Assembly: GCA_016188835.1 (NCBI GenBank)
Contig: JACPHB010000006.1
Coordinates: 1,877-65,876 of the forward strand
Source of the DNA: Parcubacteria group bacterium
GTDB taxonomy: Bacteria > Patescibacteriota > Minisyncoccia > UBA10092
Reading direction: 5' to 3'
DNA: 64,000 nt
Shown here: positions 1-64,000 of the stretch, one piece after another
Position numbering within the stretch: the first letter of the stretch is position 1
How the letters are laid out: the number at the start of each line of letters is the position of its first letter
Position numbers and translations under genes: made by a program
The notes under the pieces: generated by a model
Databases searched by the model: none
The model's input: only the letters and a program-made list of their open reading frames with translations
What the model was told of the DNA's origin: nothing

Positions 1-168
1 TCTGCCACCTCTCCGCTTCGGAGTCAATCAAAGTGCGCCCGTTGAAAGCAAATATTTTTACTTTCAACCCACTCGGCCACGCCTCCAGTAATGGCAATAT
101 TCTACATAAAAATTGGCGGTTTGTAAAATTAAATCAGGCAAAAAATAACGGCCGCAAAAGCCGTATAT

Positions 169-357
169 TTAAAAATATGTTTTTCTCAAAATTTCCTTTA
201 AGGAAATTTTGGCTTGATTTTTATGATTTTTATAAAAATTCACGATTAAAACCGGAAGCCCGATAATTAAAAGAGCAAAACCAATAATGGCAAAAATTAC
301 AATCATCACAATGAGCAGAGTCGCCGGCGCGCCGATTAAAACTTCCCAGATTGTCAT
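169..357 (-). CDS. small hydrophobic membrane peptide (62 aa); start overlaps stop of upstream 43-aa peptide (ATGA)
   Basis: ORF track; single strongly hydrophobic helix; translationally coupled to a second small TM peptide. Confidence 0.35.
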   Translation of the reverse strand: MTIWEVLIGAPATLLIVMIVIFAIIGFALLIIGLPVLIVNFYKNHKNQAKISLKEILRKTYF

Positions 358-485
358 TTGTCATTATCCTTTTCCCGCAATTTCGCGTTTCTGATATTTG
401 TTTTTCTAATATCTGAAGATATAAATAAACTAAGTAAAATTATAGCGGTTAAAACCAATATTTCAAAAATCCGCATCATGTCCAT
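354..485 (-). CDS. small hydrophobic membrane peptide (43 aa, MDMMRIFEILVLTAIILLSLFISSDIRKTNIRNAKLREKDNDK)
   Basis: Translated by hand from the minus strand (below the 60-aa ORF cutoff); one TM helix; ATGA stop/start overlap with 169..357. Confidence 0.3.
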   Translation of the reverse strand: MDMMRIFEILVLTAIILLSLFISSDIRKTNIRNAKLREKDNDK

Positions 486-587
486 CGCGCCGCTTCCCGA
501 TTTGAATCCGTAAATGTAAAAGGTCTTTAATAATATATTGCGCTTTTTTAATTAATTTATCAAACTATATATTGATTAGCGACTAGT

Positions 588-616
588 TTGCAAGTTTTAC
601 AAAATATGTTATAATA
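588..616 (+). promoter_or_regulatory. sigma70-like promoter: TTGCAA, 16 bp spacer, TGtTATAAT
   Basis: Near-consensus -35 and extended -10 about 60 bp upstream of the GTG-initiated ORF at 675. Confidence 0.4.
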
Positions 617-674
617 AAGTTAAGAATTGGGTCTTTAAATTCAATAAAATAAAAGCAGAGATAGGGGGCGACTA

Positions 675-911
675 GTGGCTGAGGAAATCTTTGTTGAGGA
701 AGTTTCGGATAATAGGTGCCGAGTTTCTCTTAGGGTTATGAATGTAAGATTTGTATTTATTCGTAAACCCGGCGGCGGCATAAAACTTTTTCCTAAAAGT
801 AAACCCGGGGCGCAAGTCCATGATCCTGACGTCTGCTGGGTGCCCGATCACATGTTTCGCGCCGCCTATCGGCAAGCGGCGGCGATTCTTACGGAAAAAC
901 GAAATAAGTAA
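675..911 (+). CDS. hypothetical protein (78 aa), GTG start with strong GGGGG Shine-Dalgarno
   Basis: ORF track; SD agGGGGGcg 7 nt upstream; GC content higher than surroundings; no recognisable family. Confidence 0.4.
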   Translation: MAEEIFVEEVSDNRCRVSLRVMNVRFVFIRKPGGGIKLFPKSKPGAQVHDPDVCWVPDHMFRAAYRQAAAILTEKRNK

Positions 912-980
912 GATAAATTAGTTGCTTTTTTATGGCTCCATTTGCGGAGCCTTTTTAAATTGGCAGGATTTTTATGGGCC

Positions 981-1030
981 CAAAAAAAAGCCCCGACAGC
1001 GCGCGAGGCGAAACCTCGCACGCTGTCGGG
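981..1030 (-). terminator. rho-independent terminator for 1036..1542 (GC hairpin cccgacagcg..cgctgtcggg followed by U-run on minus strand)
   Basis: Perfect 17-bp GC-rich stem, then A8 on the plus strand (U8 in the minus transcript), immediately 3' of the gene. Confidence 0.6.
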
Positions 1031-1035
1031 TACAA

Positions 1036-1542
1036 CTAGGCGCCGTCTCGTGAGAAGCGCCTGAAAGTGAACGTGCCGCTATCGTACTGGTTCCGGTACG
1101 TCCCTTTCAGGGTCAGCGGCCCATCCATCCAAAACTTCATCTCGCTTCCGCCGCCTTCGATGCCGCTCGAGGCGGCATCGATGATCAGATTCCCACTCTC
1201 ATTTACCTTCCCGATGGAAAGCGACGAGAATGCCGGTGCCGGAGGGGCCGGTACCTGGAACATGACTATCATCACAAGATCGTCGGTCACCGTGGTGATG
1301 GCGCGCATCGGCGCGCTATCACCCTTGTCCGACTTCCACTGGCCGGTCCAGGCGCCGGCGAACAACCCGATGTCACTTCCTCCGGCAATTGCCGGAGAGA
1401 CCACAATAATGATGCTGTCGCCCTTACCCGACTTCCACTCGCCGGTCCAGGCGCCGGCGAACAACCCGATGTCACTTCCTCCGGCAATTGCCGGAGAGAC
1501 CACAAGAATGATTGAGAACAGAACCGCGACCATAGTTCTCAT
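1036..1542 (-). CDS. secreted protein with N-terminal signal peptide and two tandem 33-aa repeats (VVSPAIAGGSDIGLFAGAWTGEWKSGKGDS); GC-rich
   Basis: ORF track; hydrophobic N-terminus ending AIAGG; internal exact repeat; about 58% GC versus an AT-rich genome. Confidence 0.6.
   Translation of the reverse strand: MRTMVAVLFSIILVVSPAIAGGSDIGLFAGAWTGEWKSGKGDSIIIVVSPAIAGGSDIGLFAGAWTGQWKSDKGDSAPMRAITTVTDDLVMIVMFQVPAPPAPAFSSLSIGKVNESGNLIIDAASSGIEGGGSEMKFWMDGPLTLKGTYRNQYDSGTFTFRRFSRDGA
1331..1528. repeat. tandem direct repeat 2 x 99 bp (1331-1429, 1430-1528) inside the secreted-protein gene
   Basis: Near-identical 99-nt units seen directly in the sequence; they encode the 33-aa protein repeat. Confidence 0.8.
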
Positions 1543-1692
1543 TGCTTTGTCCTCCTATAGGGACGGTTTAGAGAGTTTTAAGCTACTGTCCGATGCTACA
1601 ATAATATCATAATTAACGTATTTTGTCAAATCTTGCTTTTTTCATAAATATATCGTATAATTCAATTACTGTAAAACAAGAGGAGATGCGAA

Positions 1693-2103
1693 ATGACAAA
1701 GTCGTTTATAGTTCTTTGTTTTGCTGTAATTATCGCTCTTTTTTGTGCTATCGCTGTTGAGGCAAATGAAGCCAATAATTCCAACGAAGTTGTTAATATA
1801 ACTGAATGGCTCGGGTGTTGGAAAGGCGAATGGACGTTTCTTGAAGCAAATATGAGCGGCAAGCTTGTGCTGACCATAATGGAAATAACCAGCGAAGGAA
1901 AAGGAAAAGCTATACTTTATACTGAAGGGCCAGCATCATATCACAATAAAAACCAGCCAGCGCGCATAGAAGTAGTCGGAAATCGCTTAACAGTTGAAGT
2001 TTTCAAATTTATCGTTTATCAGTTTGTGCGCGAAGGTGATGAGTTGCAGGGAGATGGAATTGGAGGTGTGCGCGTTACAGCAAAATTGCGAAAAAATAAA
2101 TAA
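1693..2103 (+). CDS. secreted hypothetical protein (signal peptide; shares a G-x-W-x-G-E-W motif with the 1036..1542 protein)
   Basis: ORF track; RBS aggag 8 nt upstream; cleavable signal peptide ...AIAVEA. Confidence 0.55.
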   Translation: MTKSFIVLCFAVIIALFCAIAVEANEANNSNEVVNITEWLGCWKGEWTFLEANMSGKLVLTIMEITSEGKGKAILYTEGPASYHNKNQPARIEVVGNRLTVEVFKFIVYQFVREGDELQGDGIGGVRVTAKLRKNK

Positions 2104-2106
2104 ATT

Positions 2107-2140
2107 AATCGCCCTATTTATTGGGCGTTTTTTTATTTTT
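2107..2140 (+). terminator. rho-independent terminator (cgccc-tatttatt-gggcg then T-run)
   Basis: Hairpin plus T7 directly after the stop at 2103. Confidence 0.55.
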
Positions 2141-2162
2141 TAAAATATAGTATGCTTTCAAT

Positions 2163-2561
2163 ATGGATTTTTTCGAAAAACCAATAACCGAGGACGAAAA
2201 AGCAATCGCCGAAGTATTAGAAAAGATGAATAACGCGGTACGCTTGAAAAATGTTGATATTTTAGAATCAATAGTATCAGATAATGCCCAGATTGCCATA
2301 TTCGATAAAAATTGGCAGCCTATTTGTGTAAACAAAAAATCTTACCTTGAGCACATGAAAGCAATAATGCCGGAGATAATAAAATTTGATTATAAAGATG
2401 CGCTGATTAGAGTAGTGAGTGATACAACGGCGGAAGTTACTTGCAGTCGTCTACTAATATTCTCCGATCCCATGAGAAACATGCTTCATGGCCGCTATTT
2501 TAAATTTCAGAAGGAGAACGAAGAATGGCATTTAACAAAAGCTGACTATATTGGTTCATGA
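2163..2561 (+). CDS. NTF2-like / SnoaL-like fold protein (DUF4440-like), hypothetical
   Basis: Size and sequence pattern are typical of NTF2-like proteins; weak assignment. Confidence 0.35.
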   Translation: MDFFEKPITEDEKAIAEVLEKMNNAVRLKNVDILESIVSDNAQIAIFDKNWQPICVNKKSYLEHMKAIMPEIIKFDYKDALIRVVSDTTAEVTCSRLLIFSDPMRNMLHGRYFKFQKENEEWHLTKADYIGS

Positions 2562-3394
2562 AAAGATTTCTTAAAAAAATTAATTTTTCAAAACTTTCAT
2601 ATCGACTTCCAATAATTTTATTTTCTAGCGCGACTGCTAAAAATATAGCAGAAGCGCTTACTTCAATATACAATAATGCAGGCGCGAAGTCGGATGCCGC
2701 GCGGGCTCTCGCGAAACAAACTATATTGGAAGTAAAAAAAATATTGCCGCTCACGCATAAAGAAAACCAGATAAGAAAAAAAATTGATTTTTTGCGCGAG
2801 ACAATCATAAAAAATCTTGGTGGTCGGACTGATGCGATTTATGAAAATATCAAACAGTGGATAATGGGTGATAGAATTCTCGATCTCGGCAGTGGGGCGG
2901 GAGATGTCGGAGAAAAAATTAAAACAAAAATGGACAAAAATGTAGTTCTCGCCGATACAAATAATTTTAATAAAGCCAGTCTTCCATTTTTATTATATGA
3001 TGGGAATAAATTGCCATTTGGCGACGGATCTTTTGATACGGTACTTCTTATAACCGTCCTACATCACGCTTCCAATTACACTAATGTATTAGGGGAAGCA
3101 AGGCGGGTCGCATCCAGAATTATTGTTATTGAAACAATTTATGGAGGAGAAACGGCCAGTGAGCTTAATGAAAACTTAAATCGCACAATTTTTCTTGATT
3201 GGTTTTACAATAGAGTGCTCCTGAATTATGATATCGATATCCCGTGCAATTTTGCCACTGAACAGGAGTGGCGCGCGAGGTTTAATAATTTTGGTCTGGT
3301 GATGGTTTATTCAAGAAAAATAGAATTTGGTGCCCTGGTTCCATTTTTAAGCCACCAGCTATTTGTATTAAATTCAGGCGGAGCGCAGATGTAA
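2558..3394 (+). CDS. class I SAM-dependent methyltransferase
   Basis: Motif I ILDLGSGAGDVG and motif post-II FDTVLLITVLHH; 4-bp start/stop overlap with upstream gene. Confidence 0.75.
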   Translation: MKRFLKKINFSKLSYRLPIILFSSATAKNIAEALTSIYNNAGAKSDAARALAKQTILEVKKILPLTHKENQIRKKIDFLRETIIKNLGGRTDAIYENIKQWIMGDRILDLGSGAGDVGEKIKTKMDKNVVLADTNNFNKASLPFLLYDGNKLPFGDGSFDTVLLITVLHHASNYTNVLGEARRVASRIIVIETIYGGETASELNENLNRTIFLDWFYNRVLLNYDIDIPCNFATEQEWRARFNNFGLVMVYSRKIEFGALVPFLSHQLFVLNSGGAQM

Positions 3395-3396
3395 TC

Positions 3397-4164
3397 ATGA
3401 TAAATGACATACTAAATATAAGCGGGAAAACCGCCCTAGTCACCGGCTCTACGCAAGGCATCGGCCGTTCAATCGCCGAAAAGCTTTGCCGGCATGGGTC
3501 GCATGTTTTCGTCAACTCTCGTGAAAATAATGAAGTAATAAAATGCATTGACGAGCTTCGAAATGCAGGATGTTCTGTCGATGGCCTGTCGGGGGACGGC
3601 ACGATTGAAGAATTTGTTGTTGAAAGCGTTAAAAAAATCTGCAATGAGCGGAGCAAAATTGATATTCTAGTAAATAATATAGGCGCGTATGAGCAACTGG
3701 AAATTGAGGATATTTCTCTTGACCATTGGCATCAATATATTGATGCCAATCTCACGAGCGCTTTCTTATGGATTCGCGAGGTTGTGCCATATATGAAAAA
3801 AAATGGGGGAGGAAAAATTATAAATATTGCTTCTATTGCAGGAATCATTGGAAGAGAGCGGAACGCGCATTATAACGCCGCCAAAGGAGGCCTTATTGCT
3901 TTTTCGAAAGGGCTTTCAAAAGATCTCGGCCCATTTAACATTAGAATAAATATTGTTGCTCCGGGATTAATTCTTACGCAAACAGTCCAAAAAATTGCTA
4001 ACGGAAATAAAATTTTTTTAAATTCCAATTTAGAAAAAACGCCTCTCCAAAGGTTGGGGACTCCGGATGACGTTGCTAATGCGGTTTTGTTTTTTGCCTC
4101 CGATTTATCCGATTTTATTACGGGGCAGGTGCTCATAATAGACGGCGGATTTTCAAGCACATAA
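3397..4164 (+). CDS. SDR family oxidoreductase (FabG-like 3-oxoacyl reductase fold)
   Basis: TGSTQGIGRSIA cofactor motif, NNIG, catalytic Y-x3-K (AHYNAAKGG). Confidence 0.85.
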   Translation: MINDILNISGKTALVTGSTQGIGRSIAEKLCRHGSHVFVNSRENNEVIKCIDELRNAGCSVDGLSGDGTIEEFVVESVKKICNERSKIDILVNNIGAYEQLEIEDISLDHWHQYIDANLTSAFLWIREVVPYMKKNGGGKIINIASIAGIIGRERNAHYNAAKGGLIAFSKGLSKDLGPFNIRINIVAPGLILTQTVQKIANGNKIFLNSNLEKTPLQRLGTPDDVANAVLFFASDLSDFITGQVLIIDGGFSST

Positions 4165-4167
4165 AAA

Positions 4168-4200
4168 GGTTCCCAAAGGGGGAACCTGATTTATTTCTTT
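4168..4200. terminator. bidirectional terminator hairpin ggttccc-aaag-ggggaacc flanked by A/T runs
   Basis: Lies between convergent genes 3397..4164(+) and 4191..4373(-). Confidence 0.5.
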
Positions 4201-4373
4201 TTTTCAAACCGTAAAACCGGAAAAAATTTAGCGTCTTCGTAATCTGAAGCGAATTTTTCATCAACTAAAATAAATTTTTCCTCTAAACAAGAAAATATTT
4301 CTTCTTTTGTCTGCGCCGTCCAGTCGGTGCGGTTTTTGCAGCGCGAAAAAAGTTCTTCTATAAAGCCTCGCAA
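4191..4373 (-). CDS. small hypothetical protein (60 aa)
   Basis: ORF track only; positioned downstream of the 4405..5070 gene on the same strand. Confidence 0.25.
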   Translation of the reverse strand: MRGFIEELFSRCKNRTDWTAQTKEEIFSCLEEKFILVDEKFASDYEDAKFFPVLRFEKKK

Positions 4374-4404
4374 GAATTCGTCACTGGTTTCTGAAATAAT
4401 TTTT

Positions 4405-5070
4405 TCAAATACGGGAATAGCTGTTTTTATGTTTTTTTATGTTTAATCTTTTGGTATTAAAATCGGCTGTCGCGTCAACAATTTTAGCTATGATCATTTC
4501 GCGCAATTGCGGCCTATTGCTATTATCGCGATGCAAGCGGAGCAAATTCGTTTTTATTATCTCTTCTATGTTTTGGTCGGCTCGCACCAAGTCGCAAAAA
4601 TGAACACGAGAAACAAAATTTCTTCCCGGTTTTAAAATTCGCGCTATTTGGTCGCGAAGGATTTTTTGCCGCGGCACGGAAAGCAGCCACCACATAAAAT
4701 CTCCGATCACTAAATCAAAATAATCTGAAAAGAAAGGCATTTCGCACCAATCAGCTATAATCCACGTTTCATTTTTTGGATTTGAGTAACGAAGGAATTT
4801 AGTGGCCGCCCCAACCATTTCCGGGCAGATATCGATTAAAACTATGTTCCCGCCGTTCTGCGCGATTAAATCTCTCAACTCGGGTGTTGCGCCAAACAGG
4901 AGTACTCGACCACTTAACTTTTCTCCGGCCAGCGTTTGGTATATATCAATGTCTCCCGATGATGGCCGCCAGGGAGACCACCGGTCGCCCCATCCTTTAG
5001 CGTATCCGCTCCATATATTCCTTATATCATTAAGAGAGCCGAGAAATCCAAGTTGAGTATTTATGAGCAT
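4405..5070 (-). CDS. putative class I SAM-dependent methyltransferase
   Basis: Rossmann-like VLLFGATPEL ... IVLIDICPEMV pattern; moderate confidence. Confidence 0.45.
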   Translation of the reverse strand: MLINTQLGFLGSLNDIRNIWSGYAKGWGDRWSPWRPSSGDIDIYQTLAGEKLSGRVLLFGATPELRDLIAQNGGNIVLIDICPEMVGAATKFLRYSNPKNETWIIADWCEMPFFSDYFDLVIGDFMWWLLSVPRQKILRDQIARILKPGRNFVSRVHFCDLVRADQNIEEIIKTNLLRLHRDNSNRPQLREMIIAKIVDATADFNTKRLNIKKHKNSYSRI

Positions 5071-5149
5071 TTCTCCTTATTTTAAGGAACTTATTATGTA
5101 TTTTGTATGTTAACAAGTTATAATTTATAATCAACCTGTTTTTCGTATT

Positions 5150-6523
5150 ATGCAAATGGAAAAAATGACGCTTGTTAAAAATTTAGCTAAAAAAATAATT
5201 TGCGCTGCACCGCTTTCAGTTGAACTAAGCGGAAATTTTAAGCTTTTGTTTGAATTATTTTCGCCTTCGGATAAAATTATTCAAGATTGGGTTCTACGCC
5301 AGACGGATTTTTTTTCGGAAAATGATTGGGAAGAAATTCAGCTTATAAAACTTAAAAAAATTTTAATTCACGCCGGAGAAAATGTTTCTTATTGGCAAAA
5401 ACTTTTTAAAGAAATCAATTTCAACCCCGAAACATTTAAAGATTTTTCGCAGTTGCAAAAAATTTCTCCGATTACTAGAGCGGAAATAAAAAAAAATCCA
5501 ATCGAAGAGTTTACTGCTGAAAATATTTCCCGATGGCGTTTTAGAGAAGCGATTACCTCCGGTTCAACCGGCGAGCCGCTGAAATTCTTTCAAGACCTTC
5601 GCGATAATCTGCGGCGGGAAGTAAATACTTTTCACGAATTAAGATACGCTGGCGCTTCATATCGCGACCATATAGCGGTGTTGGGAATGGAATCGCACCA
5701 CGATTTAAATAATTTTGGCAGGCGATTCGGCAGCGCCGAGTGGGGCGATGACAAGTTCCGGCAGTCGGTTATTTATCCTTACCTGAAATTAAAACCAGCA
5801 ACGCTTATTGCCAATGGAAGCGATTTGCGAAGGTTTTTATTTTTAACCCGAAAGGAAGCTCCGGATGTAATTTTTAAAACTTTAATGTACCGGGGCGAAC
5901 ACATAAGAGAGTCGGAACGCGATAACATTTCTAGATTTTTCAAATGCCCGATTTTTACCAATTATGGCAGTCGTGAGTGTTCGCTTTTAGGAATTGAATG
6001 CGAATATCACAAGTTGCATTTGGCGCCGTGGATGAATTATTTTGAAATTGTATCAGATGATGGCAAGGCGGTTCCCGATGGCCAGGAAGGCAATGCGGTT
6101 GTAACTTTTTTTGAAAATTTTGTTGTGCCTTTTATAAGATATAAAATTGGCGACAAGGCGGCAATAAATTCGGAATTGTGTTTTTGCGGCCGAAAATCAA
6201 AAATCATTGCCTTTTCCGGCCGGGAATCGGATTTTATCAAGTTTCCGGATTCAAGTAAAAGCTTGTCAATTCTTGATTTGGCGCGGCGCATTGATGAAAA
6301 TTACTATAATGAGATCAGGCAATATCAATTTGAATTGAGGAGTGAAAAACTGATAGTATTTCGTTATATTCCAAATGCAGATTTAACTGAAACGGAAAAG
6401 AAACGTTTAAGCGGTTTGCTGGAGGAAGCCCTGGAATGCCAATTTCACGTTGTGCTGGAAGAAACTGCGGCAATAAATCCATCTGCCGGCGGTAAAACCC
6501 AGATTTTAATAAGAAATTTATAA
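5150..6523 (+). CDS. adenylate-forming enzyme, phenylacetate-CoA ligase / coenzyme F390 synthetase (CapK/PaaK) family
   Basis: AMP-binding P-loop TSGSTGEPLKF; about 450 aa, typical of CapK-like enzymes in capsule/glycan loci. Confidence 0.7.
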   Translation: MQMEKMTLVKNLAKKIICAAPLSVELSGNFKLLFELFSPSDKIIQDWVLRQTDFFSENDWEEIQLIKLKKILIHAGENVSYWQKLFKEINFNPETFKDFSQLQKISPITRAEIKKNPIEEFTAENISRWRFREAITSGSTGEPLKFFQDLRDNLRREVNTFHELRYAGASYRDHIAVLGMESHHDLNNFGRRFGSAEWGDDKFRQSVIYPYLKLKPATLIANGSDLRRFLFLTRKEAPDVIFKTLMYRGEHIRESERDNISRFFKCPIFTNYGSRECSLLGIECEYHKLHLAPWMNYFEIVSDDGKAVPDGQEGNAVVTFFENFVVPFIRYKIGDKAAINSELCFCGRKSKIIAFSGRESDFIKFPDSSKSLSILDLARRIDENYYNEIRQYQFELRSEKLIVFRYIPNADLTETEKKRLSGLLEEALECQFHVVLEETAAINPSAGGKTQILIRNL

Positions 6524-6541
6524 CGCCATAATACACTGGGT

Positions 6542-7642
6542 ATGAACGAACTATTTCTAAAATTAAAAATTATCAACGCTTTGGCCGGAATTGTTTTGAA
6601 AGGAAAAAATGTTGGCGATTTCATATTGGGCAAGTCGGTAAGAATTTTTGAACGCGCGCTCGCGGAATATGCCGGTTCCAAATATGCTTTCGGAGTGGCG
6701 AGCGGCACCGATGCCTTGATTCTTTCTCTTAAGGCCTGCGGTATCGGGCCGGGGGATGAAGTAATTGTGCCGGCGGTGGGTTTTTACTCAAGCGCCGGCG
6801 CCGTTTCTTGGGTTAACGCCAAACCGGTGTTTGTAGATGTAAGTCCAAAAGACCACAATATTGACGTTTTAAAAATAGAAAAAGCGATAAGCCCGAAAAC
6901 CAAAGCCATTATCATTGTCCATTTAAATGGTCGGATGGCGGATATGGATGAAATTTTGCGGATTGCCGAGAAAAGATCTCTTAAAGTCATCGTTGACGCT
7001 TCTCATGCCATCGGTTCGCGCTATAGAGAAAAACCCATTGGTAATTTCGGAGATTTAATTTGCCTAAGTTTGAATCCCACTAAAACGCTCGGCGGTTGCG
7101 GTGATGGAGGAGTAATATTGGCGAACGACGAAGCGCTGGCTCAAAAAATTTCCCGGTTAAGAATCTATGGCGCTTCGCGGTGGATAGAAGTTTATTGGAA
7201 CAACGCTATAGTTGGAACAGCCAGCCGGCTCGGCACGCTTGAGGCCGCGGTTTTAAATGAAAAATTGCCATATCTTGATTCTTTTATAAATCGCCAACGA
7301 GAAAATTATTTTATATATAAAGAAATTTTAGGAAATATCAAAGATTTGGAATGGCCAGAAGAATATCAAGATTATTTTATAAACGGCTACCGCTTGCCGA
7401 TTCTTACAAAAAGAAGAGATGACCTGATAAATTATCTTTCAAATAAGGGCGAAAAATTGTACAATATGTATCCCGTACCCCTGCCTTACCTGCCGGTTTT
7501 TAAAAATTTAGGATATAAAGAAGGCGACTTCAAAGTCGCCGAAAAAATTGCGGGGGAGTGCAAGAACTATATCGTGAGGATCTGCTTTCCAATGTCCTCG
7601 GTCATAAATGACATTCCCTACAAGATGAGTGTTTTGGTATAG
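6542..7642 (+). CDS. DegT/DnrJ/EryC1/StrS family PLP-dependent sugar aminotransferase
   Basis: GVASGTDAL, GDEVIVPA, SLNPTKTLGGCGDGG (PLP-lysine region); C-terminal ...GDFKVAEKIAGE motif. Confidence 0.85.
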   Translation: MNELFLKLKIINALAGIVLKGKNVGDFILGKSVRIFERALAEYAGSKYAFGVASGTDALILSLKACGIGPGDEVIVPAVGFYSSAGAVSWVNAKPVFVDVSPKDHNIDVLKIEKAISPKTKAIIIVHLNGRMADMDEILRIAEKRSLKVIVDASHAIGSRYREKPIGNFGDLICLSLNPTKTLGGCGDGGVILANDEALAQKISRLRIYGASRWIEVYWNNAIVGTASRLGTLEAAVLNEKLPYLDSFINRQRENYFIYKEILGNIKDLEWPEEYQDYFINGYRLPILTKRRDDLINYLSNKGEKLYNMYPVPLPYLPVFKNLGYKEGDFKVAEKIAGECKNYIVRICFPMSSVINDIPYKMSVLV

Positions 7643-7978
7643 CGTTAAAGTATAAAGACCGCCGTAATAATCCATCATTTCTAATGTTATCGCGTTACCG
7701 TCAATATAGATCTTAATGTATTCAAGCGATTGCCAGTTTAGATTCGCGTTAATTGCCCAACCGCTTCTTTCTTTACGGATTTCAGAAATTTGCAAAGCTA
7801 CATCGCGATTATTCATTTTATACCAAGTAGAATCCTTGATATAACCATACCAATTTCCAATTAAAAACTTCTGAACTCGCTCTTCCTGTTTTTCGGAAGA
7901 GGAATAAGGGATGGCGGTGGCGGAGGCGCACCCGGTTGTCAACGCCGCGATTAAAAGAACAAGCAAGTGTCTTTTCAT
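7508..7978 (-). CDS. lipoprotein (signal peptide with lipobox LTTGC), hypothetical
   Basis: MKRHLLVLLIAALTTGCASATA; its 3' end overlaps the DegT 3' end by 135 nt. Confidence 0.55.
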   Translation of the reverse strand: MKRHLLVLLIAALTTGCASATAIPYSSSEKQEERVQKFLIGNWYGYIKDSTWYKMNNRDVALQISEIRKERSGWAINANLNWQSLEYIKIYIDGNAITLEMMDYYGGLYTLTLYQNTHLVGNVIYDRGHWKADPHDIVLALPRNFFGDFEVAFFIS

Positions 7979-8042
7979 TTCTATCTCCTCGGTGATTTTG
8001 GGCTACTGTGTTGTGATATAATCATATCATAAATAAAATAAT

Positions 8043-9998
8043 ATGTCAACAGAACCTCAATATTCTATAATCATTCCGACTTATAATAGAGCCAAAACTC
8101 TCGCCTTAACTTTAAATTCTGTTTGCAATCAAACAATATCAGCTGAAAAATACGAGATTATTGTCGTTGACGACGACTCAACGGATGAAACCGAATTAAG
8201 AATTAAGAATTATGAATTAATAATTAAGAAACCGGAAATCAGGTATTTTAAAATTAAAAACGGGGGACCAGCCAAAGCCAGAAACTTCGGCATAATACAA
8301 TCCAAGGGAGAGATTATTTTTTTTACCAATGATGACTATATTGTCCCCAAAAATTGGATGGAAACAATTTTAGACGGCTACAAAAGATATCCTGAAGTTG
8401 GCGGAGTGGGGGGGTGGCACGAAACCATCTCTAATGAGGCGGGTTTTTGGCAAAGATGCGTCGATACGATGGATAACAAATTCGGCGGCGGTATTTTAGA
8501 CGCGGAGATAAAAACAAATTTATATTTTTCCCCATATATAGGCGCCCAATCGGCCAATTTATCTTATAAAAAATCGATACTCCAAGAATGCGGCGGGTTT
8601 GACGAAAATTTGCGTTCTAGTAGGTGGCCGCTTAAAGTAAAAATAATAAAAAAATCCAGACTAAAAGATTTCTTTTATAAACATATCGGAGAGGGGAAGG
8701 ACTTGTTTTATCTGCATAAAAAATATCCCAAGCTGATAAATGATATTTACGGAAATCTTCTAAATAATTTTTTAGGACTTCTTGCTTATGCCGGAGCAAG
8801 TCGTTTTTATACTGCTTATTTTTTTTCTGTTTTATGTCGCATTGGAGGGAGAATTTTTGCCAAATACTTGGAACGGCCTGTCATTGAGGGGGTCGATCTT
8901 TTGCCAAACGAAACTTTTGAAATTTCAAAAAAACTGTCTGGAGAAGAAAAGTTCATTAAAACTAGTGGTCGACTGTTTAGCAAATCCATTTTTCGAATCA
9001 AAGAATCGGAGACGGATTTTTGTTCCGTTGTTATTCCGACATACAACAGAGCGGAAAGTTTAATAAAAGCCCTTGAAAATTTAATAAATCAAACAATTTC
9101 GCCTGAGAAATATGAAATTATTATTATCGACGATGGCTCAACGGATGACACCGAATTAAGAATTAGGAATTATGAATTAAGAATTAGGAAGCCGGAAATT
9201 AAATATTTCAAAATTGAAAACGGCGGGCCGGCTAAAGCTCGAAATTTTGGCATAGAAAAAGCGTGGGGAGAACTTGTTTTTTTCACTGACGACGATTGTA
9301 CGGTGCCGCCGGATTGGATGGAAACGCTTCTTTCGGGATTTAAAAAATATCCCGAAGCCGCGGGAGCGGGAGGATGGATTGTGCCGCCGGATGGAGAATT
9401 AGAAAAAAGCGCCATTTCCCGCTTTTTGCATTTTGAAAGTTTTTCTGGGCATCCTATTGTCAAGAGTTATATAAGGAGCCACGAAATATTAAGTAATGAT
9501 CCTCTGATGTGTTTTGGAAATTTTGCCTACAATACTGCAAATATCTGCTATAAAAAAGAAGTACTAAAAGCTATCGGCGGATTTAGAGAGGATTTTTACT
9601 GGCCAGGGAGCGAAGATAACGATCTGGCTTTTAGAATCGCGCAAGCCGGACATTACCTACTTTATCTGCCGTTTCATGTTACTCATCCAAAAGCTATGAC
9701 CTTATCGGAATTTGTAAAACTTCATTTTCACCGGGGAGCAAACGGTTATCTTTTAAGGATAATACATCAGAAATTATTGGAAAAATTAAAACCTGGCTTT
9801 GTAAGAGATTACGGTTCAATGGCAAGTTTTGTTTTCCGATTCAGTGGACCGGAAAAATTTTTGGCGTTGGTTCAATGGTTAAGCATCAACGCTGGCATTA
9901 GATATATGAAACGTGCCCTCAAACGGAATCCAATATCTTCCGAACCAATAGCAGAGGTTGCTGATAATTGCGAGAAAAGAAAATCCAATTATGTCTGA
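8043..9998 (+). CDS. tandem-duplicated family 2 glycosyltransferase (two GT2 catalytic modules in one ORF)
   Basis: Two copies of IIPTYNR...NQTIS.EKYEII..DD.STD.TELRI.NYEL.I.KPEI.YFKI.NGGPAKARNFGI; DXD motifs; the two modules are highly similar at the DNA level (8100-8290 versus 9040-9250). Confidence 0.8.
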   Translation: MSTEPQYSIIIPTYNRAKTLALTLNSVCNQTISAEKYEIIVVDDDSTDETELRIKNYELIIKKPEIRYFKIKNGGPAKARNFGIIQSKGEIIFFTNDDYIVPKNWMETILDGYKRYPEVGGVGGWHETISNEAGFWQRCVDTMDNKFGGGILDAEIKTNLYFSPYIGAQSANLSYKKSILQECGGFDENLRSSRWPLKVKIIKKSRLKDFFYKHIGEGKDLFYLHKKYPKLINDIYGNLLNNFLGLLAYAGASRFYTAYFFSVLCRIGGRIFAKYLERPVIEGVDLLPNETFEISKKLSGEEKFIKTSGRLFSKSIFRIKESETDFCSVVIPTYNRAESLIKALENLINQTISPEKYEIIIIDDGSTDDTELRIRNYELRIRKPEIKYFKIENGGPAKARNFGIEKAWGELVFFTDDDCTVPPDWMETLLSGFKKYPEAAGAGGWIVPPDGELEKSAISRFLHFESFSGHPIVKSYIRSHEILSNDPLMCFGNFAYNTANICYKKEVLKAIGGFREDFYWPGSEDNDLAFRIAQAGHYLLYLPFHVTHPKAMTLSEFVKLHFHRGANGYLLRIIHQKLLEKLKPGFVRDYGSMASFVFRFSGPEKFLALVQWLSINAGIRYMKRALKRNPISSEPIAEVADNCEKRKSNYV

Positions 9999-11024
9999 TA
10001 AAGATTTCCTAAAAAGAAGTTGGTCTTTTGGGTTGGATAATATCGCTCTTATTTCCTTTCCGGCGCGTTTCATGAAATAAAGAAAAGAAATATTTTTCCA
10101 GATATTCGGGTACAATAAATGGAGCAGATAAAGATCTGTGCCTATTATTAGAGATTTGCGGAAATAATCTTTAAATGAAAAAGATGCCCTGTGTTTTACC
10201 ATTCGCGGCTCGTATATTAAAGATAATCCCGATTTATGTACGCGAACTGGAAAGTCATAAAAGCCGATATGTTGAAAATAAAAATTAAAACCGCCGATTT
10301 TCTTAAAACTTTCTTTGTGGCAACAGAAATTAGCCGTATATCCGCTGCGAATAGAATAGGAGGTGTTTTTAGAAGGGGAAGGAAAAAATTTGTGCGTCCA
10401 AAACGCGAACCGATGATAAAAATCCAAATCGCCATTACCGGAATACGGCTCTTTCCATCCGCCGACGCCAATAACCTCCGGATTTTTATCAAGAACCCGT
10501 TTAAACCATGAAAGCCAATCGGGGGGCACTAGACAATCATCGTCGGTAAAGGCGAGTAAAGATCCTTGGGAATGCAATACGCCAACATTCCGCGCGAAAT
10601 CAGCGCCATAGTTTTTTTTTAATTTAATATAAACAATGCCTATTCTGTTTTTTTGGAAATTAGCTATCATTTCTTCAGTTTTGTCCGTTGATCCGTTATC
10701 AACTATAATTATCTCAAACGTATTGCTCGGAATGTTTTTTTGGGAAACTGCTGCTTGGAGAGTGCCCGCGAGCAATTCACGGCGGTTGTGCGTGGGAATG
10801 ATTACGCTAAAAAGCGGCTTGCCCTGAGCTTGTCGAAGTGGTTTTGTGGCTTGATTCGCGTTGAACCGAGAAATTTTACCGATGTGAGGAGCGTAATTGT
10901 AATTCAAAAAATTATGGTCGTAAGGCGGCGTTTCTTTATATAAAAATTCTATCAATTCGCGATAGGAAACGCTGTCTTGCTCTATGTGGCAAATAACGCG
11001 CAGAGTTTTTAAAAAATTATACAT
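9879..11024 (-). CDS. family 2 glycosyltransferase
   Basis: FSVIIPTHNR ... IIIVDNGSTD ... DDDC; its 3' end overlaps the convergent GT2 gene by 120 nt. Confidence 0.8.
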   Translation of the reverse strand: MYNFLKTLRVICHIEQDSVSYRELIEFLYKETPPYDHNFLNYNYAPHIGKISRFNANQATKPLRQAQGKPLFSVIIPTHNRRELLAGTLQAAVSQKNIPSNTFEIIIVDNGSTDKTEEMIANFQKNRIGIVYIKLKKNYGADFARNVGVLHSQGSLLAFTDDDCLVPPDWLSWFKRVLDKNPEVIGVGGWKEPYSGNGDLDFYHRFAFWTHKFFPSPSKNTSYSIRSGYTANFCCHKESFKKIGGFNFYFQHIGFYDFPVRVHKSGLSLIYEPRMVKHRASFSFKDYFRKSLIIGTDLYLLHLLYPNIWKNISFLYFMKRAGKEIRAILSNPKDQLLFRKSLSDIIGFSFLAIISNLCYWFGRYWIPFEGTFHISNASVDA

Positions 11025-11877
11025 AATTATAGTAATTTTCGTAGTCTTCTTTTAATCCTTTAATAAGCGGGGTAAACTTAATTCCCATTTTTTTTATTTT
11101 TTCATTACTGACAATGAAATTTTCATTGGCGAACGGAAATTCTAGAAAATTCCATTTCGCGCCGTCAGCCGAGGGGTTATATTCAATAATAGGTTTTTTG
11201 CCGATAATTTTTCCCATTTCTTCCGTAAGCTCGCGCAAAGTTATTACATCGTCTCCGGCGCAGTTAAACGCGCCTCCGATCTTTTTTTCGGCAAGAAAAG
11301 CCAAAGAATCAGCCACTTCATCCGCAAAAACAAAATGAATAAGCGCTTGCCCGTTTCCCGGCAAAACAAGCGGCGGTCCATTTTTAATTCTTGAATATAT
11401 AAACGCTTCTCGGTTACAATAATTTCGCGGGCCGAGAATGTAAACCGGACGCAGGACGGCGAATTCAACTCCGCTTTTTGCCAAAACATTCTCGCATTCT
11501 GCCTTTCCTCTGTTATAATCGCTCCAAAGCGGCCAGCCGCCAAGAGGCGAATCTTCGGTAAGCGGAAAATTTTTTGGTTTTTGGTACGCAGCGGCGGTGC
11601 TCATATGCAAGAAAAAATCGAAATTCAGTTCTTTAAGCGCGCATTTTGTTTGCGCTCCGCTGTAAGCGCACATATCTATAACCGCGTCAAAATGTTCCGG
11701 CATATTAAAACCGGCGTTTCTATCGCCTTTTATAAAACGAACGGCGCTAGGATAATCAGAACTTACTAAACCGCGGTTGAATACCGTAATTGAATGGTCC
11801 CCAGAAAGCAGTTTTTGGATAAGCAATGGCCCCACAAATCGCGAACCGCCGATGATCAATATGTTTTGTTTTCTCAT
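11017..11877 (-). CDS. NAD-dependent epimerase/dehydratase family protein
   Basis: N-terminal Rossmann ILIIGGSRFVGPLL; extended SDR fold. Confidence 0.8.
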   Translation of the reverse strand: MRKQNILIIGGSRFVGPLLIQKLLSGDHSITVFNRGLVSSDYPSAVRFIKGDRNAGFNMPEHFDAVIDMCAYSGAQTKCALKELNFDFFLHMSTAAAYQKPKNFPLTEDSPLGGWPLWSDYNRGKAECENVLAKSGVEFAVLRPVYILGPRNYCNREAFIYSRIKNGPPLVLPGNGQALIHFVFADEVADSLAFLAEKKIGGAFNCAGDDVITLRELTEEMGKIIGKKPIIEYNPSADGAKWNFLEFPFANENFIVSNEKIKKMGIKFTPLIKGLKEDYENYYNYV

Positions 11878-11925
11878 AACCCCAGTTTAAAACATACGGA
11901 GGTCATCTGTAAATTCCATCAACAA

Positions 11926-13407
11926 ATGTATAAAACCAATAAAAATGAATTTTTAAAAGGAGTTGGGCTGGCCGATTACTTTGATGAGTATTTTGACGCG
12001 CTGGAAAATCCTTTCTCCGAAGATACGGCTGTTTTGCCAATTCTTAAAAAAATCGGAGAAAAATTCGCTTATTCCTTGGAAAGTTTTATCGGAAATCAAA
12101 TATACATCAAAAAACAAATCTCGCCGCTTGACCATGTACCGCCGAAATTCCGCAGAGTTGTCGCGCGGCTTGCCAAAGAGGGAATTATTACCGACTGTTA
12201 TCGCCCAAAGCCGATTCCCGATTGGCCCAATATTCCGGCGTTAAGAATTACCTGCGGCGGATTAAGTCCTTCCGGTTGTTCGCTAAGCTACGAAGAAGCG
12301 GCAAAAAAAGCGGTTGCCGAATGTTTTGAAAGACACTCGTTTACCATATATGATAATAAAAAATTTATCTATGGATCCTACGCGGAATTTGAATTAAACG
12401 GCGCCCTTGATCCAAAACTTTTTAGCGGGTTTTCAAAGAATCAGCTGCAAAAAGAAAATTATGCCCGGCATCGCTTGGATGACAACTCAAAATTTATGTG
12501 GACGGAGGCAAAATCACTTTTTGATAATAAAAAATGTCTTGTTCCCGCTCAGTTAATTTATCTTGGGTATAAAAACGAAAAAGAAGAGCCCGTCATCAGG
12601 CAAACCACTACCAGCGGAGCTGCGGCGGGGAGCAGTTACGATATGGCTTTATACAATGCTCTTTGCGAAGCGGTGGAGCGCGATTCTTTTGTCATCCATT
12701 GGTTAAATAAAATTACTCCCCCCAGAATCAATCTGGACAATATTGCCAATGAGCCCATAAGGCGTCTGCTGTCGGAATATAAAAAATTCAACATTGATTT
12801 TGCCGTATTTGATATAACCACGGATCTTAATATTCCGGCCGTTCTTACCGTAATCCGGGATAACGCGCCGAAAAGATTAAAAGTATACGCGGCGCCTCGG
12901 GCAGATCTTGATATAGAAAACGCCATAAAATCTTCTCTTTCCGAAGCTCTCGTGGCGGGATTTATAAATGAAAGCGCGACGGAAGAGGTAAAAATATTAA
13001 ACGACAATGAGGGGGAAAATATAAAGAATATAAAAGATAGAATAATCTATTGGAGTGATCTGAAAAGAATCGGCGAAGCGGATTTTCTTTATGGAGACGG
13101 CTTTAGAACTCTTGCCGATAATAAATATCGGGGGGCGGGCGCGAAAGAAAAACTGCCGGTTCTTAAAGAAATTTTAAAAAACTCGGGGCTTGACGCTTAC
13201 GTTGTTGACGCAACCACGCCTCTTGCCAAAGAATTCGGTCTTACCGTTTTAGCGTCGCTTATACCCCGGCTCTGTCCGCTTTACCTTAACGAACACTATA
13301 AATGCCTTGGTGTAAGAAGATTGTATGAAGCTCCGGCGCGGATGGGAATTTTTAAAAATTCGAAAAAAGAAGAAGAAATGAACTTGGTACCACACCCGAT
13401 GCTTTAA
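11926..13407 (+). CDS. ycaO: YcaO-domain protein (ATP-dependent amide-backbone activating enzyme / cyclodehydratase family)
   Basis: YcaO hallmarks CGGLSPSGCSLSYEEAAKKAVAECFERHS, TTTSGAAAGSSYDMALYNALCEAVERDSF and C-terminal Pro-rich end NLVPHPML; start moved to the in-frame ATG at 11926 to avoid overlapping the convergent epimerase gene. Confidence 0.8.
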   Translation: MYKTNKNEFLKGVGLADYFDEYFDALENPFSEDTAVLPILKKIGEKFAYSLESFIGNQIYIKKQISPLDHVPPKFRRVVARLAKEGIITDCYRPKPIPDWPNIPALRITCGGLSPSGCSLSYEEAAKKAVAECFERHSFTIYDNKKFIYGSYAEFELNGALDPKLFSGFSKNQLQKENYARHRLDDNSKFMWTEAKSLFDNKKCLVPAQLIYLGYKNEKEEPVIRQTTTSGAAAGSSYDMALYNALCEAVERDSFVIHWLNKITPPRINLDNIANEPIRRLLSEYKKFNIDFAVFDITTDLNIPAVLTVIRDNAPKRLKVYAAPRADLDIENAIKSSLSEALVAGFINESATEEVKILNDNEGENIKNIKDRIIYWSDLKRIGEADFLYGDGFRTLADNKYRGAGAKEKLPVLKEILKNSGLDAYVVDATTPLAKEFGLTVLASLIPRLCPLYLNEHYKCLGVRRLYEAPARMGIFKNSKKEEEMNLVPHPML

Positions 13408-13416
13408 TCAAAAAAA

Positions 13417-14919
13417 ATGGCTAGACATATAAATTATAATAAAAAAACGGAAGAACGGCTGAAACAGGAAATAAAATGGCTTCTGGAAGAAAAATATGGA
13501 AACAAAATTACTGCGGAAGCAAACCAAGATATAGAAAAGATAAAGAACGGCGAACCGGTTGATTATGTCATCGGTCGGACTGATTTTTGCGGGGCAAAAA
13601 TCGACTTGTCTTTGCGTCCGCTAATCCCACGGCCGGAAACAGAATGTTGGGTAGCGGAAGCAATAGACGATATTAAAAGCCGGGGGAATATCGGTGAAAT
13701 TAAATGCCTTGATTTATTTTCCGGCTCGGGGTGCATAGGCATCGCGATTTTAAAAAACATTCCGGAAGCGCGCGTTGATTTTGTGGATATAGACGACATC
13801 GTTCTAAAACAAATAGCGATAAATCTTAAATTAAATGGTATTCACGAAAATCGTTTTTCCATAATAAAATCGGATATTTTTGAAAATGTAAGCGGGGCGT
13901 ATGATTATATTTTCGCCAACCCGCCGTATATTCCGACTAAATATCCGGTTGCCCAATCAGCCATTGAATATGAACCCCATCACTCCTTTTTGGCGGGAGA
14001 TAGCGGTCTTTTATTTATAAAGCCGTTTCTTGATGGATCAAAAAAATATTTGAAGAGCGGCGGCAAATTGTGGATGGAGTTTTATGCCGGAGAAAGAATG
14101 GAAATTGAAAATATCCTCCAAAAAAACAACTATGATTTTTATTTTAACGAACTCGGCGATTGCGGAGTTTTGTCGGCCAAACTGCGCGCGGAAAAAGCAT
14201 ATGCCGATCCGTTTTTTGAATACTTTGATAAAGAAATGCCTCTGATCAATCTTAATTCTTCGGAGTGGGGGACAATAACCTATAAAGAATATCCCTGCTC
14301 TTCCAAAATTATACTGCCCAATCCCGCTCCGCTTCCAACAAAAACAATAGAAGATGTTTTGTGTCGGAGAAAAACGGAAAGAAATTTCTCCAAAAAGCCG
14401 CTTTCCAAAGAAATACTGGGGCGATTGCTTTACTTTAGCGCAGGGCTGATAAGCAAAACGGTTGGCGCGGCAAACGAATTCCGCCGTTTTTACCCTTCCG
14501 GCGGCGCGAGATATCCGATAGAAATTTATATTGCGAATTTCACCCCCGGCGAGCTTGATGCGGGAGTTTATCATTATAACGTCAGGAACCATATATTGGA
14601 AAAATTGTCTTTTTCCTCCGCCGAAAAGATAAAACACGCCCTTTTTTATGATTTTGCCAAAGACGCCGCCGCGCTTATACTTCTTTCTTTTGTCGGTGAG
14701 CGAACAACGAAAAAATACGGTAATTTAGGATACAAATTAGGAATGATTGAAGCGGGACATATCGGACAAAATATTTATCTGGTAGGAACGGCGCTCGGGC
14801 TTGGAACGCTTGCCCTTGGAGGAATGAATTATGAAGTGGCGCAAAGGGAGTTAAATCTGGGAGAAGATGAAACGGTATTTTATCAGCTTGCCGTGGGACA
14901 ACCGGAAGAAAACAAATAA
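13417..14919 (+). CDS. fusion protein: N-terminal PrmC/HemK-type protein-(glutamine-N5) methyltransferase (about aa 1-280) plus C-terminal SagB-type (nitroreductase-fold, TOMM) dehydrogenase domain (about aa 300-500)
   Basis: PrmC motifs GRTDFCGAKIDLSLRPLIPRPETE, LDLFSGSGCIG, FANPPYIP; SagB-type motif RRFYPSGGARYPIEIY plus GMIEAGHIGQN nitroreductase core; 9 bp downstream of ycaO. Confidence 0.75.
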   Translation: MARHINYNKKTEERLKQEIKWLLEEKYGNKITAEANQDIEKIKNGEPVDYVIGRTDFCGAKIDLSLRPLIPRPETECWVAEAIDDIKSRGNIGEIKCLDLFSGSGCIGIAILKNIPEARVDFVDIDDIVLKQIAINLKLNGIHENRFSIIKSDIFENVSGAYDYIFANPPYIPTKYPVAQSAIEYEPHHSFLAGDSGLLFIKPFLDGSKKYLKSGGKLWMEFYAGERMEIENILQKNNYDFYFNELGDCGVLSAKLRAEKAYADPFFEYFDKEMPLINLNSSEWGTITYKEYPCSSKIILPNPAPLPTKTIEDVLCRRKTERNFSKKPLSKEILGRLLYFSAGLISKTVGAANEFRRFYPSGGARYPIEIYIANFTPGELDAGVYHYNVRNHILEKLSFSSAEKIKHALFYDFAKDAAALILLSFVGERTTKKYGNLGYKLGMIEAGHIGQNIYLVGTALGLGTLALGGMNYEVAQRELNLGEDETVFYQLAVGQPEENK

Positions 14920-15007
14920 GCAATTGCCGGGCAACAAATTGTGGATAAAATTACTTGCCAACAATCTGATTCCGATAGATACTTGATTTAGTTAATAAAA
15001 TTTTTTT

Positions 15008-16471
15008 ATGAAAAAAATATTAAATTCCTTCGCATTTTTATTTAAGGCCTTTATTCTCGTGCTCATTCTTCTCGTTGGCTGGGCATTTATAAATATTACC
15101 AATTTAATTAAAGGAAAAAAATCGTCGGATAAGGACTCTTTGTCTAAAAATATGTTTGGCGCGGATGAAGCGTCTGCCGATGCGGGTGGAAAGGCCACTA
15201 CTCCATTTCTTGCCTGTTTTGACGGCAAGGAATATAAACTGGAAAATGACATTCTTTTTGGCAGGCCGAACAGCTTTTATCACCAATACGATACGGCTAA
15301 GGCGCTTTACGAGGATGGAAGAATTTTCCCCGATCTTTATAAAATTACTTCGCCCGTAAAATCTTACAGCGGGAAAATTCTTTTCCAAATTCAGGAAATT
15401 GAGCCGGAAGAGAGCTTTTTCAAGTGGCTGGAGTTGACTCGGGTGGCGCATCCGGAAAACACGGAAGTTGTGGTTGACTCCGACTTCAAAAAATTTTATG
15501 TGCTCGAAAAAGATCGGCTTGAGAAAAAAATAGTTTTGCCCTCGTCGGTCATTGATAATCGCGGGAGGGATCGCGGCAAAGAAATTTCTAGTCAAGATCT
15601 TTTGTGGCAATATGACGCTACTTCTGTCGGGAATATACTCTTTAACGTCAATGAGAGTGTGGAGATAACTTTTAGAAATCTAAAGAGAGGAGAAATCCCG
15701 CATCTTATTACAAAAACGTGGTTTAGAGATTGGGTGGCCGGAGAAGCGCATGCGCATATTGCCGATAAAAAAATAAGCGTTCTTGATTTTTTCACCATTT
15801 TCGGGCTTAAAAAAGCGGCTACGATTGCCGTACTGTTTATTTTTGGCTGGGCGTATTATAAATTCGGATTTGCGCCGGGATCTCTTACTTTTCTTCCGCT
15901 ATTTGCGGGAGTCCAATGCGGCTGCAGTTGCGCGTGTCTGACTTATAGTTATAAAAATGAAGAGGGAAATTATCAGTGGATTAACATAAGCGATGTGCGG
16001 TCGTGGAAACATAACAATGAAATGGTTGAATTGCCGCGCGAAGCCGTAAATTCCAAAGGTGAATTAACGCTTCGCGTTGCCGCGACCAAAAAACACGCCC
16101 TGGGATTTATCGGGGTGGTGCAGGAAGACGATTTGGCCGCCGCGAGCCATAGAAATTATCGGACGGAAAATCTAAATCTGCGGCAGGCATATCACAGCCG
16201 TTTGCAAAAAGACGCGAGCGGAGCGCTTAAAAAGGGATACTGGAAAGAATATTTACACACGATTCCTGGCGACAAGGTTGATATTGAGTTTGACGCGCCG
16301 AATTCCGAATTGGGCAAAAATGAAAAAGAAACTTATCTTCTGCGTTCTTCGGGATTTTATACTTCGCTAAGACCGGAATATAAAAAGCTTGCCGGAAACT
16401 GGCAGGAAAAAATAAGCGAAGAAGCAAAATCGCGATTAACTTCTTTAAAATCGCTTGAAAATTACAAATGA
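15008..16471 (+). CDS. membrane protein with Cys/Ser-rich motif GVQCGCSCACLTYSY next to the second TM helix; hypothetical
   Basis: N-terminal TM; internal TM; alternating Cys motif reminiscent of azole core peptides; immediately downstream of the YcaO/SagB genes. Confidence 0.5.
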   Translation: MKKILNSFAFLFKAFILVLILLVGWAFINITNLIKGKKSSDKDSLSKNMFGADEASADAGGKATTPFLACFDGKEYKLENDILFGRPNSFYHQYDTAKALYEDGRIFPDLYKITSPVKSYSGKILFQIQEIEPEESFFKWLELTRVAHPENTEVVVDSDFKKFYVLEKDRLEKKIVLPSSVIDNRGRDRGKEISSQDLLWQYDATSVGNILFNVNESVEITFRNLKRGEIPHLITKTWFRDWVAGEAHAHIADKKISVLDFFTIFGLKKAATIAVLFIFGWAYYKFGFAPGSLTFLPLFAGVQCGCSCACLTYSYKNEEGNYQWINISDVRSWKHNNEMVELPREAVNSKGELTLRVAATKKHALGFIGVVQEDDLAAASHRNYRTENLNLRQAYHSRLQKDASGALKKGYWKEYLHTIPGDKVDIEFDAPNSELGKNEKETYLLRSSGFYTSLRPEYKKLAGNWQEKISEEAKSRLTSLKSLENYK

Positions 16472-17547
16472 CCGCTTTATTTGGGGAAAACAAAAAATTT
16501 TTTTTGGGTGTTGCGGCTCTTATTGTGATTCTTGCCGGAGCTTTTTTTGGAGCGCGCTTTGCCGCCTCTTATTATTACAAAAAAGGCACAGAAACATATT
16601 TACAGAATAATTTTGCCGTTGCAAAAAATAATTTTGACATTTCTCTCATATTTGGCCCTAAAAATTCTCGGGCTCACTTTTGGCTTGGAAAAATAGCTTT
16701 AGGCCAGCCGGCTCCCAACCAGAATGTTTATTATCCCCAAGCCGATTATAAAGAAGCGGCTAAACATTACGAAAAAGCGATTTTACTCGGTCTTGAACAA
16801 AATAATGAAAATTTATACAAGGTTGCCCTTGATGATTTGGGCAATGCCTTTTGGAATTTAAACGAATTAGACAGGGCGCGTGAAAAATATTTCGAAAAGC
16901 TATCAAAATTTCCCGATGCGTCTTTTTGGGCGAGATATTTTATCGCTTGGCATGATTTTAATTATCTCAACAAACCGGATGAAGCGTTAGAAGTTCTATT
17001 GCCGGCATTAAATCTTGCTTCGTCTGACAACGATCGTTTTAATCTTTTTAAAATCAATCTGATGCTTGCCCGTCTTTATATTTATAAAAACGATTACGCG
17101 AGCGCGGTAAAATACGCAGAGAGCGTCATAGAAAGCGGCGGGCCGCAAAATAAAAGCTGGGAAGTTCAGGCCGCTCATGGGCTTTTGGCGATTGATTACG
17201 GCCGCCAGAAAAAATTTGCTTTAGCCGAAAGCGAAATTAAAAAAGCCAACGATTTGGCAGAATCGGCCGGCGCTAATAATTGTATTCTTGCGGCGGCTTA
17301 TGTCGCCGGAGAAAATTATCCGAAAGCGATTTCTGTTGCCGAAAAAATCGATATGGCCACTCAAACTTATATGAATTCCGTCTGCGTTCAGATATTGGCC
17401 ATTTCTTATTTGGCGAAAGGCGATAAAATCAATGCACGAAAGTATCTGGAAGAATATTTGAGTTTTACCGAAAAATTCACGGAGAAAAATATTTTTGTGA
17501 TGCGTAATCGCCAAGAGTTCGCCGAAGAGCTTTTAAAACTGAAGTAG
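16468..17547 (+). CDS. TPR-repeat protein with N-terminal TM anchor
   Basis: Repeated A/Y/L-rich 34-aa helical pattern; ATGA overlap with upstream gene. Confidence 0.55.
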   Translation: MTALFGENKKFFLGVAALIVILAGAFFGARFAASYYYKKGTETYLQNNFAVAKNNFDISLIFGPKNSRAHFWLGKIALGQPAPNQNVYYPQADYKEAAKHYEKAILLGLEQNNENLYKVALDDLGNAFWNLNELDRAREKYFEKLSKFPDASFWARYFIAWHDFNYLNKPDEALEVLLPALNLASSDNDRFNLFKINLMLARLYIYKNDYASAVKYAESVIESGGPQNKSWEVQAAHGLLAIDYGRQKKFALAESEIKKANDLAESAGANNCILAAAYVAGENYPKAISVAEKIDMATQTYMNSVCVQILAISYLAKGDKINARKYLEEYLSFTEKFTEKNIFVMRNRQEFAEELLKLK

Positions 17548-17580
17548 CCAATTCGAAATCAATTCCATCAAAAGTAAATA

Positions 17581-17610
17581 TTGACTACGGATAGGATTAG
17601 GAAATATAAT
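17581..17610 (+). promoter_or_regulatory. sigma70-like promoter TTGACT, 18 bp spacer, TATAAT upstream of hicB
   Basis: Near-consensus hexamers 11 nt upstream of the ATG at 17621. Confidence 0.4.
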
Positions 17611-17620
17611 AAATAAAATT

Positions 17621-17869
17621 ATGGTTAAAAGACCGCAACAATTTAAGGCCATTATTGAACAAGATGAAGACGGTTATTTTATAGGTTCAGTTCCGGCGCT
17701 TCCCGGCTGTTATACTCAAGCCAAAACACTTTTGGAACTTAAAAAGCGGCTTCAAGAGGCAATTTTGCTTTGTCTTGAAACGGCTCGCCTTGATCCACAA
17801 TATCGTCAGCGCTTAAAAATTTTTTCCTATATTCCGGCATTTGTAGGATTGGAATCGGTGGAAGTATAA
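17621..17869 (+). CDS. hicB: HicB-family antitoxin (UPF0150)
   Basis: FKAIIEQDEDGYFIGSVPALPGCYTQAKTLLE is the HicB/UPF0150 signature; 82 aa. Confidence 0.6.
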   Translation: MVKRPQQFKAIIEQDEDGYFIGSVPALPGCYTQAKTLLELKKRLQEAILLCLETARLDPQYRQRLKIFSYIPAFVGLESVEV

Positions 17870-17873
17870 ATCT

Positions 17874-18101
17874 ATGAATCAAAGATTGTCGATATTAAAG
17901 GCTCGCGACGTAATTCGCGTTTTAAAATCATTGGGATTTTTTGAAGTGCGCCAGAAAGGGGCGCATATTTGTTTTAAACACCGTGATGGCAGATTTACAT
18001 TAGTTCCTCGGCACAGTGGCGAAGACATAAGCCGCGGTTTATTGCGGCAAATCTTTCGGGAAATTAATATTTCGGCGGATGATTTCTCGAAATTTCTTTA
18101 G
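17874..18101 (+). CDS. hicA: HicA-family mRNA interferase toxin
   Basis: VLKSLGFFEVRQKGAHICFKHRDGRFTLVPRH matches the HicA (YcfA-like) fold motif; 75 aa; 4 bp after hicB. Confidence 0.7.
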   Translation: MNQRLSILKARDVIRVLKSLGFFEVRQKGAHICFKHRDGRFTLVPRHSGEDISRGLLRQIFREINISADDFSKFL

Positions 18102-18126
18102 AAGTTTTTAATTAAACGGTTTTATT

Positions 18127-18984
18127 GTGGAATATATTGTGATTGTGATAAAGAAAAAACTAAATAGCTTATCAAAAGTCCTTATTCAAAATTTCTGGGC
18201 GGTTGGGTTTTTGGTTATCGTGTCTTTGATTTTAATTTTTGTTGCAAAGCAAGACACTTTGGCAAAATTATTGTGGCAGAAATATCGTTTGCCAAAAACC
18301 GCGCTATTGCTTGTGAATCGCGACACCGATTTAGCGATGTTTATCGGCAATTATTATTTTAACGGCGTAATCGGCGGCGGAAAATATGATCTCAATATTG
18401 CGGAGAAGGCATATAAAAAAGCGGTTTTAATAAATCCTAAAATTCTCTGGGGGCACTATCAGCTTGCGCGGATTTATTTTGTAAAAGGGGATTACAAACA
18501 AGCGCTTGAAGAAATCGCCAAAGAACTTGAAGCCAATCCGGAAAACCTGCGCTCGCTTTATGTTCGCGGTCTAATTTATGGCTATAGAAATCAGGCAGGC
18601 GATTTGGAAAAAGCCGAAGCCGATTTCCTTCGTTTTACTTTATGGGCGCCGAAAGAATGGGCGGGCTATAACGATTTGGCGTGGATTTTGTCAAAACAGG
18701 GAAAATATAAAGAAGCGAAAGAAGCGATAAACGCGGCTTTTCGCGAGATTAAAGAATCGGAAAATAACCCCTGGCTTTGGAACGCGCTTGGCGTGGCGGA
18801 GCTGAATCTGAAAGAATATAAAAACGCCGCGATATCTTTTGAAAAGGCCAAGCAATTGGCGGAAAAATTGACCAATGAAGACTGGTTTCATTCCTATCCG
18901 GGAAATAATCCGGTGTCCGCCGAAGAAGGACTTTCAGCTTTTATCGCCGCGATAGAAAAAAATCTCCGCCGCGCCAGCCAATGA
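18127..18984 (+). CDS. TPR-repeat protein with N-terminal TM anchor
   Basis: TM segment FWAVGFLVIVSLILIFV; multiple TPR-like units. Confidence 0.55.
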   Translation: MEYIVIVIKKKLNSLSKVLIQNFWAVGFLVIVSLILIFVAKQDTLAKLLWQKYRLPKTALLLVNRDTDLAMFIGNYYFNGVIGGGKYDLNIAEKAYKKAVLINPKILWGHYQLARIYFVKGDYKQALEEIAKELEANPENLRSLYVRGLIYGYRNQAGDLEKAEADFLRFTLWAPKEWAGYNDLAWILSKQGKYKEAKEAINAAFREIKESENNPWLWNALGVAELNLKEYKNAAISFEKAKQLAEKLTNEDWFHSYPGNNPVSAEEGLSAFIAAIEKNLRRASQ

Positions 18985-19035
18985 TTGTGGATAACGGATA
19001 AAGAGTTTTAATAAATATTTGGTATACTTTAATAA

Positions 19036-20355
19036 ATGGCAAACAAATTTTTATCTAGAAAGATAATTATTCCAGCGGTTATATTTTTCGGCGGGTTAGC
19101 AGTTGCTTCCAGTGTTTTTATTTTGGCAAATTTTACTGATGCCAAATTATTTACCGCTTCTCAAGTTTCCAAATGGACGCAGAATACCGGAGAGGGGATT
19201 TCAATTCCGGCCTGCTCTGCCACAGGTATATCCACAACTTGCTCAAACGGTGCGCCAGTGATTACTGTGACCGGCGATTGCGGTCATTTGACCACACAAG
19301 AAGCTGTGGTATGGCCAAGTGGCGAGGTCATGAATACCAGTCAGGGCTACGTATTTGTTATTGTGGGGGGCGGCTGTGGTTCCGTTGGTGAGTGGAGCGC
19401 ATCTGTCCCAAGAGTTATCGTCGGCAGTGGAAGCCCTGATCCCGTCCCGCCCCTACCGGGCAAAACCTACGCCTGGGACGTAGCAGCCCCCAGTGGTCAT
19501 AATGCACCTTTTTCTTCTGGCGCTTTCACCACCCCGAATTGCTCTACCGGCACCTTACAGCTTCGAGCCACTCTTAATGGCGTGCCATGGTCGGGAATTA
19601 TAACTTATAATGTCTCTTCTCCGCTGGGGGTCACTACTACAACGAGAATTCTGCCGTATGATAACTCAAGTGCTCCCACCGGCGATTATACTTATACTTA
19701 TATATCCGGAGGTCCGCCCGGCGCAACATTTACTGGTATTACCCCTTCGTCAAGCCAGACGCTTTCTCTTGGTGAGACAATTACCTTTACTTTCAATTTT
19801 GTCACTCTTCCGGGAGATTTTACTCTAAGCGTTGGAGGCGGGCTTGCCTGCAATTCGGTGCCGCTTAGCTGGACGGCTTCATCCGGCGCCGACGGTTATA
19901 GAATTTTAAAAGGAGCGGCGCGGGTTGATATTACTCCTTACAATCCCTATACCGCCTTAAATTTTACTGACACGGATGTCGTTCAAAACACTACTTATAA
20001 ATATCAAATTGAGGCCTATAACGAAAGCGGCACCAACCGTTCCAATTCTCTAAATATTACTACTCCTTATTGCCCGCCAACACTTAATTTTTCAGGAGAC
20101 CCGACAACAATTTATGAAGGAGGAAGCTCTACATTAACTTGGCTTTCAACCTACACCACTTCTTGCATTGCTTCTGGCGCTTGGAGCGGTTCTAAATCAT
20201 TAAATGGTGATCAAGTTGTCATTCCGTTGCCACCGCCAAGCGTAACTTATACCATGACTTGTACTGGCCTCGGCGGCAGCACCGGTCCGCAATCGGTAAT
20301 CATAAACGTTACGCCTTTGGGCTTGCCTCAGTGGAAAGAAATCATCCCTCGTTAA
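19036..20355 (+). CDS. cell-surface protein with N-terminal anchor and fibronectin type III-like domain
   Basis: N-terminal TM; S/T/G-rich; FN3-like LSWTASSGADGYRI...YKYQIEAYNESG. Confidence 0.5.
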   Translation: MANKFLSRKIIIPAVIFFGGLAVASSVFILANFTDAKLFTASQVSKWTQNTGEGISIPACSATGISTTCSNGAPVITVTGDCGHLTTQEAVVWPSGEVMNTSQGYVFVIVGGGCGSVGEWSASVPRVIVGSGSPDPVPPLPGKTYAWDVAAPSGHNAPFSSGAFTTPNCSTGTLQLRATLNGVPWSGIITYNVSSPLGVTTTTRILPYDNSSAPTGDYTYTYISGGPPGATFTGITPSSSQTLSLGETITFTFNFVTLPGDFTLSVGGGLACNSVPLSWTASSGADGYRILKGAARVDITPYNPYTALNFTDTDVVQNTTYKYQIEAYNESGTNRSNSLNITTPYCPPTLNFSGDPTTIYEGGSSTLTWLSTYTTSCIASGAWSGSKSLNGDQVVIPLPPPSVTYTMTCTGLGGSTGPQSVIINVTPLGLPQWKEIIPR

Positions 20356-21146
20356 CCCTTCGCTATAACCAATCCATAAACTTCTTTTACTCCCGCTTGT
20401 TTTAAAACGCGAGCTGCTTCTTCCAAGGTGGCGTCGCTCGTTGCCACATCGTCAATCAAAATAACTTTTTTAATATTTCCAAACTGTCCCATTAACTGAC
20501 GATCGTCTGAAACTGGGATAATTTTGAGATTGAGGTTAAGGGTGAAGGCGCCGGAAATGTTTTCTTTTCTCTGTTGCCAATCCTTTATTTTCGCTTGAGG
20601 CGCGCTGAATTTTTGCCTTTTTAGTAAATTAATTACTGGGCAGCTTAAAGCGGGGGACAGCTCTTTAGCTAAAAGTTCGCTTTGATTAAAACCCCGGCTT
20701 AGTTTTCGGCGCCGCGAAAGGGGAATCGGCGCCAAAACAGTTGAAAATGTTGGAAACCGAGCTTCCAACATTTGGAGTTTCTCAATCAAGTTTTCTTTTT
20801 TGAGATATTTAATTAACAGTTCGGCCAGCGGTTTTTTTAATGATTCAACTGATTGGTATTTGAATTGATGAATCGCTTCTCTTAAAATCGGATCCTGGTA
20901 TTTTCCGGCAGCGAATAAACCGTTTAAAAATGTTTTTTTTCGGCATCTGCAGCAGATAATGTTGGAAACTCGGTTTCTAACATTTTTATTTCTTAAGCCG
21001 CAGACGTGGCACTCTACTCCGGAATTTAAAACGATATTATTTAAACAGGCCTCGCAGATAAACGAGGCCTGTTTTAAACTCAATTCTTTTTTACAGCCAA
21101 GGCAGAATCTCGGAAAAATCAAATCAAGTAAAAAGTTTTTTATCAT
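20352..21146 (-). CDS. comFC: ComF-family competence protein (zinc-ribbon plus phosphoribosyltransferase domain)
   Basis: N-terminal LLDLIFPRFCLGC..CEAC double zinc ribbon; PRTase motif VILIDDVATSDATL; start set at the MIKNF Met. Confidence 0.75.
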   Translation of the reverse strand: MIKNFLLDLIFPRFCLGCKKELSLKQASFICEACLNNIVLNSGVECHVCGLRNKNVRNRVSNIICCRCRKKTFLNGLFAAGKYQDPILREAIHQFKYQSVESLKKPLAELLIKYLKKENLIEKLQMLEARFPTFSTVLAPIPLSRRRKLSRGFNQSELLAKELSPALSCPVINLLKRQKFSAPQAKIKDWQQRKENISGAFTLNLNLKIIPVSDDRQLMGQFGNIKKVILIDDVATSDATLEEAARVLKQAGVKEVYGLVIAKG

Positions 21147-21160
21147 AGTGTATTGATATA

Positions 21161-21300
21161 ACATAGCCAAACATAATTTTCCTCGCGCTCTCGGTCGCCC
21201 AGCGGCTTCCTCGCTGTCCGATGAAAGCGTTTTATTCGCCTTTGGCGAAACCATGCTAAAACGCTTTCATAAGCTTCGGAAAATTACGTTTGGCTATATT
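21161..21300. repeat. structured repeat element copy A (cgctctcggtcgcccagcg..ctcgctgtccgATGAAAGCGTTTTA..TAAAACGCTTTCATaagcttcgg), also present at 35335-35520
   Basis: About 100 nt shared with the 35.3 kb copy; internal 14-bp inverted repeat. Confidence 0.6.
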
Positions 21301-21308
21301 TTATAGAG

Positions 21309-21425
21309 TTGACAATAATATTGCAAAATAAAATTATAGGTGGGGGCGAGCCGTTCGCCGAAGGCGAATGGGCCTGCCTGCCGGCAGGCAGGGCTAAGGA
21401 ATTTTATTTTGCAATATTATTGTCA
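21309..21425. terminator. long palindromic terminator-like element, copy 1: 26-bp perfect IR arms flanking a GC core containing ccgTTCGCCgaagGGCGAAtgg and ggCCTGCCTGCCGGCAGGCAGGgc
   Basis: Perfect inverted repeat ttgacaataatattgcaaaataaaatt / aattttattttgcaatattattgtca; lies 3' of clpC on the minus strand. Confidence 0.6.
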
Positions 21426-23807
21426 TATTAAATTTATTTTATTATTTTTCACGTCCACGATAATATTTTTCTCTTTTCCATTTTTGAGGACAAAATCCGC
21501 CAGAGAATTAATAATCAGTTTATTAATCAAATGTTTTATTTCTCTTGCGCCATTGCGGCTCGAAACGGCTTTGTCGGCGATAAAATTTATTACCGCGGGC
21601 CTTATTTTCAGGCGGCAGTTAATTGAATCATTAGTGAGAATATTTTTAAGTTCAAGCTCGGCAATATACCTCATTTGCTGGCGTCCCAAAGGGTTAAAAA
21701 CCACTATTTCATCAAGGCGCGATAAAAGTTCCGGTATAAAATGGCGGCGCAAGGACTTTAAGCTGGCATTTTTAATTTCATCAAATTTTTCCGCAAACGT
21801 TTTTGAGGCGGCTATAAAACCGAATTTTTTTGCCTCGCGGCTGAATTCTCTTGAGCCGAGGTTGGAGGTTAGAATAACAATGGCGTTTTTAAAATTAGCC
21901 CGTCGGCCGCGATTGTCGGTTAGAACTCCTTCCTCCAAAATTTGGAGCAAAATATTGGCGACTTGGGGGTGCGCTTTTTCTATTTCATCAAAAAGCACTA
22001 CCGAGTGGGGCTCCCTCCGTATTTTTTCGGTTAAATTGCCCGGCTCTTCATAGCCGATGTATCCCGGCGGCGCTCCTATTAATTTAGATATGCTGTGGGG
22101 TTCTGAAAATTCCGACATGTCAATTTTTATTAAAGGCGACCTCAAAATTTCCTTGCTCAAAACTTTTGCCAAATTTGTTTTGCCGACTCCGGTCGGCCCG
22201 ATAAATAAAAATGAACCGAGGGGCTTTTCTCTATTAGATAAGCCGGCGTAAGATCGAGCCAGGGCGGCGGAGAGCGTTTCAATCGCCTCATCCTGTCCGA
22301 TTATATTTTGTTTTAATTTTCGACTGATTTGCTCCGAGCCGAGCTGAGCGGTTGTCTTGCCTGCCTGCGCAGGCAGGCCAAAAACAATATTTGGAATTCC
22401 TGTCATTAAATTCAGTGTCTTAACAACATCTTCTATTTGGAGTTCTAAATCGGTTTTTTCCGTTTCGGTTTCCAAATTTTTCAAAGCGCAGGCCTCGTCG
22501 AGCAGGTCTATCGCTTTATCGGGCAAAAACCTTTCGGTTAAATATTGATTTGACAATTTAACGGCGGCGCTTATGCATTCATTCGAAATTTTTATTTTAT
22601 GGTGATTTTTTAAGGATGGCAAAAGGCCCAGTAGAATTTCTTCGGTTTGGCTTTCTGTCGGTTCGCTAATCATAACCTGCTGGAATCGTCTTTCCAGGCC
22701 GCCGTCTCTTTCCACATATTTTCGCCATTCGGCCAAAGTGGTGGCTCCGATTATTTGTACTTTATTAAGCGACAAGAGCGGCTTAATAATGTTTGAGGCG
22801 TCTAAAGAACCCTGGGCGGCGCCGGCGCCGATAACGGTATGGAATTCATCTATAAAAATTATGGCGTTTTTTTCTTCGGCTTCATATAGCACATCTTTTA
22901 ACCGCTCCTCGAACTCGCCGCGGAAAGTGGCGCCCGAAACGATAGCGCCCAAATCAATCTGAAAAATATTTTTATTCTTTAAATTTTTTGGAACTTCATC
23001 TTTGGCTATTTTTTGCGCCAAACCATATACTATAGCTGTCTTGCCAACACCCGGCTCGCCGATTAGTATTGGATTATTTTTTGTCCTCCGGCTCATTATC
23101 GCGGTCATTCTTTGCATTTCTTTTTTTCTGCCGATTATGGGATCAAATTTTCCGTCTTTAGCCATTGCTACGAGTTCGGCTCCGAAAATTTCAAGTGGCG
23201 CTTTCTCCGGTTCTTCTTCGGATATATTTTTATAAACATCGGCGATCAGTTTATCCAAAATATTCGGGCTATTTTTAGCGGCGGTCACGGGACTGTTAAT
23301 TTTCCCCGAAAGATAAAAAATTTCTTTTAAGTGATTTTCTACATCAACAGCCAGCCGGTGTTTTTGAGCTGAAATCCTGCTTTTAAATTCAGAAATTAAG
23401 CCCCAAAGCAAATGCTCGGTGCCGATGTGCCGGTAACCGTATTTCATTGCTTCTTCGAGTGCCGATGCCAAAACATCGCGGAAAGAAATAACGCTCGGCA
23501 GAGATAAATTTAAGTCATTAATATCCAACCCGTGGTTTTTCAAAATATTGTAAGCCAAACTGCCGCGAGCTTCAAAAACCGCTTTGATTAAATGGCTTCC
23601 GCCAATTTCGCCCCGTAGCTGCGGGGCGGAATTTTCTGCCGCTAAAATGACGCTTTTGGCGCGAGCCGTCAAACGATTCTCAAGAGATGGGGATAACTTC
23701 ATATTTATAATGAATATTTTATGATATAATAAAATTAAATTTAAATTTTGTCTATTTTTATTTATGGCATTGCCTTTTAACATATTCAGCATTGGAAAAG
23801 AACCCAA
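21423..23807 (-). CDS. clpC: ATP-dependent Clp protease ATP-binding subunit (ClpC/ClpB-like, two AAA+ modules, Clp_N repeats)
   Basis: Two Walker A motifs GEPGVGKT and GPTGVGKT; Clp_N N-domain; 794 aa. Confidence 0.85.
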   Translation of the reverse strand: MGSFPMLNMLKGNAINKNRQNLNLILLYHKIFIINMKLSPSLENRLTARAKSVILAAENSAPQLRGEIGGSHLIKAVFEARGSLAYNILKNHGLDINDLNLSLPSVISFRDVLASALEEAMKYGYRHIGTEHLLWGLISEFKSRISAQKHRLAVDVENHLKEIFYLSGKINSPVTAAKNSPNILDKLIADVYKNISEEEPEKAPLEIFGAELVAMAKDGKFDPIIGRKKEMQRMTAIMSRRTKNNPILIGEPGVGKTAIVYGLAQKIAKDEVPKNLKNKNIFQIDLGAIVSGATFRGEFEERLKDVLYEAEEKNAIIFIDEFHTVIGAGAAQGSLDASNIIKPLLSLNKVQIIGATTLAEWRKYVERDGGLERRFQQVMISEPTESQTEEILLGLLPSLKNHHKIKISNECISAAVKLSNQYLTERFLPDKAIDLLDEACALKNLETETEKTDLELQIEDVVKTLNLMTGIPNIVFGLPAQAGKTTAQLGSEQISRKLKQNIIGQDEAIETLSAALARSYAGLSNREKPLGSFLFIGPTGVGKTNLAKVLSKEILRSPLIKIDMSEFSEPHSISKLIGAPPGYIGYEEPGNLTEKIRREPHSVVLFDEIEKAHPQVANILLQILEEGVLTDNRGRRANFKNAIVILTSNLGSREFSREAKKFGFIAASKTFAEKFDEIKNASLKSLRRHFIPELLSRLDEIVVFNPLGRQQMRYIAELELKNILTNDSINCRLKIRPAVINFIADKAVSSRNGAREIKHLINKLIINSLADFVLKNGKEKNIIVDVKNNKINLI

Positions 23808-24861
23808 AAGCTATTTAGGCGTTGATATCGGCACTTTATCAATAAAAATAGTGGAGCTTTCAAGTGAAAACGGCCGGCCAAAACTTCAAAATTATGCCAT
23901 TTTATCGAACTATAATCTGATTGAAAATAAAACTCCAAAAGTATTCGGCGGAGAAGCGTCAATGATGTTAAGACGGATGTTAAAAGAATCGGGCATAGTT
24001 GCGAAAGAAATTAATATGTCGGCGCCGATTTTTTCAAGTTTTCTTACTATTATGGAGTTACCGCCGATGTCAGAATCGGAAGTCGCGAGTGCTATTCAGT
24101 TTGAGGCGAAAAAATACATTCCGGTTCCTCTTGATAGCGTTTTGATTGATTGGTCTTTAATAGGAACCAGCGCCGAAGGCCCCTCGACTACGTTCGGGGC
24201 AGGCCTGCCTGCCGGTCAGGCAGGCAAAATTTTAATTCTTTTAATCGCCATACCCAAGGATTTGGTAAATGAGTACCAATTTATCGCTAGAGAATCCGAT
24301 TTAAAACTTAATAATTTGGAACTAGAAACCACGTCGGCGACTCGCGCCCTTATCGGCAATGATCCGGTCCCGGCGGTGTTAATGGACATGGGTTCGCGAG
24401 ATACTACAATCAGCGTGGTTGATGGCGGATATTTGCGGATCAGCCATTCAATTGAGGCCTCCGGTGAGGATTTAACCAGAGCTTTAGCGAATAGTTTAAA
24501 TATCAGTTGGCGCCGAGCCGAAGAATTAAAAAAAGAACAAGGCCTTAAAGTTATGGATAATAACAATCAAATTAACGATGTTCTTGCGCCTCTTTTAGAC
24601 ACTATTGTTAACGCCGCGAAAAATATTATTGATCTTTATTTTAGTAAAACCAATAAGAAAGTTGAAAAGCTGATTATTTACGGCGGGGCGGCTAAAATGC
24701 CCGGATTTTCGCAGTATCTTGGCAAGGGCCTCGGCATCGACGCCCTTATCGGAAATCCTTTTAGTAAAATCATTTACGATGAAAAATTAAATCCAATCAT
24801 GGAAGAAATAGGTCACGAGTTTACAATAGCGACCGGACTCGCCCTAAAAGCTATACAATAA
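23764..24861 (+). CDS. pilM: type IV pilus assembly protein PilM (actin-like ATPase fold)
   Basis: SYLGVDIGTLSIKIVEL N-terminus and overall PilM architecture; first gene of pilMNO. Confidence 0.85.
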   Translation: MALPFNIFSIGKEPKSYLGVDIGTLSIKIVELSSENGRPKLQNYAILSNYNLIENKTPKVFGGEASMMLRRMLKESGIVAKEINMSAPIFSSFLTIMELPPMSESEVASAIQFEAKKYIPVPLDSVLIDWSLIGTSAEGPSTTFGAGLPAGQAGKILILLIAIPKDLVNEYQFIARESDLKLNNLELETTSATRALIGNDPVPAVLMDMGSRDTTISVVDGGYLRISHSIEASGEDLTRALANSLNISWRRAEELKKEQGLKVMDNNNQINDVLAPLLDTIVNAAKNIIDLYFSKTNKKVEKLIIYGGAAKMPGFSQYLGKGLGIDALIGNPFSKIIYDEKLNPIMEEIGHEFTIATGLALKAIQ

Positions 24862-24862
24862 T

Positions 24863-25393
24863 ATGGTGGAAATTACGCCTCAAAAACCAAAATTAATTTT
24901 ACCAAACTGGTCTTGGCCGCTGTGGCTTTCCCTTGCCCTTTTCTTTTTAAGCGTTTTTGCTTTTGTATTTTTAAAAGTTTATTTTGCCAGAATTCAGGAG
25001 GAAATTGTAAGCATTAATAATCAAATTAAAACCGAGGTCGGCAAAGTAAGCGTTGATGATGAAAACACGGTAATCCGCTTAAGCGATTCTTTAGCCGCTT
25101 TAGACGGCATCGTTTCAAACCACAGTTATTTTTCCAATGTTTTTAGTTTAATCGGCTCTCTCACTTATTCAAAGGCGGTTTTTACCAAATTTGACGCCGA
25201 TCGCGACAACGGCGTCATTAATCTTAGAGGATCGGCTCAGAATTACACGGCATTAGCCAAACAAATGGTTGCTCTCAGAGAAAATGACTACGTCAAGACA
25301 CTGGAAGTTAGAGGAATAAATTTTGGAAGTACGGGATTGGATTTTGATCTGATGCTTGGTATTGATGGTAAAATTTTCATAAAACAGCAATAA
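24863..25393 (+). CDS. pilN: PilN-like pilus assembly protein (single N-terminal TM)
   Basis: Position after pilM; TM plus coiled-coil periplasmic domain. Confidence 0.55.
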   Translation: MVEITPQKPKLILPNWSWPLWLSLALFFLSVFAFVFLKVYFARIQEEIVSINNQIKTEVGKVSVDDENTVIRLSDSLAALDGIVSNHSYFSNVFSLIGSLTYSKAVFTKFDADRDNGVINLRGSAQNYTALAKQMVALRENDYVKTLEVRGINFGSTGLDFDLMLGIDGKIFIKQQ

Positions 25394-25397
25394 ATTT

Positions 25398-25943
25398 ATG
25401 AACTTAAACCTTTTTAAATATATTATTTTGCCGTTTATTCTTTTTTTTGCCGCTCTTGCAATAGGTTTTTGGGTTTTATGGCCGCTTTACGGCGATATTC
25501 AAGCTGCCATGCTTTTAAAGGAACAAAATCAAGACAATTTAACGCAGCGGAAAAAACTCACGGAGAATCTGGAGCGTTTGATAAGCCAATATAATGAACG
25601 CGGTGGCGATATCGCGTCTTTAAATAAAGCTATTCCAAGCGGCCAAAACGTCCCGGAGCTTTTGGTAAATCTTGAAGCGATAGCTTCCGAAAGCGGGTTA
25701 ATTTTTAAAGGCGTGAATTTTAAACCTAAGGACTTGAAAGCTCCGGGCATTAAAACTTTAATAGCGGAAATAAGAGTCACGGGGTCTTATCCGGATTTTC
25801 TAAATTATCTTAAGGCGATGGAAAAAAGTTTGCGGATTTTTGATGTAACCAGTATTTCTTTTGCCGGAGTTTCACCCGGTCAAATTAGCGCGAGAACGGA
25901 TAACATAGATTTTAGTTTAACAGTAAATACTTATTATTATTAA
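25398..25943 (+). CDS. pilO: PilO-like pilus assembly protein
   Basis: Position and TM plus coiled-coil architecture. Confidence 0.55.
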   Translation: MNLNLFKYIILPFILFFAALAIGFWVLWPLYGDIQAAMLLKEQNQDNLTQRKKLTENLERLISQYNERGGDIASLNKAIPSGQNVPELLVNLEAIASESGLIFKGVNFKPKDLKAPGIKTLIAEIRVTGSYPDFLNYLKAMEKSLRIFDVTSISFAGVSPGQISARTDNIDFSLTVNTYYY

Positions 25944-25946
25944 ATT

Positions 25947-26294
25947 ATGGTTAACATTTCTCCAACATTGCCGCCATCAGGCACTTTCGGCGCTTTTAAG
26001 CCCCAAGCCCCCCAAAAAAGATCTCTTTTGCCATATTTAGTTATTGGTGCGGTAATTTTAATTTTGGCCGCCGGTTATTATTTTTTTATTTATCAAGGGA
26101 TTGGTTTTTCTCTAGCTACTCCAGTTATTCCGGGGGCTTCTCCTTTAACCTCAATTGAAATTAAAGTAGCTCAATTACCGAGCTTTCAATTTAATGTCTT
26201 TAATAGTTCTCTTTACAAATCGCTTAAAAGCTATGGTGCTCTGCCGGTTGTAGCCGATTCGCTCGGAAGAACAAATCCTTTTATTCCATATTAA
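25947..26294 (+). CDS. small membrane protein in the pilus locus (possible PilP-like), hypothetical
   Basis: TM helix; sits between pilO and pilB. Confidence 0.35.
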   Translation: MVNISPTLPPSGTFGAFKPQAPQKRSLLPYLVIGAVILILAAGYYFFIYQGIGFSLATPVIPGASPLTSIEIKVAQLPSFQFNVFNSSLYKSLKSYGALPVVADSLGRTNPFIPY

Positions 26295-26297
26295 AGC

Positions 26298-27854
26298 ATG
26301 GCGATTGACATAGACAAAAAAATACCGCCTGATGTTCTGGTTCTCATTTCGGAAGAAGCGGCCAGGTATTATAAGATGATCCCGCTCAACCTTTCCGGCA
26401 ATGTTTTAGATGTCGGATTGGTTAATCCGGGTGATGTCAGGGCGCAGGAAGCGCTCAGTTTTTTAACTTCCAGAAACGGCTTGGCGGCCAGAGTTTTTAA
26501 AATCAGCGAAGAAGATTGGCTGGTTTTGATTAAACAATATGCGGGGATTAAAGAGGAAGTAGGAGAGGCGCTGGAGGGCTTAAGAAAAGAACTGGCGGAA
26601 GAAAAACTTTTATTGCCGGAAATACCAAAAAGTAAAAAAGAAGAAGCGGCGCCGATAATAAGAATGATGGAAACGATTTTAAAGCACGGTATTGAATCCA
26701 AGGCCTCAGATATTCACATTGAGCCGACAATGAAAAAATTAAGAGTCCGTTTTCGTCTTGACGGCACATTGCAAACAGTTGTGGTTTTACCGGTAGAAAT
26801 TGCGCCGGCCATTGTGGCGCGAGTAAAAATTCTCTCAAATCTTCAGATTGACGAGACGCGGAGGCCTCAAGACGGCCGTTTTACCACCAAGTTGGGCGAA
26901 AAAGAAGTTGATTTCAGAGTGGCAATTTTGCCAACGGCCAGAGGCGAAAAAGCGGCGCTTAGAATTTTAGATCCCACCATTGGGCTAAGAACATTGCCGG
27001 AACTCGGCATTATCGGCCGCAACTTGGAGGTTGTTGAAAGGGGAATAAAAAAACCTTTTGGCATGGTACTTATGACAGGGCCGACCGGTTCCGGGAAATC
27101 CACGACTATTTACGGGATTCTCCAAATTCTTAATACTGAATTGGTAAATATTGTCAGCTTGGAGGATCCGGTTGAATATTACGTTGATGGCGTAAATCAA
27201 TCGCAAATCAGACCGGAACTCGGCTATACTTTTGCTTCCGGTTTGCGGCAAATTTTGCGCCAGGATCCGAATATTATTGTTGTTGGAGAAATGCGCGACA
27301 GCGAAACCGCCGGGCTTGCGGTGCAATCGGCTTTGACCGGCCACTTAGTTTTATCTACTTTACACACCAATGATGCCATAGGCGTTATTCCTCGCTTGAT
27401 AGATATGGGAGTTGAACCATTTCTTTTACCCTCGGCTTTAAATGTGGCTTTGGCCCAGCGCTTGGTTAAAAGGTTATGCCCCGATTGCAAAAAAGAGACA
27501 GAACCTTCGGAACCGGTGAAAAAAATTATTTTGGAAGCCATAAATTCCATGCCGGAAATAAACCGGCCAAAGATAAAGTCCGACAAATTTCAAATTTACA
27601 AGCCCCAAGGTTGTCCCAAATGCGGCAATAAGGGCACCAAAGGCCGAATTGCGGTTTTTGAAATTTTAGAGGTGACTCCCCAGATTGAAGAAATAATTAT
27701 TTCCGGGCCTACCGAATCAAAAATTTTAGCCGAGGCTAAGAGGCAGGGGATGGTAACAATGTTTCAAGATGGAATTTTAAAGGTTTTAGATGGTATAATT
27801 GGTTTTGAAGAATTAACTCAAGTTGTCAGTGTCAACGCCGAGGAATCAAAATAA
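26298..27854 (+). CDS. pilB: type IV pilus assembly ATPase PilB (GspE family)
   Basis: N-terminal T2SE_N domain; Walker A VLMTGPTGSGKSTT; C-terminal CPDC..CPKC zinc motif. Confidence 0.9.
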   Translation: MAIDIDKKIPPDVLVLISEEAARYYKMIPLNLSGNVLDVGLVNPGDVRAQEALSFLTSRNGLAARVFKISEEDWLVLIKQYAGIKEEVGEALEGLRKELAEEKLLLPEIPKSKKEEAAPIIRMMETILKHGIESKASDIHIEPTMKKLRVRFRLDGTLQTVVVLPVEIAPAIVARVKILSNLQIDETRRPQDGRFTTKLGEKEVDFRVAILPTARGEKAALRILDPTIGLRTLPELGIIGRNLEVVERGIKKPFGMVLMTGPTGSGKSTTIYGILQILNTELVNIVSLEDPVEYYVDGVNQSQIRPELGYTFASGLRQILRQDPNIIVVGEMRDSETAGLAVQSALTGHLVLSTLHTNDAIGVIPRLIDMGVEPFLLPSALNVALAQRLVKRLCPDCKKETEPSEPVKKIILEAINSMPEINRPKIKSDKFQIYKPQGCPKCGNKGTKGRIAVFEILEVTPQIEEIIISGPTESKILAEAKRQGMVTMFQDGILKVLDGIIGFEELTQVVSVNAEESK

Positions 27855-27923
27855 CGAGTACGAATTACAAATCTGCTACGAATATACAAATTAGTATATT
27901 AGTAAAAATTAGTAATTAGTATT

Positions 27924-28991
27924 ATGTCAACAATAGAACAAGAATTAGAAGATTTACTTTTAAACACCCTAAAGCTTAATGCGTCAGATTTGCATTTAAG
28001 CGTCGGCTATAAACCGGCCGTGAGAGTTGACGGAAATCTTTTGCCGCTTGAGGACTTTTCGGTTTTAACGGCCGAACACGCGGGAGAATTGGCTTTTTCG
28101 CTTTTAGGGGAAAGAAAAGATGTTTTCCTTGAAAAAAAGGAAATCGATTTTTCTTACGCTTTTCGCGATCTGGCCCGTTTTCGCGTCAATGTTTTTTTGG
28201 AAAAAGGGTTTATAAGCAGCGCTTTAAGATTGATACCTTCAAAAATAAGAACCCTGGGAGAGCTTAATCTGCCCCCGGCGCTTCATAAAATTTCTAAATT
28301 AAAACAGGGCTTCATTTTGTTAACCGGTCCGTCCGGCCATGGCAAATCAACCACCTTGGCGGCGTTAATTGACGAAATTAACCACGAGCGAGCTGAACAC
28401 ATTATAACCATTGAAGATCCGATTGAATATCTTTTTGTCGGAAATAAATCAATTGTTAATCAAAGAGAAATCGGTAACGACACAAAAAGTTTCCATAATG
28501 CTTTAAGCTCTATTTTGAGAGAAGATCCTAACGTTATTATGATTGGAGAAATGCGGGATCCGGAAACTATCGCTGTTGCTTTGACAGCGGCCGAAACTGG
28601 TCATCTTGTGCTTTCATCTCTTCATACAAATAATGCCAGCCAGACCGTTGATCGGATTATTGACGTTTTCCCTCCGGAGCAGCAAAATCAAATTCGGCTT
28701 CAGCTCGCCAACACTCTTTCGGCCATAATTTCCCAGCGGCTTTTGCCCCGCATTTCCGGCGGCCGCATACCGGCGACCGAAATTATGTTCAGCAATAGCG
28801 CCGTCAGCAACTTAATTCGCGAGGCCAAGGCCCATCAAATTGATTTGGTTATTGAAACATCGCTTGAAAACGGCATGATGTCTTTAAATCGCAATTTAGA
28901 TGAATTGATACGCCGAGGCGAAATAACGTCGGAAGTGGCCATGGCCTACACTCTTAATCCGACCGAACTTCAAACACGAATTAATCAATAA
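27924..28991 (+). CDS. pilT: twitching-motility / pilus-retraction ATPase PilT
   Basis: Walker A LLTGPSGHGKSTT; 355 aa PilT architecture. Confidence 0.9.
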   Translation: MSTIEQELEDLLLNTLKLNASDLHLSVGYKPAVRVDGNLLPLEDFSVLTAEHAGELAFSLLGERKDVFLEKKEIDFSYAFRDLARFRVNVFLEKGFISSALRLIPSKIRTLGELNLPPALHKISKLKQGFILLTGPSGHGKSTTLAALIDEINHERAEHIITIEDPIEYLFVGNKSIVNQREIGNDTKSFHNALSSILREDPNVIMIGEMRDPETIAVALTAAETGHLVLSSLHTNNASQTVDRIIDVFPPEQQNQIRLQLANTLSAIISQRLLPRISGGRIPATEIMFSNSAVSNLIREAKAHQIDLVIETSLENGMMSLNRNLDELIRRGEITSEVAMAYTLNPTELQTRINQ

Positions 28992-29007
28992 TTTTAAATA
29001 TTTCAAA

Positions 29008-30237
29008 ATGGCGAAATTTCAATATACCGCAAGGAATAAAGAAGGAAAATCGGAATCCGATATCGCGGAGGCTTCGTCGCTTGAAGCGGCTATTTCAATG
29101 CTGCAGAACCAGCAATTAGTTATTATTGAAATCAAGCCGTTTATAGAAGCGGAATATCTGAATTTGAATATATTTACAAAACAGATTGCTGCTTTTTTTA
29201 ATAGGATTAAAAGCGAAGATATTGTTCTTTTTAGTAAGCAATTAGCAATTTTAATTCAGGCAAAGGTTCCTTTGGTCCAATCGCTTAGGGTTTTAACAAA
29301 ACAGACCGAAAATCCAAATTTTTCCAATATTATTAACGCTGTGGCTGACGATGTCGATGCCGGAATGATATTTTCAAGAGCTTTATCAAAATATCCCGCG
29401 GTCTTTTCTAATTTTTTTATTCAAATGACACGATCGGGTGAAATTTCCGGCCGCTTGGAAGAGACCTTAACTTATCTTTCCGATTATATTAATAAACAAT
29501 ATCTTTTAAATTCTAAGGCCAAAGGAGCGATGATTTATCCGGCTTTTATTGTTGGCGCGTTTATTATCGTTGGCGTATTGATGCTGATTTTTGTCGTTCC
29601 TAATTTAACTTCAATTTTGGTGGAGTCGGGCCAACAACTACCTTTTGTTACCCGTCTTCTAATAGGGACGGCCAATTTTACCAAAAACTGGGGCTGGATC
29701 GTATTTATAATTTTAGGCGCTATGATTTATTTTATTCGGGCTTCTATTAAAAAATCTCCGGAATGGCGATATACTTATGATGGGTTAAAATTGCGTTTTC
29801 CGATTTTTGGCGAACTCTTAAAAAAAATATATCTGGCGCGTTTTTCAGAAACATTGTCAACGCTTTCTTCGGCCGGTATTGCCATTAGTCAGTCGCTTGA
29901 AATAACGGCTGACGTAGTCGGCAATTCGGTTTATAAACGGATTATCCTTGAAGCCGATGAAGCGGTTCGCAAAGGAAGTAATATCAGTGTGGTTTTTGCC
30001 CGTTATCAGCAAATCCTGCCGATGGTTACCCAAATGATATCAATCGGCGAGCAAACCGGAAAACTTGACTCCATTCTTAAACAAATATCGGCTTTTTTTA
30101 CCGAAGAAGTTAATAGGGCTTTCGATAATATCGTCAATCTTATTGAACCAATTTTAATTGTAGTGTTAGGGGCGGGTGTGGGTATCTTAGTTGCGGCGAT
30201 TTTGCTTCCGATATATAATTTAGTTAATGCGTTTTAA
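29008..30237 (+). CDS. pilC: type IV pilus inner-membrane platform protein PilC (GspF family)
   Basis: Two T2SSF repeats; 3-4 TM helices; 409 aa. Confidence 0.85.
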   Translation: MAKFQYTARNKEGKSESDIAEASSLEAAISMLQNQQLVIIEIKPFIEAEYLNLNIFTKQIAAFFNRIKSEDIVLFSKQLAILIQAKVPLVQSLRVLTKQTENPNFSNIINAVADDVDAGMIFSRALSKYPAVFSNFFIQMTRSGEISGRLEETLTYLSDYINKQYLLNSKAKGAMIYPAFIVGAFIIVGVLMLIFVVPNLTSILVESGQQLPFVTRLLIGTANFTKNWGWIVFIILGAMIYFIRASIKKSPEWRYTYDGLKLRFPIFGELLKKIYLARFSETLSTLSSAGIAISQSLEITADVVGNSVYKRIILEADEAVRKGSNISVVFARYQQILPMVTQMISIGEQTGKLDSILKQISAFFTEEVNRAFDNIVNLIEPILIVVLGAGVGILVAAILLPIYNLVNAF

Positions 30238-30261
30238 AAAATCCTATAAGCCCTATAGGTC

Positions 30262-30290
30262 GTATAGGTCGTATAGGTCGATTAAAATTA
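30262..30290. repeat. tandem repeat (tataggtcg) x3 preceded by palindrome cctata-agccc-tatagg, upstream of the major pilin gene
   Basis: Seen directly in the sequence; lies in the pilC-pilin intergenic region. Confidence 0.7.
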
Positions 30291-30306
30291 ATTAAAAATA
30301 AAATTT

Positions 30307-30855
30307 ATGTTTAAAAATAAAAAAGAAAAAGAGCTTGCCCTGAGTTCATCGAAGGGTTTCACTCTTTTGGAACTTTTAGTTGTTATAGGCATTATTGGGC
30401 TTTTAGCATCAATTCTGGTGCTTAATTTAACTAGCGCCAGAAGAAGAGCCAGGGACACAAAAAGAGTTGCCGATGTCAGAAATCTTCAGACCGCGACAGA
30501 GGATTATTTTGGCAAGAACGGCAAATATCCCGCTACAATTGCCAATTTGGTTTCCGATGGCCATATACCTGTATGGCCGCTTGATCCTTTGGCTCCGACG
30601 GGGACAAGCTGTTCCGGGAACAATGATAACTGTTATTACTATGCCATTTATCCGGCAACAAATCCCTATTCATACCACTTTGGAGCAAGTATGGAAGATA
30701 CGGGCAGTCAGCTTTTAAATCAGGACCGGGATTGCAATTCTATTACCGGCGCCGGCTGTCCTTACACCAGTCCTTACACCAACAACTTTAACGGCGGTGA
30801 TACAACAGGATGCGGCGGGGCGACAAACAGATACTGTTATGATATTGCTCAGTAG
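30307..30855 (+). CDS. pilA: type IV major pilin (prepilin with class III signal peptide KGFTLLELLVVIGIIGLLA)
   Basis: Prepilin cleavage/methylation motif G|FTLLE; Cys-rich C-terminal D-region. Confidence 0.8.
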   Translation: MFKNKKEKELALSSSKGFTLLELLVVIGIIGLLASILVLNLTSARRRARDTKRVADVRNLQTATEDYFGKNGKYPATIANLVSDGHIPVWPLDPLAPTGTSCSGNNDNCYYYAIYPATNPYSYHFGASMEDTGSQLLNQDRDCNSITGAGCPYTSPYTNNFNGGDTTGCGGATNRYCYDIAQ

Positions 30856-31669
30856 TTTTGTATTCGGGCTTGTTTTTGGAAGTTTTTTGAACGTTGTGAT
30901 TTATCGCCTTAAGAGCGGTCGGAATATAGTTTTCGACCGCTCTTTCTGTTCCGATTGTCTAACTCAATTAAAATGGCACGATTTAGTGCCAATTTTAAGT
31001 TTTATTTGGCTTCTGGGACGATGCCGTTATTGTAAGAAAAAAATTTCTTGGCAATACCCTGTTGTTGAAATTTTATCAGGGCTGATTTGGGTTGGTGTTT
31101 TTTATCAAAATTTCAACAATTTACAATTGTTTAATATTTTTTATCAAATTTTCACTTTTTCCATTTTTCTGGTTATTGCAGTTTATGATTTTAAATGGAA
31201 AATAATTCCTGATAAAATCGTCTATCCGGCGATTATTATTGTTTTTTTATATAATATTTTTAACTCTGTAAATGTTGGAAATGTAAATGTTGGAAACCGA
31301 GTTTCTAACATTTTTAAATATATAAATATTGAAATATTTATATATCCGCTTTTAACCGCCATTATCGTATTTTTGTTTTTTTTCGCAATCTATTATTTTT
31401 CTTCCGGCCGTGCCATGGGCCTCGGCGACGCTAAGCTAGCGTTTTTAATTGGTTTGTTTTTTAGTCCAGTATCCACAGTCGCGGCCTTAATTGCGGCTTT
31501 TGTTATTGGCGCCGTTTTTGGTATAATCTTATTAGCGCTTGGCGCAATCTTTCCTCGTTATAAAAAATGGGGGATGAAAAGCCAAATCGCTTTCGGCCCC
31601 TTTTTAGTTATCGGCGCTACTATTGCTTTTTTCTTTTCAAACTTTATTTATAAGTTTATAAATTTTTAA
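30839..31669 (+). CDS. pilD: prepilin peptidase PilD (A24 family) with N-terminal zinc-binding CxxC..CxxC
   Basis: FGSFLNVVIYRL..CSDC..CRYC; polytopic; start at MILLSSF overlaps the last 17 nt of the pilin gene. Confidence 0.85.
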   Translation: MILLSSFVFGLVFGSFLNVVIYRLKSGRNIVFDRSFCSDCLTQLKWHDLVPILSFIWLLGRCRYCKKKISWQYPVVEILSGLIWVGVFYQNFNNLQLFNIFYQIFTFSIFLVIAVYDFKWKIIPDKIVYPAIIIVFLYNIFNSVNVGNVNVGNRVSNIFKYINIEIFIYPLLTAIIVFLFFFAIYYFSSGRAMGLGDAKLAFLIGLFFSPVSTVAALIAAFVIGAVFGIILLALGAIFPRYKKWGMKSQIAFGPFLVIGATIAFFFSNFIYKFINF

Positions 31670-31671
31670 AT

Positions 31672-32181
31672 ATGTTTCAACGAAATCAAGAAGGATTCAC
31701 ATTAATAGAACTTCTGGTGGCTGTTGGCATCATTGGCCTTCTGGCGGCCATTATTACGATAAATATCCAATCTGTCCGTCAGAAAGCCCGTTGCGCCAAA
31801 CGCCGCGCCGATATAACTTCAGTCCAGGTTCCTTTGGAGGCCTATTACGATGCTCAAATCCCAAAAGCCTATCCCAACACCGCCGGTGAATGGTGGGGCA
31901 TTAATCCCTCTTATGGCGGCCACGATGTTACCGGCAGTGACGGCTGGATTCCCAATCTGGCTCCGACATATATTAAGCGCCTTCCAAGCGACCCGAATGA
32001 TAGTGGTACTACAAGAACATATCTTTATAAATCGGATGCGTCAAACTATAAAGTTTTATCATATTATCCCAACACCGATGGCTGTACTTTGGGTGATTCA
32101 AAAGACACTCTTTATGATCCGGTAAGAACCACTTATGCTTGGATGGTTTGCTCCGGCGAACCTGCCTGTAGCACTTGGTAA
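31672..32181 (+). CDS. prepilin-type N-terminal cleavage/methylation domain protein (minor pilin / pseudopilin)
   Basis: EGFTLIELLVAVGIIGLLAAI. Confidence 0.7.
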   Translation: MFQRNQEGFTLIELLVAVGIIGLLAAIITINIQSVRQKARCAKRRADITSVQVPLEAYYDAQIPKAYPNTAGEWWGINPSYGGHDVTGSDGWIPNLAPTYIKRLPSDPNDSGTTRTYLYKSDASNYKVLSYYPNTDGCTLGDSKDTLYDPVRTTYAWMVCSGEPACSTW

Positions 32182-32205
32182 AAAACATTTAGTATAATTT
32201 AAAAT

Positions 32206-32628
32206 ATGAAAAAAAATAAAAAAAAAGATGATTATATTTTGATAATTTCAGCTGTTTTCCTTTTGATTTTAAGCGGATTTTTGATTTTTTCATTTTCATC
32301 TAATCGATTTTTTCCGCCATTACCAACCGCAAATATTATCGGCGAAGCATCTTTAACTATAGATTTTGGCAATGGTGAAAGGCGCGCCTTTAAAGGCGAA
32401 ATAGTTGAGAATGAAAATCTTATGAGCGTTTTAAATCAGGCCGCAAAAGCGGGAAATCTGCGTTATAAATTGGATGAAGGGAATAATGTTGCTACTATTG
32501 AAAATTTTACTGCGAATAAAACAAAAACATGGCAATGGCATATCAATGGTAAAAAAGTTGAAAAACCATTTTATGAAATTATTGTAAATCCTAGTGATGA
32601 AATTTTGATAAAATATGCTCAAAAATAA
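32206..32628 (+). CDS. small membrane-anchored protein in the pilin cluster, hypothetical
   Basis: N-terminal TM; no clear G|FT motif. Confidence 0.4.
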   Translation: MKKNKKKDDYILIISAVFLLILSGFLIFSFSSNRFFPPLPTANIIGEASLTIDFGNGERRAFKGEIVENENLMSVLNQAAKAGNLRYKLDEGNNVATIENFTANKTKTWQWHINGKKVEKPFYEIIVNPSDEILIKYAQK

Positions 32629-33151
32629 TATCCCAAAAGGATTTACTCTCATTGAGATACTGGTTGTTTTAGCGATCATTGTTATTATTACGAGCGTTGT
32701 TATTTTTAATATCGGATCAGAGCGGCAAAATTCGGCGCTTTTAAGATCAGTTCAAAAACTTTCTTTAGATTTGCGCCGAGCCCAATCTTTCGCGCTTTCT
32801 TCAAAAGTTTTTAAGACCATTGGTATTCCCTGCGGTTGGGGCGTACACTTTAACGGTATGGGTTCAGATAATTATGTAATTTTTGCCGATTTAGCTTTAA
32901 ATCCGAATTGTTCTGACAGAGATTTTATAAGAGCCGCTGATGGTTCCGAAGATTTTGAAACCATATATTTAGAATCAGGAATAACGGTTAACAGTTTAAG
33001 CAGTGGTCTTAGCGACATTGTTTTCACGCCTCCGGAACCAACTGTAACATTTACTCCAGCTCAAACGTCATCGAGTATCACTTTAATCAACATAAATTCT
33101 GTAACTCGCGCGATTAATATTAATAAAACCGGATTTATTTCATCACCATGA
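32615..33151 (+). CDS. prepilin-type minor pilin
   Basis: KGFTLIEILVVLAIIVIITS. Confidence 0.7.
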   Translation: MLKNNIPKGFTLIEILVVLAIIVIITSVVIFNIGSERQNSALLRSVQKLSLDLRRAQSFALSSKVFKTIGIPCGWGVHFNGMGSDNYVIFADLALNPNCSDRDFIRAADGSEDFETIYLESGITVNSLSSGLSDIVFTPPEPTVTFTPAQTSSSITLININSVTRAININKTGFISSP

Positions 33152-33612
33152 GGGGATTTACTTTAATCGAGACCATAGTAGCGGTTGGCATTATTGTAAT
33201 TGGATTAGTTGCGGCTTTAACGTTAATAACTAATTCTCTTTTTTACGTTTCCAATATTGGCGATCGTTTAATTGCCGCCAATTTAACAGCCGAAGGCTTA
33301 GAGGTGGTTAGAAATATCAGAGATAACAACTGGCTTCAAAGTTTGTCTTGGAATAATGGTCTTGCTAATGGAGATTACCAGGCCTCGTATAATTCAATTG
33401 CTCTCTTTCCATATACCGGCGATTCGCTTTTATTTGATTCCGCCAGCGGACTTTATAGTTATAGTTCTGGTATAAATACTCCCTATATAAGGAAAATTTC
33501 TATCTCCAATCTTTCGGGTTATGAAATTCGCATTATTTCTACCGTAACTTGGCAAAGGAGAGGTATTACTTACAGTAATTCTGCGGAAAACCATCTTTTT
33601 AATTGGAAATAA
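33148..33612 (+). CDS. prepilin-type minor pilin
   Basis: MRGFTLIETIVAVGIIVIGL; overlapping start/stop. Confidence 0.7.
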   Translation: MRGFTLIETIVAVGIIVIGLVAALTLITNSLFYVSNIGDRLIAANLTAEGLEVVRNIRDNNWLQSLSWNNGLANGDYQASYNSIALFPYTGDSLLFDSASGLYSYSSGINTPYIRKISISNLSGYEIRIISTVTWQRRGITYSNSAENHLFNWK

Positions 33613-33613
33613 A

Positions 33614-34123
33614 ATGCCTAAAATTAAAAATTACAATAAAGAAAACGGTTTGACGATGATAGAACTAATAGTCGCTATCGGTGTTTTTGGTTTAGTTGTT
33701 GGAATGACCGTCGGTATTTTTGTATTGTCAATTATTAGCCAGCGCCGCATTATTGCTTTGAGAAACGCAGAAGATAATATTCGGTTTGCTGTTGAGGCAA
33801 TGGCAAGAGAAATGAAAACGGGAAAAAATTTCAGCGGAGGAGGCAGTTCGGTTTCTTTTACCAATGCCAAAGGAGAGGCGACTGTTTACCGTTTAAATAG
33901 CAATATTATTGAAAAATCTTCTGATGGGGGAGTAAGTTATTCAGCTGTTAGCGGCGCCGAAGTAATAGTTGATTATTTAAATTTTTATTTAATGGGCCAG
34001 GCAATTAGCGATGGTTTAGAACCGAGGGTTACTATTGCGATTGGCGTTACAAGTATTGTTGGCAGTCAAACTGCTAATTTAAAAATTCAAACAACAATTA
34101 GCGAAAGATTATTGCAGAATTAA
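33614..34123 (+). CDS. prepilin-type minor pilin
   Basis: NGLTMIELIVAIGVFGLVVG. Confidence 0.6.
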   Translation: MPKIKNYNKENGLTMIELIVAIGVFGLVVGMTVGIFVLSIISQRRIIALRNAEDNIRFAVEAMAREMKTGKNFSGGGSSVSFTNAKGEATVYRLNSNIIEKSSDGGVSYSAVSGAEVIVDYLNFYLMGQAISDGLEPRVTIAIGVTSIVGSQTANLKIQTTISERLLQN

Positions 34124-34500
34124 TGGCATTTTTTTCAATATTATTTATGAAAAAATTTCAAAACAATAAACAGAATATCGCTCAAAATGGTATCGCGCTT
34201 CTTTTAACAGTAGTAATTTTGTCTATTGTAACCCTAATTGCTGTTTTAATCGCTAATATTGTGATCGTTCAACTAAAGTTAGCTAAAGATATCGGCGATT
34301 CTCAAGTGGCAATTTATGCCGCTGATTCCGGGGTTGAATGGCAATTATATCAAATTAAAAAAGGCGTTTCAGTTGCTTCTCCGGTAATGTTAAATGGATC
34401 TACTGTTGTTACTACGGTTACCGGTGTAGCGCCCAGTTTTACTATAAAATCTCTCGGCTCATACCAATCAGTAAAACGTCAATTTGAGGTAAGTTTTTAG
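34123..34500 (+). CDS. PilX-like / pilin-like membrane protein, hypothetical
   Basis: Hydrophobic N-terminus QNGIALLLTVVILSIVTLIA; last gene of the pilin cluster. Confidence 0.4.
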   Translation: MAFFSILFMKKFQNNKQNIAQNGIALLLTVVILSIVTLIAVLIANIVIVQLKLAKDIGDSQVAIYAADSGVEWQLYQIKKGVSVASPVMLNGSTVVTTVTGVAPSFTIKSLGSYQSVKRQFEVSF

Positions 34501-34592
34501 CTTATCCACAGTTCAATAGCTGCGAAGCGTTTTTATTTTTGGTATAATAAAACAGTGTTTTTACATATCGCAACTGCGATAACTCTCACATT

Positions 34593-35162
34593 ATGATCGA
34601 AAACGAAAATAAATATTTATCGCTTAAAACCGCGGCCGGATTATATGGCTATACCCGGGATCATTTAGGCCTTATGATAAGACAAGGCAAGCTTCAAGGA
34701 CTAAAATTGGGGAGCTATTATGTTACAACGAATGATTGGATGATAGACTACCTAAAAAAATATGCCGATTTGGATCACTCTCATGTTAAAGGTAAATTTT
34801 CAAATAAATTTTTAACACAAGTTTTTAACGCGAAAGAAAATAAAAAAAATAAAGAAAATAAAATTTCTTCCGGTGGTATTAGTGAAGAAAAAAACAAAGC
34901 GCTTCAAAAAAACATTTCAAATAAACTCGAAGACGATTTTTTTGGAAATATAAACAAAGAATTATTGCCTTCTCTGCGAGAATTATCCGCGGCTCAAGTA
35001 AAAACCAGCATCTCTTCTGTTTCTTCTGCTGTAAGCTATATAAATTCTGGCAATCCATATGTAATTTTACCGATAAGACAAATGGAAGAATCGGAGCGAG
35101 AAAATATTCTTAAAAAAATTTCTGATTGCGATAGATCAAAAAACGAACAAGAAGCAGTATAA
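34593..35162 (+). CDS. HTH_17-like (excisionase-type) DNA-binding domain protein; paralogue of the partial gene at 63379
   Basis: N-terminal YLSLKTAAGLYGYTRDHLGLMIRQGKLQGLKLGSYYVTTNDWMIDYLKKY aligns with the 63379 ORF; low-complexity K/N/E-rich tail. Confidence 0.5.
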   Translation: MIENENKYLSLKTAAGLYGYTRDHLGLMIRQGKLQGLKLGSYYVTTNDWMIDYLKKYADLDHSHVKGKFSNKFLTQVFNAKENKKNKENKISSGGISEEKNKALQKNISNKLEDDFFGNINKELLPSLRELSAAQVKTSISSVSSAVSYINSGNPYVILPIRQMEESERENILKKISDCDRSKNEQEAV

Positions 35163-35334
35163 GTGGTCTAAGCGGCAAAAATAATAAATACAACTGAAAT
35201 AATAAAATATATAAAAATTTTTCGGAATACATCCATCAATGAACAAGCCGGAAAATGGCTACCATGGCTAAATTTTATCCGTCCAACCGGCGAATTGCGG
35301 TTATTGCTACGGTAGATTCAAAATAATAAATAAA

Positions 35335-35520
35335 TCATTTTCCTCGCCCCGCATACAACTTGTTGTTGTGCGGGGCTCGCGCTCTCGGTCGCCCAGCGAC
35401 TCCCTCGCTGTCCGATGAAAGCGTTTTATTCAAAATGCAGGTATAATTCCGATCGGAATTAAACATGCATTTTGAAACCATGCTAAAACGCTTTCATAAG
35501 CTTCGGAAAATAATTTATTT
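35335..35520. repeat. structured repeat element copy B (homologous to 21161-21300) with two extra internal hairpin inserts; part of an 866-bp ORF-free island
   Basis: Shared blocks attttcctcgc / cgctctcggtcgcccagcg..ctcgctgtccgatgaaagcgttttattc / aaaccatgctaaaacgctttcataagcttcggaaaat. Confidence 0.6.
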
Positions 35521-36124
35521 GTCATTTCTAGGAACTCTCGGAGCTCTGCGAGCTGGTATCGTTAGAGATTTATCTCTGATGATATTGGTCTCGCCGTAGG
35601 CGAGTCGCAGAGCGAGAGTGAATGCGATTCGCCGCTGGAGCGAAGTGACATGTTTCTAAGAAATGATATTGGCAGGCGAAAAAACACATTTAGTGTTTAT
35701 AAGTTGTTAACAGAATGTTTAAAGATTGTTAAGAAGATGTTATTAAGTCCGACGCAAGGTTGGACTCCGATTCTTACTTTGTGAGACGTCGGAGTTATCC
35801 ACAGATGACGAATTTAATGTAAAATCAAAAACGGTGTCAAGATCAAATTTTAGCGGCAATTTTTGGTTAAATAATATCAAACAAAAATTTTCATAATTTA
35901 AAATAATATATCGCAAATTTTCGGCTTAATAACGAAATTATTTCGCGAGATGCGTTATGCTGGTTGAAGTATTAAATTGATTTTAAATTTTTAATATTTT
36001 CCAATAATTAATTGAAATTATACACAATTTGATTTTGATACTTTTATTAGTTATGATAAATAATCATCTTATGACTAAGAAGAAACATTTATTAAAAGAA
36101 ACTGCCACCGAGCATTATTCCCAC

Positions 36125-36736
36125 ATGAAGTATAAGATTTGCGTTTCGGGGGCGGCGGAGATCGAACATTGTGGCCAAAACGCTCTGGAATTAGCCGAAC
36201 AAATGGGGCGTGAGATTGTGTGCAATAACGGCGTGGTTTTAACGGGCGCCACTACTGGTATTCCTTACTTTGCAGCGCGCGGCGCCAAAGAAGCTGGCGG
36301 GATTTCTATAGGTTTGTCGCCGGCGGCTACAGAGAGAGCTCACGTCAGAAGTTATCATTTGCCCACCGATTTTTTTGATTTGATTATTTATACCGGTTTT
36401 GATTATTCCGGACGCAACCTGCTTCTCACTCGTAGCGCCGATGCCGTAATTTTAATTTGCGGCCGCATGGGCACTTTGAATGAATTTACCATCGCTTTTG
36501 AAGACAAAAAGCCAATCGGAATTCTCGAAGGAACCGGTGGCACTGCCGATATGATAAGAGAGATTGTTAAAAAATCTCATCGTGGTTTCGGAAAAATTGT
36601 TTATGATTCGGATCCTAAACGACTTTTAGAAAAACTTCTGAAGTTAATTAAAAAAGAAAAAGTTGTTCTTGTGAAAGAAGAGTTAAAGAACCATAACGCT
36701 AAACACGGAAAAAATAACAGTTATGGCCGAGAATAA
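36125..36736 (+). CDS. LOG/TIGR00725-family Rossmann-fold nucleotide-binding protein (lysine-decarboxylase-like)
   Basis: KICVSGAAE ... GGISIGL ... PGGTGTLNE-like pattern (GRMGTLNEF); ORF opens at 36029 but the conserved domain starts at the Met at 36125. Confidence 0.6.
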   Translation: MKYKICVSGAAEIEHCGQNALELAEQMGREIVCNNGVVLTGATTGIPYFAARGAKEAGGISIGLSPAATERAHVRSYHLPTDFFDLIIYTGFDYSGRNLLLTRSADAVILICGRMGTLNEFTIAFEDKKPIGILEGTGGTADMIREIVKKSHRGFGKIVYDSDPKRLLEKLLKLIKKEKVVLVKEELKNHNAKHGKNNSYGRE

Positions 36737-37865
36737 ACAAAACGGTAATTTTTGGCTGGCGGTTTTTTCTCTTGTCGGCACCACTATCGGCGCCGGCATT
36801 TTTAGTTTGCCTTACGCTTTTTTTAAATCCGGCTTTCTTATTGGATTTTTAGAGTTTGTCGCTCTTGTTGCCGCGGTTTTATTGATCCAACTAATTATTG
36901 GCGAAATTGCTTTAAGAACCAAAGGGAAAAAACGCTTTATCGGATATGCCGAGCAGTATCTCGGCTACAGGTGGAAATTATTTGTAACCATTTCAACTCT
37001 TTTAGGAGGAATTGGCGTTATTTTGGTTTACATAATTTTAGCCGGCAATTTTCTTTCATTTATTATCGGTAAAAGCGCTGTCTCAAGTTCTTTAATTTTT
37101 TTTGCTGTTTGGTTTTTATTTATCTTGACTAAACCAAGAATATTCGGCAAAACCGAATTAATTTTTAGTTTTTCAATAATTTCAATTATTATATTGATTT
37201 CATCGTTTAATATCGGTTATATAAATTTTAATAATTTTAAAGATTTTAATGTCGATAATGTTCTTTTGCCTTACGGCGTTATTTTATTCGCCATTTCTGG
37301 TTATTATGTAATACCGGAAATGGAAGATATAATAGGAACTTCAAAACGAAAATTAAAAAAAGCCATAATTTTTGGCACTCTCATTCCCGCAGCTGTATAC
37401 TTGTTTTTTATTTTTATCGTTTTGGGTGTCTCTGGCAGTTTAACTTCGCCCGACGCCATTTCTGGTCTGGCCGGCGCTTCAAATTCAAAAATAACTCTTT
37501 TGCTCGGATCGTTTTTAGGGCTTTTAGCGGTTTCTGAAGCTTCGCTGAGTTATGGAATATATATCAAAGAAACGCTTTGGTACGACTTTAAAATTAACAA
37601 ATGGCTGGCATGGTTTCTAACCGGAGCGGCTCCTTTAGCGTTGTTTTTAATGGGGGCAAGAAATTTAATAATGATCATCGGTATTGTCGGCGCTTTATTT
37701 TTCGCTTTTCATGCCATTGTCGTTTTATTGATCCATAAAAAATCAAAATCGTCGGAAATTAAACCTGATTATGAGATAAAACTGCCGAATTTTGTTTATT
37801 ATTTAGTCGGGCTCGCGGCGATTTTTGGAGCTTTGCTTGAGGTTTGGTATAGTTTGTCCCTATAG
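36723..37865 (+). CDS. amino acid permease (aromatic amino acid / Trp-Tyr permease-like, about 11 TM)
   Basis: N-terminal FWLAVFSLVGTTIGAGIFSLPYAF signature; polytopic. Confidence 0.7.
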   Translation: MAENKQNGNFWLAVFSLVGTTIGAGIFSLPYAFFKSGFLIGFLEFVALVAAVLLIQLIIGEIALRTKGKKRFIGYAEQYLGYRWKLFVTISTLLGGIGVILVYIILAGNFLSFIIGKSAVSSSLIFFAVWFLFILTKPRIFGKTELIFSFSIISIIILISSFNIGYINFNNFKDFNVDNVLLPYGVILFAISGYYVIPEMEDIIGTSKRKLKKAIIFGTLIPAAVYLFFIFIVLGVSGSLTSPDAISGLAGASNSKITLLLGSFLGLLAVSEASLSYGIYIKETLWYDFKINKWLAWFLTGAAPLALFLMGARNLIMIIGIVGALFFAFHAIVVLLIHKKSKSSEIKPDYEIKLPNFVYYLVGLAAIFGALLEVWYSLSL

Positions 37866-37927
37866 CTCAACGGACAGAGCGCAACCCTCCGAAGGTTGAG
37901 ATCAAGGTTCAATTCCTTGTAGGGGCA
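37856..37927 (+). tRNA. tRNA-Arg (anticodon CCG)
   Basis: Cloverleaf folded by hand: acceptor gtcccta/taggggc (one G-U), D-arm gctc-aacggaca-gagc, anticodon arm caacc-cuCCGaa-gguug, T-arm caagg-TTCAATT-ccttg, discriminator A; CCA not encoded. Confidence 0.8.
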
Positions 37928-37949
37928 CAAATATGTTAAAATAAAATGT

Positions 37950-38564
37950 ATGTTTTCAATATTCATTAATAAGGTCATAAGGGTTTTGGTGATGGGCGAT
38001 ATTATGTTTTTTTCCGCCTTCGGGTTAATCGGCCCGATTTTTGCCGTTTTCGTTACCCAGCAGATTACTGGCGCTACTATTGCCACTGCCGGATTTGCCG
38101 CCACAATAAATCTTTTAACCAGAGCTTTGCTACAAATGCCTATTGCTCGATATATAGATCGCCATAAAGGCGAAAAAGACGATTTTCTTTTTATGGTTGC
38201 CGGATCGGTTTTAATCAGCATCGTGCCCTTTGTTTATTTATTCATAACAACGCCCACTCATTTATATATAGCGCAAGTTATCTTGGGTATTGGAGGGGCA
38301 TTAGCTAACCCGGGTTGGTACGCGATTTTTACGCGCCATATTGATAAAGAAAAAGAAGGCACCGAATGGACTTTAGAAAACGTTGGGATAGGCCTTGCTT
38401 CCGCAGGAGCTGCTGCCTTGGGTGGCATTATGGCGGAACGTTTTGGTTTTCAGAATCTTTTTTTGATCGTCGGTGTCTTGTCTTTAGTCGGCTTAATAAT
38501 CCAGATTTCACTTTACAGTACGGTTATTGAATTGGATCACGGCGGGAATCCGGAGAAAAAATAA
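37950..38564 (+). CDS. half-size MFS-like protein (single 6-TM MFS domain with motif A-like IARYIDRHKGEK); possibly truncated
   Basis: Six predicted TM helices; DRxGRK-like loop between TM2 and TM3; PolX starts 7 nt after its stop, so no second half. Confidence 0.5.
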   Translation: MFSIFINKVIRVLVMGDIMFFSAFGLIGPIFAVFVTQQITGATIATAGFAATINLLTRALLQMPIARYIDRHKGEKDDFLFMVAGSVLISIVPFVYLFITTPTHLYIAQVILGIGGALANPGWYAIFTRHIDKEKEGTEWTLENVGIGLASAGAAALGGIMAERFGFQNLFLIVGVLSLVGLIIQISLYSTVIELDHGGNPEKK

Positions 38565-38570
38565 ATTTTC

Positions 38571-40328
38571 ATGATCAGCAACCGTGAAATTTCAAAAATA
38601 CTCTACGAAATAGGAGAATATCTTGAAATAAAAGGAGTAATGTTTAAACCTCGGGCTTATGAAAAAGCGGGTTATTCCGTTGAAAATTTAGAAGAGGAGG
38701 TCGCAGAGATTTATAAAAAAAACGGCTTAAAAGCGGTAGAAGACATTCCCGGCATCGGTGTTTCTATAGCTCTTAAAGTTGAAGAACTTTTAAAAACCGG
38801 CCGTTTAAAATATTATGAAAAATTAAAAAAATCTTTTCCGGTTAAAATTGGAGAACTTTCAGCTATTGAAGGCATGGGGCCGAAAATGATTTTTAAGCTT
38901 TACAAGAAACTTAAAATTCGTAGCATAAAAGATTTAGAAAAAGCGGCCGGGGCTGGGAAAATCGCTGTGATTGCCGGTTTTGGGAAAAAAACCGAAGAAA
39001 AGATTTTAAAAGGCATTGAATTTTTAAGAAAATCAGGCGGCCGATTTTTACTTGGTGTTGTTTTGCCGCAAGCCAGATCAATTGAAAATCGTCTTAAAGA
39101 ATTAAAGCATGTAAACAGGGTCGCGATTGCCGGTTCGCTCCGGAGAATGCAGGAAACAATCGGCGACCTTGATTTTTTAGTAACTTCAAAAAAACCGAAA
39201 GAAGTAATGAAATTTTTTGTTTCTATGCCAGAAATATCGCATATTTATTCGCAGGGGCAAACCAAAACAATGGTTCGACTAAAAAGTGGAATTGATGCCG
39301 ACTTGCGAGTTATACCAGATATTAGTTTTGGCGCTGCTTCACAGTATTTTACCGGAGACAAACGCCACAATATAACCATTCGCGCTTTAGCCGAGCGCAA
39401 AGGTTTTAAACTAAACGAATACGGTCTGTGGCGGGGTGAAAAACTTATTGCGGGGGAAACGGAAGAGGAAATTTACAAGTCGCTCGGCATGGTGACACCA
39501 TCGCCGGAAATAAGAAACGATTCTGGAGAAATTCAAGTAGCACTGCAAAATAAACTTCCAAAACTTATCGGATACGGCGATGTGAGAGGGGATTTGCAAG
39601 TTCAAACAAACTGGACCGATGGCGAAAATTCCATTGAGGAAATGGCAGAAAGCGCGAAAAGCGCAGGCTTGGAATATATCGCCATAACTGATCACACCAA
39701 AAGTTTGGCGATGACCGGCGGTGCCGATGAAAAGAAATTATTAAAGCAGATGGCCGAGATTGATCAGTTAAATTCTAAATTTCAAGCTCTAAATTCCAAG
39801 TTCCGAATATTAAAAGGTGCCGAAGTTAATATTTTAAAAGACGGCATGCTCGATATAAAAGATGAGGTTTTGGCAAAACTGGATGTTGTTGGCATAGCGG
39901 TTCATTCACATTTTAATCTTTCTCGGGCTGAACAAACCAAAAGAATTATTAAAGCGATGAAAAACAAAAACGCCGATATATTGTTTCACCCGACCGGCCG
40001 TTTGATCCAAAAACGGGAACCTTACGATGTTGATGTTGAAGAAATCATAAAAGTAGCGAAAGAAACAGGAACGATTTTGGAAATTGATGCCGATCCGTAC
40101 CGTTTGGATTTAAAAGATGAATATATAAGGAAAGCGGTTGCGGCCGGCGTTAAACTGTCTATTAATACCGATGCTCACTCTAAAAATAGTTTTCACTATC
40201 TGGAATTTGGCATTGCCCAGGCGCGCCGCGGCTGGGCGGGTAAAAACGACATTATAAATACTCGGCCATGGCCGGAGATGTTAAAATTATTAAAAACAAA
40301 ACAAAATATAAAAAATAAAATTGCTTAG
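38571..40328 (+). CDS. polX: DNA polymerase X family protein with C-terminal PHP phosphoesterase domain
   Basis: N-terminal HhH/pol-beta-like domain, GDLD-type nucleotidyltransferase region, PHP His-rich motifs (ITDHT, HSHF, NTDAHS). Confidence 0.85.
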   Translation: MISNREISKILYEIGEYLEIKGVMFKPRAYEKAGYSVENLEEEVAEIYKKNGLKAVEDIPGIGVSIALKVEELLKTGRLKYYEKLKKSFPVKIGELSAIEGMGPKMIFKLYKKLKIRSIKDLEKAAGAGKIAVIAGFGKKTEEKILKGIEFLRKSGGRFLLGVVLPQARSIENRLKELKHVNRVAIAGSLRRMQETIGDLDFLVTSKKPKEVMKFFVSMPEISHIYSQGQTKTMVRLKSGIDADLRVIPDISFGAASQYFTGDKRHNITIRALAERKGFKLNEYGLWRGEKLIAGETEEEIYKSLGMVTPSPEIRNDSGEIQVALQNKLPKLIGYGDVRGDLQVQTNWTDGENSIEEMAESAKSAGLEYIAITDHTKSLAMTGGADEKKLLKQMAEIDQLNSKFQALNSKFRILKGAEVNILKDGMLDIKDEVLAKLDVVGIAVHSHFNLSRAEQTKRIIKAMKNKNADILFHPTGRLIQKREPYDVDVEEIIKVAKETGTILEIDADPYRLDLKDEYIRKAVAAGVKLSINTDAHSKNSFHYLEFGIAQARRGWAGKNDIINTRPWPEMLKLLKTKQNIKNKIA

Positions 40329-40385
40329 CCCCACCCCGCCTGCGGCGGGGCGGCTCGCCCCCACCTACAATTTTATTTTTTATAT
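40326..40385 (+). terminator. rho-independent terminator (ccccgcc-tgc-ggcgggg hairpin, then T-rich tail)
   Basis: GC hairpin immediately after the polX stop, followed by ttttatttttt. Confidence 0.55.
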
Positions 40386-40410
40386 TTTGTTTCTTAACAT
40401 TATTATCACC

Positions 40411-40662
40411 ATGATTCATTTTAAGAAAAAAGTTTTTGAAGCGGTTAAAAAAATTCCCCAAGGGAAAACCGCGACTTATAAAGAAGTCGCGGTTTTGGCC
40501 GGCCGACCGCGCGCTTGGCGCGCGGTCGGTAATATTTTAAGCAAGAATTTTAACCCCAAAATTCCTTGCTATCGGGTAATCCGTTCTGATGGCAAAATCG
40601 GCGGCTACAACCGCGGCGTTTCAAATAAGAAGTTACTACTTAAAAAAGAGGGAGCAAAATAA
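40411..40662 (+). CDS. minimal MGMT-family protein (methylated-DNA-protein-cysteine methyltransferase DNA-binding/active-site domain only, 83 aa)
   Basis: TYKEVA..GRPRAWRAVGNIL..NPKIPCYRVIRSDGKIGGY = Ogt C-terminal domain with the PCxRV active-site Cys; the longer ORF from 40321 would run through the upstream terminator. Confidence 0.7.
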   Translation: MIHFKKKVFEAVKKIPQGKTATYKEVAVLAGRPRAWRAVGNILSKNFNPKIPCYRVIRSDGKIGGYNRGVSNKKLLLKKEGAK

Positions 40663-40755
40663 AACCAAGTAAAATTTTTAAAATTGTAGGCGGGGTCGTG
40701 CCGTTCGCCGAAGGCGAATGGGGCTACGACAATTTTAAAAATTTTACTTGGTTTT
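40661..40755. terminator. long palindromic terminator-like element, copy 2: perfect 27-bp IR arms (aaaaccaagtaaaatttttaaaattgt) around the core aggcggggtcgtgccgTTCGCCgaagGGCGAAtggggctacg; the right arm is the 3' end of rplT
   Basis: Perfect inverted repeat; shared core with 21336-21400 and 52598-52638; lies between the convergent MGMT and rplT genes. Confidence 0.65.
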
Positions 40756-41088
40756 ATTTATTATCTCTTTAAAAATTTCCGGATACTCGCGCGCCAATTC
40801 CGATAAAACTTTTCTATCAAGCTCTATATTTGATTTTTTTAAGCCATGCATAAATTTGCTGTAATTTAATCCATGTTCACGGGCGGCGGCGTTGAGCTGG
40901 ATTTGCCACAAGCCTCTTGCGGTTCTTTTTTTAACCCGCCGATCACGATATGCGTGAGTCCACGCGTGAAGCAAAGCTTCTTTAGCAGCCCGTTCTTTTG
41001 ACTTACGGCCCCACTTGAAACCTTTCGTGTATTTTAAAATTTTTTCCCGCCTTTTTAAGGCGATTTTTCCTCGTTTAACTCTAGGCAT
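40744..41088 (-). CDS. rplT: 50S ribosomal protein L20
   Basis: MPRVKRG..KRRE.ILK..KGF.G highly conserved L20 N-terminus. Confidence 0.9.
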   Translation of the reverse strand: MPRVKRGKIALKRREKILKYTKGFKWGRKSKERAAKEALLHAWTHAYRDRRVKKRTARGLWQIQLNAAAREHGLNYSKFMHGLKKSNIELDRKVLSELAREYPEIFKEIINKTK

Positions 41089-41275
41089 AAGGTATATATT
41101 GTTTAAATAATTTTGTATCCGATTTTTTAATTAACGCGCTTCTGTGCTTTAAACGACCTTTTTTACCCGAATCTTTAGCATTAAAATGCGATTGATTAGT
41201 TGCTCGTCTTATTAATTTGCCTTTTCCGCTTATTTTTAACCGGCTGAGTATTGATTTGTTGGTTTTTTGTTTCAT
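41081..41275 (-). CDS. rpmI: 50S ribosomal protein L35
   Basis: MKQKTNKS...KGRLKHRSAL; 64 aa; position within infC-rpmI-rplT. Confidence 0.85.
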   Translation of the reverse strand: MKQKTNKSILSRLKISGKGKLIRRATNQSHFNAKDSGKKGRLKHRSALIKKSDTKLFKQYIPYA

Positions 41276-41303
41276 TTTGGGTTTTCATTTTAATAAATCT
41301 TTA

Positions 41304-41814
41304 TTATTGTTTTATTATGGCAACATTCCATCCTCGCGGATGTTTTTTCAGTTCAGAAATAATTTTTACTGGTATGGTTATTATTTTTAAAAAATCTTCT
41401 ATTTTTTTCTTTGCTAAATCAGAAAAAGTTTTTTGATATTTGGCGCGGCCCTTTAGGACTAAATCTATCTGAACCCGCAATCCTTCGTTTAAGAATTCAT
41501 CGGTTTTTTTAGCTTTAATTTTCATATCGTTTAACCCGGTATTTAAATTTAACCGGATAACTTTCAGTAAATCCTTTTTCTGTTTAGCCCTTTGCTTTCG
41601 CCATTCTTTTTCTTCGCGGTAAAGATATTTGCCGTAATCCATAATTCTTGCGACCGGCGGTTTAGCCATTGGCGCCACTTCAATTAAGTCAAGATCTTTA
41701 CTCCCCGCCAACTTCAAAGCTTCTTCACGGCTCATTATTCCGACTTGATTGCCTTCTTCATCAGCTACTCGTAATTCCGGCGCGGTTATTTGATTGTTTA
41801 CTTTGAGTTTTTTG
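41304..41814 (-). CDS. infC: translation initiation factor IF-3; probable non-AUG (AUC/AUA) start upstream of the annotated Met
   Basis: C- and N-domain motifs (VARIMDYGK...); the conserved N-terminal residues KKLKVNNQITAPELRVADEEGNQVGI are in frame upstream of the first ATG and bounded by a stop, as in canonical autoregulated infC. Confidence 0.75.
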
Positions 41815-42016
41815 ATAGAATATTTTGATTAAATTTAATATGCTGAATATTAATTGGTTTCTATAAAAAAGTCAAACATTTGAGAGATTTTTGTTGTGCC
41901 CCTCGACTATCGCTCAGGGCACTCGTCTCAAAACAAAAACCAGAAACAAGTTTCTGGTTTTTGTTTTCGCTGTGGTTTACCACGAGCGAACATTGCCAAA
42001 AGCAATGTGAGTCGAG

Positions 42017-42456
42017 TGGAAGTGGCGAGAGTTGAACTCGCATCTAGAATTTAGCAATTAAACATATCTACAGGCGATAGGCTATTTATTGTTTTAGAAA
42101 TCTTTCTTAAAACAGCCAAAATAAAAGATTCCCGTTTCTTCTTTGGTTCTATCCGAATCGAAGAATTTTCGGATTAAAGCCTAATGGTTGACACCGGTAT
42201 TGTCCTATTAGACATCAGACAGCCGATGCCCTCCTACGTTAAAACTTCGGAGGGTGAAACCCGCTTAAGCAAAAGCGAAAGCAGGAGTTAGATTTGTTTT
42301 GGCAGTTATTTTCTGCTTTGCCCTCCATAGCTTTACGCGAAGGAGGGCAATCTCGGGGATTGTCGCATCCCGCTGAGCGGGACGGAATTTCGAGGTTACG
42401 AGATATCCTCGGCCTGCATATTTAATTTTAAAATTCTATCGAAGCCCATCACCCCC
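42017..42456 (-). ncRNA. ssrA: tmRNA (ssrA): tRNA-like 5' GGGGGUGAUGGGCUUCGA.., 3' GCGAGUUCAACUCUCGC-CACUUCC-A; predicted tag reading frame at 42265-42303 (AKTNLTPAFAFA*)
   Basis: Minus-strand 5' end and T-arm/acceptor 3' end match tmRNA consensus (E. coli GGGGCUGAUUCUGGAUUCGAC.. / GCGGGUUCAACUCCCGCCAGCUCCACCA); AUAACU-GCC resume context like E. coli AUAGUC-GCA; directly adjacent to smpB. Confidence 0.75.
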
Positions 42457-42457
42457 A

Positions 42458-42901
42458 TTATTGTTTCAACTCGCGTTCTATTTTTCTTGCGGCTTCTCTT
42501 TTTGAAATTACCGCTCTTTTGTCATATTGCTTTTTTCCCCTGACCAAGCCAATTTCAATTTTGATTCTTCGGCCTTTATTATAAACCTTTAATGGCACCA
42601 AAGTCAACCCCTTTTGTTTTGTTTTACCGGAAATGTAATCAATTTCTTTTTTATTCAAAAGCAATTTTCTGGTGCGAGACGGATCATAGTCAGACGGCTG
42701 ATTTTTTGGCTGATAAGGAGCAATTGAGGCGCCAATCAGGTGAGGTTCGCCATTATGAAAATTAACATAAGATCCGGCTAGATTCATCCGTCCTCCCCTT
42801 ATTGATTTAACCTCGGCGCCGGACAACACCAAACCGGCCTCGAATTTTTCAAGGATTTCATAATCAAAATAAGCTTTTCTGTTTTCAGCAAGTGCGCTCA
42901 T
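42458..42901 (-). CDS. smpB: SsrA-binding protein SmpB
   Basis: YFDYEILEKFEAGLVLSGAEVKS, GASIAPY motifs. Confidence 0.9.
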   Translation of the reverse strand: MSALAENRKAYFDYEILEKFEAGLVLSGAEVKSIRGGRMNLAGSYVNFHNGEPHLIGASIAPYQPKNQPSDYDPSRTRKLLLNKKEIDYISGKTKQKGLTLVPLKVYNKGRRIKIEIGLVRGKKQYDKRAVISKREAARKIERELKQ

Positions 42902-42957
42902 AAAGTAAATATATCAGATACTTCTAATTTTTCCCAAATTTAGTTAATATTATATTA

Positions 42958-44580
42958 ATGATAGAACTAATTAAAACGCTATTAGCCGACATAACGAGAA
43001 AAATAGCTCCCAATTTCACTGGCGAAATTGTTGTTAAAATAACGGAAAATAAAAATCAAGGCGATTACACTTCAAACGTTGCTTTTGCTTTGTCAAAAAT
43101 TCTAAAAAAATCATCGCAAATAGCGGCAGAGGAATTGGTAAAAAAGCTCAAGTTTTCTACAGCGGGCAAGAAAGAATTTTCTAAAATTGAAGCTCAAAAC
43201 GGTTTTATAAACTTTTTTCTTTCAGAAAATTGTTTAAAGCATCAACTTGAGGAAATTTTAAGGTTAAAAAATAAATACGGAAATTCCAATATTGGCAAAA
43301 ATTGTAAAACTCAAATCGAGTTCATTTCCGCTAATCCAACTGGGCCTTTAACTATCGGTAATGGCCGGGGTGGATTTTACGGCGATGTTCTGGCGAATGT
43401 TTTGAAAACACAAGGGTATAAGATTACCAGAGAATTTTATATAAACGACAGGGGCGGCCAAATTTTGGCTCTTGGCAGGTCAATTAAATTGGCGCGGGGT
43501 GAGAAGTTAGATTTAGAAAAAACCGAATCAGAAAATTTATATAGGGGCGATTATATAAATGCCTTGGCGGAACAGATAGATAAAAATTTAAGCGTTGAAG
43601 AAACGGGGCAAAGAGCAGTTGATTTAATTTTAAGTACACACATAAAACCGGTTATAAAAAAATTGGGGATAAAATACAATGTTTGGTTTTCCGAGAAATC
43701 TTTATACAAGAACGGAATCTATCAAAGAGTAATGGGTGATTTAATGCAAAAAGATTTAATTTATGAAGCGGACGGAGCGACTTGGATGAAAACATCAGAA
43801 TTGGGCGACAGCGAAGACAGGGTCTTGATAAAAAGTAATGGCGACGAAACATATTTTATGTCCGACATTCTTTATCATTTGAATAAATTTGAAATAAGGA
43901 AGTTTGATAAGGTTATTGATGTTTGGGGGGCCGATCATCATGGCGATATGCTACGGTTATCTGGTGTTTTAAAGGTTTTAGGTGTTGATTTGGGACGACT
44001 TATAATATTGCTTAATCAATTTGTGCGTCTTGTTTTGGGCGGAAAAGAATTTAAGTTTTCAAAGCGCGCCGGAACTTTTATAACCCTTGAAGAATTAGTT
44101 GATGAAGTGGGGCTTGATGCCACCAGATTTTTCTTTTTGATGTACTCGATCAATACCCATATGGATTTTGATCTGGCGCTTGCAAAGGAACGATCGCAGA
44201 AAAATCCGGTTTATTACGTTCAATACGCTCATGCGAGAATCACGAGTATTCTCGTTAAAATCAAAAATCAAAAATCAAAAATCAAAATTACAAATCAAAA
44301 TTTAAAATTATTAAATACCGAACCGGAATTAAATTTAATGAGAAAATTAATAGAGTTGCCCGAAATTTTAATTGATATCTCAAAAAATTACGAAGTCCAC
44401 CGACTGCCGCGATACGCGTTGGAGTTGGCACGGGAATTCCACAATTTTTACGAAAAAGAACGGGTAATTACCGAAGATAAAAACTTAACAATAGCTCGTT
44501 TGTCATTAGTCATGGCGACAAAAATTGTTTTGGCAAATACGTTAAACTTGATGGGTATTAAATCTCCTGATAAGATGTAA
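42958..44580 (+). CDS. argS: arginyl-tRNA synthetase
   Basis: ISANPTGPLTIGNGRGG (HIGH-region analogue); C-terminal DALR anticodon-binding domain (YVQYAHAR). Confidence 0.9.
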   Translation: MIELIKTLLADITRKIAPNFTGEIVVKITENKNQGDYTSNVAFALSKILKKSSQIAAEELVKKLKFSTAGKKEFSKIEAQNGFINFFLSENCLKHQLEEILRLKNKYGNSNIGKNCKTQIEFISANPTGPLTIGNGRGGFYGDVLANVLKTQGYKITREFYINDRGGQILALGRSIKLARGEKLDLEKTESENLYRGDYINALAEQIDKNLSVEETGQRAVDLILSTHIKPVIKKLGIKYNVWFSEKSLYKNGIYQRVMGDLMQKDLIYEADGATWMKTSELGDSEDRVLIKSNGDETYFMSDILYHLNKFEIRKFDKVIDVWGADHHGDMLRLSGVLKVLGVDLGRLIILLNQFVRLVLGGKEFKFSKRAGTFITLEELVDEVGLDATRFFFLMYSINTHMDFDLALAKERSQKNPVYYVQYAHARITSILVKIKNQKSKIKITNQNLKLLNTEPELNLMRKLIELPEILIDISKNYEVHRLPRYALELAREFHNFYEKERVITEDKNLTIARLSLVMATKIVLANTLNLMGIKSPDKM

Positions 44581-44584
44581 ACCT

Positions 44585-47500
44585 ATGGAATTATTTTCTC
44601 CGAAAACTGAAGAAAAGATTTTGGATTTTTGGCAAAAAAATCAAATTTTTGAGAAATTAAGACAAAAAATCAGAGGCCAAAAACACTGGTCTTTTTTGGA
44701 TGGGCCGATTACCGCTAACAATCCCATGGGCGTTCATCACGCGTGGGGCCGGACTTATAAAGACCTATTTCAGAGATATAAAGCGATGAGAGGGTTTGAC
44801 CAGAGATTTCAAAACGGTTTTGACGCTCAAGGTCTTTGGGTGGAAGTAGAGGTGGAAAAAGAACTGGGTTTTAAATCCAAAAAAGACATTGAGAAGTATG
44901 GAATTGCCAAATTTGTTGAAAAATGCAAAGAGCGCGTAAGAAAATATTCCGAAATCCAAACGAATCAATCGATCAGATTAGGCCAATGGATGGACTGGAA
45001 AAACAGTTATTACACGATGTCTAATGAAAATAATATCGCCATCTGGCACTTTCTAAAAAAATGCCGGGAAAAAGGATTGCTTTATAAAGGACACGATGTT
45101 GTCCCCTGGTGTTGGCGTTGCGGTACGGCTATTTCCCAACATGAAATATTAACCGAAGATTACAAAGAAGTTACCCACGACTCGGTTTATATAGAATATC
45201 CCATTGTTGGAAACCGAGCTTCAAACATTTTCAATAAAAAAAATACCTATCTTTTAGTTTGGACCACAACTCCTTGGACTCTTCTCGGCAATGCGGCGAT
45301 AGCTATTGACCCAGAAAAGATTTATGCGGAAGCGACGGGGGAAATTAAAGGCAATTCGTATTATCTTATAAAAACTGCGGCGGAAAAATTAAACCTCAAA
45401 ATTATCAGAACGTTTAAGGGAAAGGAGTTAGTCGGTTTAATTTATAAATCGCCGTTTGATAATTTGCCGACTGTTAAAAAAACTTTATCAGGGTTTGTCC
45501 ATAAAGTTGTTGCTACTGATTCTCGCATTTTACCGGTTAGCGAGGAAGAAGGAACAGGGTTAGTTCATATAGCGCCCGGCCAAGGTGTTGAAGATTATCG
45601 ATTGGCCAAAAAATTAAAAATTCCTGCGGTTAATTTAATTGACGATGCGGCAGTTTACTTAAAAGACCTTGGACAATTCAGCGGCAAAAATGCGAAAGAA
45701 CATCCGGAAATAATTATCAATTATTTAAAAACTGCGGATTTTCTTTTTGACGCTCCAAAATATACCCACCGCTATCCCATCTGTTGGAGGTGTAAAACCG
45801 AGTTGGTATGGAAAATTGCCGACGAGTGGTATATATCAATGGATAAATTGAGGAAGCCATTAATGGAAATAGCCAAAAAAATAAAATGGATTCCTTCTTT
45901 TGGTTTAGGAAGAGAGATCGATTGGCTGAAAAATATGTCCGACTGGCTGATTTCAAAGAAAAGATATTGGGGGCTGGCGCTGCCTATTTTTGAGTGCCGA
46001 TGCGGGAACTTTGAAGTTGTCGGTTCACTTGCCGATTTTGACAAATATTCACTAAGAAAACCAAATCATTACATATTATTGCGCCACGGCGAAGCGGAAA
46101 ACAACCGTCTTAAAATCACCTCTTCTTATCCAGAGAAGGAAAAATACCCCTTAACAATAAAAGGTATTGGAGAAATTGAAAAACTTATTCCATGGTTTAA
46201 GAAAAAAAGAGTTGATTTGGTATTTTCTTCCGATATTTTACGGGCGCGGGAAACCGCTCAAATTATTGCCGGCGCTTTGGGGAAAACCGTAACTTATGAA
46301 AAGCGGCTTCGCGAGCATAACTTTGGCGATTACAACGGGCGTACTCATAAAGAATGGCATTCGCTTTTTGGCAGTAATAAAACGAATCAGTATGCAACTA
46401 AACCGCTGGGCGGCGAAAATCTGAAAGACGTTCAAAAAAGAATGACCAGTTTTCTCAAGGAATTGGATAAAAAATACGAAGGCAAAACAATTTTAATTGT
46501 AAGCCATGCCAATCCAATAGTGGCGGCCGCCAGCGCCTATAATGGTTACAAAAATGAAGAAACATTTGAAAAATTTAATATTGACGAAACTACCGGTTCT
46601 GTCGTTGAAATATATGGCCATAACTGGCCATATAATAATGACGGCGATTTGGATTTGCACCGGCCCTACGTTGATGAAATCAGAATCAAATGTTCTAAAT
46701 GTGGCAAAATGGTCTCTCGTGTTTTAGATGTCGGCAATCCTTGGCTAGATGCCGGAATTGTGCCTTATTCAACCATAGGATACTTTGAGGAGCACGTAAA
46801 ACTGCCTGACGGCAGTAACGTGCCAGGTAAAAAATTTTGGCGCAAGTGGTTTCCCGCCGAGCTTGTTTGTGAGTCATTTCCCGGCCAGTTTAAAAATTGG
46901 TTTTATTCTTTGATTGTAATGAGCGCGGTTTTAGAAAAAGTTCCGCCAATGAAAACGGTTTTTGGTTATGCTTCGGTTCGAGACGACAAAGGTGAAGAGA
47001 TGCACAAATCAAAGGGGAATGCCATTTGGTTTGACGAAGCGGCGGAAAAAATAGGAGTTGACGTGATGCGCTGGATGTATGTTAAACAGAATCCGGCCGA
47101 TAATTTAAAATTCGGATATGCGCCGGCTAAAGAGCACGAAAGAAAACTAATGAATCTTTGGAACAGTTTCACTTTTTTTAAAACTTATGCTTCGCATAAA
47201 CCAAGCTCCAAGCTCTCCTTCGACAAGCTCAGGATCCCGAGCGGCGTCGAGGGACAAGCTCCAAGCTCTTTATTAGACCAGTGGATTTTGTCGCGTCTTA
47301 ATAATCTTATAGAAAAAGTCACCAAAGATTTGGATAAATATGATTCTGCTTCTGCCAGTAGAGCGATTGAAGAGTTTTTTATAGAAGATCTTTCTTTGTG
47401 GCATATCCGCCGTTCGCGGGTAAGGTTTCAAATGCCGAAATCAGAAAAAGAAAAACAAGAAGCTGTCGAAATGCTTTATCTGGTATTATTTAGTTTATCA

Positions 47501-48163
47501 AAACTTATTGCTCCATTTCTGCCGTTTTTATCTGAGGAAATTTACTTATACTTAACCCGCTTCGCTAAAGCTCCAGCGAGGCGAGAAGACAAAACAATGC
47601 CGGATTCGGTGCATCTCTGCGACTGGCCGAAATCCGACAAAAAATTTATCAATCAGAAATTGGAAGAACAAATGGATTTAGTTAGGGAGATGGCCGCCAA
47701 AGGGTTGGCGCTTCGAGCGGAGGCGGGAATTAAAGTGAGGCAACCGCTCGCTTCGCTCCAATTTCCAATTTCTAATTTTAAATTTTCAAAAAATAAAGAA
47801 CTTTTGGAGTTGATTAAAGACGAGGTAAACGTGAAAAAAATTATTTTTGGCAATAAGTTTAAATTGGACGCAAAAATCACACCAGAATTAAAAGAAGAGG
47901 GAATTATAAGGGATTTGGCGCGGCAAATTCAGGAAATGAGGCGTGACGGGGGATTGGTGCCGAAAGATTTTATAAAAATTTATTTTAAAATTAACGATGT
48001 CGAATTGGAAAACACTGTTAAAAAACGGCAAAAAAATCTCATGATTAACGTAGGCGCAAAAACCATTGAACTTATTGACGTCGCAAAAGAAGGTCTTTTA
48101 ATCGACCGGCACTTTGAACGCGGCGGGGAAGATGTGTGGATAGGATTTGAAAAAATAAAATGA
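44585..48163 (+). CDS. ileS: isoleucyl-tRNA synthetase (type 2) with an inserted histidine-phosphatase (PGAM-like) domain of about 200 aa between the Zn-ribbon and the LHRPYVD motif
   Basis: HIGH-type P..HHAWG, CP1 editing TTTPWTL, KMSKS as EMHKSKGN; the insert about 46050-46650 has the RHG catalytic motif LLRHGEAENN and SHANPIV (histidine phosphatase branch 1). Confidence 0.9.
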   Translation: MELFSPKTEEKILDFWQKNQIFEKLRQKIRGQKHWSFLDGPITANNPMGVHHAWGRTYKDLFQRYKAMRGFDQRFQNGFDAQGLWVEVEVEKELGFKSKKDIEKYGIAKFVEKCKERVRKYSEIQTNQSIRLGQWMDWKNSYYTMSNENNIAIWHFLKKCREKGLLYKGHDVVPWCWRCGTAISQHEILTEDYKEVTHDSVYIEYPIVGNRASNIFNKKNTYLLVWTTTPWTLLGNAAIAIDPEKIYAEATGEIKGNSYYLIKTAAEKLNLKIIRTFKGKELVGLIYKSPFDNLPTVKKTLSGFVHKVVATDSRILPVSEEEGTGLVHIAPGQGVEDYRLAKKLKIPAVNLIDDAAVYLKDLGQFSGKNAKEHPEIIINYLKTADFLFDAPKYTHRYPICWRCKTELVWKIADEWYISMDKLRKPLMEIAKKIKWIPSFGLGREIDWLKNMSDWLISKKRYWGLALPIFECRCGNFEVVGSLADFDKYSLRKPNHYILLRHGEAENNRLKITSSYPEKEKYPLTIKGIGEIEKLIPWFKKKRVDLVFSSDILRARETAQIIAGALGKTVTYEKRLREHNFGDYNGRTHKEWHSLFGSNKTNQYATKPLGGENLKDVQKRMTSFLKELDKKYEGKTILIVSHANPIVAAASAYNGYKNEETFEKFNIDETTGSVVEIYGHNWPYNNDGDLDLHRPYVDEIRIKCSKCGKMVSRVLDVGNPWLDAGIVPYSTIGYFEEHVKLPDGSNVPGKKFWRKWFPAELVCESFPGQFKNWFYSLIVMSAVLEKVPPMKTVFGYASVRDDKGEEMHKSKGNAIWFDEAAEKIGVDVMRWMYVKQNPADNLKFGYAPAKEHERKLMNLWNSFTFFKTYASHKPSSKLSFDKLRIPSGVEGQAPSSLLDQWILSRLNNLIEKVTKDLDKYDSASASRAIEEFFIEDLSLWHIRRSRVRFQMPKSEKEKQEAVEMLYLVLFSLSKLIAPFLPFLSEEIYLYLTRFAKAPARREDKTMPDSVHLCDWPKSDKKFINQKLEEQMDLVREMAAKGLALRAEAGIKVRQPLASLQFPISNFKFSKNKELLELIKDEVNVKKIIFGNKFKLDAKITPELKEEGIIRDLARQIQEMRRDGGLVPKDFIKIYFKINDVELENTVKKRQKNLMINVGAKTIELIDVAKEGLLIDRHFERGGEDVWIGFEKIK

Positions 48164-48642
48164 ATTATTATCAAACTAAAGCCATAGTTTTGAAAAGAGA
48201 AGACATTTTTGAGGCCGATCGCATTTACAATTTATATACTGAAGAATTTGGAAAAGTTAGGGCGATTGCCGGCAGTGTTCGTAAAATCAATGCCAAACTT
48301 TCCGGACACTTAGAACCGTTTAATATTATTTGGGTTGAACTGGCGACCAAAAAAAACGGCGATTTATTTATTACCACCGCTTTGTCTTTTAAAAAACTTT
48401 TAAGTCATAATATTTTGCCTGCTCAAACCGCTCTTTTTGCCAAAATGGCAGATTTTTCCTGTTTAATGCTAAAAGGTCCGCAAAAAGACGAAATGTTATG
48501 GAGTTATATTTTAGAAAGTTTTGTAAAAGCCAGTATAGTTGGAACGGACACTGATAAATTTTTAGGCGCTTATAAAACCGGCTTCATTAAAATAATGGGA
48601 TTTGGGGATAATTTAGAAGAGGCCTTATGGTATAATTATTGA
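48160..48642 (+). CDS. recO: DNA repair protein RecO (short form, OB-fold N-domain plus helical domain, no zinc finger)
   Basis: KAIVLKREDIFEADRIYNLYTEEFGKVRAIAGSVRKINAKLSGHLEPFN matches the RecO N-terminal domain. Confidence 0.6.
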   Translation: MNYYQTKAIVLKREDIFEADRIYNLYTEEFGKVRAIAGSVRKINAKLSGHLEPFNIIWVELATKKNGDLFITTALSFKKLLSHNILPAQTALFAKMADFSCLMLKGPQKDEMLWSYILESFVKASIVGTDTDKFLGAYKTGFIKIMGFGDNLEEALWYNY

Positions 48643-50429
48643 CAATGATTCAAATTCCAACACCTACGACGTCGCCGAAATTTTCCGGCCCGTCGTTGCC
48701 TCAAGCAGTTCGTTTTTTTAGTCCCCGGCAAAAAAAAATCCTGATTATCGCCAGTATCATTTTTCTTATAGTTGTTATTTTAAGTGGCATCGGTTTTTAT
48801 TTTTGGCTGACCTCGTTTAAAAAATCACGGGTTGATTTTAATATTTCTGGACCGACTCAAGCAGCCAGCGGAGAGCAAATTACCTATCAAATTTCTTATT
48901 GGAATAACACCAATCAAATTCTTCAAAACGCCAATTTAACAGTTCGTTATCCGCAAGAAGCGGTGGTTGCCGGTGGCAAGATTATTCAAAATGTTGATTT
49001 GGGCAATATCGGTATTGGCGGTGGCGGTAAAATCGAAGTTAATTTGGCTTTTGTTGGTTCGGATAAAAGTATCCAGAAACTTCAAGCAGTTTTAAGTTAT
49101 AAACCGCAAAATACCGTCTCAACTTTTGAAAATGAGGCCGTTAAAGAAGTGGCTATAAATGGTTCGGCGTTGACCGTTGATTTTAAAGCGCCGGAAACTG
49201 TTTTGCCGAACATTAGAAATGTTTATATAATCCATTATAAAAACAATACTGAAGAAGTTTTAAAGAACGTTTCAATTGAAGCAAGCTATCCGCAAGATTT
49301 CAATTTTGTGTCTTCGGATCGTGTGCCGGCAAAAAGCAATAATGTTTGGAATTTAGGCGATTTAAATCCCAATGAAGAAGGTAATATCACTGTTTTGGGA
49401 ATTTTAAGAAATACCGAAAGCGCTAACTTCGAATTGGCCATCGGCATTCGGGAAAGTGATAAATTTTTTAAGTTTAGTCGCAGTTCGGCTCAAATCAATT
49501 TAACTGCTTCGCCCATTGCTGTAGACATATCGGTAAATAATCAGTCAAGCATCACTATTAATCCGGGCGATTTTCTGCAATTTAAAATCAGCTACAAAAA
49601 TAATACCAGTATTACCTTGTCCGATATTGTTTTAAAGGCCAAGCTCGACGGTTTAATGTATGATTTTTCTTCCCTTAAGACCAAGGGTTTTTACAATGGT
49701 TCGGATAATGCCATTACTTGGAATGCCGGAAATACGGCAGAATTTAAGAATTTAGAACCAGCCGCTACGGGTGAGGTGGAATTTCAAATCACTGTTAAAC
49801 CGCAATATATTATTAGAACTTTCAGGGACAAGAATTTTTTGCTTCAGGTTTTAGCGACAATGGAAACGCCGACCGTACCGCCATCTTTAGCGGTTAAGTT
49901 GCTTTCGGTTTCAAGCGATTTAGCTTTGAAAGTTAATACTAAAGCGGAACTTAAAACCAAAGGTTATTATTATGATACGGTTATTAAAAATTCCGGGCCT
50001 TTACCGCCGAAGGTGAGTAAAACCACCACTTACACTATTCATTGGCAGGTTGCCAATTATTCTAATGATCTTGATAAAGTTATTGTCAAAACAGTTTTAC
50101 CGGAAGGCGTCAGTTGGCAGAGTAAAAAAGCCGGCGCCGGCGCCGCCACCTTAGAATACAACGATCGAACTAGCGAACTTACCTGGAACATCGGTAAATT
50201 GCCGGCTGGAACCGGACTACTGCTTGATCCGTATGAAGTGATTTTTCAAGTGGCTTTAACGCCTTCAATAAAAAATGTAAACACTATTATGCCGGTTATA
50301 AGCGATTCAAATTTAACCGCCGAGGACATTTTTACCGGTATCGGTGTCACAGCATCAGCGCCGGCGCTAAAAACCGATATGCCGGACGACCTCGGTGTCG
50401 GTTTTACTAAAAGCCGCATCCAACCTTGA
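48639..50429 (+). CDS. large membrane-anchored surface protein with repeated beta-rich (DUF11-like) domains, hypothetical
   Basis: N-terminal TM; N/T/S-rich repetitive beta pattern. Confidence 0.45.
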   Translation: MTMIQIPTPTTSPKFSGPSLPQAVRFFSPRQKKILIIASIIFLIVVILSGIGFYFWLTSFKKSRVDFNISGPTQAASGEQITYQISYWNNTNQILQNANLTVRYPQEAVVAGGKIIQNVDLGNIGIGGGGKIEVNLAFVGSDKSIQKLQAVLSYKPQNTVSTFENEAVKEVAINGSALTVDFKAPETVLPNIRNVYIIHYKNNTEEVLKNVSIEASYPQDFNFVSSDRVPAKSNNVWNLGDLNPNEEGNITVLGILRNTESANFELAIGIRESDKFFKFSRSSAQINLTASPIAVDISVNNQSSITINPGDFLQFKISYKNNTSITLSDIVLKAKLDGLMYDFSSLKTKGFYNGSDNAITWNAGNTAEFKNLEPAATGEVEFQITVKPQYIIRTFRDKNFLLQVLATMETPTVPPSLAVKLLSVSSDLALKVNTKAELKTKGYYYDTVIKNSGPLPPKVSKTTTYTIHWQVANYSNDLDKVIVKTVLPEGVSWQSKKAGAGAATLEYNDRTSELTWNIGKLPAGTGLLLDPYEVIFQVALTPSIKNVNTIMPVISDSNLTAEDIFTGIGVTASAPALKTDMPDDLGVGFTKSRIQP

Positions 50430-50667
50430 TTGGTTTTCATTTTATAATTTATAAAAATTTTATAAATTATAAAATGATAATAAAAAATGATGTCAAAATT
50501 TATTTCATCCTCAATTCCTTGCTATAGTTAGGAATTGAGGATATTACTATATTAGTAATACATTAACGATGAAAATATGATTATTGACAAAAACACGCCC
50601 ATTATTTAATGTATAGAGAAGATAGCATTGTACTTTTATAGTATTATCCAAGGCAAGGAGGGCTATA

Positions 50668-51150
50668 ATGTTGAAATCGGTTCTTTTGGGTTTTACTGCT
50701 TTGCTTCTCGTTGTTAGTGTTCAATTGTCAGCAGTTTCTGCAAATCAATGTGTTCCTTTGTCTGATGGCGCTGTGCCAGATGAATCAAGTGCGGGTTGGA
50801 AAGAACGCGGGTTTTCGCGGGCCGATCTTGTGATTGATGTGGAAACGAAAAGTGGAGAGCGCGTAGTTGTTGGCAATCGAAAATATTATATCCACGACAA
50901 CGGAATGAAGCTTGGAGTTTATTCATATTTTGGTAAAGTAGGATTTAAGGCCTGGTCGTGCGACAAAAATCGCGATCCGGTTACGCGCGATGCTCAAGAT
51001 CATATGATTGCTGTATCGCAGTCAGATGGTAGTTGGCTAATCCGTCACGCCCAAAGTCCTGATGTAGAGGTAGCCTTCGGTGCTGACGGAAAGCCCATGG
51101 GTGTTACGATTACACTCAACGGGATTGAAACGTGGTTCAGTAATCAGTAA
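50668..51150 (+). CDS. secreted hypothetical protein (signal peptide), relatively GC-rich
   Basis: RBS aaggaggg 7 nt upstream; signal peptide ...SAVSA; about 48% GC against AT-rich flanks. Confidence 0.55.
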   Translation: MLKSVLLGFTALLLVVSVQLSAVSANQCVPLSDGAVPDESSAGWKERGFSRADLVIDVETKSGERVVVGNRKYYIHDNGMKLGVYSYFGKVGFKAWSCDKNRDPVTRDAQDHMIAVSQSDGSWLIRHAQSPDVEVAFGADGKPMGVTITLNGIETWFSNQ

Positions 51151-51165
51151 ATGGATATTGTTTGA

Positions 51166-51205
51166 TAAATAACCCTTATGAGGCTGGAAATCCCAGCCTA
51201 TTTTT
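51166..51205 (+). terminator. rho-independent terminator (aggctggg-aaat-cccagcct then T9)
   Basis: Perfect 8-bp stem followed by a T-run. Confidence 0.65.
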
Positions 51206-51246
51206 TTTGTTTATTGGTTAGAAATATGTTATTCTAACTTTTAGTT

Positions 51247-52599
51247 ATGGCGCAAACAAAAGATAAAAAAGAAAATTTAATGGAAAAAATTGTGTCGCTT
51301 TGTAAAAGGCGGGGGTTTATTTTTCCCGGCAGTGAAATTTACGGCGGTCTCTCCGGCACTTGGGATTATGGCCCGGTGGGCGCGCTTTTTAAAAAAAATA
51401 TTAAAGATTTGTGGTGGCGCGACACGGTTCAGTTGCGGGACGATGTTGTTGGCGTTGATGCGGCAATCATGATGAATCCGAAAGCTTGGGAGGCATCGGG
51501 TCATACCGAGGCTTTTAGCGATCCACTTGTGGAATGTAAAATTTGTCATGAAAGATTTCGCGCCGATAAGGAAATGGAAATTAAAAATCACGAAAAAACT
51601 CATAATAAAACAATAGAATGGACCAAATCAAAGAAATTTAATTTACTAGTTAAAGCTTACCTCGGTGTTTTAGAAGGCGAGGAGTCCCAAATTTATCTTC
51701 GCGGTGAAATAACTAATGGCGTTTCTGTAAATTTTAAAAACATCATTAATTCAACTCGGGTAAAAATTCCTTTCGGCGTCGCTCAAATCGGCAAGGCATT
51801 CAGAAATGAAATCACGCCGGGCAATTTTACTTTCCGATCGCGCGAATTTGAACAAATGGAAGTCCAATTTTACATTAAGCCCGAAGAAAAAGAAGGAAAA
51901 AAATGGTTTGACTACTGGAAAAAAAACCGGATGGATTGGTATCTTTCTTTGGGCATAAAAAAAGAAAACCTAAGATTCAGAGATCATGCCTTAAATGAGC
52001 GGGCTCATTATGCCCGAATGGCAACCGATATTGAATATAAAAGTCCTTGGGGCTGGCAGGAGTTTATGGGCATTCATCACCGGGGCGACTGGGATTTGAA
52101 AAGGCACCAGCAATTTTCTGGCGAAGACATGTCTTTTAGCGACCCCCAAACCGGTGAAAAATATTTGCTGTGGGATATAGAAACTTCTGCTGGAGTTGAC
52201 CGCTCGATCCTTTTTTTATTAATTGACGCTTATCGGGAGGAGGGCGGCAGAGTTTATCTTAAACTTCATCCGGCGCTTTCGCCCTATAAAGCGGCGGTTT
52301 TTCCGCTTTTAGCCAACAAGCCCGAACTTGTAAAATTGGCGAGAAAAATTTATGATGATTTGCGGCCGCAATTTATGACGGCTTGGGATGATCGTGGCAA
52401 CATCGGCAAGCGTTACTACAGCCAGGACGAATTGGGGACGCCGTTTTGCGTTACGGTTGATTTTGACTCCCTTGAAGACAAAAAAGTTACGGTTCGCGAC
52501 AGAGACACGATGAAACAGGAAAGAATCTCAATTTTAAAATTAGCGGAATATTTAAAAAATAAATTAAATGAAGATGAAAATAAAATTTTAAAATTGTAG
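51247..52599 (+). CDS. glyQS: glycyl-tRNA synthetase (alpha2 dimeric type)
   Basis: RRGFIFPGSEIYGGLSGTWDYGPVG N-terminus; class II motifs. Confidence 0.9.
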   Translation: MAQTKDKKENLMEKIVSLCKRRGFIFPGSEIYGGLSGTWDYGPVGALFKKNIKDLWWRDTVQLRDDVVGVDAAIMMNPKAWEASGHTEAFSDPLVECKICHERFRADKEMEIKNHEKTHNKTIEWTKSKKFNLLVKAYLGVLEGEESQIYLRGEITNGVSVNFKNIINSTRVKIPFGVAQIGKAFRNEITPGNFTFRSREFEQMEVQFYIKPEEKEGKKWFDYWKKNRMDWYLSLGIKKENLRFRDHALNERAHYARMATDIEYKSPWGWQEFMGIHHRGDWDLKRHQQFSGEDMSFSDPQTGEKYLLWDIETSAGVDRSILFLLIDAYREEGGRVYLKLHPALSPYKAAVFPLLANKPELVKLARKIYDDLRPQFMTAWDDRGNIGKRYYSQDELGTPFCVTVDFDSLEDKKVTVRDRDTMKQERISILKLAEYLKNKLNEDENKILKL

Positions 52600-52663
52600 G
52601 CGGGGTCGTGCCGTTCGCCGAAGGCGAATGGGGCTACGACAATTTTTAAATTTTATTTTCATC
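52573..52663. terminator. long palindromic terminator-like element, copy 3: the left arm is the last 8 codons of glyQS (gatgaaaataaaattttaaaattgt), the right arm is its inverted copy, around the same GC core
   Basis: Inverted repeat with one indel; core identical to copy 2. Confidence 0.65.
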
Positions 52664-52680
52664 TGAATTCGAACAAATCA

Positions 52681-53946
52681 ATGTACAAAAAAACCACATT
52701 ATCTAATGGCTTAAGAATTATTACTGTGCCGATGACCGATACCAAAACGGTTACAATTTTAGTGCTTGTGGCGACCGGTTCAAAATACGAAACCAAAGAA
52801 ATAAACGGAATTTCTCATTTTTTAGAGCATATGACTTTTAAAGGCACCGACAAGCGACCAACGCCCTTGGCCATTGTTGAACCTCTTGACAGGATTGGCA
52901 GCCAGTATAATGCGTTTACCGGACAGGAATATACTGGATACTACGCCAAAGCCAATGGCCGCCACTTAGATTTATTGCTCGACATTGTGTCCGATATTAC
53001 TTTGAATCCAAAGTTCAAACAGGAGGAAATCAATAAAGAAAGAGGAGTAATTATTGAAGAGATAAATATGTATGAAGACAATCCGGCTAGAAAACTTGGC
53101 GATATTTGGACGGATCTTTTATATGGCGATCAGCCGGCCGGTTGGGATACAGCAGGCAAAAAAGAGATTATTGCTAAACTAATGCGCGATGACTTTATAC
53201 GGTATCACAGCGATCATTACGTCGCGTCTAAAACTGTCGTGGTTGTTTCGGGGAATATTGAAAATGACAATATTGCTAGTAAAATAAAAAAACTTTTTAA
53301 GTCAATTAGTGACGCTAAAGGAAAAGAAAAAGTTCCGGTCAAAGAATTCCAAAAAAAGCCCGAAATTAAAGTTTTTTATAAAAAAACTGATCAAACCCAT
53401 ATTGCACTGGGAGTAAGATCTTACAATATTTTTGATAAGCGACGCTACGCGGCCGATGTTTTAGCAACGATTTTGGGCGGTGGCATGTCTTCGCGCCTAT
53501 TCCAATTGCTTCGAGACAAAATGGGCGCGGCTTATTACGTAAGAACGTTTTCCGACGAGTCAACTGATACAGGTAATCTGGCTACGTGGGCTGGAATAGA
53601 CAATCGGCGGACGGAAGAAATTATTAGAGCAATTCTTAAAGAATACAAAAAAATTAAGAGCGTTAAGGTGAGTTCGGCGGAACTGACTAAAGCGAAAGAA
53701 CACTTGGAAGGCAGTTTGATTTTAGGAATTGAAACATCCGACGAACTTGCCAGTTTTTACGGTTTTCAGGAAATTTTAAAAAGAGAAATTTTAAAACCGG
53801 AAGAGGTAATAAAAAAAATCAGAGCTGTTACCATTGATGATGTTTTAGCGATAGCTCAAAATGTTTTCAAGTCCGAAAAATTAAACCTGGCCATTATCGG
53901 TCCATATAAAGAAAAAAAACAATTTGAAAATTTACTAAGAATATAA
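52681..53946 (+). CDS. M16 family (insulinase-like) zinc peptidase
   Basis: Inverted zincin motif HFLEHMTFKGT; 421 aa. Confidence 0.8.
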   Translation: MYKKTTLSNGLRIITVPMTDTKTVTILVLVATGSKYETKEINGISHFLEHMTFKGTDKRPTPLAIVEPLDRIGSQYNAFTGQEYTGYYAKANGRHLDLLLDIVSDITLNPKFKQEEINKERGVIIEEINMYEDNPARKLGDIWTDLLYGDQPAGWDTAGKKEIIAKLMRDDFIRYHSDHYVASKTVVVVSGNIENDNIASKIKKLFKSISDAKGKEKVPVKEFQKKPEIKVFYKKTDQTHIALGVRSYNIFDKRRYAADVLATILGGGMSSRLFQLLRDKMGAAYYVRTFSDESTDTGNLATWAGIDNRRTEEIIRAILKEYKKIKSVKVSSAELTKAKEHLEGSLILGIETSDELASFYGFQEILKREILKPEEVIKKIRAVTIDDVLAIAQNVFKSEKLNLAIIGPYKEKKQFENLLRI

Positions 53947-53994
53947 TATAATAATAAAGAGAATAAAATTTAAAATAATTTCATTCTCTTTATT

Positions 53995-55074
53995 ATGGCT
54001 TTATCCAATCGAAAAATTATAGAAATTTCACCCAAAACAATGCTTTGGGCGCTTTTAATCGGCGCCTTGGTTGCTTTGCTTTTTATGGTTCGCGACATTA
54101 TAGCGGTTTTAATTTTTGCCATAATCATTTCTTCGGCGCTTGAACCATTGCTCAGGTATTCTGAAAACAAAAAAATTCCTCGCCTCTTATCTTTAATTGT
54201 AATTTATCTTTTATTTTTTGTATTTTTTGCGGCCCTTATTTACATTCTTTTGCCGCTTATGCTTGATCAGCTCCGTGATTTTTCAGAAAATTATCCGACT
54301 TATTTCGGCAAAATAGAAGAAGCTGCCGGCACTATAACATTTTTACCCGGACTTTCCGCGAATCTTCATGATTTATTAATTCAATTGACCGGTCAAATAC
54401 CAAGTTTTACTTCGCTGATTTCTTATGCTTCATCAATATTCGGCGGCGTTATTTCTTTTATAGTAGTTTTGGTGGTTTCTTTTTATCTGTCTTTATCCAA
54501 AGGCGCCTTAGATGATTTTTTAAGTTCGGTAATGCCGCCTCAATTTGAGGCCTATGCTCACGGCTTATGGATTCGGGCTCAGAAAAAAATGGGCCGTTGG
54601 CTTCAGGCCCAGTTGCTTCTAAGTATTTTTATGGCGGTAGTTGTCGGCTTTGGCCTTTGGATTTTAGGAGTAAAGTACGCTTTTTTGATCGCTATAGTTG
54701 TCGGCATGCTTGAGGTCGTTCCTTTTGTTGGGCCGATAGTATCCGGGGGCCTCGCGACCATTTTAGCGTTATCTCAATCAGCGGTTTTGGGACTTTGGAC
54801 TCTTATTTTTTTCATTGTGGTTCAGCAGCTGGAAAATCATATTTTAGTGCCTATTTTAATAAAAAAGCTGGTGGGACTTAATCCAGTGACGGTTATTCTT
54901 GCTATTTTAGTCGGTGCCAAATTGGGAGGAATTTTAGGAATTCTTTTAGCCGTGCCTTTAGCAGCGGTTGTTGACGAATTTTTTACCGATATAGCGAAAA
55001 AACGACCGGCCAACTCCCCGATTGGATTTACGTCTGCGCTCGCAGAAGATATAAAACCAGAAAAATTAATATAG
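53995..55074 (+). CDS. AI-2E family transporter (PerM/UPF0118)
   Basis: 8-TM topology with conserved GMLEVVPFVGPIVSG motif. Confidence 0.8.
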   Translation: MALSNRKIIEISPKTMLWALLIGALVALLFMVRDIIAVLIFAIIISSALEPLLRYSENKKIPRLLSLIVIYLLFFVFFAALIYILLPLMLDQLRDFSENYPTYFGKIEEAAGTITFLPGLSANLHDLLIQLTGQIPSFTSLISYASSIFGGVISFIVVLVVSFYLSLSKGALDDFLSSVMPPQFEAYAHGLWIRAQKKMGRWLQAQLLLSIFMAVVVGFGLWILGVKYAFLIAIVVGMLEVVPFVGPIVSGGLATILALSQSAVLGLWTLIFFIVVQQLENHILVPILIKKLVGLNPVTVILAILVGAKLGGILGILLAVPLAAVVDEFFTDIAKKRPANSPIGFTSALAEDIKPEKLI

Positions 55075-55502
55075 TGATAATAAAATTTCTACTTTTACTA
55101 TTTTTAGGAGGCCTTATTGTTCTGGTTTCTTTTTTATTTGGTTGGTATTCTGACTTAACATCACTACTCAGTTGGTGGGTAGCTAACAGTCTTCATTTTC
55201 TCGGCGGAATTTACGCTTTTTTCTTTGTTAAGTTTGTTTTTAACGCTACGCACAAGTATCACAAAACAGAAACCGCATTTTTAATGAAAATTATAATTTT
55301 TACCGGCGGCGCTTTAGTATTAGGAGTATTGTGGGAGTGGTATGAATTTATTTTTATTTATAATTATGGAAATGGAGTTTTTAGATTGCTTCCAAAAAGT
55401 ATCACCATTTATCATGACACCATGACCGATTTAATGTTTGATTTACTCGGTGCCGCATCAGTTGGAGTTTATTTAATTGTTAAAAATGGCAAAAACAAAT
55501 AA
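55074..55502 (+). CDS. small polytopic membrane protein, hypothetical
   Basis: 4 predicted TM helices; ORF track. Confidence 0.4.
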   Translation: MIIKFLLLLFLGGLIVLVSFLFGWYSDLTSLLSWWVANSLHFLGGIYAFFFVKFVFNATHKYHKTETAFLMKIIIFTGGALVLGVLWEWYEFIFIYNYGNGVFRLLPKSITIYHDTMTDLMFDLLGAASVGVYLIVKNGKNK

Positions 55503-57003
55503 AAAATTTTACGTAACAACTTCTATTCCATATGTTAACGCCGACCCTCATATTGGATTTGCCTTGGAAGCAATTCAGGCCGATGTTTTGGCGCGTTATC
55601 ACAGATTAAAGGGAGAGGATGTTTTCTTTCTTACGGGGACAGATGAACACGGCGTTAAAGTTGTAAGGGCGGCCGAAGCGGTTGGGGAAACCCCGAAAGA
55701 ATTTGTTGATGAAATTTCAGGGAAATTTAAGGCGCTCAAAAAAACACTGATTTTATCTTGGGATGATTTTATTAGAACTTCGGACCAAAAAAGGCACTGG
55801 CCCGGTGCCCAGAAATTATGGCTGAAACTTTATAATGCCGGTAAACTTTATAAGAAACCTTACAAAGGCCTTTATTGCATCGGGCATGAAGCATTTATTA
55901 CGGAAAAAGATTTGATAGACGGGAAATGTCGTGACCATCAAAAAGATCCGGAAGTCGTTGAAGAAGAGAATTGGTTTTTTAAATTATCTGAATATAGTAA
56001 TGATATAAAATCAAAAATTGAAAGCGGCGAATTAACAATAGTCCCAGAAGGACGCAAAAACGAAATTATTTCGCTTATTAACGAAGGACTTGAGGATGTC
56101 AGTTTTTCTCGTCCGGCAAAAGATTTAAGTTGGGGTATTCCGGTGCCAAACGATCCGAAACATACGATGTATGTTTGGTGCGACGCGCTTTCAAACTATA
56201 TTTCTGCTCTTGGCTATGGGAGTACTCAAAATATCGATATATCGAAATTTCAGAAATACTGGCCGGCCGATATTCATATTATCGGAAAAGATATTTTACG
56301 TTTCCATGCCGCCATCTGGCCTGGCATGCTTTTAGCGGCTGAATTACCTTTGCCGAAAACTATTTTTGTTCACGGATTTATAACGGTTGGCGGAGAAAAG
56401 ATGTCAAAAACAATAGGCAATGTCATTAACCCGGTGGAAATTGTTAATAAATATGGCGCCGATGCCTTGCGTTATTATCTTTTGTGGGATATTACACCCA
56501 CTGGCGATGGCGATTTTACTTATGAAAAATTTGAGGAAAGATATAACAGCGGCCTTGCTAATGGTATCGGCAATCTGGTGGCGCGCGTTGCGAAATTGGG
56601 CGAAACGATTTCTCCCATTGTCTATTCGGAAGATGATATCGCGGAGTGGAATAGGAATACCAAGAAAAATATCCATAATCTGTACGATAAGTTGGTTGAC
56701 GATATCAAACTCAATGAAGCATTGGCCGTGGCCTTTTCCCTTGTTTATTCCGCAGACAAATATAATGATATTGTAGGAAACATTAAAGGCGGAGATAAGT
56801 ATATTGATGAAACACAGCCATGGACTTTAAGGGGTGACGATTTGAAAAAAGTTATTATCAATGCCTCATTCTTAATCAATTCGTTTTCCGAGTTAATTGA
56901 GCCGTTTTTGCCAGAGACCGCGGGAAAAATTAGAGAGCAAATAAAATTTGTGGGGAACAAAATAGAAATCACAAAAGGTGATAATATTTTCCCGAGAAAA
57001 TGA
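55486..57003 (+). CDS. metG: methionyl-tRNA synthetase
   Basis: TTSIPYVNADPHIGF (HIGH), KMSKTIGNV (KMSKS). Confidence 0.9.
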   Translation: MAKTNKKFYVTTSIPYVNADPHIGFALEAIQADVLARYHRLKGEDVFFLTGTDEHGVKVVRAAEAVGETPKEFVDEISGKFKALKKTLILSWDDFIRTSDQKRHWPGAQKLWLKLYNAGKLYKKPYKGLYCIGHEAFITEKDLIDGKCRDHQKDPEVVEEENWFFKLSEYSNDIKSKIESGELTIVPEGRKNEIISLINEGLEDVSFSRPAKDLSWGIPVPNDPKHTMYVWCDALSNYISALGYGSTQNIDISKFQKYWPADIHIIGKDILRFHAAIWPGMLLAAELPLPKTIFVHGFITVGGEKMSKTIGNVINPVEIVNKYGADALRYYLLWDITPTGDGDFTYEKFEERYNSGLANGIGNLVARVAKLGETISPIVYSEDDIAEWNRNTKKNIHNLYDKLVDDIKLNEALAVAFSLVYSADKYNDIVGNIKGGDKYIDETQPWTLRGDDLKKVIINASFLINSFSELIEPFLPETAGKIREQIKFVGNKIEITKGDNIFPRK

Positions 57004-57791
57004 CATTATTCGATTCTCACTGCCATCTTCACTTTCGTCAGTTTGACAACGACCGCGAAGAAATTATAAAAAAACTTCGTGATTTTAATATTAAGATTAT
57101 AAATGTTGGAACTGATTTTAAAGAATCTGAAAAAGCTGTAGCGCTCGCTAAACAATACCCAGATTTAATGTGGGCATCGGTCGGGTTGCATCCAAATGAT
57201 AATTTGGAAGAAAATTTTGATATTAACAAATACAGAGAACTGGCAAAACTCCAAAATGTTGTCGCTATAGGTGAGTGCGGGCTGGATTATTTTCGTTCGC
57301 CAAGCGAAACAGAAATTAAAAGGCAAAAAGAGATTTTTGTTAAACAAATTGGATTGGCGAAAGAATTAAAAAAGCCATTGATTTTACACTGCAGGCCTCC
57401 TAAAGGAAGCCAAGATGCCTATGAAGACGCGATTGAGATTTTGAAATATGAAAATTTTAATATTTCAACCGGCAATGGAGTAGCTCATTTTTTTTCCGAT
57501 TTAAAGGAAACGGCCAAAAAATTTTTGGAATTAGGATTTTATATTTCTTTTGCCGGGCCAATAACGTTTGCGCCAGAATATAAAGAAATTGTGGAATTCG
57601 TCCCAATGAATAGGATTTTAATTGAAACCGACGCGCCGTTCGCGGCGCCGGCGCCCCATAGGGGCAGACGCAACGAACCGGCTTATGTTGAATTTGTGGC
57701 GCACAAAATCGCCGAATGGAAAAGATTAAGTATTGAAGAGGTGGCGGAACAAACTACAAAAAACACTTTGCGACTTTTTCAAATAAAATAA
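57000..57791 (+). CDS. tatD: TatD-family metal-dependent hydrolase (DNase)
   Basis: LFDSHCHL N-terminus, GECGLDY, ETDAPF motifs. Confidence 0.9.
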   Translation: MTLFDSHCHLHFRQFDNDREEIIKKLRDFNIKIINVGTDFKESEKAVALAKQYPDLMWASVGLHPNDNLEENFDINKYRELAKLQNVVAIGECGLDYFRSPSETEIKRQKEIFVKQIGLAKELKKPLILHCRPPKGSQDAYEDAIEILKYENFNISTGNGVAHFFSDLKETAKKFLELGFYISFAGPITFAPEYKEIVEFVPMNRILIETDAPFAAPAPHRGRRNEPAYVEFVAHKIAEWKRLSIEEVAEQTTKNTLRLFQIK

Positions 57792-57883
57792 ATTACGTAT
57801 TTAAAATCGATCACTTTTTTATACGTAATTCAAATACTGATTAATTATTGCCTTGAGCAATTTTTTTAGTTAAACTGAACAAT

Positions 57884-60373
57884 ATGTACGATGCTAAAAA
57901 AATAGAATCCAAATGGCAGAAAATCTGGGAAAAGGCGAAACTTTATAAGACGAAAGACAAAGTTGCTGGCAAAAAGAATTTTTATCATCTTGTAATGTTT
58001 CCATATCCGTCGGGCGATCTTCATATCGGGCACTGGTATAATTTCGCGCCCGCCGATGTTTACGCGCGTCTTAAGAGAATGCAAGGGTTTAACGTTTTAA
58101 GTCCAATCGGATTTGATGCTTTTGGCTTGCCGGCGGAAAATGCCGCTATAAAAAATAAAATTCATCCGAAAATTTGGACCTATAAAAATATCGATAAAAT
58201 GAGGCATCAGCTTAAGTCAATGGGCAATGTCTACGACTTTTCGCGCGAGGTAATTACTGCTGACTCGGAATACTACAAATGGACTCAATGGATGTTTTTA
58301 AAAATGTATGAAGCTGGCCTGGCTTATCGCAAGAAAGCTTTAGCTAATTGGTGCCCGAAAGATCAGGCGATTTTAGCCAACGAGCAGGTTATTGATGGCA
58401 AATGCTGGCGACATCCCGATACTCTGGTGATTCAAAAAGAAATTGAGCAATGGATGTTTAAAATTACCGATTACGCTGAAGATCTTATTGATGGTTTGGA
58501 GAAATTAAACTGGCCGGAACGCACGAAACTAATGCAAAAAAACTGGATAGGGAAATCTGTCGGCGCTATTGTTCAATTCAAAATACCAAATACTAAATAC
58601 CAAATACCGGTTTTCACTACTAGACCGGACACGCTTTTTGGTGCTACCTACTTAGTGCTTTCTCCGGAACATCCGCTTGTTGAAACAGTAATCGCAAAAG
58701 AACAAAAAGAAAAGGTTCGTCACTATATTACCAATGCACATTTAAAATCCGAACTTGAAAGAACTGTTTTGGAAAAAGAAAAAACCGGAATTTTCACTGG
58801 AGCTTTTGCTGTTAACCCCGTGAATGGAGAAAAAATTCCTATTTGGATTTCCGATTATGTTTTAATAAACTATGGCACGGGCGCCATTATGGCTGTGCCA
58901 GCGCACGATGAACGCGATTTTGAATTCGCTAAAAAATTCAATCTTTCAATAATTAAAGTGATTAATCCCGGCTGCGATTGGCCGGAAGACAAGCCCTACA
59001 CCGAAGGCGGGTTGATGGTTAATTCCGGAGAGTTTACCGGTCTTAATTCGGTTGATGGAAGAAAAAAAATTATCGAATGGCTAAAAATAAAAAGACTCGG
59101 CGATTTTTCTATTCAATATAAAATGCGCGACTGGATTATTTCCCGCCAAAGGTATTGGGGCGCGCCAATCCCGATAGTTTACTGTAAAAAATGCGGCATA
59201 ATACCTGTTTCAGAAAGCAAATTGCCGATTAAATTACCGCCACTTAAAAATTTTAAGCCTGTAGCTGGAGGGAAATCGCCGTTAGCTAGTGCAAAGTCAT
59301 TTATTAATGCCAAGTGTCCTAAGTGCAAAGGAAGAGCGGCGCGGGAAACCGACACGATGGACACGTTTGTTGATTCTTCGTGGTACTTTTTGCGCTACGC
59401 CGATCTGAAAAACAAAAAACAATTTGCTTCAAAAGACAAATTAAAGGCCTGGCTGCCGGTTGATATGTACGTCGGAGGCGCCGAGCATGCGGTTTTACAC
59501 CTCCTTTATTCAAGATTTTTTGTTAAAGCGTTAAAAAGCATGGGACACTTGGAATTTACTGAACCTTTTACGGCTTTGCGCCATCAGGGAATTATTTTAG
59601 GAAGCGACGGGCAGAAAATGAGTAAGTCCCGCGGTAATATCGTTGACCCGGACGAATTGGTTAAAAAATACGGCGCCGATACGATTAGAATGTATCTTTG
59701 TTTTATGGGCGAATACAGCCAGGGCGGACCGTGGAATTCCAAGGGAATTCTGGGAATTAAAAGATTTTTGGATAGAATCTATGCTAAATTTTTCTCCCTT
59801 CAGGAGATGTCCTACCCGCTTCGCCGAAGCTCCAGCGCGGCGAGCAGGGACACAATTTTGAAGTCCGAAGAAAAATTACAAAGATTATTGCACCAGACCA
59901 TTAAGAAAGTGGGGGATGATATTGAAAACCTTCGCTTTAACACAGCTATCAGCGCGCTGATGATTCTTTTTAACAGTATTGAAAAAGAAAATTTTTCAAA
60001 AGACGAAGCAAAAATATTTCTTAAACTCTTATCACCATTTGCGCCGCATCTTACTGAAGAACTATGGCAAAGAATAGGCAATAACCCCGACGCTATTAAA
60101 GGTCGGGGCTACGACCAAGAGCGTCGGAGGAAATCCATTCATATAGAAACATGGCCGGAATACAATGCCAAGTTCATAGAAGAGGAAGAGTATGAACTTG
60201 TTATCCAAATCAATGGCAAAATGCGCGACAAAATAAAGATTTCAAAAAAGTTAGAGCGACCGGAAGTAGAAAAACTAATTTTAGAACGAGAAATAGTTAA
60301 AAAATATCTCGATGGTAAATTTCCACAGAAAATAATTTTTATTCCTAACAGGTTAATAAACCTAGTGGTTTAA
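57884..60373 (+). CDS. leuS: leucyl-tRNA synthetase
   Basis: [15 protein letters not shown] (HIGH), KMSKSRGN (KMSKS), editing domain. Confidence 0.9.
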
Positions 60374-60412
60374 AGTTAGTATTCATTATTAATATTTAAC
60401 ATATCTTTAATG

Positions 60413-60444
60413 TATAATAAATTAGCTATAGCATAATTATTATA
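60413..60444 (+). repeat. 32-bp direct repeat tataataaattagctatagcataattattata (copy 1; copy 2 at 61033-61064) flanking the PaaX-like gene
   Basis: Exact 32-bp match at both positions; the central gctatagc is palindromic. Confidence 0.8.
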
Positions 60445-60448
60445 TAAT

Positions 60449-61003
60449 ATGAGGACAAGTAATAAAATTAGCAAAGATTTATTAAAGTATCTCGCAATGG
60501 GAGGCCTTGTTACTTTTGCTATGTTGTCGCCAGTTGGCGGTCCAAAAATTATTAAAGCACTATTTAAACAATTAAAATACAAAATTAAACAAATAAGAAG
60601 TAGTGCTTATTACCTTAAGAAAAGGGGATTAGTTCAATTCGTTAAAGAAGATAAAAATAATGTTACGATAAAAATCACCAGTAAAGGTGAAAAATATTTC
60701 AGAACTTTTGATATTGATAATATGCTATTAAACAGACCGGCCCAATGGGACGGCAGATGGCGTTTAGTGATTTTTGATATTCCGGAAAAATATAAAAAGG
60801 CAAGAGAGGCGCTGCGGCGTAAACTTAAAGATTTAGATTTTGTTAGATTACAGGATAGCGTTTGGGTTACTCCATACCCCTGCGATGATGAAATACGATT
60901 TTTAAGGGAAATTTTTTTTATTTCATTTAATGTTGATGTCATTGAAACAGATGATTTAAAACATCACGAAATAAAACTTAAAAAATATTTTAATATTATT
61001 TAA
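60449..61003 (+). CDS. PaaX-like transcriptional regulator domain protein (WDGRWRLVIFDIPE...LQDSVWV), hypothetical
   Basis: Motif characteristic of the PaaX C-terminal domain; the whole gene is bracketed by 32-bp direct repeats. Confidence 0.45.
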   Translation: MRTSNKISKDLLKYLAMGGLVTFAMLSPVGGPKIIKALFKQLKYKIKQIRSSAYYLKKRGLVQFVKEDKNNVTIKITSKGEKYFRTFDIDNMLLNRPAQWDGRWRLVIFDIPEKYKKAREALRRKLKDLDFVRLQDSVWVTPYPCDDEIRFLREIFFISFNVDVIETDDLKHHEIKLKKYFNII

Positions 61004-61032
61004 AAATCCAGTATTTGAGGTTTTAAAATTTC

Positions 61033-61064
61033 TATAATAAATTAGCTATAGCATAATTATTATA
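61033..61064 (+). repeat. second copy of the 32-bp direct repeat
   Basis: Identical to 60413-60444. Confidence 0.8.
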
Positions 61065-61153
61065 CATTGTGTTAATTTATTAATATAAAAATGTAATATC
61101 ATTGATAGATGGTGTTACTATCTTAATTATAATAATGTTTAAATATTAGAAAT

Positions 61154-63010
61154 ATGTGCGGGATTATAGGATACATAGGCAAACACAAAGCGACACCTAT
61201 TTTAGTAAATGGGTTAAAACGGTTGGAATACCGCGGTTATGATTCAAGCGGAATTGCCATTTTTAACGACGGTAAAATTTATTTGGCAAAGGCCAAAGGC
61301 AGAATTATCGAATTAGAAAAGAAAACTCCATCAAACTGGGATGGAAACATCGGCATTGCTCATACGCGATGGGCGACTCATGGCGAACCAAACGAGCAAA
61401 ATGCTCATCCTCAAGTTGATTGTTCTGGAAAGATTTTTGTTTGCCACAATGGCATTATTGAAAATTATAAAGAATTAAAAGAAGAACTTATTAAAAACGG
61501 ACATAAGTTTAAATCGGACACAGACACCGAAGTTTTGTCGCATCTTATAGAGAAAAATATGCGATATGGTCCGGAATTGGCAATTGCAAAATCATTAAAA
61601 TTAGTAAAGGGAACATATGGCATTGTTGTTCTTTTCGCCAATTATCCCGATAGAATAATTGCTGCGAGAAATAGCAGCCCCTTGGTTATTGGCATAGGCA
61701 ATGGCGAGCGCCTAATAGCTTCTGACGCTTCAGCAATTTTAAACCGGACACGAAATGTAATTTATATGAATGATGGGGAAATGGTGGTTATCAGAAAAGA
61801 CAACATTAAACTCTTTGGTTTTAATAAAAATCAAGACCCCTCAGCATTTCAGGGTTTAAATATTTCAAAAAGAAAAGAAAAAGTAGAATGGACTATTGAT
61901 AGCGCGCAAAAAAATGGCTATCCGCACTTTATGCTTAAAGAAGTTTTTGAACAGCCAGAATCGTTAACAAATAGTTTGCGCGGGCGAATTATTAAAAATA
62001 ATGGTTTTGCTAAATTAGGCGGTCTCGAAGAAATAAAAAACCGACTTAAAAAAATTGATCGCATTATTATATCAGGTTGCGGTACGGCTTATCTTGCCGG
62101 AGCTATTGGAAAATTAATGATTGAAGAGTTAAGTGGTCTTCCTTGTGAGGTAGAATTGGCTTCCGAATTGCGTTATCGTAATTTACCGGCGAGCAGACAA
62201 AATTTAGCCATGGTAGCCATTTCTCAGTCAGGGGAAACAGCTGATACATTAGCTGCTCTACGGCGTTTTAAAGAAAAAAACATCTTAACGCTCGGAATAG
62301 TAAATGTTGTCGGCTCAACTATCTCGCGAGAAACCGATGCGGGCATTTACAATCATGCCGGACCGGAAATAGGGGTGGCTTCAACCAAAGCCTTTACTTC
62401 ACAACTCGCAGTTTTAGCGCTTTTAGCGTTATTTTTGGGGCGGCAACGGAATCTTTTAAAACTTGATGGTAAAAAAATTGCTGAAGAATTAGCACTACTT
62501 CCGCAGCTTTGTCATCATGTATTAATACATAGTAACAAAATGGCAAAAGCAATAGCGGAAAAATATAAAAATTTTAATAATTTTTTATATATGGGGAGAA
62601 AATATAATTTTCCAACAGCTTTTGAAGGTGCGCTTAAACTAAAAGAAATTTCTTATGCTCATGCAGAAGGATGCGGAGCCGGAGAAATGAAACACGGACC
62701 GATCGCCATGATTGATGAAAATTTCCCGACCATAGCTATTGCTCCGTTGGATAGTGTATATGATAAGATGGCTTCCAACATGGAAGAGATAAAATCAAGA
62801 CATGGAAAAATTATTGCTATAACAACAGAGGGGAACAAAAAAATTAAGCATATCGCGGATGATTGGCTTTACATACCTAAAACTTTAGAAATGTTAACGC
62901 CAATTCTTGCAGTTATCCCATTGCAGTTATTTGCTTATTACATGGGAGTTTCCAGAGGTTTAGATGTAGATAAGCCGCGTAATTTAGCAAAAAGTGTCAC
63001 TGTAGAGTGA
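61154..63010 (+). CDS. glmS: glutamine--fructose-6-phosphate aminotransferase (isomerizing)
   Basis: MCGIIGYIG N-terminal nucleophile Cys; two SIS domains; C-terminal KSVTVE. Confidence 0.9.
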   Translation: MCGIIGYIGKHKATPILVNGLKRLEYRGYDSSGIAIFNDGKIYLAKAKGRIIELEKKTPSNWDGNIGIAHTRWATHGEPNEQNAHPQVDCSGKIFVCHNGIIENYKELKEELIKNGHKFKSDTDTEVLSHLIEKNMRYGPELAIAKSLKLVKGTYGIVVLFANYPDRIIAARNSSPLVIGIGNGERLIASDASAILNRTRNVIYMNDGEMVVIRKDNIKLFGFNKNQDPSAFQGLNISKRKEKVEWTIDSAQKNGYPHFMLKEVFEQPESLTNSLRGRIIKNNGFAKLGGLEEIKNRLKKIDRIIISGCGTAYLAGAIGKLMIEELSGLPCEVELASELRYRNLPASRQNLAMVAISQSGETADTLAALRRFKEKNILTLGIVNVVGSTISRETDAGIYNHAGPEIGVASTKAFTSQLAVLALLALFLGRQRNLLKLDGKKIAEELALLPQLCHHVLIHSNKMAKAIAEKYKNFNNFLYMGRKYNFPTAFEGALKLKEISYAHAEGCGAGEMKHGPIAMIDENFPTIAIAPLDSVYDKMASNMEEIKSRHGKIIAITTEGNKKIKHIADDWLYIPKTLEMLTPILAVIPLQLFAYYMGVSRGLDVDKPRNLAKSVTVE

Positions 63011-63142
63011 TTATCATCATCTAATAACGAATATATTATGAATAATCGAATGAAATTGTAAACGAATAACGAATAACGGACAAATATAAAAAAGATAAAA
63101 TTCAAAATTCGCTAATTTGCAACAAGATTCGATATTCGTTGA

Positions 63143-63170
63143 TGAAAATACCCTATATCGGGTATTTTTT
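63143..63170 (+). terminator. rho-independent terminator (ataccc-tata-tcgggtat then T6)
   Basis: Hairpin plus T-run about 130 nt after the glmS stop. Confidence 0.5.
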
Positions 63171-63378
63171 AGCCCAATAAAGGCATATAAACGACTCGGT
63201 TTTTAAGTGCAATTATTGACGAATCTCGATTTTTAGTTAAAAATCGAGATTTTTCTTTATGTTTAGCCAAAATACGCAGGTTGATTTGCTATAATTTAAC
63301 TATGATTGGATACCAGATCAAATGATCTGAAATACGATATAAAAAATAATTTAATTCTATATTGAAATATTTTTTAAA

Positions 63379-64000
63379 ATGCAGAGTGAAATAAAAAACA
63401 CGAACGATAAAAATTTTTCCCTCTTCGAAGGATCTCCCGAAGGGAGACAATACATTCCACTTTCCGAAGCCGGGAAGATTTTGAATACCTCGCGCGACTA
63501 TATGAATGTTTTGGTTCGCAGAGGAAAATTGCGCGCTGTTAAACTTGGCCGCAACTGGGTAACAACTAAAGAATGGGTAGCTGAATATCGCACGAAAGGC
63601 ACACCTGTTTTTGCTAGTGATATGGAGGGCAAGCAAGATTTCAAAAAAGAAGAAGAAAAAGAATTTAAAAATCTTAAGAGTAATTTGATTTTAGAGCGAG
63701 AAAAAGCTTTAGAGATTAAAGCATTAATTCCGGAAATTGCGCTTTCTTCCCGCGAATTGAAAGCTCAGGAAAAAAATCAAATTCTTGAAGCGGTTAAAAA
63801 GCAGTTTAAGATTATTGATGTTTCAGAGTTTCAAAAAGCCAGCAGGCACCTCGGTGTTTTGAAAAGTTTGCGCTGGTGGTCTGGAGGCAAATTTATTGCC
63901 GCTTCGGCAGTTGCGGTATTTCTTCTCGCAATTTTTCTTAATTTAGCAATCGGAGGTTTTGATGTTTCCAAAAGTTTCAAAGTTTCAAAGTTTCAAAGTT
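63379..64000 (+). CDS. HTH_17-like DNA-binding domain protein with C-terminal TM; partial (runs off the window end); paralogue of 34593..35162
   Basis: Translated by hand; YIPLSEAGKILNTSRDYMNVLVRRGKLRAVKLGRNWVTTKEWVAEY aligns with the 34593 ORF; no stop before position 64000. Confidence 0.5.
   Translation, partial: MQSEIKNTNDKNFSLFEGSPEGRQYIPLSEAGKILNTSRDYMNVLVRRGKLRAVKLGRNWVTTKEWVAEYRTKGTPVFASDMEGKQDFKKEEEKEFKNLKSNLILEREKALEIKALIPEIALSSRELKAQEKNQILEAVKKQFKIIDVSEFQKASRHLGVLKSLRWWSGGKFIAASAVAVFLLAIFLNLAIGGFDVSKSFKVSKFQS

What the first reader, a model, noticed from the sequence alone, without database searches (positions are those of the whole stretch)
20745..45229. Family A: 27-30 bp near-palindrome AATGTTGGAAACCGAG(C/T)TTC(T/C)AACATT inserted in-frame in comF (x2), pilD and ileS
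Copies sit at 20745-20774 and 20958-20984 (both inside comF), 31286-31313 (inside pilD, with a partial tandem copy at 31271-31285) and 45204-45229 (inside ileS). Each is a hairpin (aatgttggaaac / gtttctaacatt). Each is translated through as part of the host protein in a different frame and orientation: MLEARFPTF, NVRNRVSNI, NVGNVNVGNRVSNIF, VGNRASNIF. Short palindromic elements that proliferate in-frame into protein-coding genes are classically known from Rickettsia (RPEs). Finding the same behaviour here in essential genes is notable.
Basis: seen in the sequence. Interest (0 to 1): 0.7.

Follow-up and report, generated by a model that had tools for sequence, protein, structure and literature searches.

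The report
Translated hairpin repeats inside bacterial genes
A 27-base DNA hairpin that in related genomes flanks a small single-strand DNA transposase gene has been copied into the coding sequence of many essential genes of these tiny groundwater bacteria (Patescibacteria/CPR), where it appears to be read through as nine extra amino acids in protein loops.

Summary
Four copies of a 27-nt palindrome lie in the window (none expected by chance), inside comF (two copies), the prepilin peptidase gene pilD and ileS, all in frame.

For comF and ileS they are insertions, not ancestral sequence. Orthologues 75-85% identical lack them, and more than 100 IleRS orthologues show the empty site. pilD is unresolved.

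The same palindrome occurs at about 130 distinct sites in Patescibacteria MAGs and groundwater metagenomes. About 63% lie in long open reading frames, including rpoC, polA, smc and ligA. They are read in four of the six frames; the Cys-Trp frames are essentially never used.

New here: in 16 of the loci fetched by the palindrome alone, it abuts a roughly 225-aa Y1 HUH transposase gene, on both sides wherever both ends were in the fetched DNA. That gene matches Pfam Y1_Tnp, and its predicted fold best matches the E. coli REP-associated transposase (RAYT) bound to a REP hairpin. Across lineages the hairpin arms change with compensatory substitutions while the loop ACCGAG stays constant.

Best reading: a REP/RAYT-type system of Patescibacteria whose hairpins are mostly intragenic and translated, so they behave like Rickettsia RPEs. 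No transposase gene lies in the window, and its copies look old. Mobilisation and translation are inferred, not shown. I rate it a new variant of a known kind.

The parts
20746..20772 (+). Family-A copy 1, AATGTTGGAAACCGAGCTTCCAACATT. It lies inside comF (a - strand gene) and is read from the opposite strand as MLEARFPTF.
   Evidence: ssDNA hairpin -9.1/-9.4 kcal/mol. Absent at this site in orthologues P0019, P0021, P0025 and P0036, and net +27 nt against L029. In the AF2 model of ComF it is a coil between helix 121-125 and strand 136-140, with lowered pLDDT.
20958..20984 (-). Family-A copy 2; on the - strand it reads AATGTTAGAAACCGAGTTTCCAACATT. It lies inside the zinc-ribbon part of comF and is read as NVRNRVSNI.
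   Evidence: Present in P0001, P0003 and P0009; absent in P0005, P0012, P0014 and many others. Filled site AAAAATGTTAGAAACCGAGTTTCCAACATTATCTGC against empty site AAAAATG|GAACTTGC, net +21 nt. The insert falls in the two ComF blocks of lowest pLDDT among residues 1-200, about 58.
31271..31285 (+). Partial tandem duplication of the 5' arm (AATGTTGGAAATGTA), read as NVGNV.
   Evidence: Arm duplications of this kind are common in other copies.
31286..31312 (+). Family-A copy 3, AATGTTGGAAACCGAGTTTCTAACATT. It lies inside the prepilin peptidase gene and is read as NVGNRVSNI.
   Evidence: Hairpin -8.3 kcal/mol, z -4.7. An orthologous copy is present in L001. It lies in a loop of hypervariable length, and no close empty orthologue was found.
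45203..45229 (+). Family-A copy 4, ATTGTTGGAAACCGAGCTTCAAACATT, eroded by 2 mismatches. It lies inside ileS at the start of the CP1/editing insertion and is read as IVGNRASNI.
   Evidence: It no longer folds. Empty site CCCATAGAAGGCAAAAAAAAT in L155 and L156 against the filled site here, net +24 nt. More than 100 orthologues are empty. The element is inverted in place in L010/P0262.
45230..45236 (+). Probable remnant of a tandem duplication of the 3' arm. The window has TTTTCAAT where the orthologue L116 has TTTCCAAC. This is an inference.
   Evidence: DNA alignment of ileS orthologues. P0242 carries SNISNISN, that is, extra 9-nt arm units.
20352..21146 (-). Host gene comF (ComF family protein, 264 aa as called by NCBI).
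   Evidence: P0001 is 100% identical.
30839..31669 (+). Host gene for the prepilin peptidase (A24_N_bact plus Peptidase_A24 domains).
44585..48163 (+). Host gene ileS (1192 aa, including an inserted His_Phos_1 domain).
   Evidence: P0241 is 100% identical.

Best explanation
Family A is a REP-like miniature element. It is a 27-29 nt DNA hairpin with a 10-12 bp stem, the constant loop region A-C-CGA-G, and A-rich and T-rich edges.

It belongs to a REP/RAYT-type system (a "REPtron") of Patescibacteria. In genomes that carry the system, a roughly 225-aa Y1 HUH (IS200-like, RAYT-like) transposase gene is bracketed by these hairpins.

The inferred mechanism is that this enzyme recognises the hairpin in single-stranded DNA, cuts next to it and pastes copies elsewhere.

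The unit is 27 nt (nine codons) and has no stop codon in any of its six frames, and these genomes have almost no intergenic space. Many insertions therefore land in genes. Those that survive sit in permissive surface loops and are read in one of the four tolerable frames (NVGNRASNI, NVGSSVSNI, MLETELPTF, MLEARFPTF).

After insertion the copies invert in place, gain or lose 9-nt arm units, and decay, always in multiples of three.

The four copies in the window are such survivors. They are old, being shared with related species, and the ileS copy is already eroded.

Shown: insertion polymorphism, dispersal, frame bias, the association with the transposase gene, and hairpin covariation. Inferred: that the Y1 protein moves the hairpins, and that the inserts are translated.
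For: 1. Insertion rather than ancestry. There are empty and filled orthologous sites in ComF and IleRS.

2. A dispersed family restricted to one lineage.
- 27 loci in 185,579 species genomes, all Patescibacteria-type MAGs.
- None in viral contigs.
- 175 copies in all, 132 unique by their flanks.

3. Mostly intragenic.
- 81 of 132 copies lie in open spans of at least 150 aa. By the slightly different de-duplication this is 63%, against 84% for random positions in the same loci (p 4.5e-9).
- Hosts include RpoC, PolA, SMC and the NAD-dependent DNA ligase.

4. A signature of translation. Among about 47 distinct coding sites the frames used are 21, 13, 11 and 4. The two Cys-Trp frames score 1 and 0, and the single case lies at the very start of its open span. 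Net insert lengths are +15, +21, +24, +27 and +33 nt.

5. Transposase link.
- tblastn finds a Y1 gene in 24 of 155 sequences, and 16 of those had been fetched only by the palindrome and have it right next to the gene (4 more were fetched through the protein itself, and 4 carry a second, unlinked Y1 family).
- In L022, L144, L134, L085, L048, L150, L093, L040 and L054, and in L032 (fetched through the protein), exact or near-exact family-A copies sit within about 5-80 nt of both start and stop.
- Further homologues fetched through the protein (L031, L033, L034) are also flanked by hairpins with lineage-specific arms and the same ACCGAG loop. L034 has one on its 3' side, plus a degenerate copy upstream of the homology start.

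6. The protein.
- Pfam Y1_Tnp, 40.3 bits against a cut-off of 23, with HUH (MPNHFH) and YIHRNP motifs.
- NCBIfam REP_Tyr_transpos, E 9e-11.
- AF2 model with pLDDT 83.5, whose best PDB match is 4ER8, the E. coli RAYT bound to a REP hairpin (E 4e-5, TM 0.62 normalised to the target).

7. Hairpin under selection. 9 of 12 stem pairs show compensatory changes; 87.8% of cells are paired against 70.6% in shuffles and 24-45% in the slid controls.

8. A second, distant Y1 family is bracketed by a different palindrome. This is the one-transposase, one-repeat pattern of REPtrons.

9. The inserts map to low-confidence coil in the ComF model and to a segment of variable length at the start of the IleRS editing domain.
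Against: - No Y1 gene is in the window, nor in the fetched loci of its nearest relatives CAZBVM and CAZKLP. Activity in this genome is therefore unproven, and its copies may be orphan relics.
- No target-site duplication, cleavage site or target motif could be defined. Element edges are fuzzy and net insert lengths vary.
- There is no significant orientation bias relative to GC skew (58:42, p 0.13). A bias might have been expected for transposition on the lagging-strand template.
- The hairpin lacks the GTAG/CGTC tag of classical REPs.
- The Y1 protein scores below NCBIfam's RAYT cut-off (41.8 against 80 bits) and has no sequence-level PDB hit to 4ER8.
- Translation is inferred from frame statistics, not observed.
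- The collection scans needed a near-consensus 23-mer, so diverged copies are missed, and the loci are not phylogenetically independent.
- Part of the covariation set was picked with a hairpin filter.
Confidence: 0.72

Rival explanations
1. The hairpins are the solo ends (MITE/PATE-like derivatives) of a still autonomous IS200-type insertion sequence made of hairpin, tnpA and hairpin, rather than REPs served by a domesticated, vertically inherited RAYT.
For: In the family-A lineage both flanking hairpins have the same orientation as the gene, like the left and right ends of IS200/IS605. L011 has a solo hairpin exactly where L024, L032 and L016 have hairpin-gene-hairpin, which could be an excision footprint. 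One MAG (JAHJZO01) holds at least two or three paralogues.
Against: The paralogues are only 60-70% identical, not recent copies. The gene sits in conserved synteny (322-aa gene, 248-aa gene, Y1 gene) in several diverged genomes. Family members are 60-70% identical across named candidate phyla, like a housekeeping gene. In L031 and L033 some flanking hairpins are inverted, as in REPtrons. The solo hairpin in L011 is equally explained by recombination between direct repeats.
Confidence: 0.2
2. The palindrome spreads without any transposase, by template switching, gene conversion or illegitimate recombination between hairpin-forming sequences. Its presence next to the Y1 gene is only another intergenic landing place.
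For: Arm duplications, in-place inversions and fuzzy edges are typical of hairpin-driven replication slippage and quasipalindrome correction. Some empty sites resemble the element's ends (ATAGAAGG against ATTGTTGG in ileS; AAAAATGGAAC in comF). No target-site duplication or target motif was found.
Against: 16 of the roughly 150 loci fetched only by the palindrome have it right next to the Y1 gene, on both sides wherever both ends were in the fetched DNA, although this gene makes up well under 0.1% of a genome. Arms co-vary with the Y1 lineage while the loop stays fixed. A second Y1 family has its own palindrome. These are the hallmarks of a cognate enzyme and substrate.
Confidence: 0.1
3. The copies are kept because the DNA or RNA hairpin itself is useful at each place: a DNA uptake signal for the competence machinery, a protein-binding or regulatory site, or a transcript-stabilising or terminating hairpin.
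For: The copies are over-represented outside long ORFs (37% against 16% for random positions). Several sit just after stop codons or before promoter-like TTGACT boxes. The hairpin structure is conserved. The window encodes competence and type IV pilus genes.
Against: Density is about 1 per 16 kb in the window, far below uptake sequences. Intragenic copies show no preference for the sense or antisense strand (roughly 40:39 copies and 25:25 site-frame counts), which argues against an RNA-level role. Copies decay (the ileS copy no longer folds). The same loops receive unrelated palindromes in other lineages. No Rfam family matches.
Confidence: 0.08
4. The peptide segments are ancestral or convergent protein sequence, or the 27 nt are removed before or after translation (intron-like or intein-like), so they do not add residues to the proteins.
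For: Translation was not observed directly. The pilD site has no close empty orthologue.
Against: The empty sites are the majority state in ComF and IleRS. The same DNA is read in four frames and on both strands in unrelated proteins. Avoidance of the Cys-Trp frames, and decay only in multiples of 3 nt, are expected only if the sequence is translated. Nine residues cannot form an intein.
Confidence: 0.03

Closest known systems
REP / RAYT systems (REPtrons; TnpA-REP of E. coli, REPINs of Pseudomonas)
   Same: A short dispersed palindrome, a cognate Y1 HUH transposase gene bracketed by copies of it, one palindrome family per transposase family, a hairpin kept by compensatory changes, and a predicted fold closest to PDB 4ER8.
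   Different: No GTAG/CGTC tag. The stem is AT-rich and the loop ACCGAG is conserved. Copies are mostly single hairpins, not REPIN doublets. About 63% are intragenic and apparently translated, whereas classical REPs are extragenic by definition. The transposase is about 225 aa, carries a REP-derived segment inside its own gene, and scores below NCBIfam's RAYT threshold. The host phylum is Patescibacteria, which the RAYT surveys I read do not mention (PMC5581495, PMC6006769).
Intragenic REPs of Opitutus terrae, Xanthomonas and others, and the CGTC-type RPE-4/RPE-6 of Rickettsia conorii (Di Nocera et al. 2013, PMC3733652)
   Same: REP hairpins lying entirely within ORFs, in frame. They are often in DNA replication and repair genes and aminoacyl-tRNA synthetases, and sometimes at the same site in orthologues.
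   Different: In those genomes intragenic copies are described as the exception, since most REPs are intergenic. Here they are the majority. Sequence, tag and host lineage also differ.
Rickettsia palindromic elements (RPE-1 and relatives; Ogata et al. 2000, from my own knowledge)
   Same: Palindromic repeats inserted in frame into essential protein genes, adding a peptide segment compatible with function.
   Different: RPE-1 is about 100-150 bp (30-50 aa) and has no sequence similarity to family A. No transposase has been tied to it. Family A is 27 nt and has a candidate transposase.
IS200/IS605 insertion sequences and their palindrome-associated derivatives
   Same: Y1 HUH transposase. Subterminal hairpins on the same strand at both ends of the gene in the family-A lineage. 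No target-site duplication is seen.
   Different: No multi-copy identical units and no tnpB. The position is syntenic and the gene is conserved. The dispersed unit is a single 27-nt hairpin, not a left end plus right end pair.

Membership tests
REP/RAYT (REPtron) | A Y1 HUH transposase with the HUH motif and a catalytic Tyr | tested here: met
   Pfam PF01797, 40.3 bits (gathering cut-off 23). MPNHFH and YIHRNP are conserved in 32-38 aligned homologues.
REP/RAYT (REPtron) | Protein closer to TnpA-REP than to IS200/IS605 TnpA | tested here: inconclusive
   The fold says yes: best PDB hit 4ER8_A, E 4.1e-5, against 5e-3 or worse for IS608 and ISDra2. NCBIfam REP_Tyr_transpos gives E 9e-11 but 41.8 bits, below the cut-off of 80. 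The sequence profile hits only ISDra2, weakly.
REP/RAYT (REPtron) | Transposase gene flanked by copies of the dispersed palindrome | tested here: met
   Both flanks in L022, L144, L134, L085, L032, L048, L150, L093, L040, L054, L031 and L033. One flank where the locus is cut.
REP/RAYT (REPtron) | Palindrome carries a 5' GTAG (or CGTC) tetranucleotide | tested here: not met
   The consensus is (A)AATGTTGGAAACCGAGCTTCCAACATT(T). The flanks are A- and T-rich and no tag is conserved.
REP/RAYT (REPtron) | Repeats are extragenic | tested here: not met
   81 of 132 unique copies lie in open spans of at least 150 aa; 63% by the de-duplication.
REP/RAYT (REPtron) | Repeats organised as inverted doublets (REPINs) | tested here: not met
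   Copies are single hairpins. Only arm duplications occur, plus an occasional inverted neighbour in L033.
REP/RAYT (REPtron) | Transposase single-copy and vertically inherited | tested here: inconclusive
   Synteny is conserved in several genomes, but there are 2-3 diverged paralogues in MAG JAHJZO01. No complete genomes were examined.
REP/RAYT (REPtron) | Enzyme binds and cleaves the single-stranded hairpin | not testable with these tools
   Needs biochemistry.
Rickettsia palindromic elements (RPE) | In-frame insertion into protein-coding genes with presence/absence among orthologues | tested here: met
   ComF and IleRS.
Rickettsia palindromic elements (RPE) | Element of about 100-150 bp related in sequence to RPE families and found in Rickettsia | tested here: not met
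   The element is 27-29 nt and all 27 genome hits are Patescibacteria MAGs. RPE sizes are from my own knowledge and PMC3733652.
IS200/IS605 | Multiple near-identical copies of the whole unit (ends plus tnpA) per genome | tested here: inconclusive
   Paralogues in one MAG are 60-70% identical. Complete genomes are needed.
DNA uptake sequences (DUS/USS) | About one copy per kb, arising by point mutation rather than insertion | tested here: not met
   4 copies in 64 kb. The copies are length polymorphisms.

The most novel reading that the evidence does not exclude
Patescibacteria carry several REP/RAYT systems, each a Y1 transposase with its own 25-40 nt palindrome. In these gene-dense genomes they act mainly on coding DNA. 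They repeatedly seed 5-11-residue loop insertions at the same permissive spots of core proteins (RpoC, PolA, SMC, LigA, IleRS, ComF), so they would be a major and so far undescribed source of protein-length variation in this radiation. The transposase gene itself keeps an internal copy of its hairpin, possibly as a cis-regulatory site. This would also give a concrete enzymatic model for how RPE-type in-frame palindromes arise.
Probability: 0.4. Interest if true: 0.75.

Novelty: new variant of a known kind. Interest (0 to 1): 0.62.

Why it matters
REPs are defined as extragenic, and the mechanism behind Rickettsia-type in-frame palindromes has never been tied to an enzyme. Here the two phenomena meet. 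A hairpin with a cognate RAYT-like transposase sits mostly inside genes, including the most conserved genes of the cell, and shows a clear signature of translation.

If confirmed, several things follow:
- It extends REP/RAYT biology to the Candidate Phyla Radiation.
- It explains many of the odd short insertions seen in CPR proteins, which affect alignments, phylogenies and structure prediction.
- It offers a minimal 27-nt substrate and a small enzyme for studying single-strand transposition.
- It gives a natural catalogue of permissive loop sites in essential proteins.

For annotation, these peptides (NVGNRASNI, NVGSSVSNI, MLETELPTF, MLEARFPTF) should be recognised as element-derived.

Tried and rejected
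- **Chance or low complexity.** Rejected: 0 of 100 shuffles matched.
- **Known RNA families or tRNA-like elements.** Rfam at gathering threshold finds only the tmRNA and one tRNA in the window.
- **Phage origin.** No copy in IMG/VR viral contigs.
- **Transposase in the window.** tblastn with the Y1 protein finds nothing. My attempts to extend the window's contig through the look-up of encoding contigs failed because the proteins are not on record.
- **Replication-strand bias.** I tested element orientation against locus GC skew; it was not significant.
- **Target motif or target-site duplication.** The logo of 130 unique sites shows only A-rich and T-rich edges. Empty-versus-filled alignments give different net lengths and no duplication.
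- **PilD empty site.** A search of 1.84 billion representatives gave no close orthologue without the insert, and the region is hypervariable.
- **Sequence-level link to solved RAYT structures.** phmmer and a profile search did not reach 4ER8. Only the fold comparison did.
- **The second palindrome families.** TAACGACGTCCGACGTCGTTA and GGTGTCGGACACC are absent from the window.
- **Literature.** I found no paper on REP/RAYT or in-frame palindromes in CPR, Patescibacteria or Parcubacteria in the searchable library. The library is incomplete.


Full report
**1. The observation**

The 27-mer AATGTTGGAAACCGAG(C/T)TTC(T/C)AACATT occurs four times in the window: 20746-20772, 20958-20984 (loop on the minus strand), 31286-31312 and 45203-45229. 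None of 100 dinucleotide-preserving shuffles gave a match (sequences). A one-mismatch copy of the 5' arm precedes the third copy at 31271-31282. Other half-site matches are at chance level.

All copies lie in long ORFs. Pfam identifies these as a ComF-like protein (DZR_2 plus PRTase), a prepilin peptidase (A24) and IleRS.

As single-stranded DNA, three copies fold into 10-13 bp hairpins (-6 to -9.4 kcal/mol, z -3.8 to -6.7). The ileS copy has two arm mutations and no longer folds better than shuffles.

Relative to the element, three copies are read in the same frame (NV[GR]NR[AV]SNI) and one from the other strand (MLEARFPTF). "Each in a different frame and orientation" is therefore an overstatement.

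**2. Insertion or ancestral sequence?**

*ComF.* The window protein is 100% identical to an NCBI "ComF family protein [Parcubacteria group bacterium]" on a 67,969-nt contig. I aligned 48 homologues.
- Proteins 75-85% identical either have or lack each insert: NKNVRNRVSNIIC against NKNG--------TC, and LIEKLQMLEARFPTFSTV against LIEKLA---------NSI.
- At the DNA level, the filled site AAAAATGTTAGAAACCGAGTTTCCAACATTATCTGC faces the empty site AAAAATG|GAACTTGC (net +21 nt). The other site is net +27 nt.

*IleRS.* Among 120 homologues, more than 100 from across Patescibacteria have the short YPI(E/D)G(K/R)KN.YLLVWTTTPWT.
- Nine close relatives carry family-A peptides of net +5, +7, +8 or +11 residues.
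- One (P0262/L010) has the element inverted in place (IVRNSVSNI).
- The DNA alignment shows CCCATAGAAGGCAAAAAAAAT (empty) against CCCATTGTTGGAAACCGAGCTTCAAACATTTTCAATAAAAAAAAT (window, +24 nt).
- Against solved IleRS structures, the site is a segment of variable length at the entry to the CP1/editing domain.

*ComF model.* In an AF2 model of ComF (pLDDT 81), both inserts are coil with lowered confidence.

*PilD.* For the prepilin peptidase I found only an orthologue that also has the insert (L001) and distant homologues in which the loop is hypervariable. Insertion there is likely but not shown.

**3. How widespread, and where?**

An exact scan for TGTTRGAAACCGAGYTTCNAACA gave these results:
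- 27 loci in one genome per species for 185,579 species, all Patescibacteria-type MAGs (Azambacteria, Nomurabacteria, "Patescibacteria group", and records labelled Saccharibacteria that encode close ComF and IleRS orthologues).
- None in viral contigs.

Together with the window this makes 175 copies, 132 unique by their 15-nt flanks.
- 81 lie in open spans of at least 150 aa, 12 in spans of 80-149 aa and 39 in shorter spans.
- Random positions in the same loci fall in spans of at least 150 aa 84% of the time, against 63% for the element (p 4.5e-9). Copies are thus about 2.3-fold enriched outside genes, yet most are inside them.

Hosts identified by Pfam include RNA polymerase beta' (four loci), DNA polymerase I (three), SMC (three), the NAD-dependent DNA ligase, and Wzy_C/TPR membrane proteins.

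**4. Evidence that the inserts are translated (indirect)**

The element has no stop codon in any of its six frames. After clustering orthologous contexts there are about 47 distinct coding sites. Frame usage is:
- NVGSSVSNI: 21
- NVGNRASNI: 13
- MLETELPTF: 11
- MLEARFPTF: 4
- CWKPSFQH: 1, at the very start of an open span and probably upstream of the real start codon
- CWKLGFQH: 0

One third would be expected in the Cys-Trp phase if frames did not matter.

Sense and antisense orientations are equally frequent, which argues against a role in the mRNA. All length variants seen in IleRS and ComF are multiples of three. They include SNISNISN, which is made of extra 9-nt arm units.

**5. The associated transposase (new, and outside the window)**

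Next to an intergenic copy in L016 I found an ORF with PNHFHL and YIHRNP motifs.

Its full-length paralogue in L022 (226 aa) has three hairpins:
- a family-A hairpin 10 nt before its ATG;
- another overlapping its stop codon, in the same orientation;
- a third, in frame, inside the gene.

The protein matches Pfam Y1_Tnp (40.3 bits, cut-off 23) and, below threshold, NCBIfam REP_Tyr_transpos (E 9e-11).

tblastn over everything fetched finds the gene in 24 of 155 sequences. Of those 24:
- 4 were fetched through the protein itself;
- 4 carry a second, unlinked Y1 family (see below);
- 16 were fetched only by the palindrome and have it right next to the gene.

In L134, L085, L048, L150, L093, L040, L144, L022, L054 and L032 the hairpins sit on both sides of the gene. 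This gene makes up well under 0.1% of a genome, so the association cannot be chance.

The family has more than 1,600 members of about 225 aa in the protein database, and the best 120 listed are 60-97% identical to the query. Those that carry names are named for many candidate phyla of Patescibacteria.

Four further members were fetched through the protein, not the palindrome. Three are bracketed on both sides and L034 on its 3' side, with a degenerate copy upstream. The arms differ by lineage (TGTTGGAAAC, TGTTAAAAAC, TGTGCAAAAC, TGTTAGACAC) and the loop ACCGAG is constant.

On 15 variants, 9 of 12 stem pairs show compensatory changes. 87.8% of cells are paired, against 70.6% in shuffles and 24-45% when the partner is slid. 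The caveat is that some variants had been picked with a hairpin filter.

An AF2 model of the protein (pLDDT 83.5) has as its best PDB match 4ER8, the E. coli REP-associated tyrosine transposase bound to a REP hairpin (E 4.1e-5, TM 0.62 on the target). This is ahead of the IS608 and ISDra2 transposases. Sequence searches alone reach only ISDra2, weakly.

A second Y1 family (29% identity) in the same kind of organisms is bracketed by a different palindrome, TATAACGACGTCCGACGTCGTTATA.

**6. Mechanism**

The anatomy is that of a REPtron: a Y1 HUH enzyme, a cognate hairpin at its gene, and dispersed copies.

By analogy with TnpA-REP and IS200/IS605 (established for E. coli RAYT, IS608 and ISDra2; PMC8266576, PMC6006769), the enzyme would recognise the hairpin in single-stranded DNA and cut and rejoin at its foot. 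This step is inferred.

What is unusual is the outcome. The unit is nine codons long and free of stops, and the genomes are about 84% long-ORF by my measure. Insertions therefore often land in genes, and a filter on peptide tolerability leaves copies in loops, in four frames.

Later events are visible:
- in-place inversion (IleRS in the window against L010);
- arm duplications (pilD in the window; SNISNISN; CGAGCTTCTAACATTaCGAGCTTCTAACATT beside L032);
- erosion (ileS in the window).

The window's own copies are shared with related species. No Y1 gene is in the window or in the fetched loci of its nearest relatives. They may be relics of past activity, or the gene may lie elsewhere in the genome.

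L011 shows that the gene can be absent with a single hairpin left at the syntenic site.

**7. Unresolved points**

- I could define no target motif or duplication. Conservation fades gradually beyond AA...TTT.
- There is no significant orientation bias against GC skew.
- The same loops are hit repeatedly. ComF after NLIEKL carries family A in two phases, or a different palindrome (TTGGTGCCCGACACC...GGTGTCGGACACCAA in L030). The IleRS site carries IGPPDGEAS or ENLAYRQAG in other lineages. Targeting and mere permissiveness cannot be separated here.
- Every member of the Y1 family keeps a REP-derived segment (FVKNRAFNI) in its own gene. The DNA hairpin is intact in some lineages and eroded in others.

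**8. Comparison with what is known**

Classical REPs carry a GTAG or CGTC tag and are GC-rich and extragenic. Di Nocera et al. (PMC3733652) already reported REPs lying within ORFs in several species, including replication and repair genes and tRNA synthetases. They also showed that Rickettsia RPE-4 and RPE-6 are CGTC-type REPs.

In-frame REPs as such are therefore not new. The following are, as far as the searchable literature shows:
- the host radiation;
- the tag-less, AT-rich hairpin with a fixed ACCGAG loop;
- the predominance of intragenic, apparently translated copies in core genes;
- the distinct roughly 225-aa RAYT-like family with an internal hairpin.

**Verdict**

- It is a new variant of a known kind (REP/RAYT) that behaves like RPEs.
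- Interest is about 0.6.

Noticed in passing
window 46073-46627 (IleRS residues 497-681): A complete histidine-phosphatase domain (Pfam His_Phos_1, E 1.3e-39, RHGE motif) is inserted in the middle of the IleRS catalytic domain. About 23 protein clusters (P0241-P0262, P0298) share it. The next-closest Azambacteria IleRS (P0263-P0267, about 960 aa) lack it.
   Followed up: partly
window 20475-20530: A third, unrelated palindromic insert in comF (centre GACGATCGTC; peptide IPVSDDRQLMGQFGN). It is shared with P0007, P0084 and P0101. Most orthologues have other sequences in this C-terminal variable region.
   Followed up: partly
window 21322-21394, 40672-40744, 52582-52654: A 73-nt intergenic palindromic repeat family (AAATTTTTAAAATTGTAGGCGGGGTCGTGCCGTTCGCCGAAGGCGAATGGGGCTACGACAATTTTAAAAATTT). 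Two copies are 96% identical and one is diverged (family D2).
   Followed up: no
window 21182-21284 and 35376-35511: A near-identical (96-100%) duplicated stretch of about 100-135 nt. One copy lies just upstream of the comF start, the other in the 35.2-36.0 kb intergenic region, which also holds a 24-nt perfect-type palindrome at 35429-35476.
   Followed up: no
L051 8550-9349, L052 6741-7540, L072 2983-3782; L113 445-1056: A second Y1 transposase family, 29-30% identical to the family-A-associated one, is bracketed by its own palindrome: TATAACGACGTCCGACGTCGTTATA, or TAACGACTTGCGATGTCGTTA in L113. It is absent from the window.
   Followed up: partly
L022 about 6256-6282; L031, L033 about 10169; L034 about 10313: Every member of the family-A-associated Y1 transposase family has an in-frame hairpin-derived segment inside its own gene (FVKNRAFNI, or YVRHSVFNI when the loop is flipped). 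The DNA palindrome is intact in some lineages and eroded in others.
   Followed up: partly
L011 1800-1860 compared with L024, L032 and L016: One genome has a solo family-A hairpin between the 248-aa gene and the LmbE-like gene, exactly where other genomes have hairpin, Y1 gene, hairpin. The transposase gene has been lost or excised, leaving one hairpin.
   Followed up: yes
L030 about 2240-2290; ComF homologues P0007, P0012, P0014, P0039; IleRS homologues P0252, P0254: Other palindrome-derived inserts occupy the same loops as family A in other lineages. Examples are TTGGTGCCCGACACCGAACGCACCCGGTGTCGGACACCAA (peptide CPTP..GVGH), CLPAGRHGRHC, IGPPDGEAS and ENLAYRQAG. Several mini-palindrome families therefore act on these proteins.
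   Followed up: partly
window 1315-1512; 8127-8417 and 9087-9377; 10810-10843 and 30326-30359: A 99-nt tandem repeat (94% identity). A 291-nt internal duplication (75%) inside ORF 8043-9998. A shared motif GCTTGCCCTGAG..TCGAAG inside two unrelated ORFs (families D3, D1 and D13).
   Followed up: no
window 42014-42456 (-) and 37856-37928 (+): A tmRNA (tag peptide AKTNLTPAFAFA) and tRNA-Arg(CCG) are the only RNA genes detected in the window.
   Followed up: yes

Follow-up and report, generated by a model that had tools for sequence, protein, structure and literature searches.

Patescibacteria genomes are regarded as small, streamlined and poor in mobile elements. In yeast mitochondria, whose genome is AT-rich, the GC-rich hairpins known as GC clusters have spread between genes and occasionally within them. 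The REPs of the GTAG- and CGTC-tagged families are GC-rich palindromes of 20-40 bp that are mostly extragenic; those found within genes favour replication and repair genes, e.g. uvrA and DNA ligase, and REPs are often nested in longer palindromes, sometimes supplying stop codons (Di Nocera et al. 2013, PMC3733652).

The DNA analyzed here is a 64-kb stretch (the window), in which a first-pass annotation had pointed out a GC palindrome occurring three times within about 3 kb of AT-rich surroundings. Both observations are correct: the window has 39% GC, and the intervals that had been given enclose all three exact palindromes. We tentatively regard the three sequences as copies of one dispersed, non-coding palindromic mini-element, which we name P. 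The arms of P are (CCTG)2 and (CAGG)2, and its full 20-bp form is (CCTG)2CCGG(CAGG)2.

Three copies of P in the window

The copies of P and the genes that carry them are as follows.

21373..21392, no strand assigned: P20, the intergenic copy, a perfect 20-bp palindrome CCTGCCTGCCGGCAGGCAGG
22360..22377 (core), minus strand: P18, the clpC copy, 18 bp CCTGCCTGCGCAGGCAGG, in frame in the D1-D2 linker, adding LPAQAG
24204..24224 (core), plus strand: P21, the pilM copy, 21 bp CCTGCCTGCCGG-T-CAGGCAGG, in frame, adding LPAGQAG
21423..23702, minus strand: clpC, host of P18, 100% identical to P0001, named ATP-dependent Clp protease ATP-binding subunit, Parcubacteria group bacterium
23764..24861, plus strand: pilM, host of P21, 100% identical to P0121, named type IV pilus assembly protein PilM
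24177..24221, plus strand: the full 45-bp pilM insertion relative to L300, i.e. a second small hairpin (GPSTTFGAG, GCCCCTCGACTACGTTCGGGGC) followed by P21

All three copies are perfect palindromes, as had been stated. Including flanks, the palindrome of the clpC copy is GCCTGCCTGCGCAGGCAGGC (22359-22378) and that of the pilM copy, which carries an extra T in its core, is GCCTGCCTGCCGG-T-CAGGCAGGC (24203-24225). The CCGG centre ascribed to the copies does not hold for the one in clpC, since P18 is the form without the central CG. The translations given for the coding copies, GLPAQAGK in ClpC (minus strand) and GAGLPAGQAGK in PilM, are correct.

By chance about 0.1 copies would be expected in the window, where three are observed. 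For the 12-mer, four matches with at most one mismatch were found versus a mean of 0.07 in shuffles (three of them exact, in two of the three palindromes), and the 9-mer arm GCAGGCAGG was found five times versus 0.19 expected, all five within the three P copies. No further copy was detected in the 64-kb window at up to three mismatches. It is clear that the frequency of the motif is far above chance within the window, so a chance-level occurrence can be dismissed there. All three copies fall within 2.85 kb of the 64 kb, with p ~0.006 for three random points (our own calculation, 3(w/L)^2-2(w/L)^3).

Judged from the alignments, all three copies are recent insertions into the genome of this AT-rich candidate-phyla bacterium, two of them in frame (clpC and pilM). 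The nearest relative, L300 (87% nucleotide identity over 10.8 kb), has none of the three, and the GC-rich indels by which the window exceeds it across the comF-clpC-pilM block are hairpin elements of 109 and 120 bp, P18 as an 18-bp indel, and the 45-bp pilM insert. The clpC site is empty (TTC GGC AAA) in L082-L085, and at this linker the eight loci compared (the window and seven relatives) include four that are empty, two with other P variants and one with a half-P remnant; the single clpC of L087 bears two P copies, and (CCTG)4 is present in L081. The pilM site is empty in L082, L083, L085 and L300. In the window, both coding copies went into a GGC AAR that was already there, and microhomology of 3-5 nt (GCC, AGGC) makes their junctions ambiguous, whereas the pilM junction of L084 (GAC|CTG...GGT|AAA) has little of it. 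Collectively, these comparisons show that P entered the DNA as one discrete piece, with no regular target duplication, and that gains or losses of it recurred as Candidatus Azambacteria diversified.

The intergenic copy is embedded in a longer hairpin, one of several related elements in the window.

21310..21425, no strand assigned: composite hairpin element 1, with 26-nt perfect AT-rich arms around a GC core made up of the scaffold AGGTGGGGGCGAGCC, the TTCGCCgaaGGCGAA hairpin, P20 and GCTAAGG
40657..40759, no strand assigned: sister of element 1 without P (the ‘empty’ reference), with a second identical core at 52567-52669
40299-40392: related core in reverse orientation, a relative of the sisters of element 1
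21156..21304, no strand assigned: composite hairpin element 2 in the clpC-comF spacer, with 27-nt arms and the tip hairpin TTCGCCtttGGCGAA

Element 1 (116 nt) folds with -53.8 and -62.5 kcal/mol (z ~-9 and -8.4), provides the clpC stop codon from its arm, and is wholly absent from L300, where it corresponds to the 120-bp indel at 21303. The sisters at 40657-40759 and 52567-52669 read ...GAATGGGGCTA and element 1 reads ...GAATGGG[20 bp]GCTA; since the sisters lack exactly these 20 bp, P20 is a clean 20-bp insertion. L081 has element 2 as well, with TCCCCGCCaaGGCGGGGA as its tip hairpin, and L300 lacks it (the 109-bp indel). The long hairpin elements have private yet perfectly complementary arms and a shared core. 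At the Rfam gathering threshold the whole window yielded only tmRNA and one tRNA, the hairpin elements being unmatched.

P in genes and in other genomes

Comparison with orthologues showed that the ClpC and PilM peptides are not conserved and that the two segments are insertions. Among 107 PilM sequences the loop is empty in 74 and carries an insert in 33, and their neighbour-joining tree requires at least 23 gain or loss events. The GPSTT(L)GAG part is found alone in the same PilM loop in P0137, and the insert variants LSAQAG, PPAERAG and APGQAG are decay forms. In the AlphaFold2 model of PilM (pLDDT 88.5 overall) residues 137-154 form the low-confidence tip of a beta-hairpin, with pLDDT <50 for residues 139-151. 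The model predicts that the insert position is tolerated, as a disordered beta-hairpin tip in an otherwise confident structure.

The intergenic copy in the window is 20 bp long and the coding copies, both of which read LPA(G)QAG, are 18 and 21 bp, lengths that fit selection for the reading frame. In AT-rich contigs, 73 of 89 copies fall outside long ORFs; the 19-bp form is within ORFs in 0/13 cases, the 20-bp form in 12/68 and the 18-bp form in 4/8, and the frame of the copies in ORFs is almost always LPAGRQ or LPAQAG. Elsewhere P was found in frame in UvrA, PurH, LigA (three inserts), PheS, DinB (two), UvrC and RecR. The proposal of an in-frame palindromic element family in two unrelated ORFs is therefore backed both by the orthologues and by in-frame copies in many unrelated Patescibacteria genes. 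Hosts named in the sources include Patescibacteria and Candidatus Wolfebacteria, and identical inserts recur across independent assemblies. Insertion of P into functional tRNA genes was also considered, and ARAGORN accepted one case only, a tRNA-Met with P as its variable arm (L135), the remaining tRNA-like flanks of P being 5' fragments.

In IMG/VR, P is present in 76 stretches versus five and three for composition-matched control palindromes; the controls occur only in contigs of 56-71% GC, whereas P is additionally found in 22 contigs below 55% GC. That the other hairpin families of this genome are equally widespread was ruled out, as they occur in 0 and 8 IMG/VR stretches. Metagenomes contained P in at least 120 stretches, with about 70% of the copies listed in contigs of 30-50% GC. 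The negative control was 1.37 Mb of DNA from other lineages (80 genomes, almost none of them from the candidate phyla; distant ClpC loci retrieved by a ClpC protein-pattern scan), and it contained zero copies. Cultured phages and plasmids gave imperfect matches only, from collections too limited in size to be informative. A search of the literature found neither the P sequence nor its peptides, and no report for candidate-phyla bacteria turned up. The data show that many other Patescibacteria have P, as do viral contigs from the environment; given its insertions here and its presence in housekeeping genes of many uncultured bacteria, it behaves like a tiny, widespread selfish DNA element.

Possible origins of P

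Membership of P in the GTAG/CGTC-tagged REPs was rejected, as the tags are not enriched beside it: GTAG lies within 7 nt in 8 of 402 flanks of about 200 non-redundant copies (2.0% versus 1.0% at random positions), and CGTC is found near P in 1.2% versus 1.6%. Immediately before P the intergenic window copy has TTAGCC. Adjacent direct repeats of at least 6 nt are enriched (about 5% of copies versus 0.4% at random positions) but vary in length, and the window insertions are clean, so P does not have the target-site duplication of fixed length that characterizes MITEs. No target motif was found around P except that T is rare just before it; the preceding base is G in 39% of copies. With no target motif, GTAG/CGTC tag or regular target-site duplication to go by, it is only from the distribution of P that we infer transposition.

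A scan of 40 window ORFs (64 kb of genome) yielded neither a Y1/RAYT or other transposase domain nor a GIY-YIG domain. A REPtron-like arrangement was rejected because neither a Y1 transposase domain nor that of another nuclease is present in the ORFs between two P copies (L116, L088, L099, L130 and L262). No protein family recurs beside P, which we take as support for its non-autonomy, and a GIY-YIG gene lies within 70 nt of P in only four contigs and is absent from the window.

The intergenic copy had been described as a ‘terminator core’, which is loosely right in so far as it sits inside the 116-nt hairpin element, whose arms contain the A/T tracts. For P in general the description fails, and an intrinsic terminator role was rejected: in AT-rich contigs a T-run follows 24% of the copies versus 28% of random positions. 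In the window only the pilM copy, with AAAATTTTAAT after P, fits the simple terminator pattern.

The explanation we favour, albeit tentatively, is that P may be an untagged, REP-like, non-autonomous and selfish palindromic mini-element. It would be copied via a single-stranded hairpin intermediate by a trans-acting factor, and the insertions would land anywhere and be filtered by selection afterwards. In genes the survivors would be those with lengths that are multiples of three, either 18 bp (central CG lost) or 21 bp (one extra base), and they would also need the harmless LPA(G)QAG frame and a site in a surface loop or linker; intergenic copies would retain the 20-bp form, often at the tips of longer AT-rich hairpins, and drift and decay would follow insertion. 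It counts against this explanation that no mobilising enzyme was found in the ORFs scanned, and that the identical 20-mer is found across distant lineages, since known REP families differ between species. The kilobase-scale clustering (three copies in 2.85 kb, and two or three per gene elsewhere) is also predicted by enzyme-free local copying, and the junction microhomology of 3-5 nt fits template switching equally well.

Such enzyme-free copying is possible, though we find it doubtful. The template would be a copy already present, mostly one close by, and the process would be template switching during replication, microhomology-mediated templated insertion or gene conversion. The hairpin would stall the fork, and the nascent end would re-anneal at a short GGC/GCC match and copy the palindrome. 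This would agree with the clustering of the window copies, with the several copies in single genes (clpC of L087, LigA, DinB), with the GGC AAR targets and their ambiguous junctions, and with the absence of target-site duplication, tag and linked gene alike; snap-back synthesis could moreover yield the private arms of the hairpin elements around their shared core. However, the identical 20-mer in unrelated genomes and viral contigs is left unexplained unless transfer introduces it first, the L084 junction offers little to anneal to, and the centre variants differ between neighbouring copies.

One may also think of a sequence-specific DNA-insertion activity across Patescibacteria, some other bacteria and viruses, a horizontally shared ‘hairpin writer’ of one 20-nt palindrome, which we consider rather unlikely. 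It would write (CCTG)2CCGG(CAGG)2 into chromosomes and would not spare essential repair genes or tRNA genes, and the candidate enzymes would be a structure-specific nuclease (e.g. the small GIY-YIG proteins beside P in four contigs) or a template-switching polymerase.

It is quite improbable that P is a functional site under selection and is kept in genes for its function, whether in DNA, as a site that is bound or forms a cruciform for a protein of the nucleoid, of restriction-modification or of a structure-specific kind, or in RNA, as a hairpin affecting transcription, translation or mRNA decay. The arm sequence is strongly conserved across lineages, the hairpin is stable (-8 to -10.8 kcal/mol as DNA), and the pilM copy resembles a terminator as described above. 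Against this, P is patchy at orthologous sites (the at least 23 changes in the PilM tree), it is missing from the nearest relative, and it has neither a T-run enrichment nor a positional relation to promoters. The protein-binding or restriction-modification site suggested in the first-pass annotation gained no support, and the decay of the copies and their coming and going at a given locus would argue against a conserved local function. A composition-matched palindrome that folds equally well is 15-25 times rarer, which means that selection is not for a stable hairpin alone.

Independent de novo origin at each site, from a (CCTG)n microsatellite formed by slippage and made palindromic by snap-back synthesis, is highly improbable and already disfavoured. 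The arms are tetranucleotide repeats, extended to (CCTG)4 in L081, and the frequent G before P continues the repeat; but free (CCTG)2C tracts outside P are absent from the window and its relatives, a (CCGT)2-based tetranucleotide-repeat control palindrome is rare (three stretches), and the same 18-, 20- and 21-bp forms are found at many unrelated sites. An assembly or sequencing artefact, suggested by several copies within about 30 nt of contig ends (L172, L187, L245, L277, L259 and L224), where a real multi-copy element would also break contigs, is effectively refuted by the same protein positions recurring across species and independent NCBI, ENA, JGI and Logan assemblies, by the frame kept in coding copies and by their graded decay.

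Comparison with known systems

If P is indeed a mobile mini-element, a 20-base palindrome that enters housekeeping genes again and again would add to Patescibacteria a source of indels and of protein-length variation that has not been described before, and P would also be a practical marker for errors in alignment and gene calling. An identical 20-mer in distant lineages and viral contigs raises the question of which enzyme copies it, and a repair-gene bias as in REPs (PMC3733652) would become testable in a second, unrelated group.

Like the MITEs (Correia, ERIC, RUP), P is non-autonomous, forms a stem-loop and can be in frame in genes; MITEs, however, are roughly 50-500 bp, usually AT-rich, and have terminal inverted repeats and target-site duplications, whereas P is 20 bp and GC-rich. 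For yeast GC clusters a short target duplication has been described, which is not regular for P. With these clusters and with the repetitive hairpin-forming elements of sponge mitochondria (PMC2800124) P shares being a GC-rich hairpin that has spread in an AT-rich genome, in intergenic DNA and now and then in a gene, while the mitochondrial elements have organelle hosts and longer units.

Rickettsia palindromic elements (RPE) are selfish and palindromic, are inserted in frame at tolerated positions in many unrelated housekeeping genes and add a conserved peptide, all of which applies to P. They differ from it in being about 100-150 bp long and Rickettsia-specific with a peptide of some 30-50 residues, whereas P is 18-21 bp, adds six to seven residues and is found across Patescibacteria and viral contigs, and we saw no sequence relation between the two.

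In contrast to REPs, P has no GTAG/CGTC tag, no RAYT gene was found in the 40 window ORFs scanned or in the P-bracketed ORFs, and its sequence is common to distant lineages, while REP families are described genome by genome (PMC3733652). P is GC-rich and forms a stem-loop within the size class of REPs (20-40 bp), although as a perfect palindrome of 18-21 bp it stands at the bottom of that range. It resembles REPs in its hosts (UvrA, UvrC, LigA, DinB and RecR), in its nesting in AT-rich hairpins, and in the clpC stop codon that comes from the arm of the host element.

Three palindromes within 2.85 kb and their insertion

The window has a GC content of 39% and carries three perfect copies of the small GC-rich palindrome analyzed here (P):

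21373-21392, intergenic: CCTGCCTGCCGGCAGGCAGG, the full 20-bp form (P20)
22359-22378, minus strand, in clpC: GCCTGCCTGCGCAGGCAGGC, an 18-bp form
24203-24225, in pilM: GCCTGCCTGCCGGTCAGGCAGGC, a 21-bp form

Two units of CCTG and two of CAGG make up the arms. The clpC form is P20 minus the central CG and is read as C CTG CCT GCG CAG GCA GG, giving LPAQAG, and the pilM form contains an extra T following CCGG and gives LPAGQAG. Only the translated copies (18 and 21 bp), each through a different change, thus have lengths divisible by three; the untranslated copy (20 bp) does not. All three palindromes fall inside the coordinates of the first-pass annotation; the only correction is the clpC copy, which is without the central CG. 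Counts within the 64 kb were far above those in dinucleotide-preserving shuffles, with 4 matches to a 12-mer (0.07 expected) and 5 to the 9-mer arm (0.19 expected), and no further copies were found in the 64-kb window with up to three mismatches allowed. All three copies lie inside 2.85 kb of 64 kb, with p ~0.006 for three random points according to our own calculation.

Judged from the alignments, all three window palindromes are insertions. Entries named for a Parcubacteria group bacterium match the window's ClpC and PilM at 100% identity, and the nearest named relatives are Candidatus Azambacteria. The closest relative compared (stretches L300/L302) shows 87% nucleotide identity over 10.8 kb with the comF-clpC-pilM order kept, and contains neither P nor a half-site. 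Within this conserved block, the GC-rich indels private to the window compared with L300 are:

21159, 109 bp: long hairpin element, clpC-comF spacer
21303, 120 bp: long hairpin element, clpC-comF spacer
22359, 18 bp
24177, 45 bp

The clpC-comF spacer in L300 is only ~46 nt. When the window was compared with seven more distant relatives, the clpC linker site was empty in four (L082-L085, reading TTC GGC AAA), L087 carried a 21-bp CCGG-type copy (LPAGRHG), L081 a complex copy with (CCTG)4, and in L086 half a palindrome remains. At a second clpC site L087 has an 18-bp P (LPAQAGH), and other homologues have variants such as PHAQAG and MSAQAS. The clpC P site is located between the two ATPase domains, in the most variable part of the alignment.

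P20 sits within a 116-nt element (21310-21425) with 26-nt perfect AT-rich arms around a GC core, folding far more strongly than shuffles and with the clpC stop codon in one arm. Two closely related sister elements have an identical 41-nt core:

40657-40759, sister hairpin element
52567-52669, sister hairpin element

The three elements have the TTCGCCgaaGGCGAA hairpin in common, and the sisters carry GAATGGGGCTA at the position where the window element has GAATGGG-P20-GCTA, so P20 was inserted cleanly into an element that already existed. Arm sequences are private to each long hairpin element, although the paired arms are almost perfectly complementary. The element at 21156-21304 has one tip hairpin in the window and another in L081, the remainder being conserved; small GC hairpins thus act as modules that can be swapped at the tip of a longer hairpin.

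The wider intergenic hairpin family (40657-40759, 52567-52669, 40299-40392 and 21156-21304) has a common GC core of TAGGYGGGGYCGWGCC, a small hairpin and GGGGCTAMG, and AT-rich arms of 25-31 nt that are 89-100% self-complementary within a copy, differ between copies and start at or overlap stop codons. An Rfam search gave no match to this family. The end of a family X DNA polymerase gene with a PHP domain (PolX, 38571-40325) falls in a hairpin element.

Among the window and the seven relatives, most lineage-specific insertions of at least four residues are GC-rich perfect hairpins of several families. Such in-frame hairpins, missing from orthologues, encode APQLRGE, PLRGISRRE, GVGHR, PLIKGGLGG and PPKADQPRAE, and are found at:

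window 23609-23628, clpC N-terminal domain
L082 19665-19681
L084 12824-12842 and 2801-2821
L086, clpC residue ~62

Other window features were also recorded:

1343-1504: ~60-bp direct repeat, copies ~99 bp apart and each including the 18-bp palindrome CTCCGGCAATTGCCGGAG, inside ORF 1067-1609 (no Pfam match)
11794-14916: YcaO cyclodehydratase gene, then a methyltransferase-nitroreductase fusion gene, with TPR proteins close by; this neighbourhood, which may be a small peptide-modification cluster, is also present in relatives
17621-17866: HicB-like antitoxin ORF
42014-42456: tmRNA gene beside smpB

Reading frame and turnover in host genes

In AT-rich contigs P is present in frame in UvrA, PurH, PheS, UvrC and RecR, three times in NAD-dependent DNA ligase and twice in DinB. 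Exact records of P-bearing proteins have sources named as Patescibacteria and Candidatus Wolfebacteria, and the inserts are identical between independent assemblies. P length follows coding status: 0/13 of the 19-bp, 12/68 of the 20-bp and 4/8 of the 18-bp copies in AT-rich contigs lie in an ORF by a simple stop-free-span rule, which is not trusted for GC-rich contigs. The in-frame reading in AT-rich contigs is nearly always LPAGRQ or LPAQAG.

DNA-repair genes make up most of the P hosts in other Patescibacteria (LigA in L254, DinB in L228, UvrA in L188, UvrC in L213 and RecR in L201), and intragenic REPs favour such genes as well (Di Nocera et al. 2013, PMC3733652). Two of the LigA inserts have common flanks (KPKTPA...KPK), like a ~45-bp unit inserted twice.

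The PilM loop is empty (five to eight residues) in 74 of 107 orthologues, 73 of these having five or six residues, typically TGADGK, and the other 33 contain an insert. Some of these inserts are P-derived peptides that are still intact (DLPAQAGK), some have decayed (LSAQAG, APGQAG, and PPAERAG, which is present in two distant clades), and some belong to another hairpin family (SGHLPQGD). A neighbour-joining tree made with the loop left out, a distance tree of this single protein, requires at least 23 gains or losses. AlphaFold2 modelled the window PilM with good overall confidence (mean pLDDT 88.5, pTM 0.87) and placed residues 137-154 at a beta-hairpin tip, with pLDDT <50 at 139-151. Collectively, the orthologue alignments proposed in the first-pass annotation identify the P residues of ClpC and PilM as insertions, with empty orthologues at each site, and its view of an in-frame palindromic element family is supported by these insertions and by the same P in frame in many genes elsewhere.

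Occurrence in viral contigs and metagenomes

The pattern CCTGCCTGC-N(0-2)-GCAGGCAGG matched 76 IMG/VR stretches, compared with 5 and 3 for two composition-matched control palindromes, whose matches all lie in contigs of 56-71% GC, and P also matched 22 IMG/VR contigs below 55% GC; non-viral DNA may be present in IMG/VR contigs. Two further hairpins, one from the window genome and one from a close relative, gave 0 and 8 IMG/VR stretches, and P is therefore special among them. In metagenomes P was present in at least 120 stretches. Among the matches listed, which are the first part of the collection and no random draw, ~70% of copies lie in contigs of 30-50% GC, and many contigs come from groundwater size fractions and sediments. 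This bias towards AT-rich contigs is the opposite of the chance expectation for so GC-rich a motif. The 1.37 Mb around ClpC genes from 80 genomes of other lineages, of which nearly all fall outside the candidate phyla, contained no copy.

Several viral contigs of high GC content have a pair of P copies ~655-675 bp apart around one ORF of no assigned function:

L116 5704-6377
L088 10596-11273
L147 4537-5229

In L116 the inverted repeat formed by the two ends extends past P, and the unit resembles a small cassette. Another viral contig (L135, 2239-2330) has a tRNA-Met gene with the 20-bp palindrome exactly in the variable loop; ARAGORN scores it as a 92-nt tRNA that includes P and, with P taken out, as a normal tRNA of 72 nt. 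In four metagenomic or viral contigs P has a small GIY-YIG nuclease ORF (~85-95 aa) less than 70 nt away:

L284 640-1136
L154 ~454-816
L236 ~788-1117
L244 ~4410-4727

In at least L154, L236 and L284 this P is inside a tRNA-like 5' fragment beside real tRNA genes, and L284 has two such fragments with P at the identical position (GGTAGA^GCAG). L086 contains a GIY-YIG ORF too, situated in the clpC-comF spacer where the hairpin elements of the window lie.

Possible origin of P and comparison with known systems

It is clear that P is a discrete insertion with rapid turnover at tolerated sites and a wide, sequence-specific distribution. We tentatively favour the reading of P as a palindromic element of the REP kind, non-autonomous and very small, whose copies are filtered by selection on frame, on reading frame and on position in the protein, and which would be mobilised in trans via a hairpin intermediate. 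Adjacent direct repeats of at least 6 nt, varying in length, occur at ~5% of P copies compared with 0.4% of random positions. The sole flank signal is the preceding base, seldom T and often G, which extends the CCTG repeat; no target motif, enrichment of adjoining T-runs or recurrent protein family was found near P. No transposase was seen in the 40 scanned window ORFs, and none was recognisable in the ORFs between two P copies. In both coding targets of the window P entered a pre-existing GGC AAR, which leaves the junctions with an ambiguity of 3-5 nt.

The main rival, which we hold to be a good deal less probable, is template switching from nearby copies with no dedicated enzyme. The missing transposon hallmarks, the junction microhomology and the clustering of P at the kilobase scale, in the window and elsewhere, all fit; horizontal transfer would, however, still be needed to seed every lineage. 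A conserved local function is improbable because occurrence is patchy and copies decay, and repeated de novo origin is more doubtful still since free (CCTG)n tracts are absent. An artefact is excluded by the preserved frame and the cross-assembly agreement.

Among the papers searched, none contains the P sequence or its peptides. The in-frame habit is common to P and the Rickettsia palindromic elements, which are ~150 bp. MITEs and mitochondrial GC clusters are both like P in hairpin and compositional contrast but unlike it in size and target duplication. P fails the tag test that defines REPs, with no GTAG or CGTC tag beside it, and no RAYT gene was found among the 40 window ORFs or the ORFs bracketed by P; therefore we do not file P in the REP families. 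Intragenic REPs are the closest described counterpart. REPs of 20-40 bp occur inside genes, many of them for replication or repair, e.g. uvrA and DNA ligase (PMC3733652), and some are nested within longer palindromes or provide stop codons (Di Nocera et al., PMC3733652). Intragenic replication and repair hosts, nesting in longer palindromes and stop-codon supply are all mirrored by the P data.

Follow-up and report, generated by a model that had tools for sequence, protein, structure and literature searches.

The window, i.e. the whole stretch of DNA analysed here (64,000 nucleotides from a Parcubacteria group bacterium), contains four copies of a palindromic element, each composed of a core between AT-rich inverted-repeat arms of 25-31 nt and all located at gene 3' ends (Table 1). 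Copy 1 lies between the clpC stop and the comF start, both genes being on the - strand, copy 4 in the spacer between PolX and an MGMT-like gene, copy 2 separates the convergent MGMT-like gene and rplT, and copy 3 sits at the junction of glyQS and an M16-peptidase gene. A preliminary description of this DNA reported a 22-nt core, GCCGTTCGCCGAAGGCGAATGG, at three loci. Its three exact occurrences, all on the + strand and starting at 21350, 40700 and 52610, were confirmed (none is expected in shuffles, even with three mismatches allowed), while copy 4, which is inverted, had been overlooked. The different near-perfect arms reported for each locus were also recovered (90-100% complementarity, with a tandem GA/GA mismatch among the differences in copy 3), but inner arm stretches turned out to be common to several copies: copies 2 and 3, the cores of which are identical, have 14-17 nt of inner arm in common and AAAATAAAATT is common to the arms of copies 1, 3 and 4. 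The apical hairpin of copy 4 is CCCCGCC-GCA-GGCGGGG (- strand core). A copy of a second family, at ~35320-35520, contains two nested GC palindromes.

Table 1. Coordinates in the window of the four element copies and associated features
Feature	Position	Strand	Remarks
Copy 1	21310..21425	+	Arms 21310-21335 / 21400-21425, 26 nt, 100% complementary; core 21336-21399
Copy 1 apical hairpin	21354-21368		TTCGCC-GAA-GGCGAA
Second GC palindrome nested in copy 1	21373-21392		CCTGCCTGCCGGCAGGCAGG
PolX C-terminal extension	40296..40328	+	TKQNIKNKIA*; from copy 4 left arm
Copy 4	40299..40392	-	Arms 40299-40323 / 40368-40392, 25 nt, perfect; core 40324-40367
Copy 2	40657..40759	+	Arms 40657-40687 / 40729-40759, 31 nt, 100%; core 40688-40728
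Left copy of direct target duplication	52558..52570	+	AATAAATTAAATG
Copy 3	52567..52669	+	Arms 52567-52597 / 52639-52669, 31 nt, 90%; core 52598-52638
GlyQS C-terminal extension	52571..52599	+	EDENKILKL*; encoded by inserted left arm; stop = core TAG
Right copy of direct target duplication	52672..52683	+	AACAAATCAATG; source of M16 peptidase ATG

Gene ends at occupied and empty junctions

The glyQS ORF (51247-52599) runs through the left arm of copy 3 before terminating on the TAG that opens the core. In five close relatives (74-89% amino acid identity) the element is absent, GlyQS ends in ..KLNV* and its stop overlaps the M16 start codon. Compared to these relatives the window has ~114 bp extra at the junction and, contrary to the earlier statement that the direct target duplication typical of MITEs is lacking, the insertion is flanked by a direct duplication of ~12 bp (AATAAATTAAATG / AACAAATCAATG). 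No element was detected at any of 80 related glyQS loci (446 kb, covariance-model search included). The PolX ORF stops on a TAG inside the copy 4 core, within the complement of the core's CTAAG end, and its tail is missing in all 44 close homologues with printed C-termini, 42 of which end exactly in ..LLK*. The copy 4 site is empty at four of the compared loci (L115, L119, L121 and L123) and its flanks contain a possible direct duplication, AAATTATTA / AACATTATTA. Since the relatives of glyQS and PolX lack the element and their proteins are 9-10 residues shorter, the ORFs in the window have been extended into inserted arms. Hence, the alignments indicate that at these two loci the neighbouring genes read into the arms, and that the arms are not copied from the genes. 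The preliminary description was right in that the ends of glyQS and rplT lie in the arms, but the glyQS tail comes from the inserted arm.

At the third junction, the MGMT-like stop (40660-40662) is within the left arm of copy 2, and the rplT stop (40744-40746) and the last four codons of rplT are within the right arm. The orthologous element at rplT, with a core as in copy 2, is identical in three independent assemblies (L118-L120), and in L119 the MGMT-like and rplT proteins both finish in ..INKTK*. The sister genome L123 has equal outer palindromic arms at rplT with a plain 16-nt GC hairpin and without the core, as judged from which the outer ~16 nt of each arm of copy 2 is an ancestral palindrome and the inner ~15 nt together with the core is the inserted unit. 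On the same comparison, native coding sequence forms part of this palindrome and has its mirror image on the opposite side; moreover, three substitutions in the rplT-side arm are each mirrored in the opposite arm.

Of clpC, only the TGA is part of copy 1, forming the outermost three nucleotides of that copy's right arm. CAZBVM01 (L031/L125) has, at a different locus, an element with arms matching those of copy 1 at 24 of 26 positions, and the clpC-comF spacer is without element both in CAZBVM01 and in L126. The arms of copy 3 likewise recur at an unrelated locus (L007 and L034), and arms nearly the same as those of copy 4 are also present in other genomes at loci that are not orthologous. A Logan contig from another run, which agrees with the window at 99.98%, terminates precisely within copy 3, the behaviour anticipated at a 60-nt exact repeat.

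Distribution, apex and fold of the family

With a looser core pattern, covering all four copies in the window, we collected 31 further copies, all long-armed, from 10 Patescibacteria (CPR) assemblies; conservation of the core is partly forced because the pattern was used to find the copies. A covariance model matched only these copies in 281 kb. They have a common architecture, namely a stem (median ~26 bp) topped by an asymmetric, G-rich and conserved apex in which a small covarying hairpin is embedded, the apex consensus being (C/G)TAGG-Y-GGGGKCGWG-CCG-[small variable hairpin]-TGGGGCTA(AG/CGA); the core of copy 1 starts with ATAGG instead of (C/G)TAGG. Only the inner 11-17 nt of the arms and the core are common to the copies, while the outer arm ends differ, and neither a conserved terminal motif at the outer ends nor a common left-flank tetranucleotide was detected among the copies. 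Using a crude ORF heuristic, roughly 10 copies are sense, 10 antisense and 9 convergent relative to their neighbouring genes, and three are apparently divergent. A Pfam scan of ten of the window's 57 ORFs of at least 100 amino acids gave no transposase or other mobilising gene. At gathering score Rfam 15 left the element unmatched, tmRNA and one tRNA being the only matches in the window, and in a permissive scan of 40250-40800 the sole matches, well under threshold, were to generic microRNA models of the long-hairpin type.

Comparison of orthologous sites showed whole copies to be present or absent (glyQS, the PolX-MGMT spacer, L032/L034, L010/L022, and L031 vs the window); L032 and L034 differ by an insertion with a direct duplication at L032. 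The duplications at glyQS, PolX and L032 are roughly 9-13 bp and imperfect. They lie in AT-rich DNA and come from three or four sites compared at 74-89% protein identity, and a constant length is not certain. At this level of comparison, insertion at compact gene junctions was seen to duplicate roughly 10-13 bp of target directly, and thereby the downstream start codon is re-created, while the upstream ORF, as read from the sequences, continues into the arm to the first stop, often the core TAG. Elsewhere, the alignments showed the core and inner arms taking the apex of a pre-existing palindromic hairpin of terminator type (L123 vs L119 and the window at rplT; L027 vs L022). They also showed that the apex is invertible between orthologous loci (L021/L033 and L011/L029) and that a substitution in one arm has its counterpart in the other. 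The arms of L007 and L034 are identical while their flanks are 79% identical. Equal arms also occur with different cores (copy 3 vs L007/L034; L004b vs L014), and an extra recombination step is therefore needed.

The consensus pairing is held in 93.7% of cells vs 76.1% in shuffles, 15 pairs have changes on both sides, and the observed pairing and covariation values were reached in 0 of 500 shuffles. In the apical part one G.U pair is nearly invariant and G.A pairs occur in tandem, and the apical loops are GNA triloops in 25 of 36 cases, often inside GCGAAGC, with some GNRA loops. GCGAAGC with a GNA triloop is a classic, very stable DNA mini-hairpin. Mismatches in the arms (8 G.T vs 1 A.C; 14 purine-purine vs 5 pyrimidine-pyrimidine) favour folding of the G-rich strand, the predicted fold of which is better by 5-8 kcal/mol as RNA and 1-3 kcal/mol as DNA; stability z-scores range between -7 and -11. 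In a canonical intrinsic terminator 0-2 nt separate the GC-rich stem-loop from a downstream T-run, whereas in the element 9-10 nt lie between the GC hairpin and a T-rich tract, which pairs with the left arm as part of the stem. A scan for canonical terminators flagged none of the four copies in the window, and terminator-like sites were not enriched (22 found vs 23 expected). Sister genomes carry simple A-tract / GC-hairpin / T-tract hairpins where the elements sit.

Relation to known repeats and mobile elements

REP elements are found between co-directional or convergent genes, downstream of coding regions and occasionally within genes (Di Nocera 2013, PMC3733652). The proteobacterial REP/BIME/REPIN repeats, GTAG-tagged and mobilised by RAYT tyrosine transposases of the Y1 HUH type, whose genes usually have the repeats on either side, resemble the element in this location between co-directional or convergent ORFs at gene 3' ends, in their short GC-rich imperfect hairpins with a one-strand (G)TAG motif, and in having many copies per genome, a strand-specific fold and the ability to form larger hairpins. 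A REP is, however, a 20-40 bp imperfect palindrome with an unpaired GTAG (or CGTC) tag at one end, whereas in the element 11-12 nt separate TAG from the small hairpin, and the predicted consensus fold pairs TAG with CTA. Moreover, a REPIN consists of two inverted REPs while the element has a single asymmetric conserved apex, and the element differs from REPs in its long AT-rich stems, which vary by copy, and in its direct target duplications.

Correia repeats (Neisseria), ERIC/IRU (enterobacteria) and RUP/BOX are MITE-like repeats that are co-transcribed and influence termination and mRNA stability. They are similar to the element in forming whole-element hairpins of ~100-150 bp at gene ends in both orientations, in presence/absence polymorphism and probably in direct target duplication, although the ~10-13 bp duplicated here exceed the TA of Correia elements. 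Classical MITEs are deletion derivatives of DDE insertion sequences and duplicate a target of fixed length. Transposase binding keeps the ends of MITEs conserved while their centre varies, whereas the element has variable ends around a conserved centre, and terminal inverted repeats common to all copies, as in classical MITEs, are not present. Rickettsia palindromic elements (RPE), palindromic repeats of a small AT-rich genome, are incorporated into ORFs and translated. Both RPEs and the element add residues to ORFs (here 9-10 in GlyQS and PolX), but RPEs insert in frame inside genes whereas the element sits at gene ends with the ORF stopping within arm or core.

IS200/IS605-type elements and their miniature derivatives insert on the 3' side of a fixed target of 4-5 nt, do not duplicate it and have subterminal hairpins at both ends, whereas the element has a single central hairpin module, direct duplications at de novo sites and no shared left-flank tetranucleotide. 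Quasipalindrome correction by template switching (the Ripley model) turns imperfect inverted repeats into perfect ones and transfers a change from one arm to the other. The mirrored changes in the rplT arms are alike, and this mutational process, which is not an element family, may apply to arm maintenance only. Organelle mobile GC clusters and hairpin elements (yeast mitochondria, sponge, algae; e.g. PMC2800124, PMC2670323) are small GC-rich palindromes scattered over AT-rich spacers. The nesting of hairpin in hairpin seen in copy 1 and, twice, in the second-family copy is similar, but hosts and sequences differ. To our knowledge, organelle GC clusters are not described as having a conserved, asymmetric core on long AT stems.

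Origin of the elements and alternative explanations

Taken together, our data suggest, with a reasonable degree of probability, that the four loci are copies of a REP/MITE-like non-autonomous mobile palindromic repeat family of ~95-125 bp, which as far as sampled is confined to some Paceibacteria-type Patescibacteria. Points that speak against this reading are the lack of a mobilising gene among the ten ORFs scanned, of a shared motif at the outer ends and of canonical terminator geometry, together with the imperfect duplications and the equal arms with different cores. The preliminary description instead favoured foldback or template switching, in which insertion of a short GC core would be accompanied by inverted copying of the neighbouring gene end, giving locus-specific arms. 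The rplT locus, with native coding sequence as one arm and an inverted copy of it at the end of the MGMT-like gene, is as this would predict, as are perfect arms, which are expected from synthesis off the other arm. So is the 10-nt right-arm sequence of L004, TTTTCTTCTC, which is present at the empty L017 site with an inverted copy on the other side; this pair can be read as an inverted copy of flank but is ambiguous, and as the L004 arms recur at a second locus in that genome (L014), a partial deletion or a microhomology junction may account for the L017 state. Foldback copying is, however, at odds with the direct duplications at glyQS, with arms missing on both sides of the empty sites (glyQS, PolX, L032, L031) and with equal 24-31 nt arms at unrelated loci in different genomes, and the rplT palindrome without the core in L123 is what the preliminary description had named as refuting it. 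On this comparative evidence the model is already contradicted at three of the four copies in the window, and we regard it as very unlikely. That the palindromes are assembly artefacts, e.g. due to chimeric foldback reads, we consider negligible in probability: such reads can yield palindromes and the Logan contig does end inside copy 3, but the latter is expected at an exact repeat, the rplT element recurs at the same locus in independent assemblies, the family is present in the 10 further assemblies from different projects, and orthologous copies have diverged with compensated changes.

Another explanation, unlikely in our judgement, is that the elements are immobile, vertically inherited transcript-end hairpins (bidirectional terminators or mRNA-stabilising stems) with an apex bound by a putative host RNA- or DNA-binding protein, similarity between loci being due to gene conversion only. 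Their location at gene 3' ends or junctions, in the same places as the terminator-type hairpins of relatives that they replace, agrees with this and with the terminator-like character first ascribed to them. The very stable folds, the stems that are more conserved than their flanks (L007/L034) and the compensatory arm changes agree with it as well. Perfect pairing over a long stem is kept up actively, with the three mirrored substitutions at rplT, and this fits the alternative, proposed earlier, of selection for long hairpins. Immobility is difficult to reconcile with insertion at hairpin-free overlapping junctions, where the target is duplicated and protein C-termini are changed, or with the patchy distribution (4 copies in 64 kb here vs 0 in 446 kb of related glyQS loci); moreover, the orientation is random and flips despite the strand-specific fold, and canonical terminator geometry is absent. 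We also considered a structured small RNA gene or cis-element, the apex of which would be an aptamer, ribozyme or protein-binding motif made from the G-rich strand. The covarying apical helix with its G.U and tandem G.A pairs, the occasional GNRA loops and the arm mismatches, G.U-compatible on the G-rich strand only, point in this direction, but most loops are GNA triloops of the kind typically seen in DNA mini-hairpins, one in two co-directional copies runs antisense to both adjacent genes, the core is inverted between orthologues, Rfam gave only the weak microRNA-model matches and no conserved promoter-like context was found, which makes it highly improbable.

For the mobile family, the conserved apex may be the recognition module for a putative trans-acting protein that would act on the folded G-rich single strand, probably as DNA. 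The stem would be a passenger, its perfection maintained by arm-to-arm correction (template switching or gene conversion), and cores and arms may re-assort through recombination at the shared inner arms. The hairpin probably serves as, or at least leaves undisturbed, a bidirectional transcript-end hairpin. It is conceivable, though doubtful, that the G-rich apex is the handle of an undescribed system acting on a folded single DNA strand, which moves the whole stem-loop whatever the sequence or length of the stem and inserts it, with a long staggered duplication, at the apices of hairpins and at compact gene junctions.

The genomes of Patescibacteria are tiny and usually called poor in repeats and mobile DNA, and an active palindromic family would make them less static than assumed. 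Gene ends are reshaped by the element, with residues added to GlyQS and PolX and two convergent genes sharing an end peptide. This also matters for annotation and assembly since ORF ends are encoded by the element and contigs break at its copies. The mirrored arm substitutions represent a clean natural case of concerted evolution within a palindrome, and should the elements act as terminators they would provide a handle on transcription termination in uncultivated bacteria. Finally, transposases binding at element ends do not account for the combination of a conserved apex and a free stem, and if the apex does act as the handle of the mobilisation system outlined above, transposition would follow a logic in which the element is read at its centre, not at its ends, in otherwise minimal genomes.

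A family of palindromic elements around a conserved core

In the window, which has approximately 39% G+C, one tRNA, a tmRNA and housekeeping genes mostly on the forward strand, there are just three instances of the 22-nt core GCCGTTCGCCGAAGGCGAATGG, each on the forward strand (at 21350, 40700 and 52610); in shuffled sequence zero matches are expected even with three mismatches permitted. The three longest inverted repeats detected by an inverted-repeat search are the same three loci. The preliminary description had reported three loci sharing this core, which is correct for exact matches, but it overlooked a fourth copy (40299-40392), which has a related core, reverse-complemented, at its centre.

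The pattern TAGGYGGGGKCGWGCCG-N(10-40)-GGGCTA, which fits all four window copies, was used to scan bacterial and archaeal genomes, one for each species, and 33 loci were found. Thirty of these are in ten Patescibacteria assemblies and represent 31 copies, 14 of them in one fragmented MAG; the other three are in high-GC genomes, lack arms and are chance matches. Flanking inverted repeats are present at every CPR copy, with perfect pairing over at least 20 nt in 20 of 35 copies and a median of 26.5 paired positions when gaps are permitted. The window loci are members of a family and not three coincidences. Zero matches to the core pattern were found in viral contigs, Rfam gave no family match at gathering or permissive thresholds, and a covariance model built from the alignment identified no more divergent extra copies in the 281 kb searched.

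The aligned copies read arm; (C/G)TAGG, Y, GGGGKCGWG, CCG; a small variable hairpin; TGGGGCTA followed by AG or CGA; and arm, where the invariance at pattern positions is partly forced because the copies were gathered by the core pattern. In the RNAalifold consensus the arms form one helix, followed by TAG/CTA, Y-G, CCG/TGG with a near-invariant G.U, and the variable hairpin, whose positions switch between C-G and U-A (12-14 sequences at each); GGGGKCGWG, nine nucleotides long, remains as an unpaired 5' bulge. This structure is paired in 93.7% of cells vs 76.1% in shuffles, changes on both sides are seen at 15 pairs, and the observed pairing values were matched by no shuffle and no slid register.

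REP/REPIN elements and MITE-like palindromes (e.g. Correia, ERIC) come closest among known elements. From REP the family is set apart by the position and pairing of TAG and by its single asymmetric apex, and from MITEs by conservation of the centre and not of the ends. Integron attC sites were rejected, as these are cassette-associated and conserved at the outer ends, whereas here the centre is conserved and the neighbours are housekeeping genes; DNA uptake sequences were rejected too, since in these it is the motif itself that forms inverted pairs. An HDV-like ribozyme, considered from the shared string GGCGAAUGGG, was also rejected since the core is too short for a nested pseudoknot and the hairpin sequence is variable, while a G-quadruplex in the apex is unsupported by the second core type (TAGGCGGGGTCGTGCCG..CTACGA; copies 2 and 3). 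A composite transposon, suggested by copies 4 and 2 in inverted orientation around the MGMT-like gene, was rejected because this gene is identically placed in relatives with one element or none. Pfam searches of ten poorly characterised window ORFs revealed no transposase and no HUH enzyme, and the literature searched contained no account of similar repeats from CPR bacteria.

Coordinates of palindromic elements, related hairpins and compared spacers (L-handles denote loci from other assemblies)
Feature	Location	Remarks
Copy 1 arms (clpC/comF)	21310-35 / 21400-25	26 nt, 100% complementary
Copy 2 arms (MGMT-like/rplT)	40657-87 / 40729-59	31 nt, 100% complementary
Copy 3 arms (glyQS/M16)	52567-97 / 52639-69	31 nt, 90% complementary
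Copy 4 arms (PolX/MGMT-like)	40299-323 / 40368-92	25 nt, perfect; fourth longest inverted repeat of window
Second family	window 21156-21304	adjoins copy 1
Second family	window ~35320-35520	two further hairpins nested inside
Second family	L010 ~3070-3220, reverse strand	at site of first-family element in L027
Third type	window 35429-35476	nested in second-family copy
Third type	L121 3217-3278	alone in PolX-MGMT spacer
Fourth type	window 50507-50542	
Fourth type	L125 ~7290-7330	clpC-comF spacer
GC palindrome	window 22350-22379	within clpC coding sequence, codes GLPAQAGKT
GC palindrome	window 21373-21392	nested in copy 1 core
GC palindrome	window 24196-24226	
Coreless hairpin	window 41930-41967	perfect 18-bp palindrome, 2-nt centre
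Tandem segments	window ~1280-1500	end palindromes at 1380-1397 and 1479-1496
PolX-MGMT spacer	window 40329-40410	
PolX-MGMT spacer	L115 4729-4845	
PolX-MGMT spacer	L119 4250-4346	
PolX-MGMT spacer	L121 3217-3278	
PolX-MGMT spacer	L122 3256-3330	
PolX-MGMT spacer	L123	no spacer
MGMT-rplT spacer	L115 5116-5386	271 nt vs 81 nt in window
MGMT-rplT stops	L119 4560-4700	
MGMT-rplT stops	L123 3440-3530	

Gene ends and the origin of the arms

The ORF calls confirm that genes overlap the arms. The end of glyQS is within the left arm of copy 3, and its stop is the TAG with which the core begins. At copy 2, the left arm contains the stop of the MGMT-like gene and the right arm the stop and last four codons of rplT. 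The end of PolX is likewise in the left arm of copy 4, with its stop being a TAG inside the CTAAG end of the inverted core; at copy 1 the overlap of clpC with the arm is limited to the stop codon.

A metagenome scan for glyQS gave 80 loci at 60-90% identity, and the element was absent from all of them (446 kb, covariance model). In five close relatives (74-89%) GlyQS ends in ..KLNV*, with a TAA overlapping the beginning of the M16 peptidase gene (aaattaaATGTATAAaaaaacc). Compared with these relatives, the window is longer by approximately 114 bp following AAATTAAATG; the GlyQS tail EDENKILKL* is encoded in the inserted left arm, and behind the insert the target recurs as AACAAATCAATG, which is the source of the M16 ATG. 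Copy 3 is therefore an insertion with an imperfect direct duplication by which glyQS was extended into the arm, and direct target duplication is the feature that the preliminary description had associated with MITE insertion. Of 44 close PolX homologues with printed C-termini, none has the window tail and 42 end exactly in ..LLK*; the window protein continues with ten arm-encoded residues, TKQNIKNKIA. Copy 4 is flanked on both sides by the direct repeat AAATTATTA / AACATTATTA, and no element is present in the PolX-MGMT spacers of L115, L119, L121 and L123, the genes of L123 having an ATGA overlap. The content of this spacer differs from one relative to the next: besides the first-family element, there are a palindrome centred on TGCGATCGCA, a hairpin of unrelated sequence and the third palindrome type, while the overlapping genes of L123 leave no hairpin at all. 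Hairpins at the PolX gene end thus turn over quickly.

Similar arms are also found elsewhere, at loci without relation to those of the window. Copy 1 and L031 agree at 24 of 26 arm positions, the arms of copy 3 match L007 and L034 across approximately 31 nt including a tandem GA mismatch, and those of copy 4 are similar to the arms of L017. None of these four loci encodes ClpC, ComF, GlyQS, M16, PolX, MGMT or RplT, and orthology to the window loci, suggested by the arm match, was ruled out by tblastn and synteny. The suggestion that the arms are inverted copies of neighbouring gene ends made by foldback insertion can thus not be upheld: the glyQS and PolX tails are read from inserted arms, and near-identical arms are found at non-orthologous loci.

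L031 (CAZBVM01) is syntenic with 11-19 kb of the window, and its element is between the orthologues of the ORFs 16468-17547 and 18127-18984, and the clpC-comF spacer of the L031 genome lacks an element. The upstream gene in L031 ends in ..KKLGQQ*, with CAA CAA TAA inside the arm, and its window counterpart in ..LKLK*. The window has no element at this site (17621-18101) but two small ORFs of 82 and 75 aa, exactly at the position of the element in L031/L125; by eye, from translated DNA, they resemble a putative hicB/hicA toxin-antitoxin pair. In another pair, L032 is filled and L034 empty, the empty site consisting of overlapping genes (..AAAAAATTATGAAAT..) and the filled site having arm-core-arm, an upstream ORF approximately ten codons longer and a second AAAAAATATG. 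When L004 is compared with L017, the empty site already contains 10 nt of the right arm, and the L004 arms recur at a second locus of the same genome (L014). This is the one site compatible with an inverted flank copy, and a microhomology junction or a partial deletion is an equally good explanation.

At rplT, three independent assemblies (L118-L120), representing the closest relative found, have an element at the same position with the same core, and RplT and the MGMT-like protein both end in ..INKTK*, each stop being inside one arm. L123 has no core at this locus; the same outer arms, AAACAAAACAAAATAA / TTATTTTGTTTTGTTT, surround a 16-nt GC hairpin and the two proteins end in ..KNKTK* and ..INKTK*. 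The palindrome over both gene ends hence predates the core, and L123 is a sister genome with the same arms without the core, a finding that the preliminary description had named as refuting its reading. The outer arms of L022 (element) and L027 (simple hairpin, AGAAATAAAATAA-CCCCGCAGTTGCGGGG-TTATTTTATTTCT) are homologous, which is the same relation as at rplT. In L119 and L123 the convergent MGMT-like gene and rplT stop in the two arms of one palindrome, giving unrelated proteins the same terminal peptide. The longer MGMT-rplT spacer of L115 contains several GC-rich hairpins and has no Rfam family match.

Other palindromes in the window and relatives

A second palindromic family has the same layout, with AT-rich arms and a GC-rich core (TCGCGCTCTCGGTCGCCCAGCG..CCTCGCTGTCCGATGAAAGCGTTTTATTC..GAAACCATGCTAAAACGCTTTCATAAGCTTC). 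A third type is centred on TATAATTCCGATCGGAATTA, and a fourth (ATCCTCAATTCCT..AGGAATTGAGGAT) is present at different loci in the window and L125. The perfect GC palindrome GCCTGCCTGC/GCAGGCAGGC is found three times in the window; small GC hairpins may themselves spread, coding sequence included. Just downstream of the tmRNA gene (42014-42456, reverse strand) is a coreless hairpin (AAAACAAAAACCAGAAAC gt GTTTCTGGTTTTTGTTTT) resembling the first-family elements in general style. A high-GC stretch inside an ORF without Pfam match comprises two near-identical tandem segments, each ending in the palindrome CTCCGGCAATTGCCGGAG.

Possible arm exchange, folding and possible cellular role

Compared with L119/L123, the window has three differences in the arm on the rplT side. 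Each is synonymous in rplT and has its mirror counterpart in the other arm; intermediates with a mismatch were not seen, and one change is a transversion, for which a route via a wobble pair is impossible. In two of four orthologous filled pairs (L021/L033, with the same arms, and L011/L029) the core is on opposite strands with co-linear flanks. Different cores are found in the same arms (copy 3 vs L007/L034; L004b vs L014), and copies 2 and 3 have identical cores within different outer arms. From these patterns we infer that recombination or template switching may operate between arms and between copies.

The copies sit at gene ends, in place of the simple hairpins of relatives, and this would fit a role at transcript ends. 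Whole-element folds range from -43 to -62 kcal/mol for the core-sense strand and from -37 to -54 for the complement, with z-scores of -7 to -11. The element geometry differs from that of a canonical terminator, and a scan of the window for canonical terminators and promoters neither listed the elements nor gave an enrichment of terminator-like sites.

When arm mismatches are counted on the G-rich strand throughout, there are 8 G.T vs 1 A.C, and 14 purine-purine (8 G.A) vs 5 pyrimidine-pyrimidine; tandem G.A pairs are also present within several apical hairpins. As RNA, the G-rich strand folds more stably than its complement by 5-8 kcal/mol, and as DNA by 1-3 kcal/mol. Orientation relative to neighbouring genes, assigned with a crude ORF heuristic, is approximately even, with 10 copies in sense, 10 in antisense and 9 in convergent position, and it flips between orthologues. 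GNA triloops account for 25 of 36 apical loops, often inside GCGAAGC, a classic very stable DNA mini-hairpin. Taken together, these observations would favour a role of the folded G-rich single DNA strand, e.g. in mobilisation, over a role in host mRNA.
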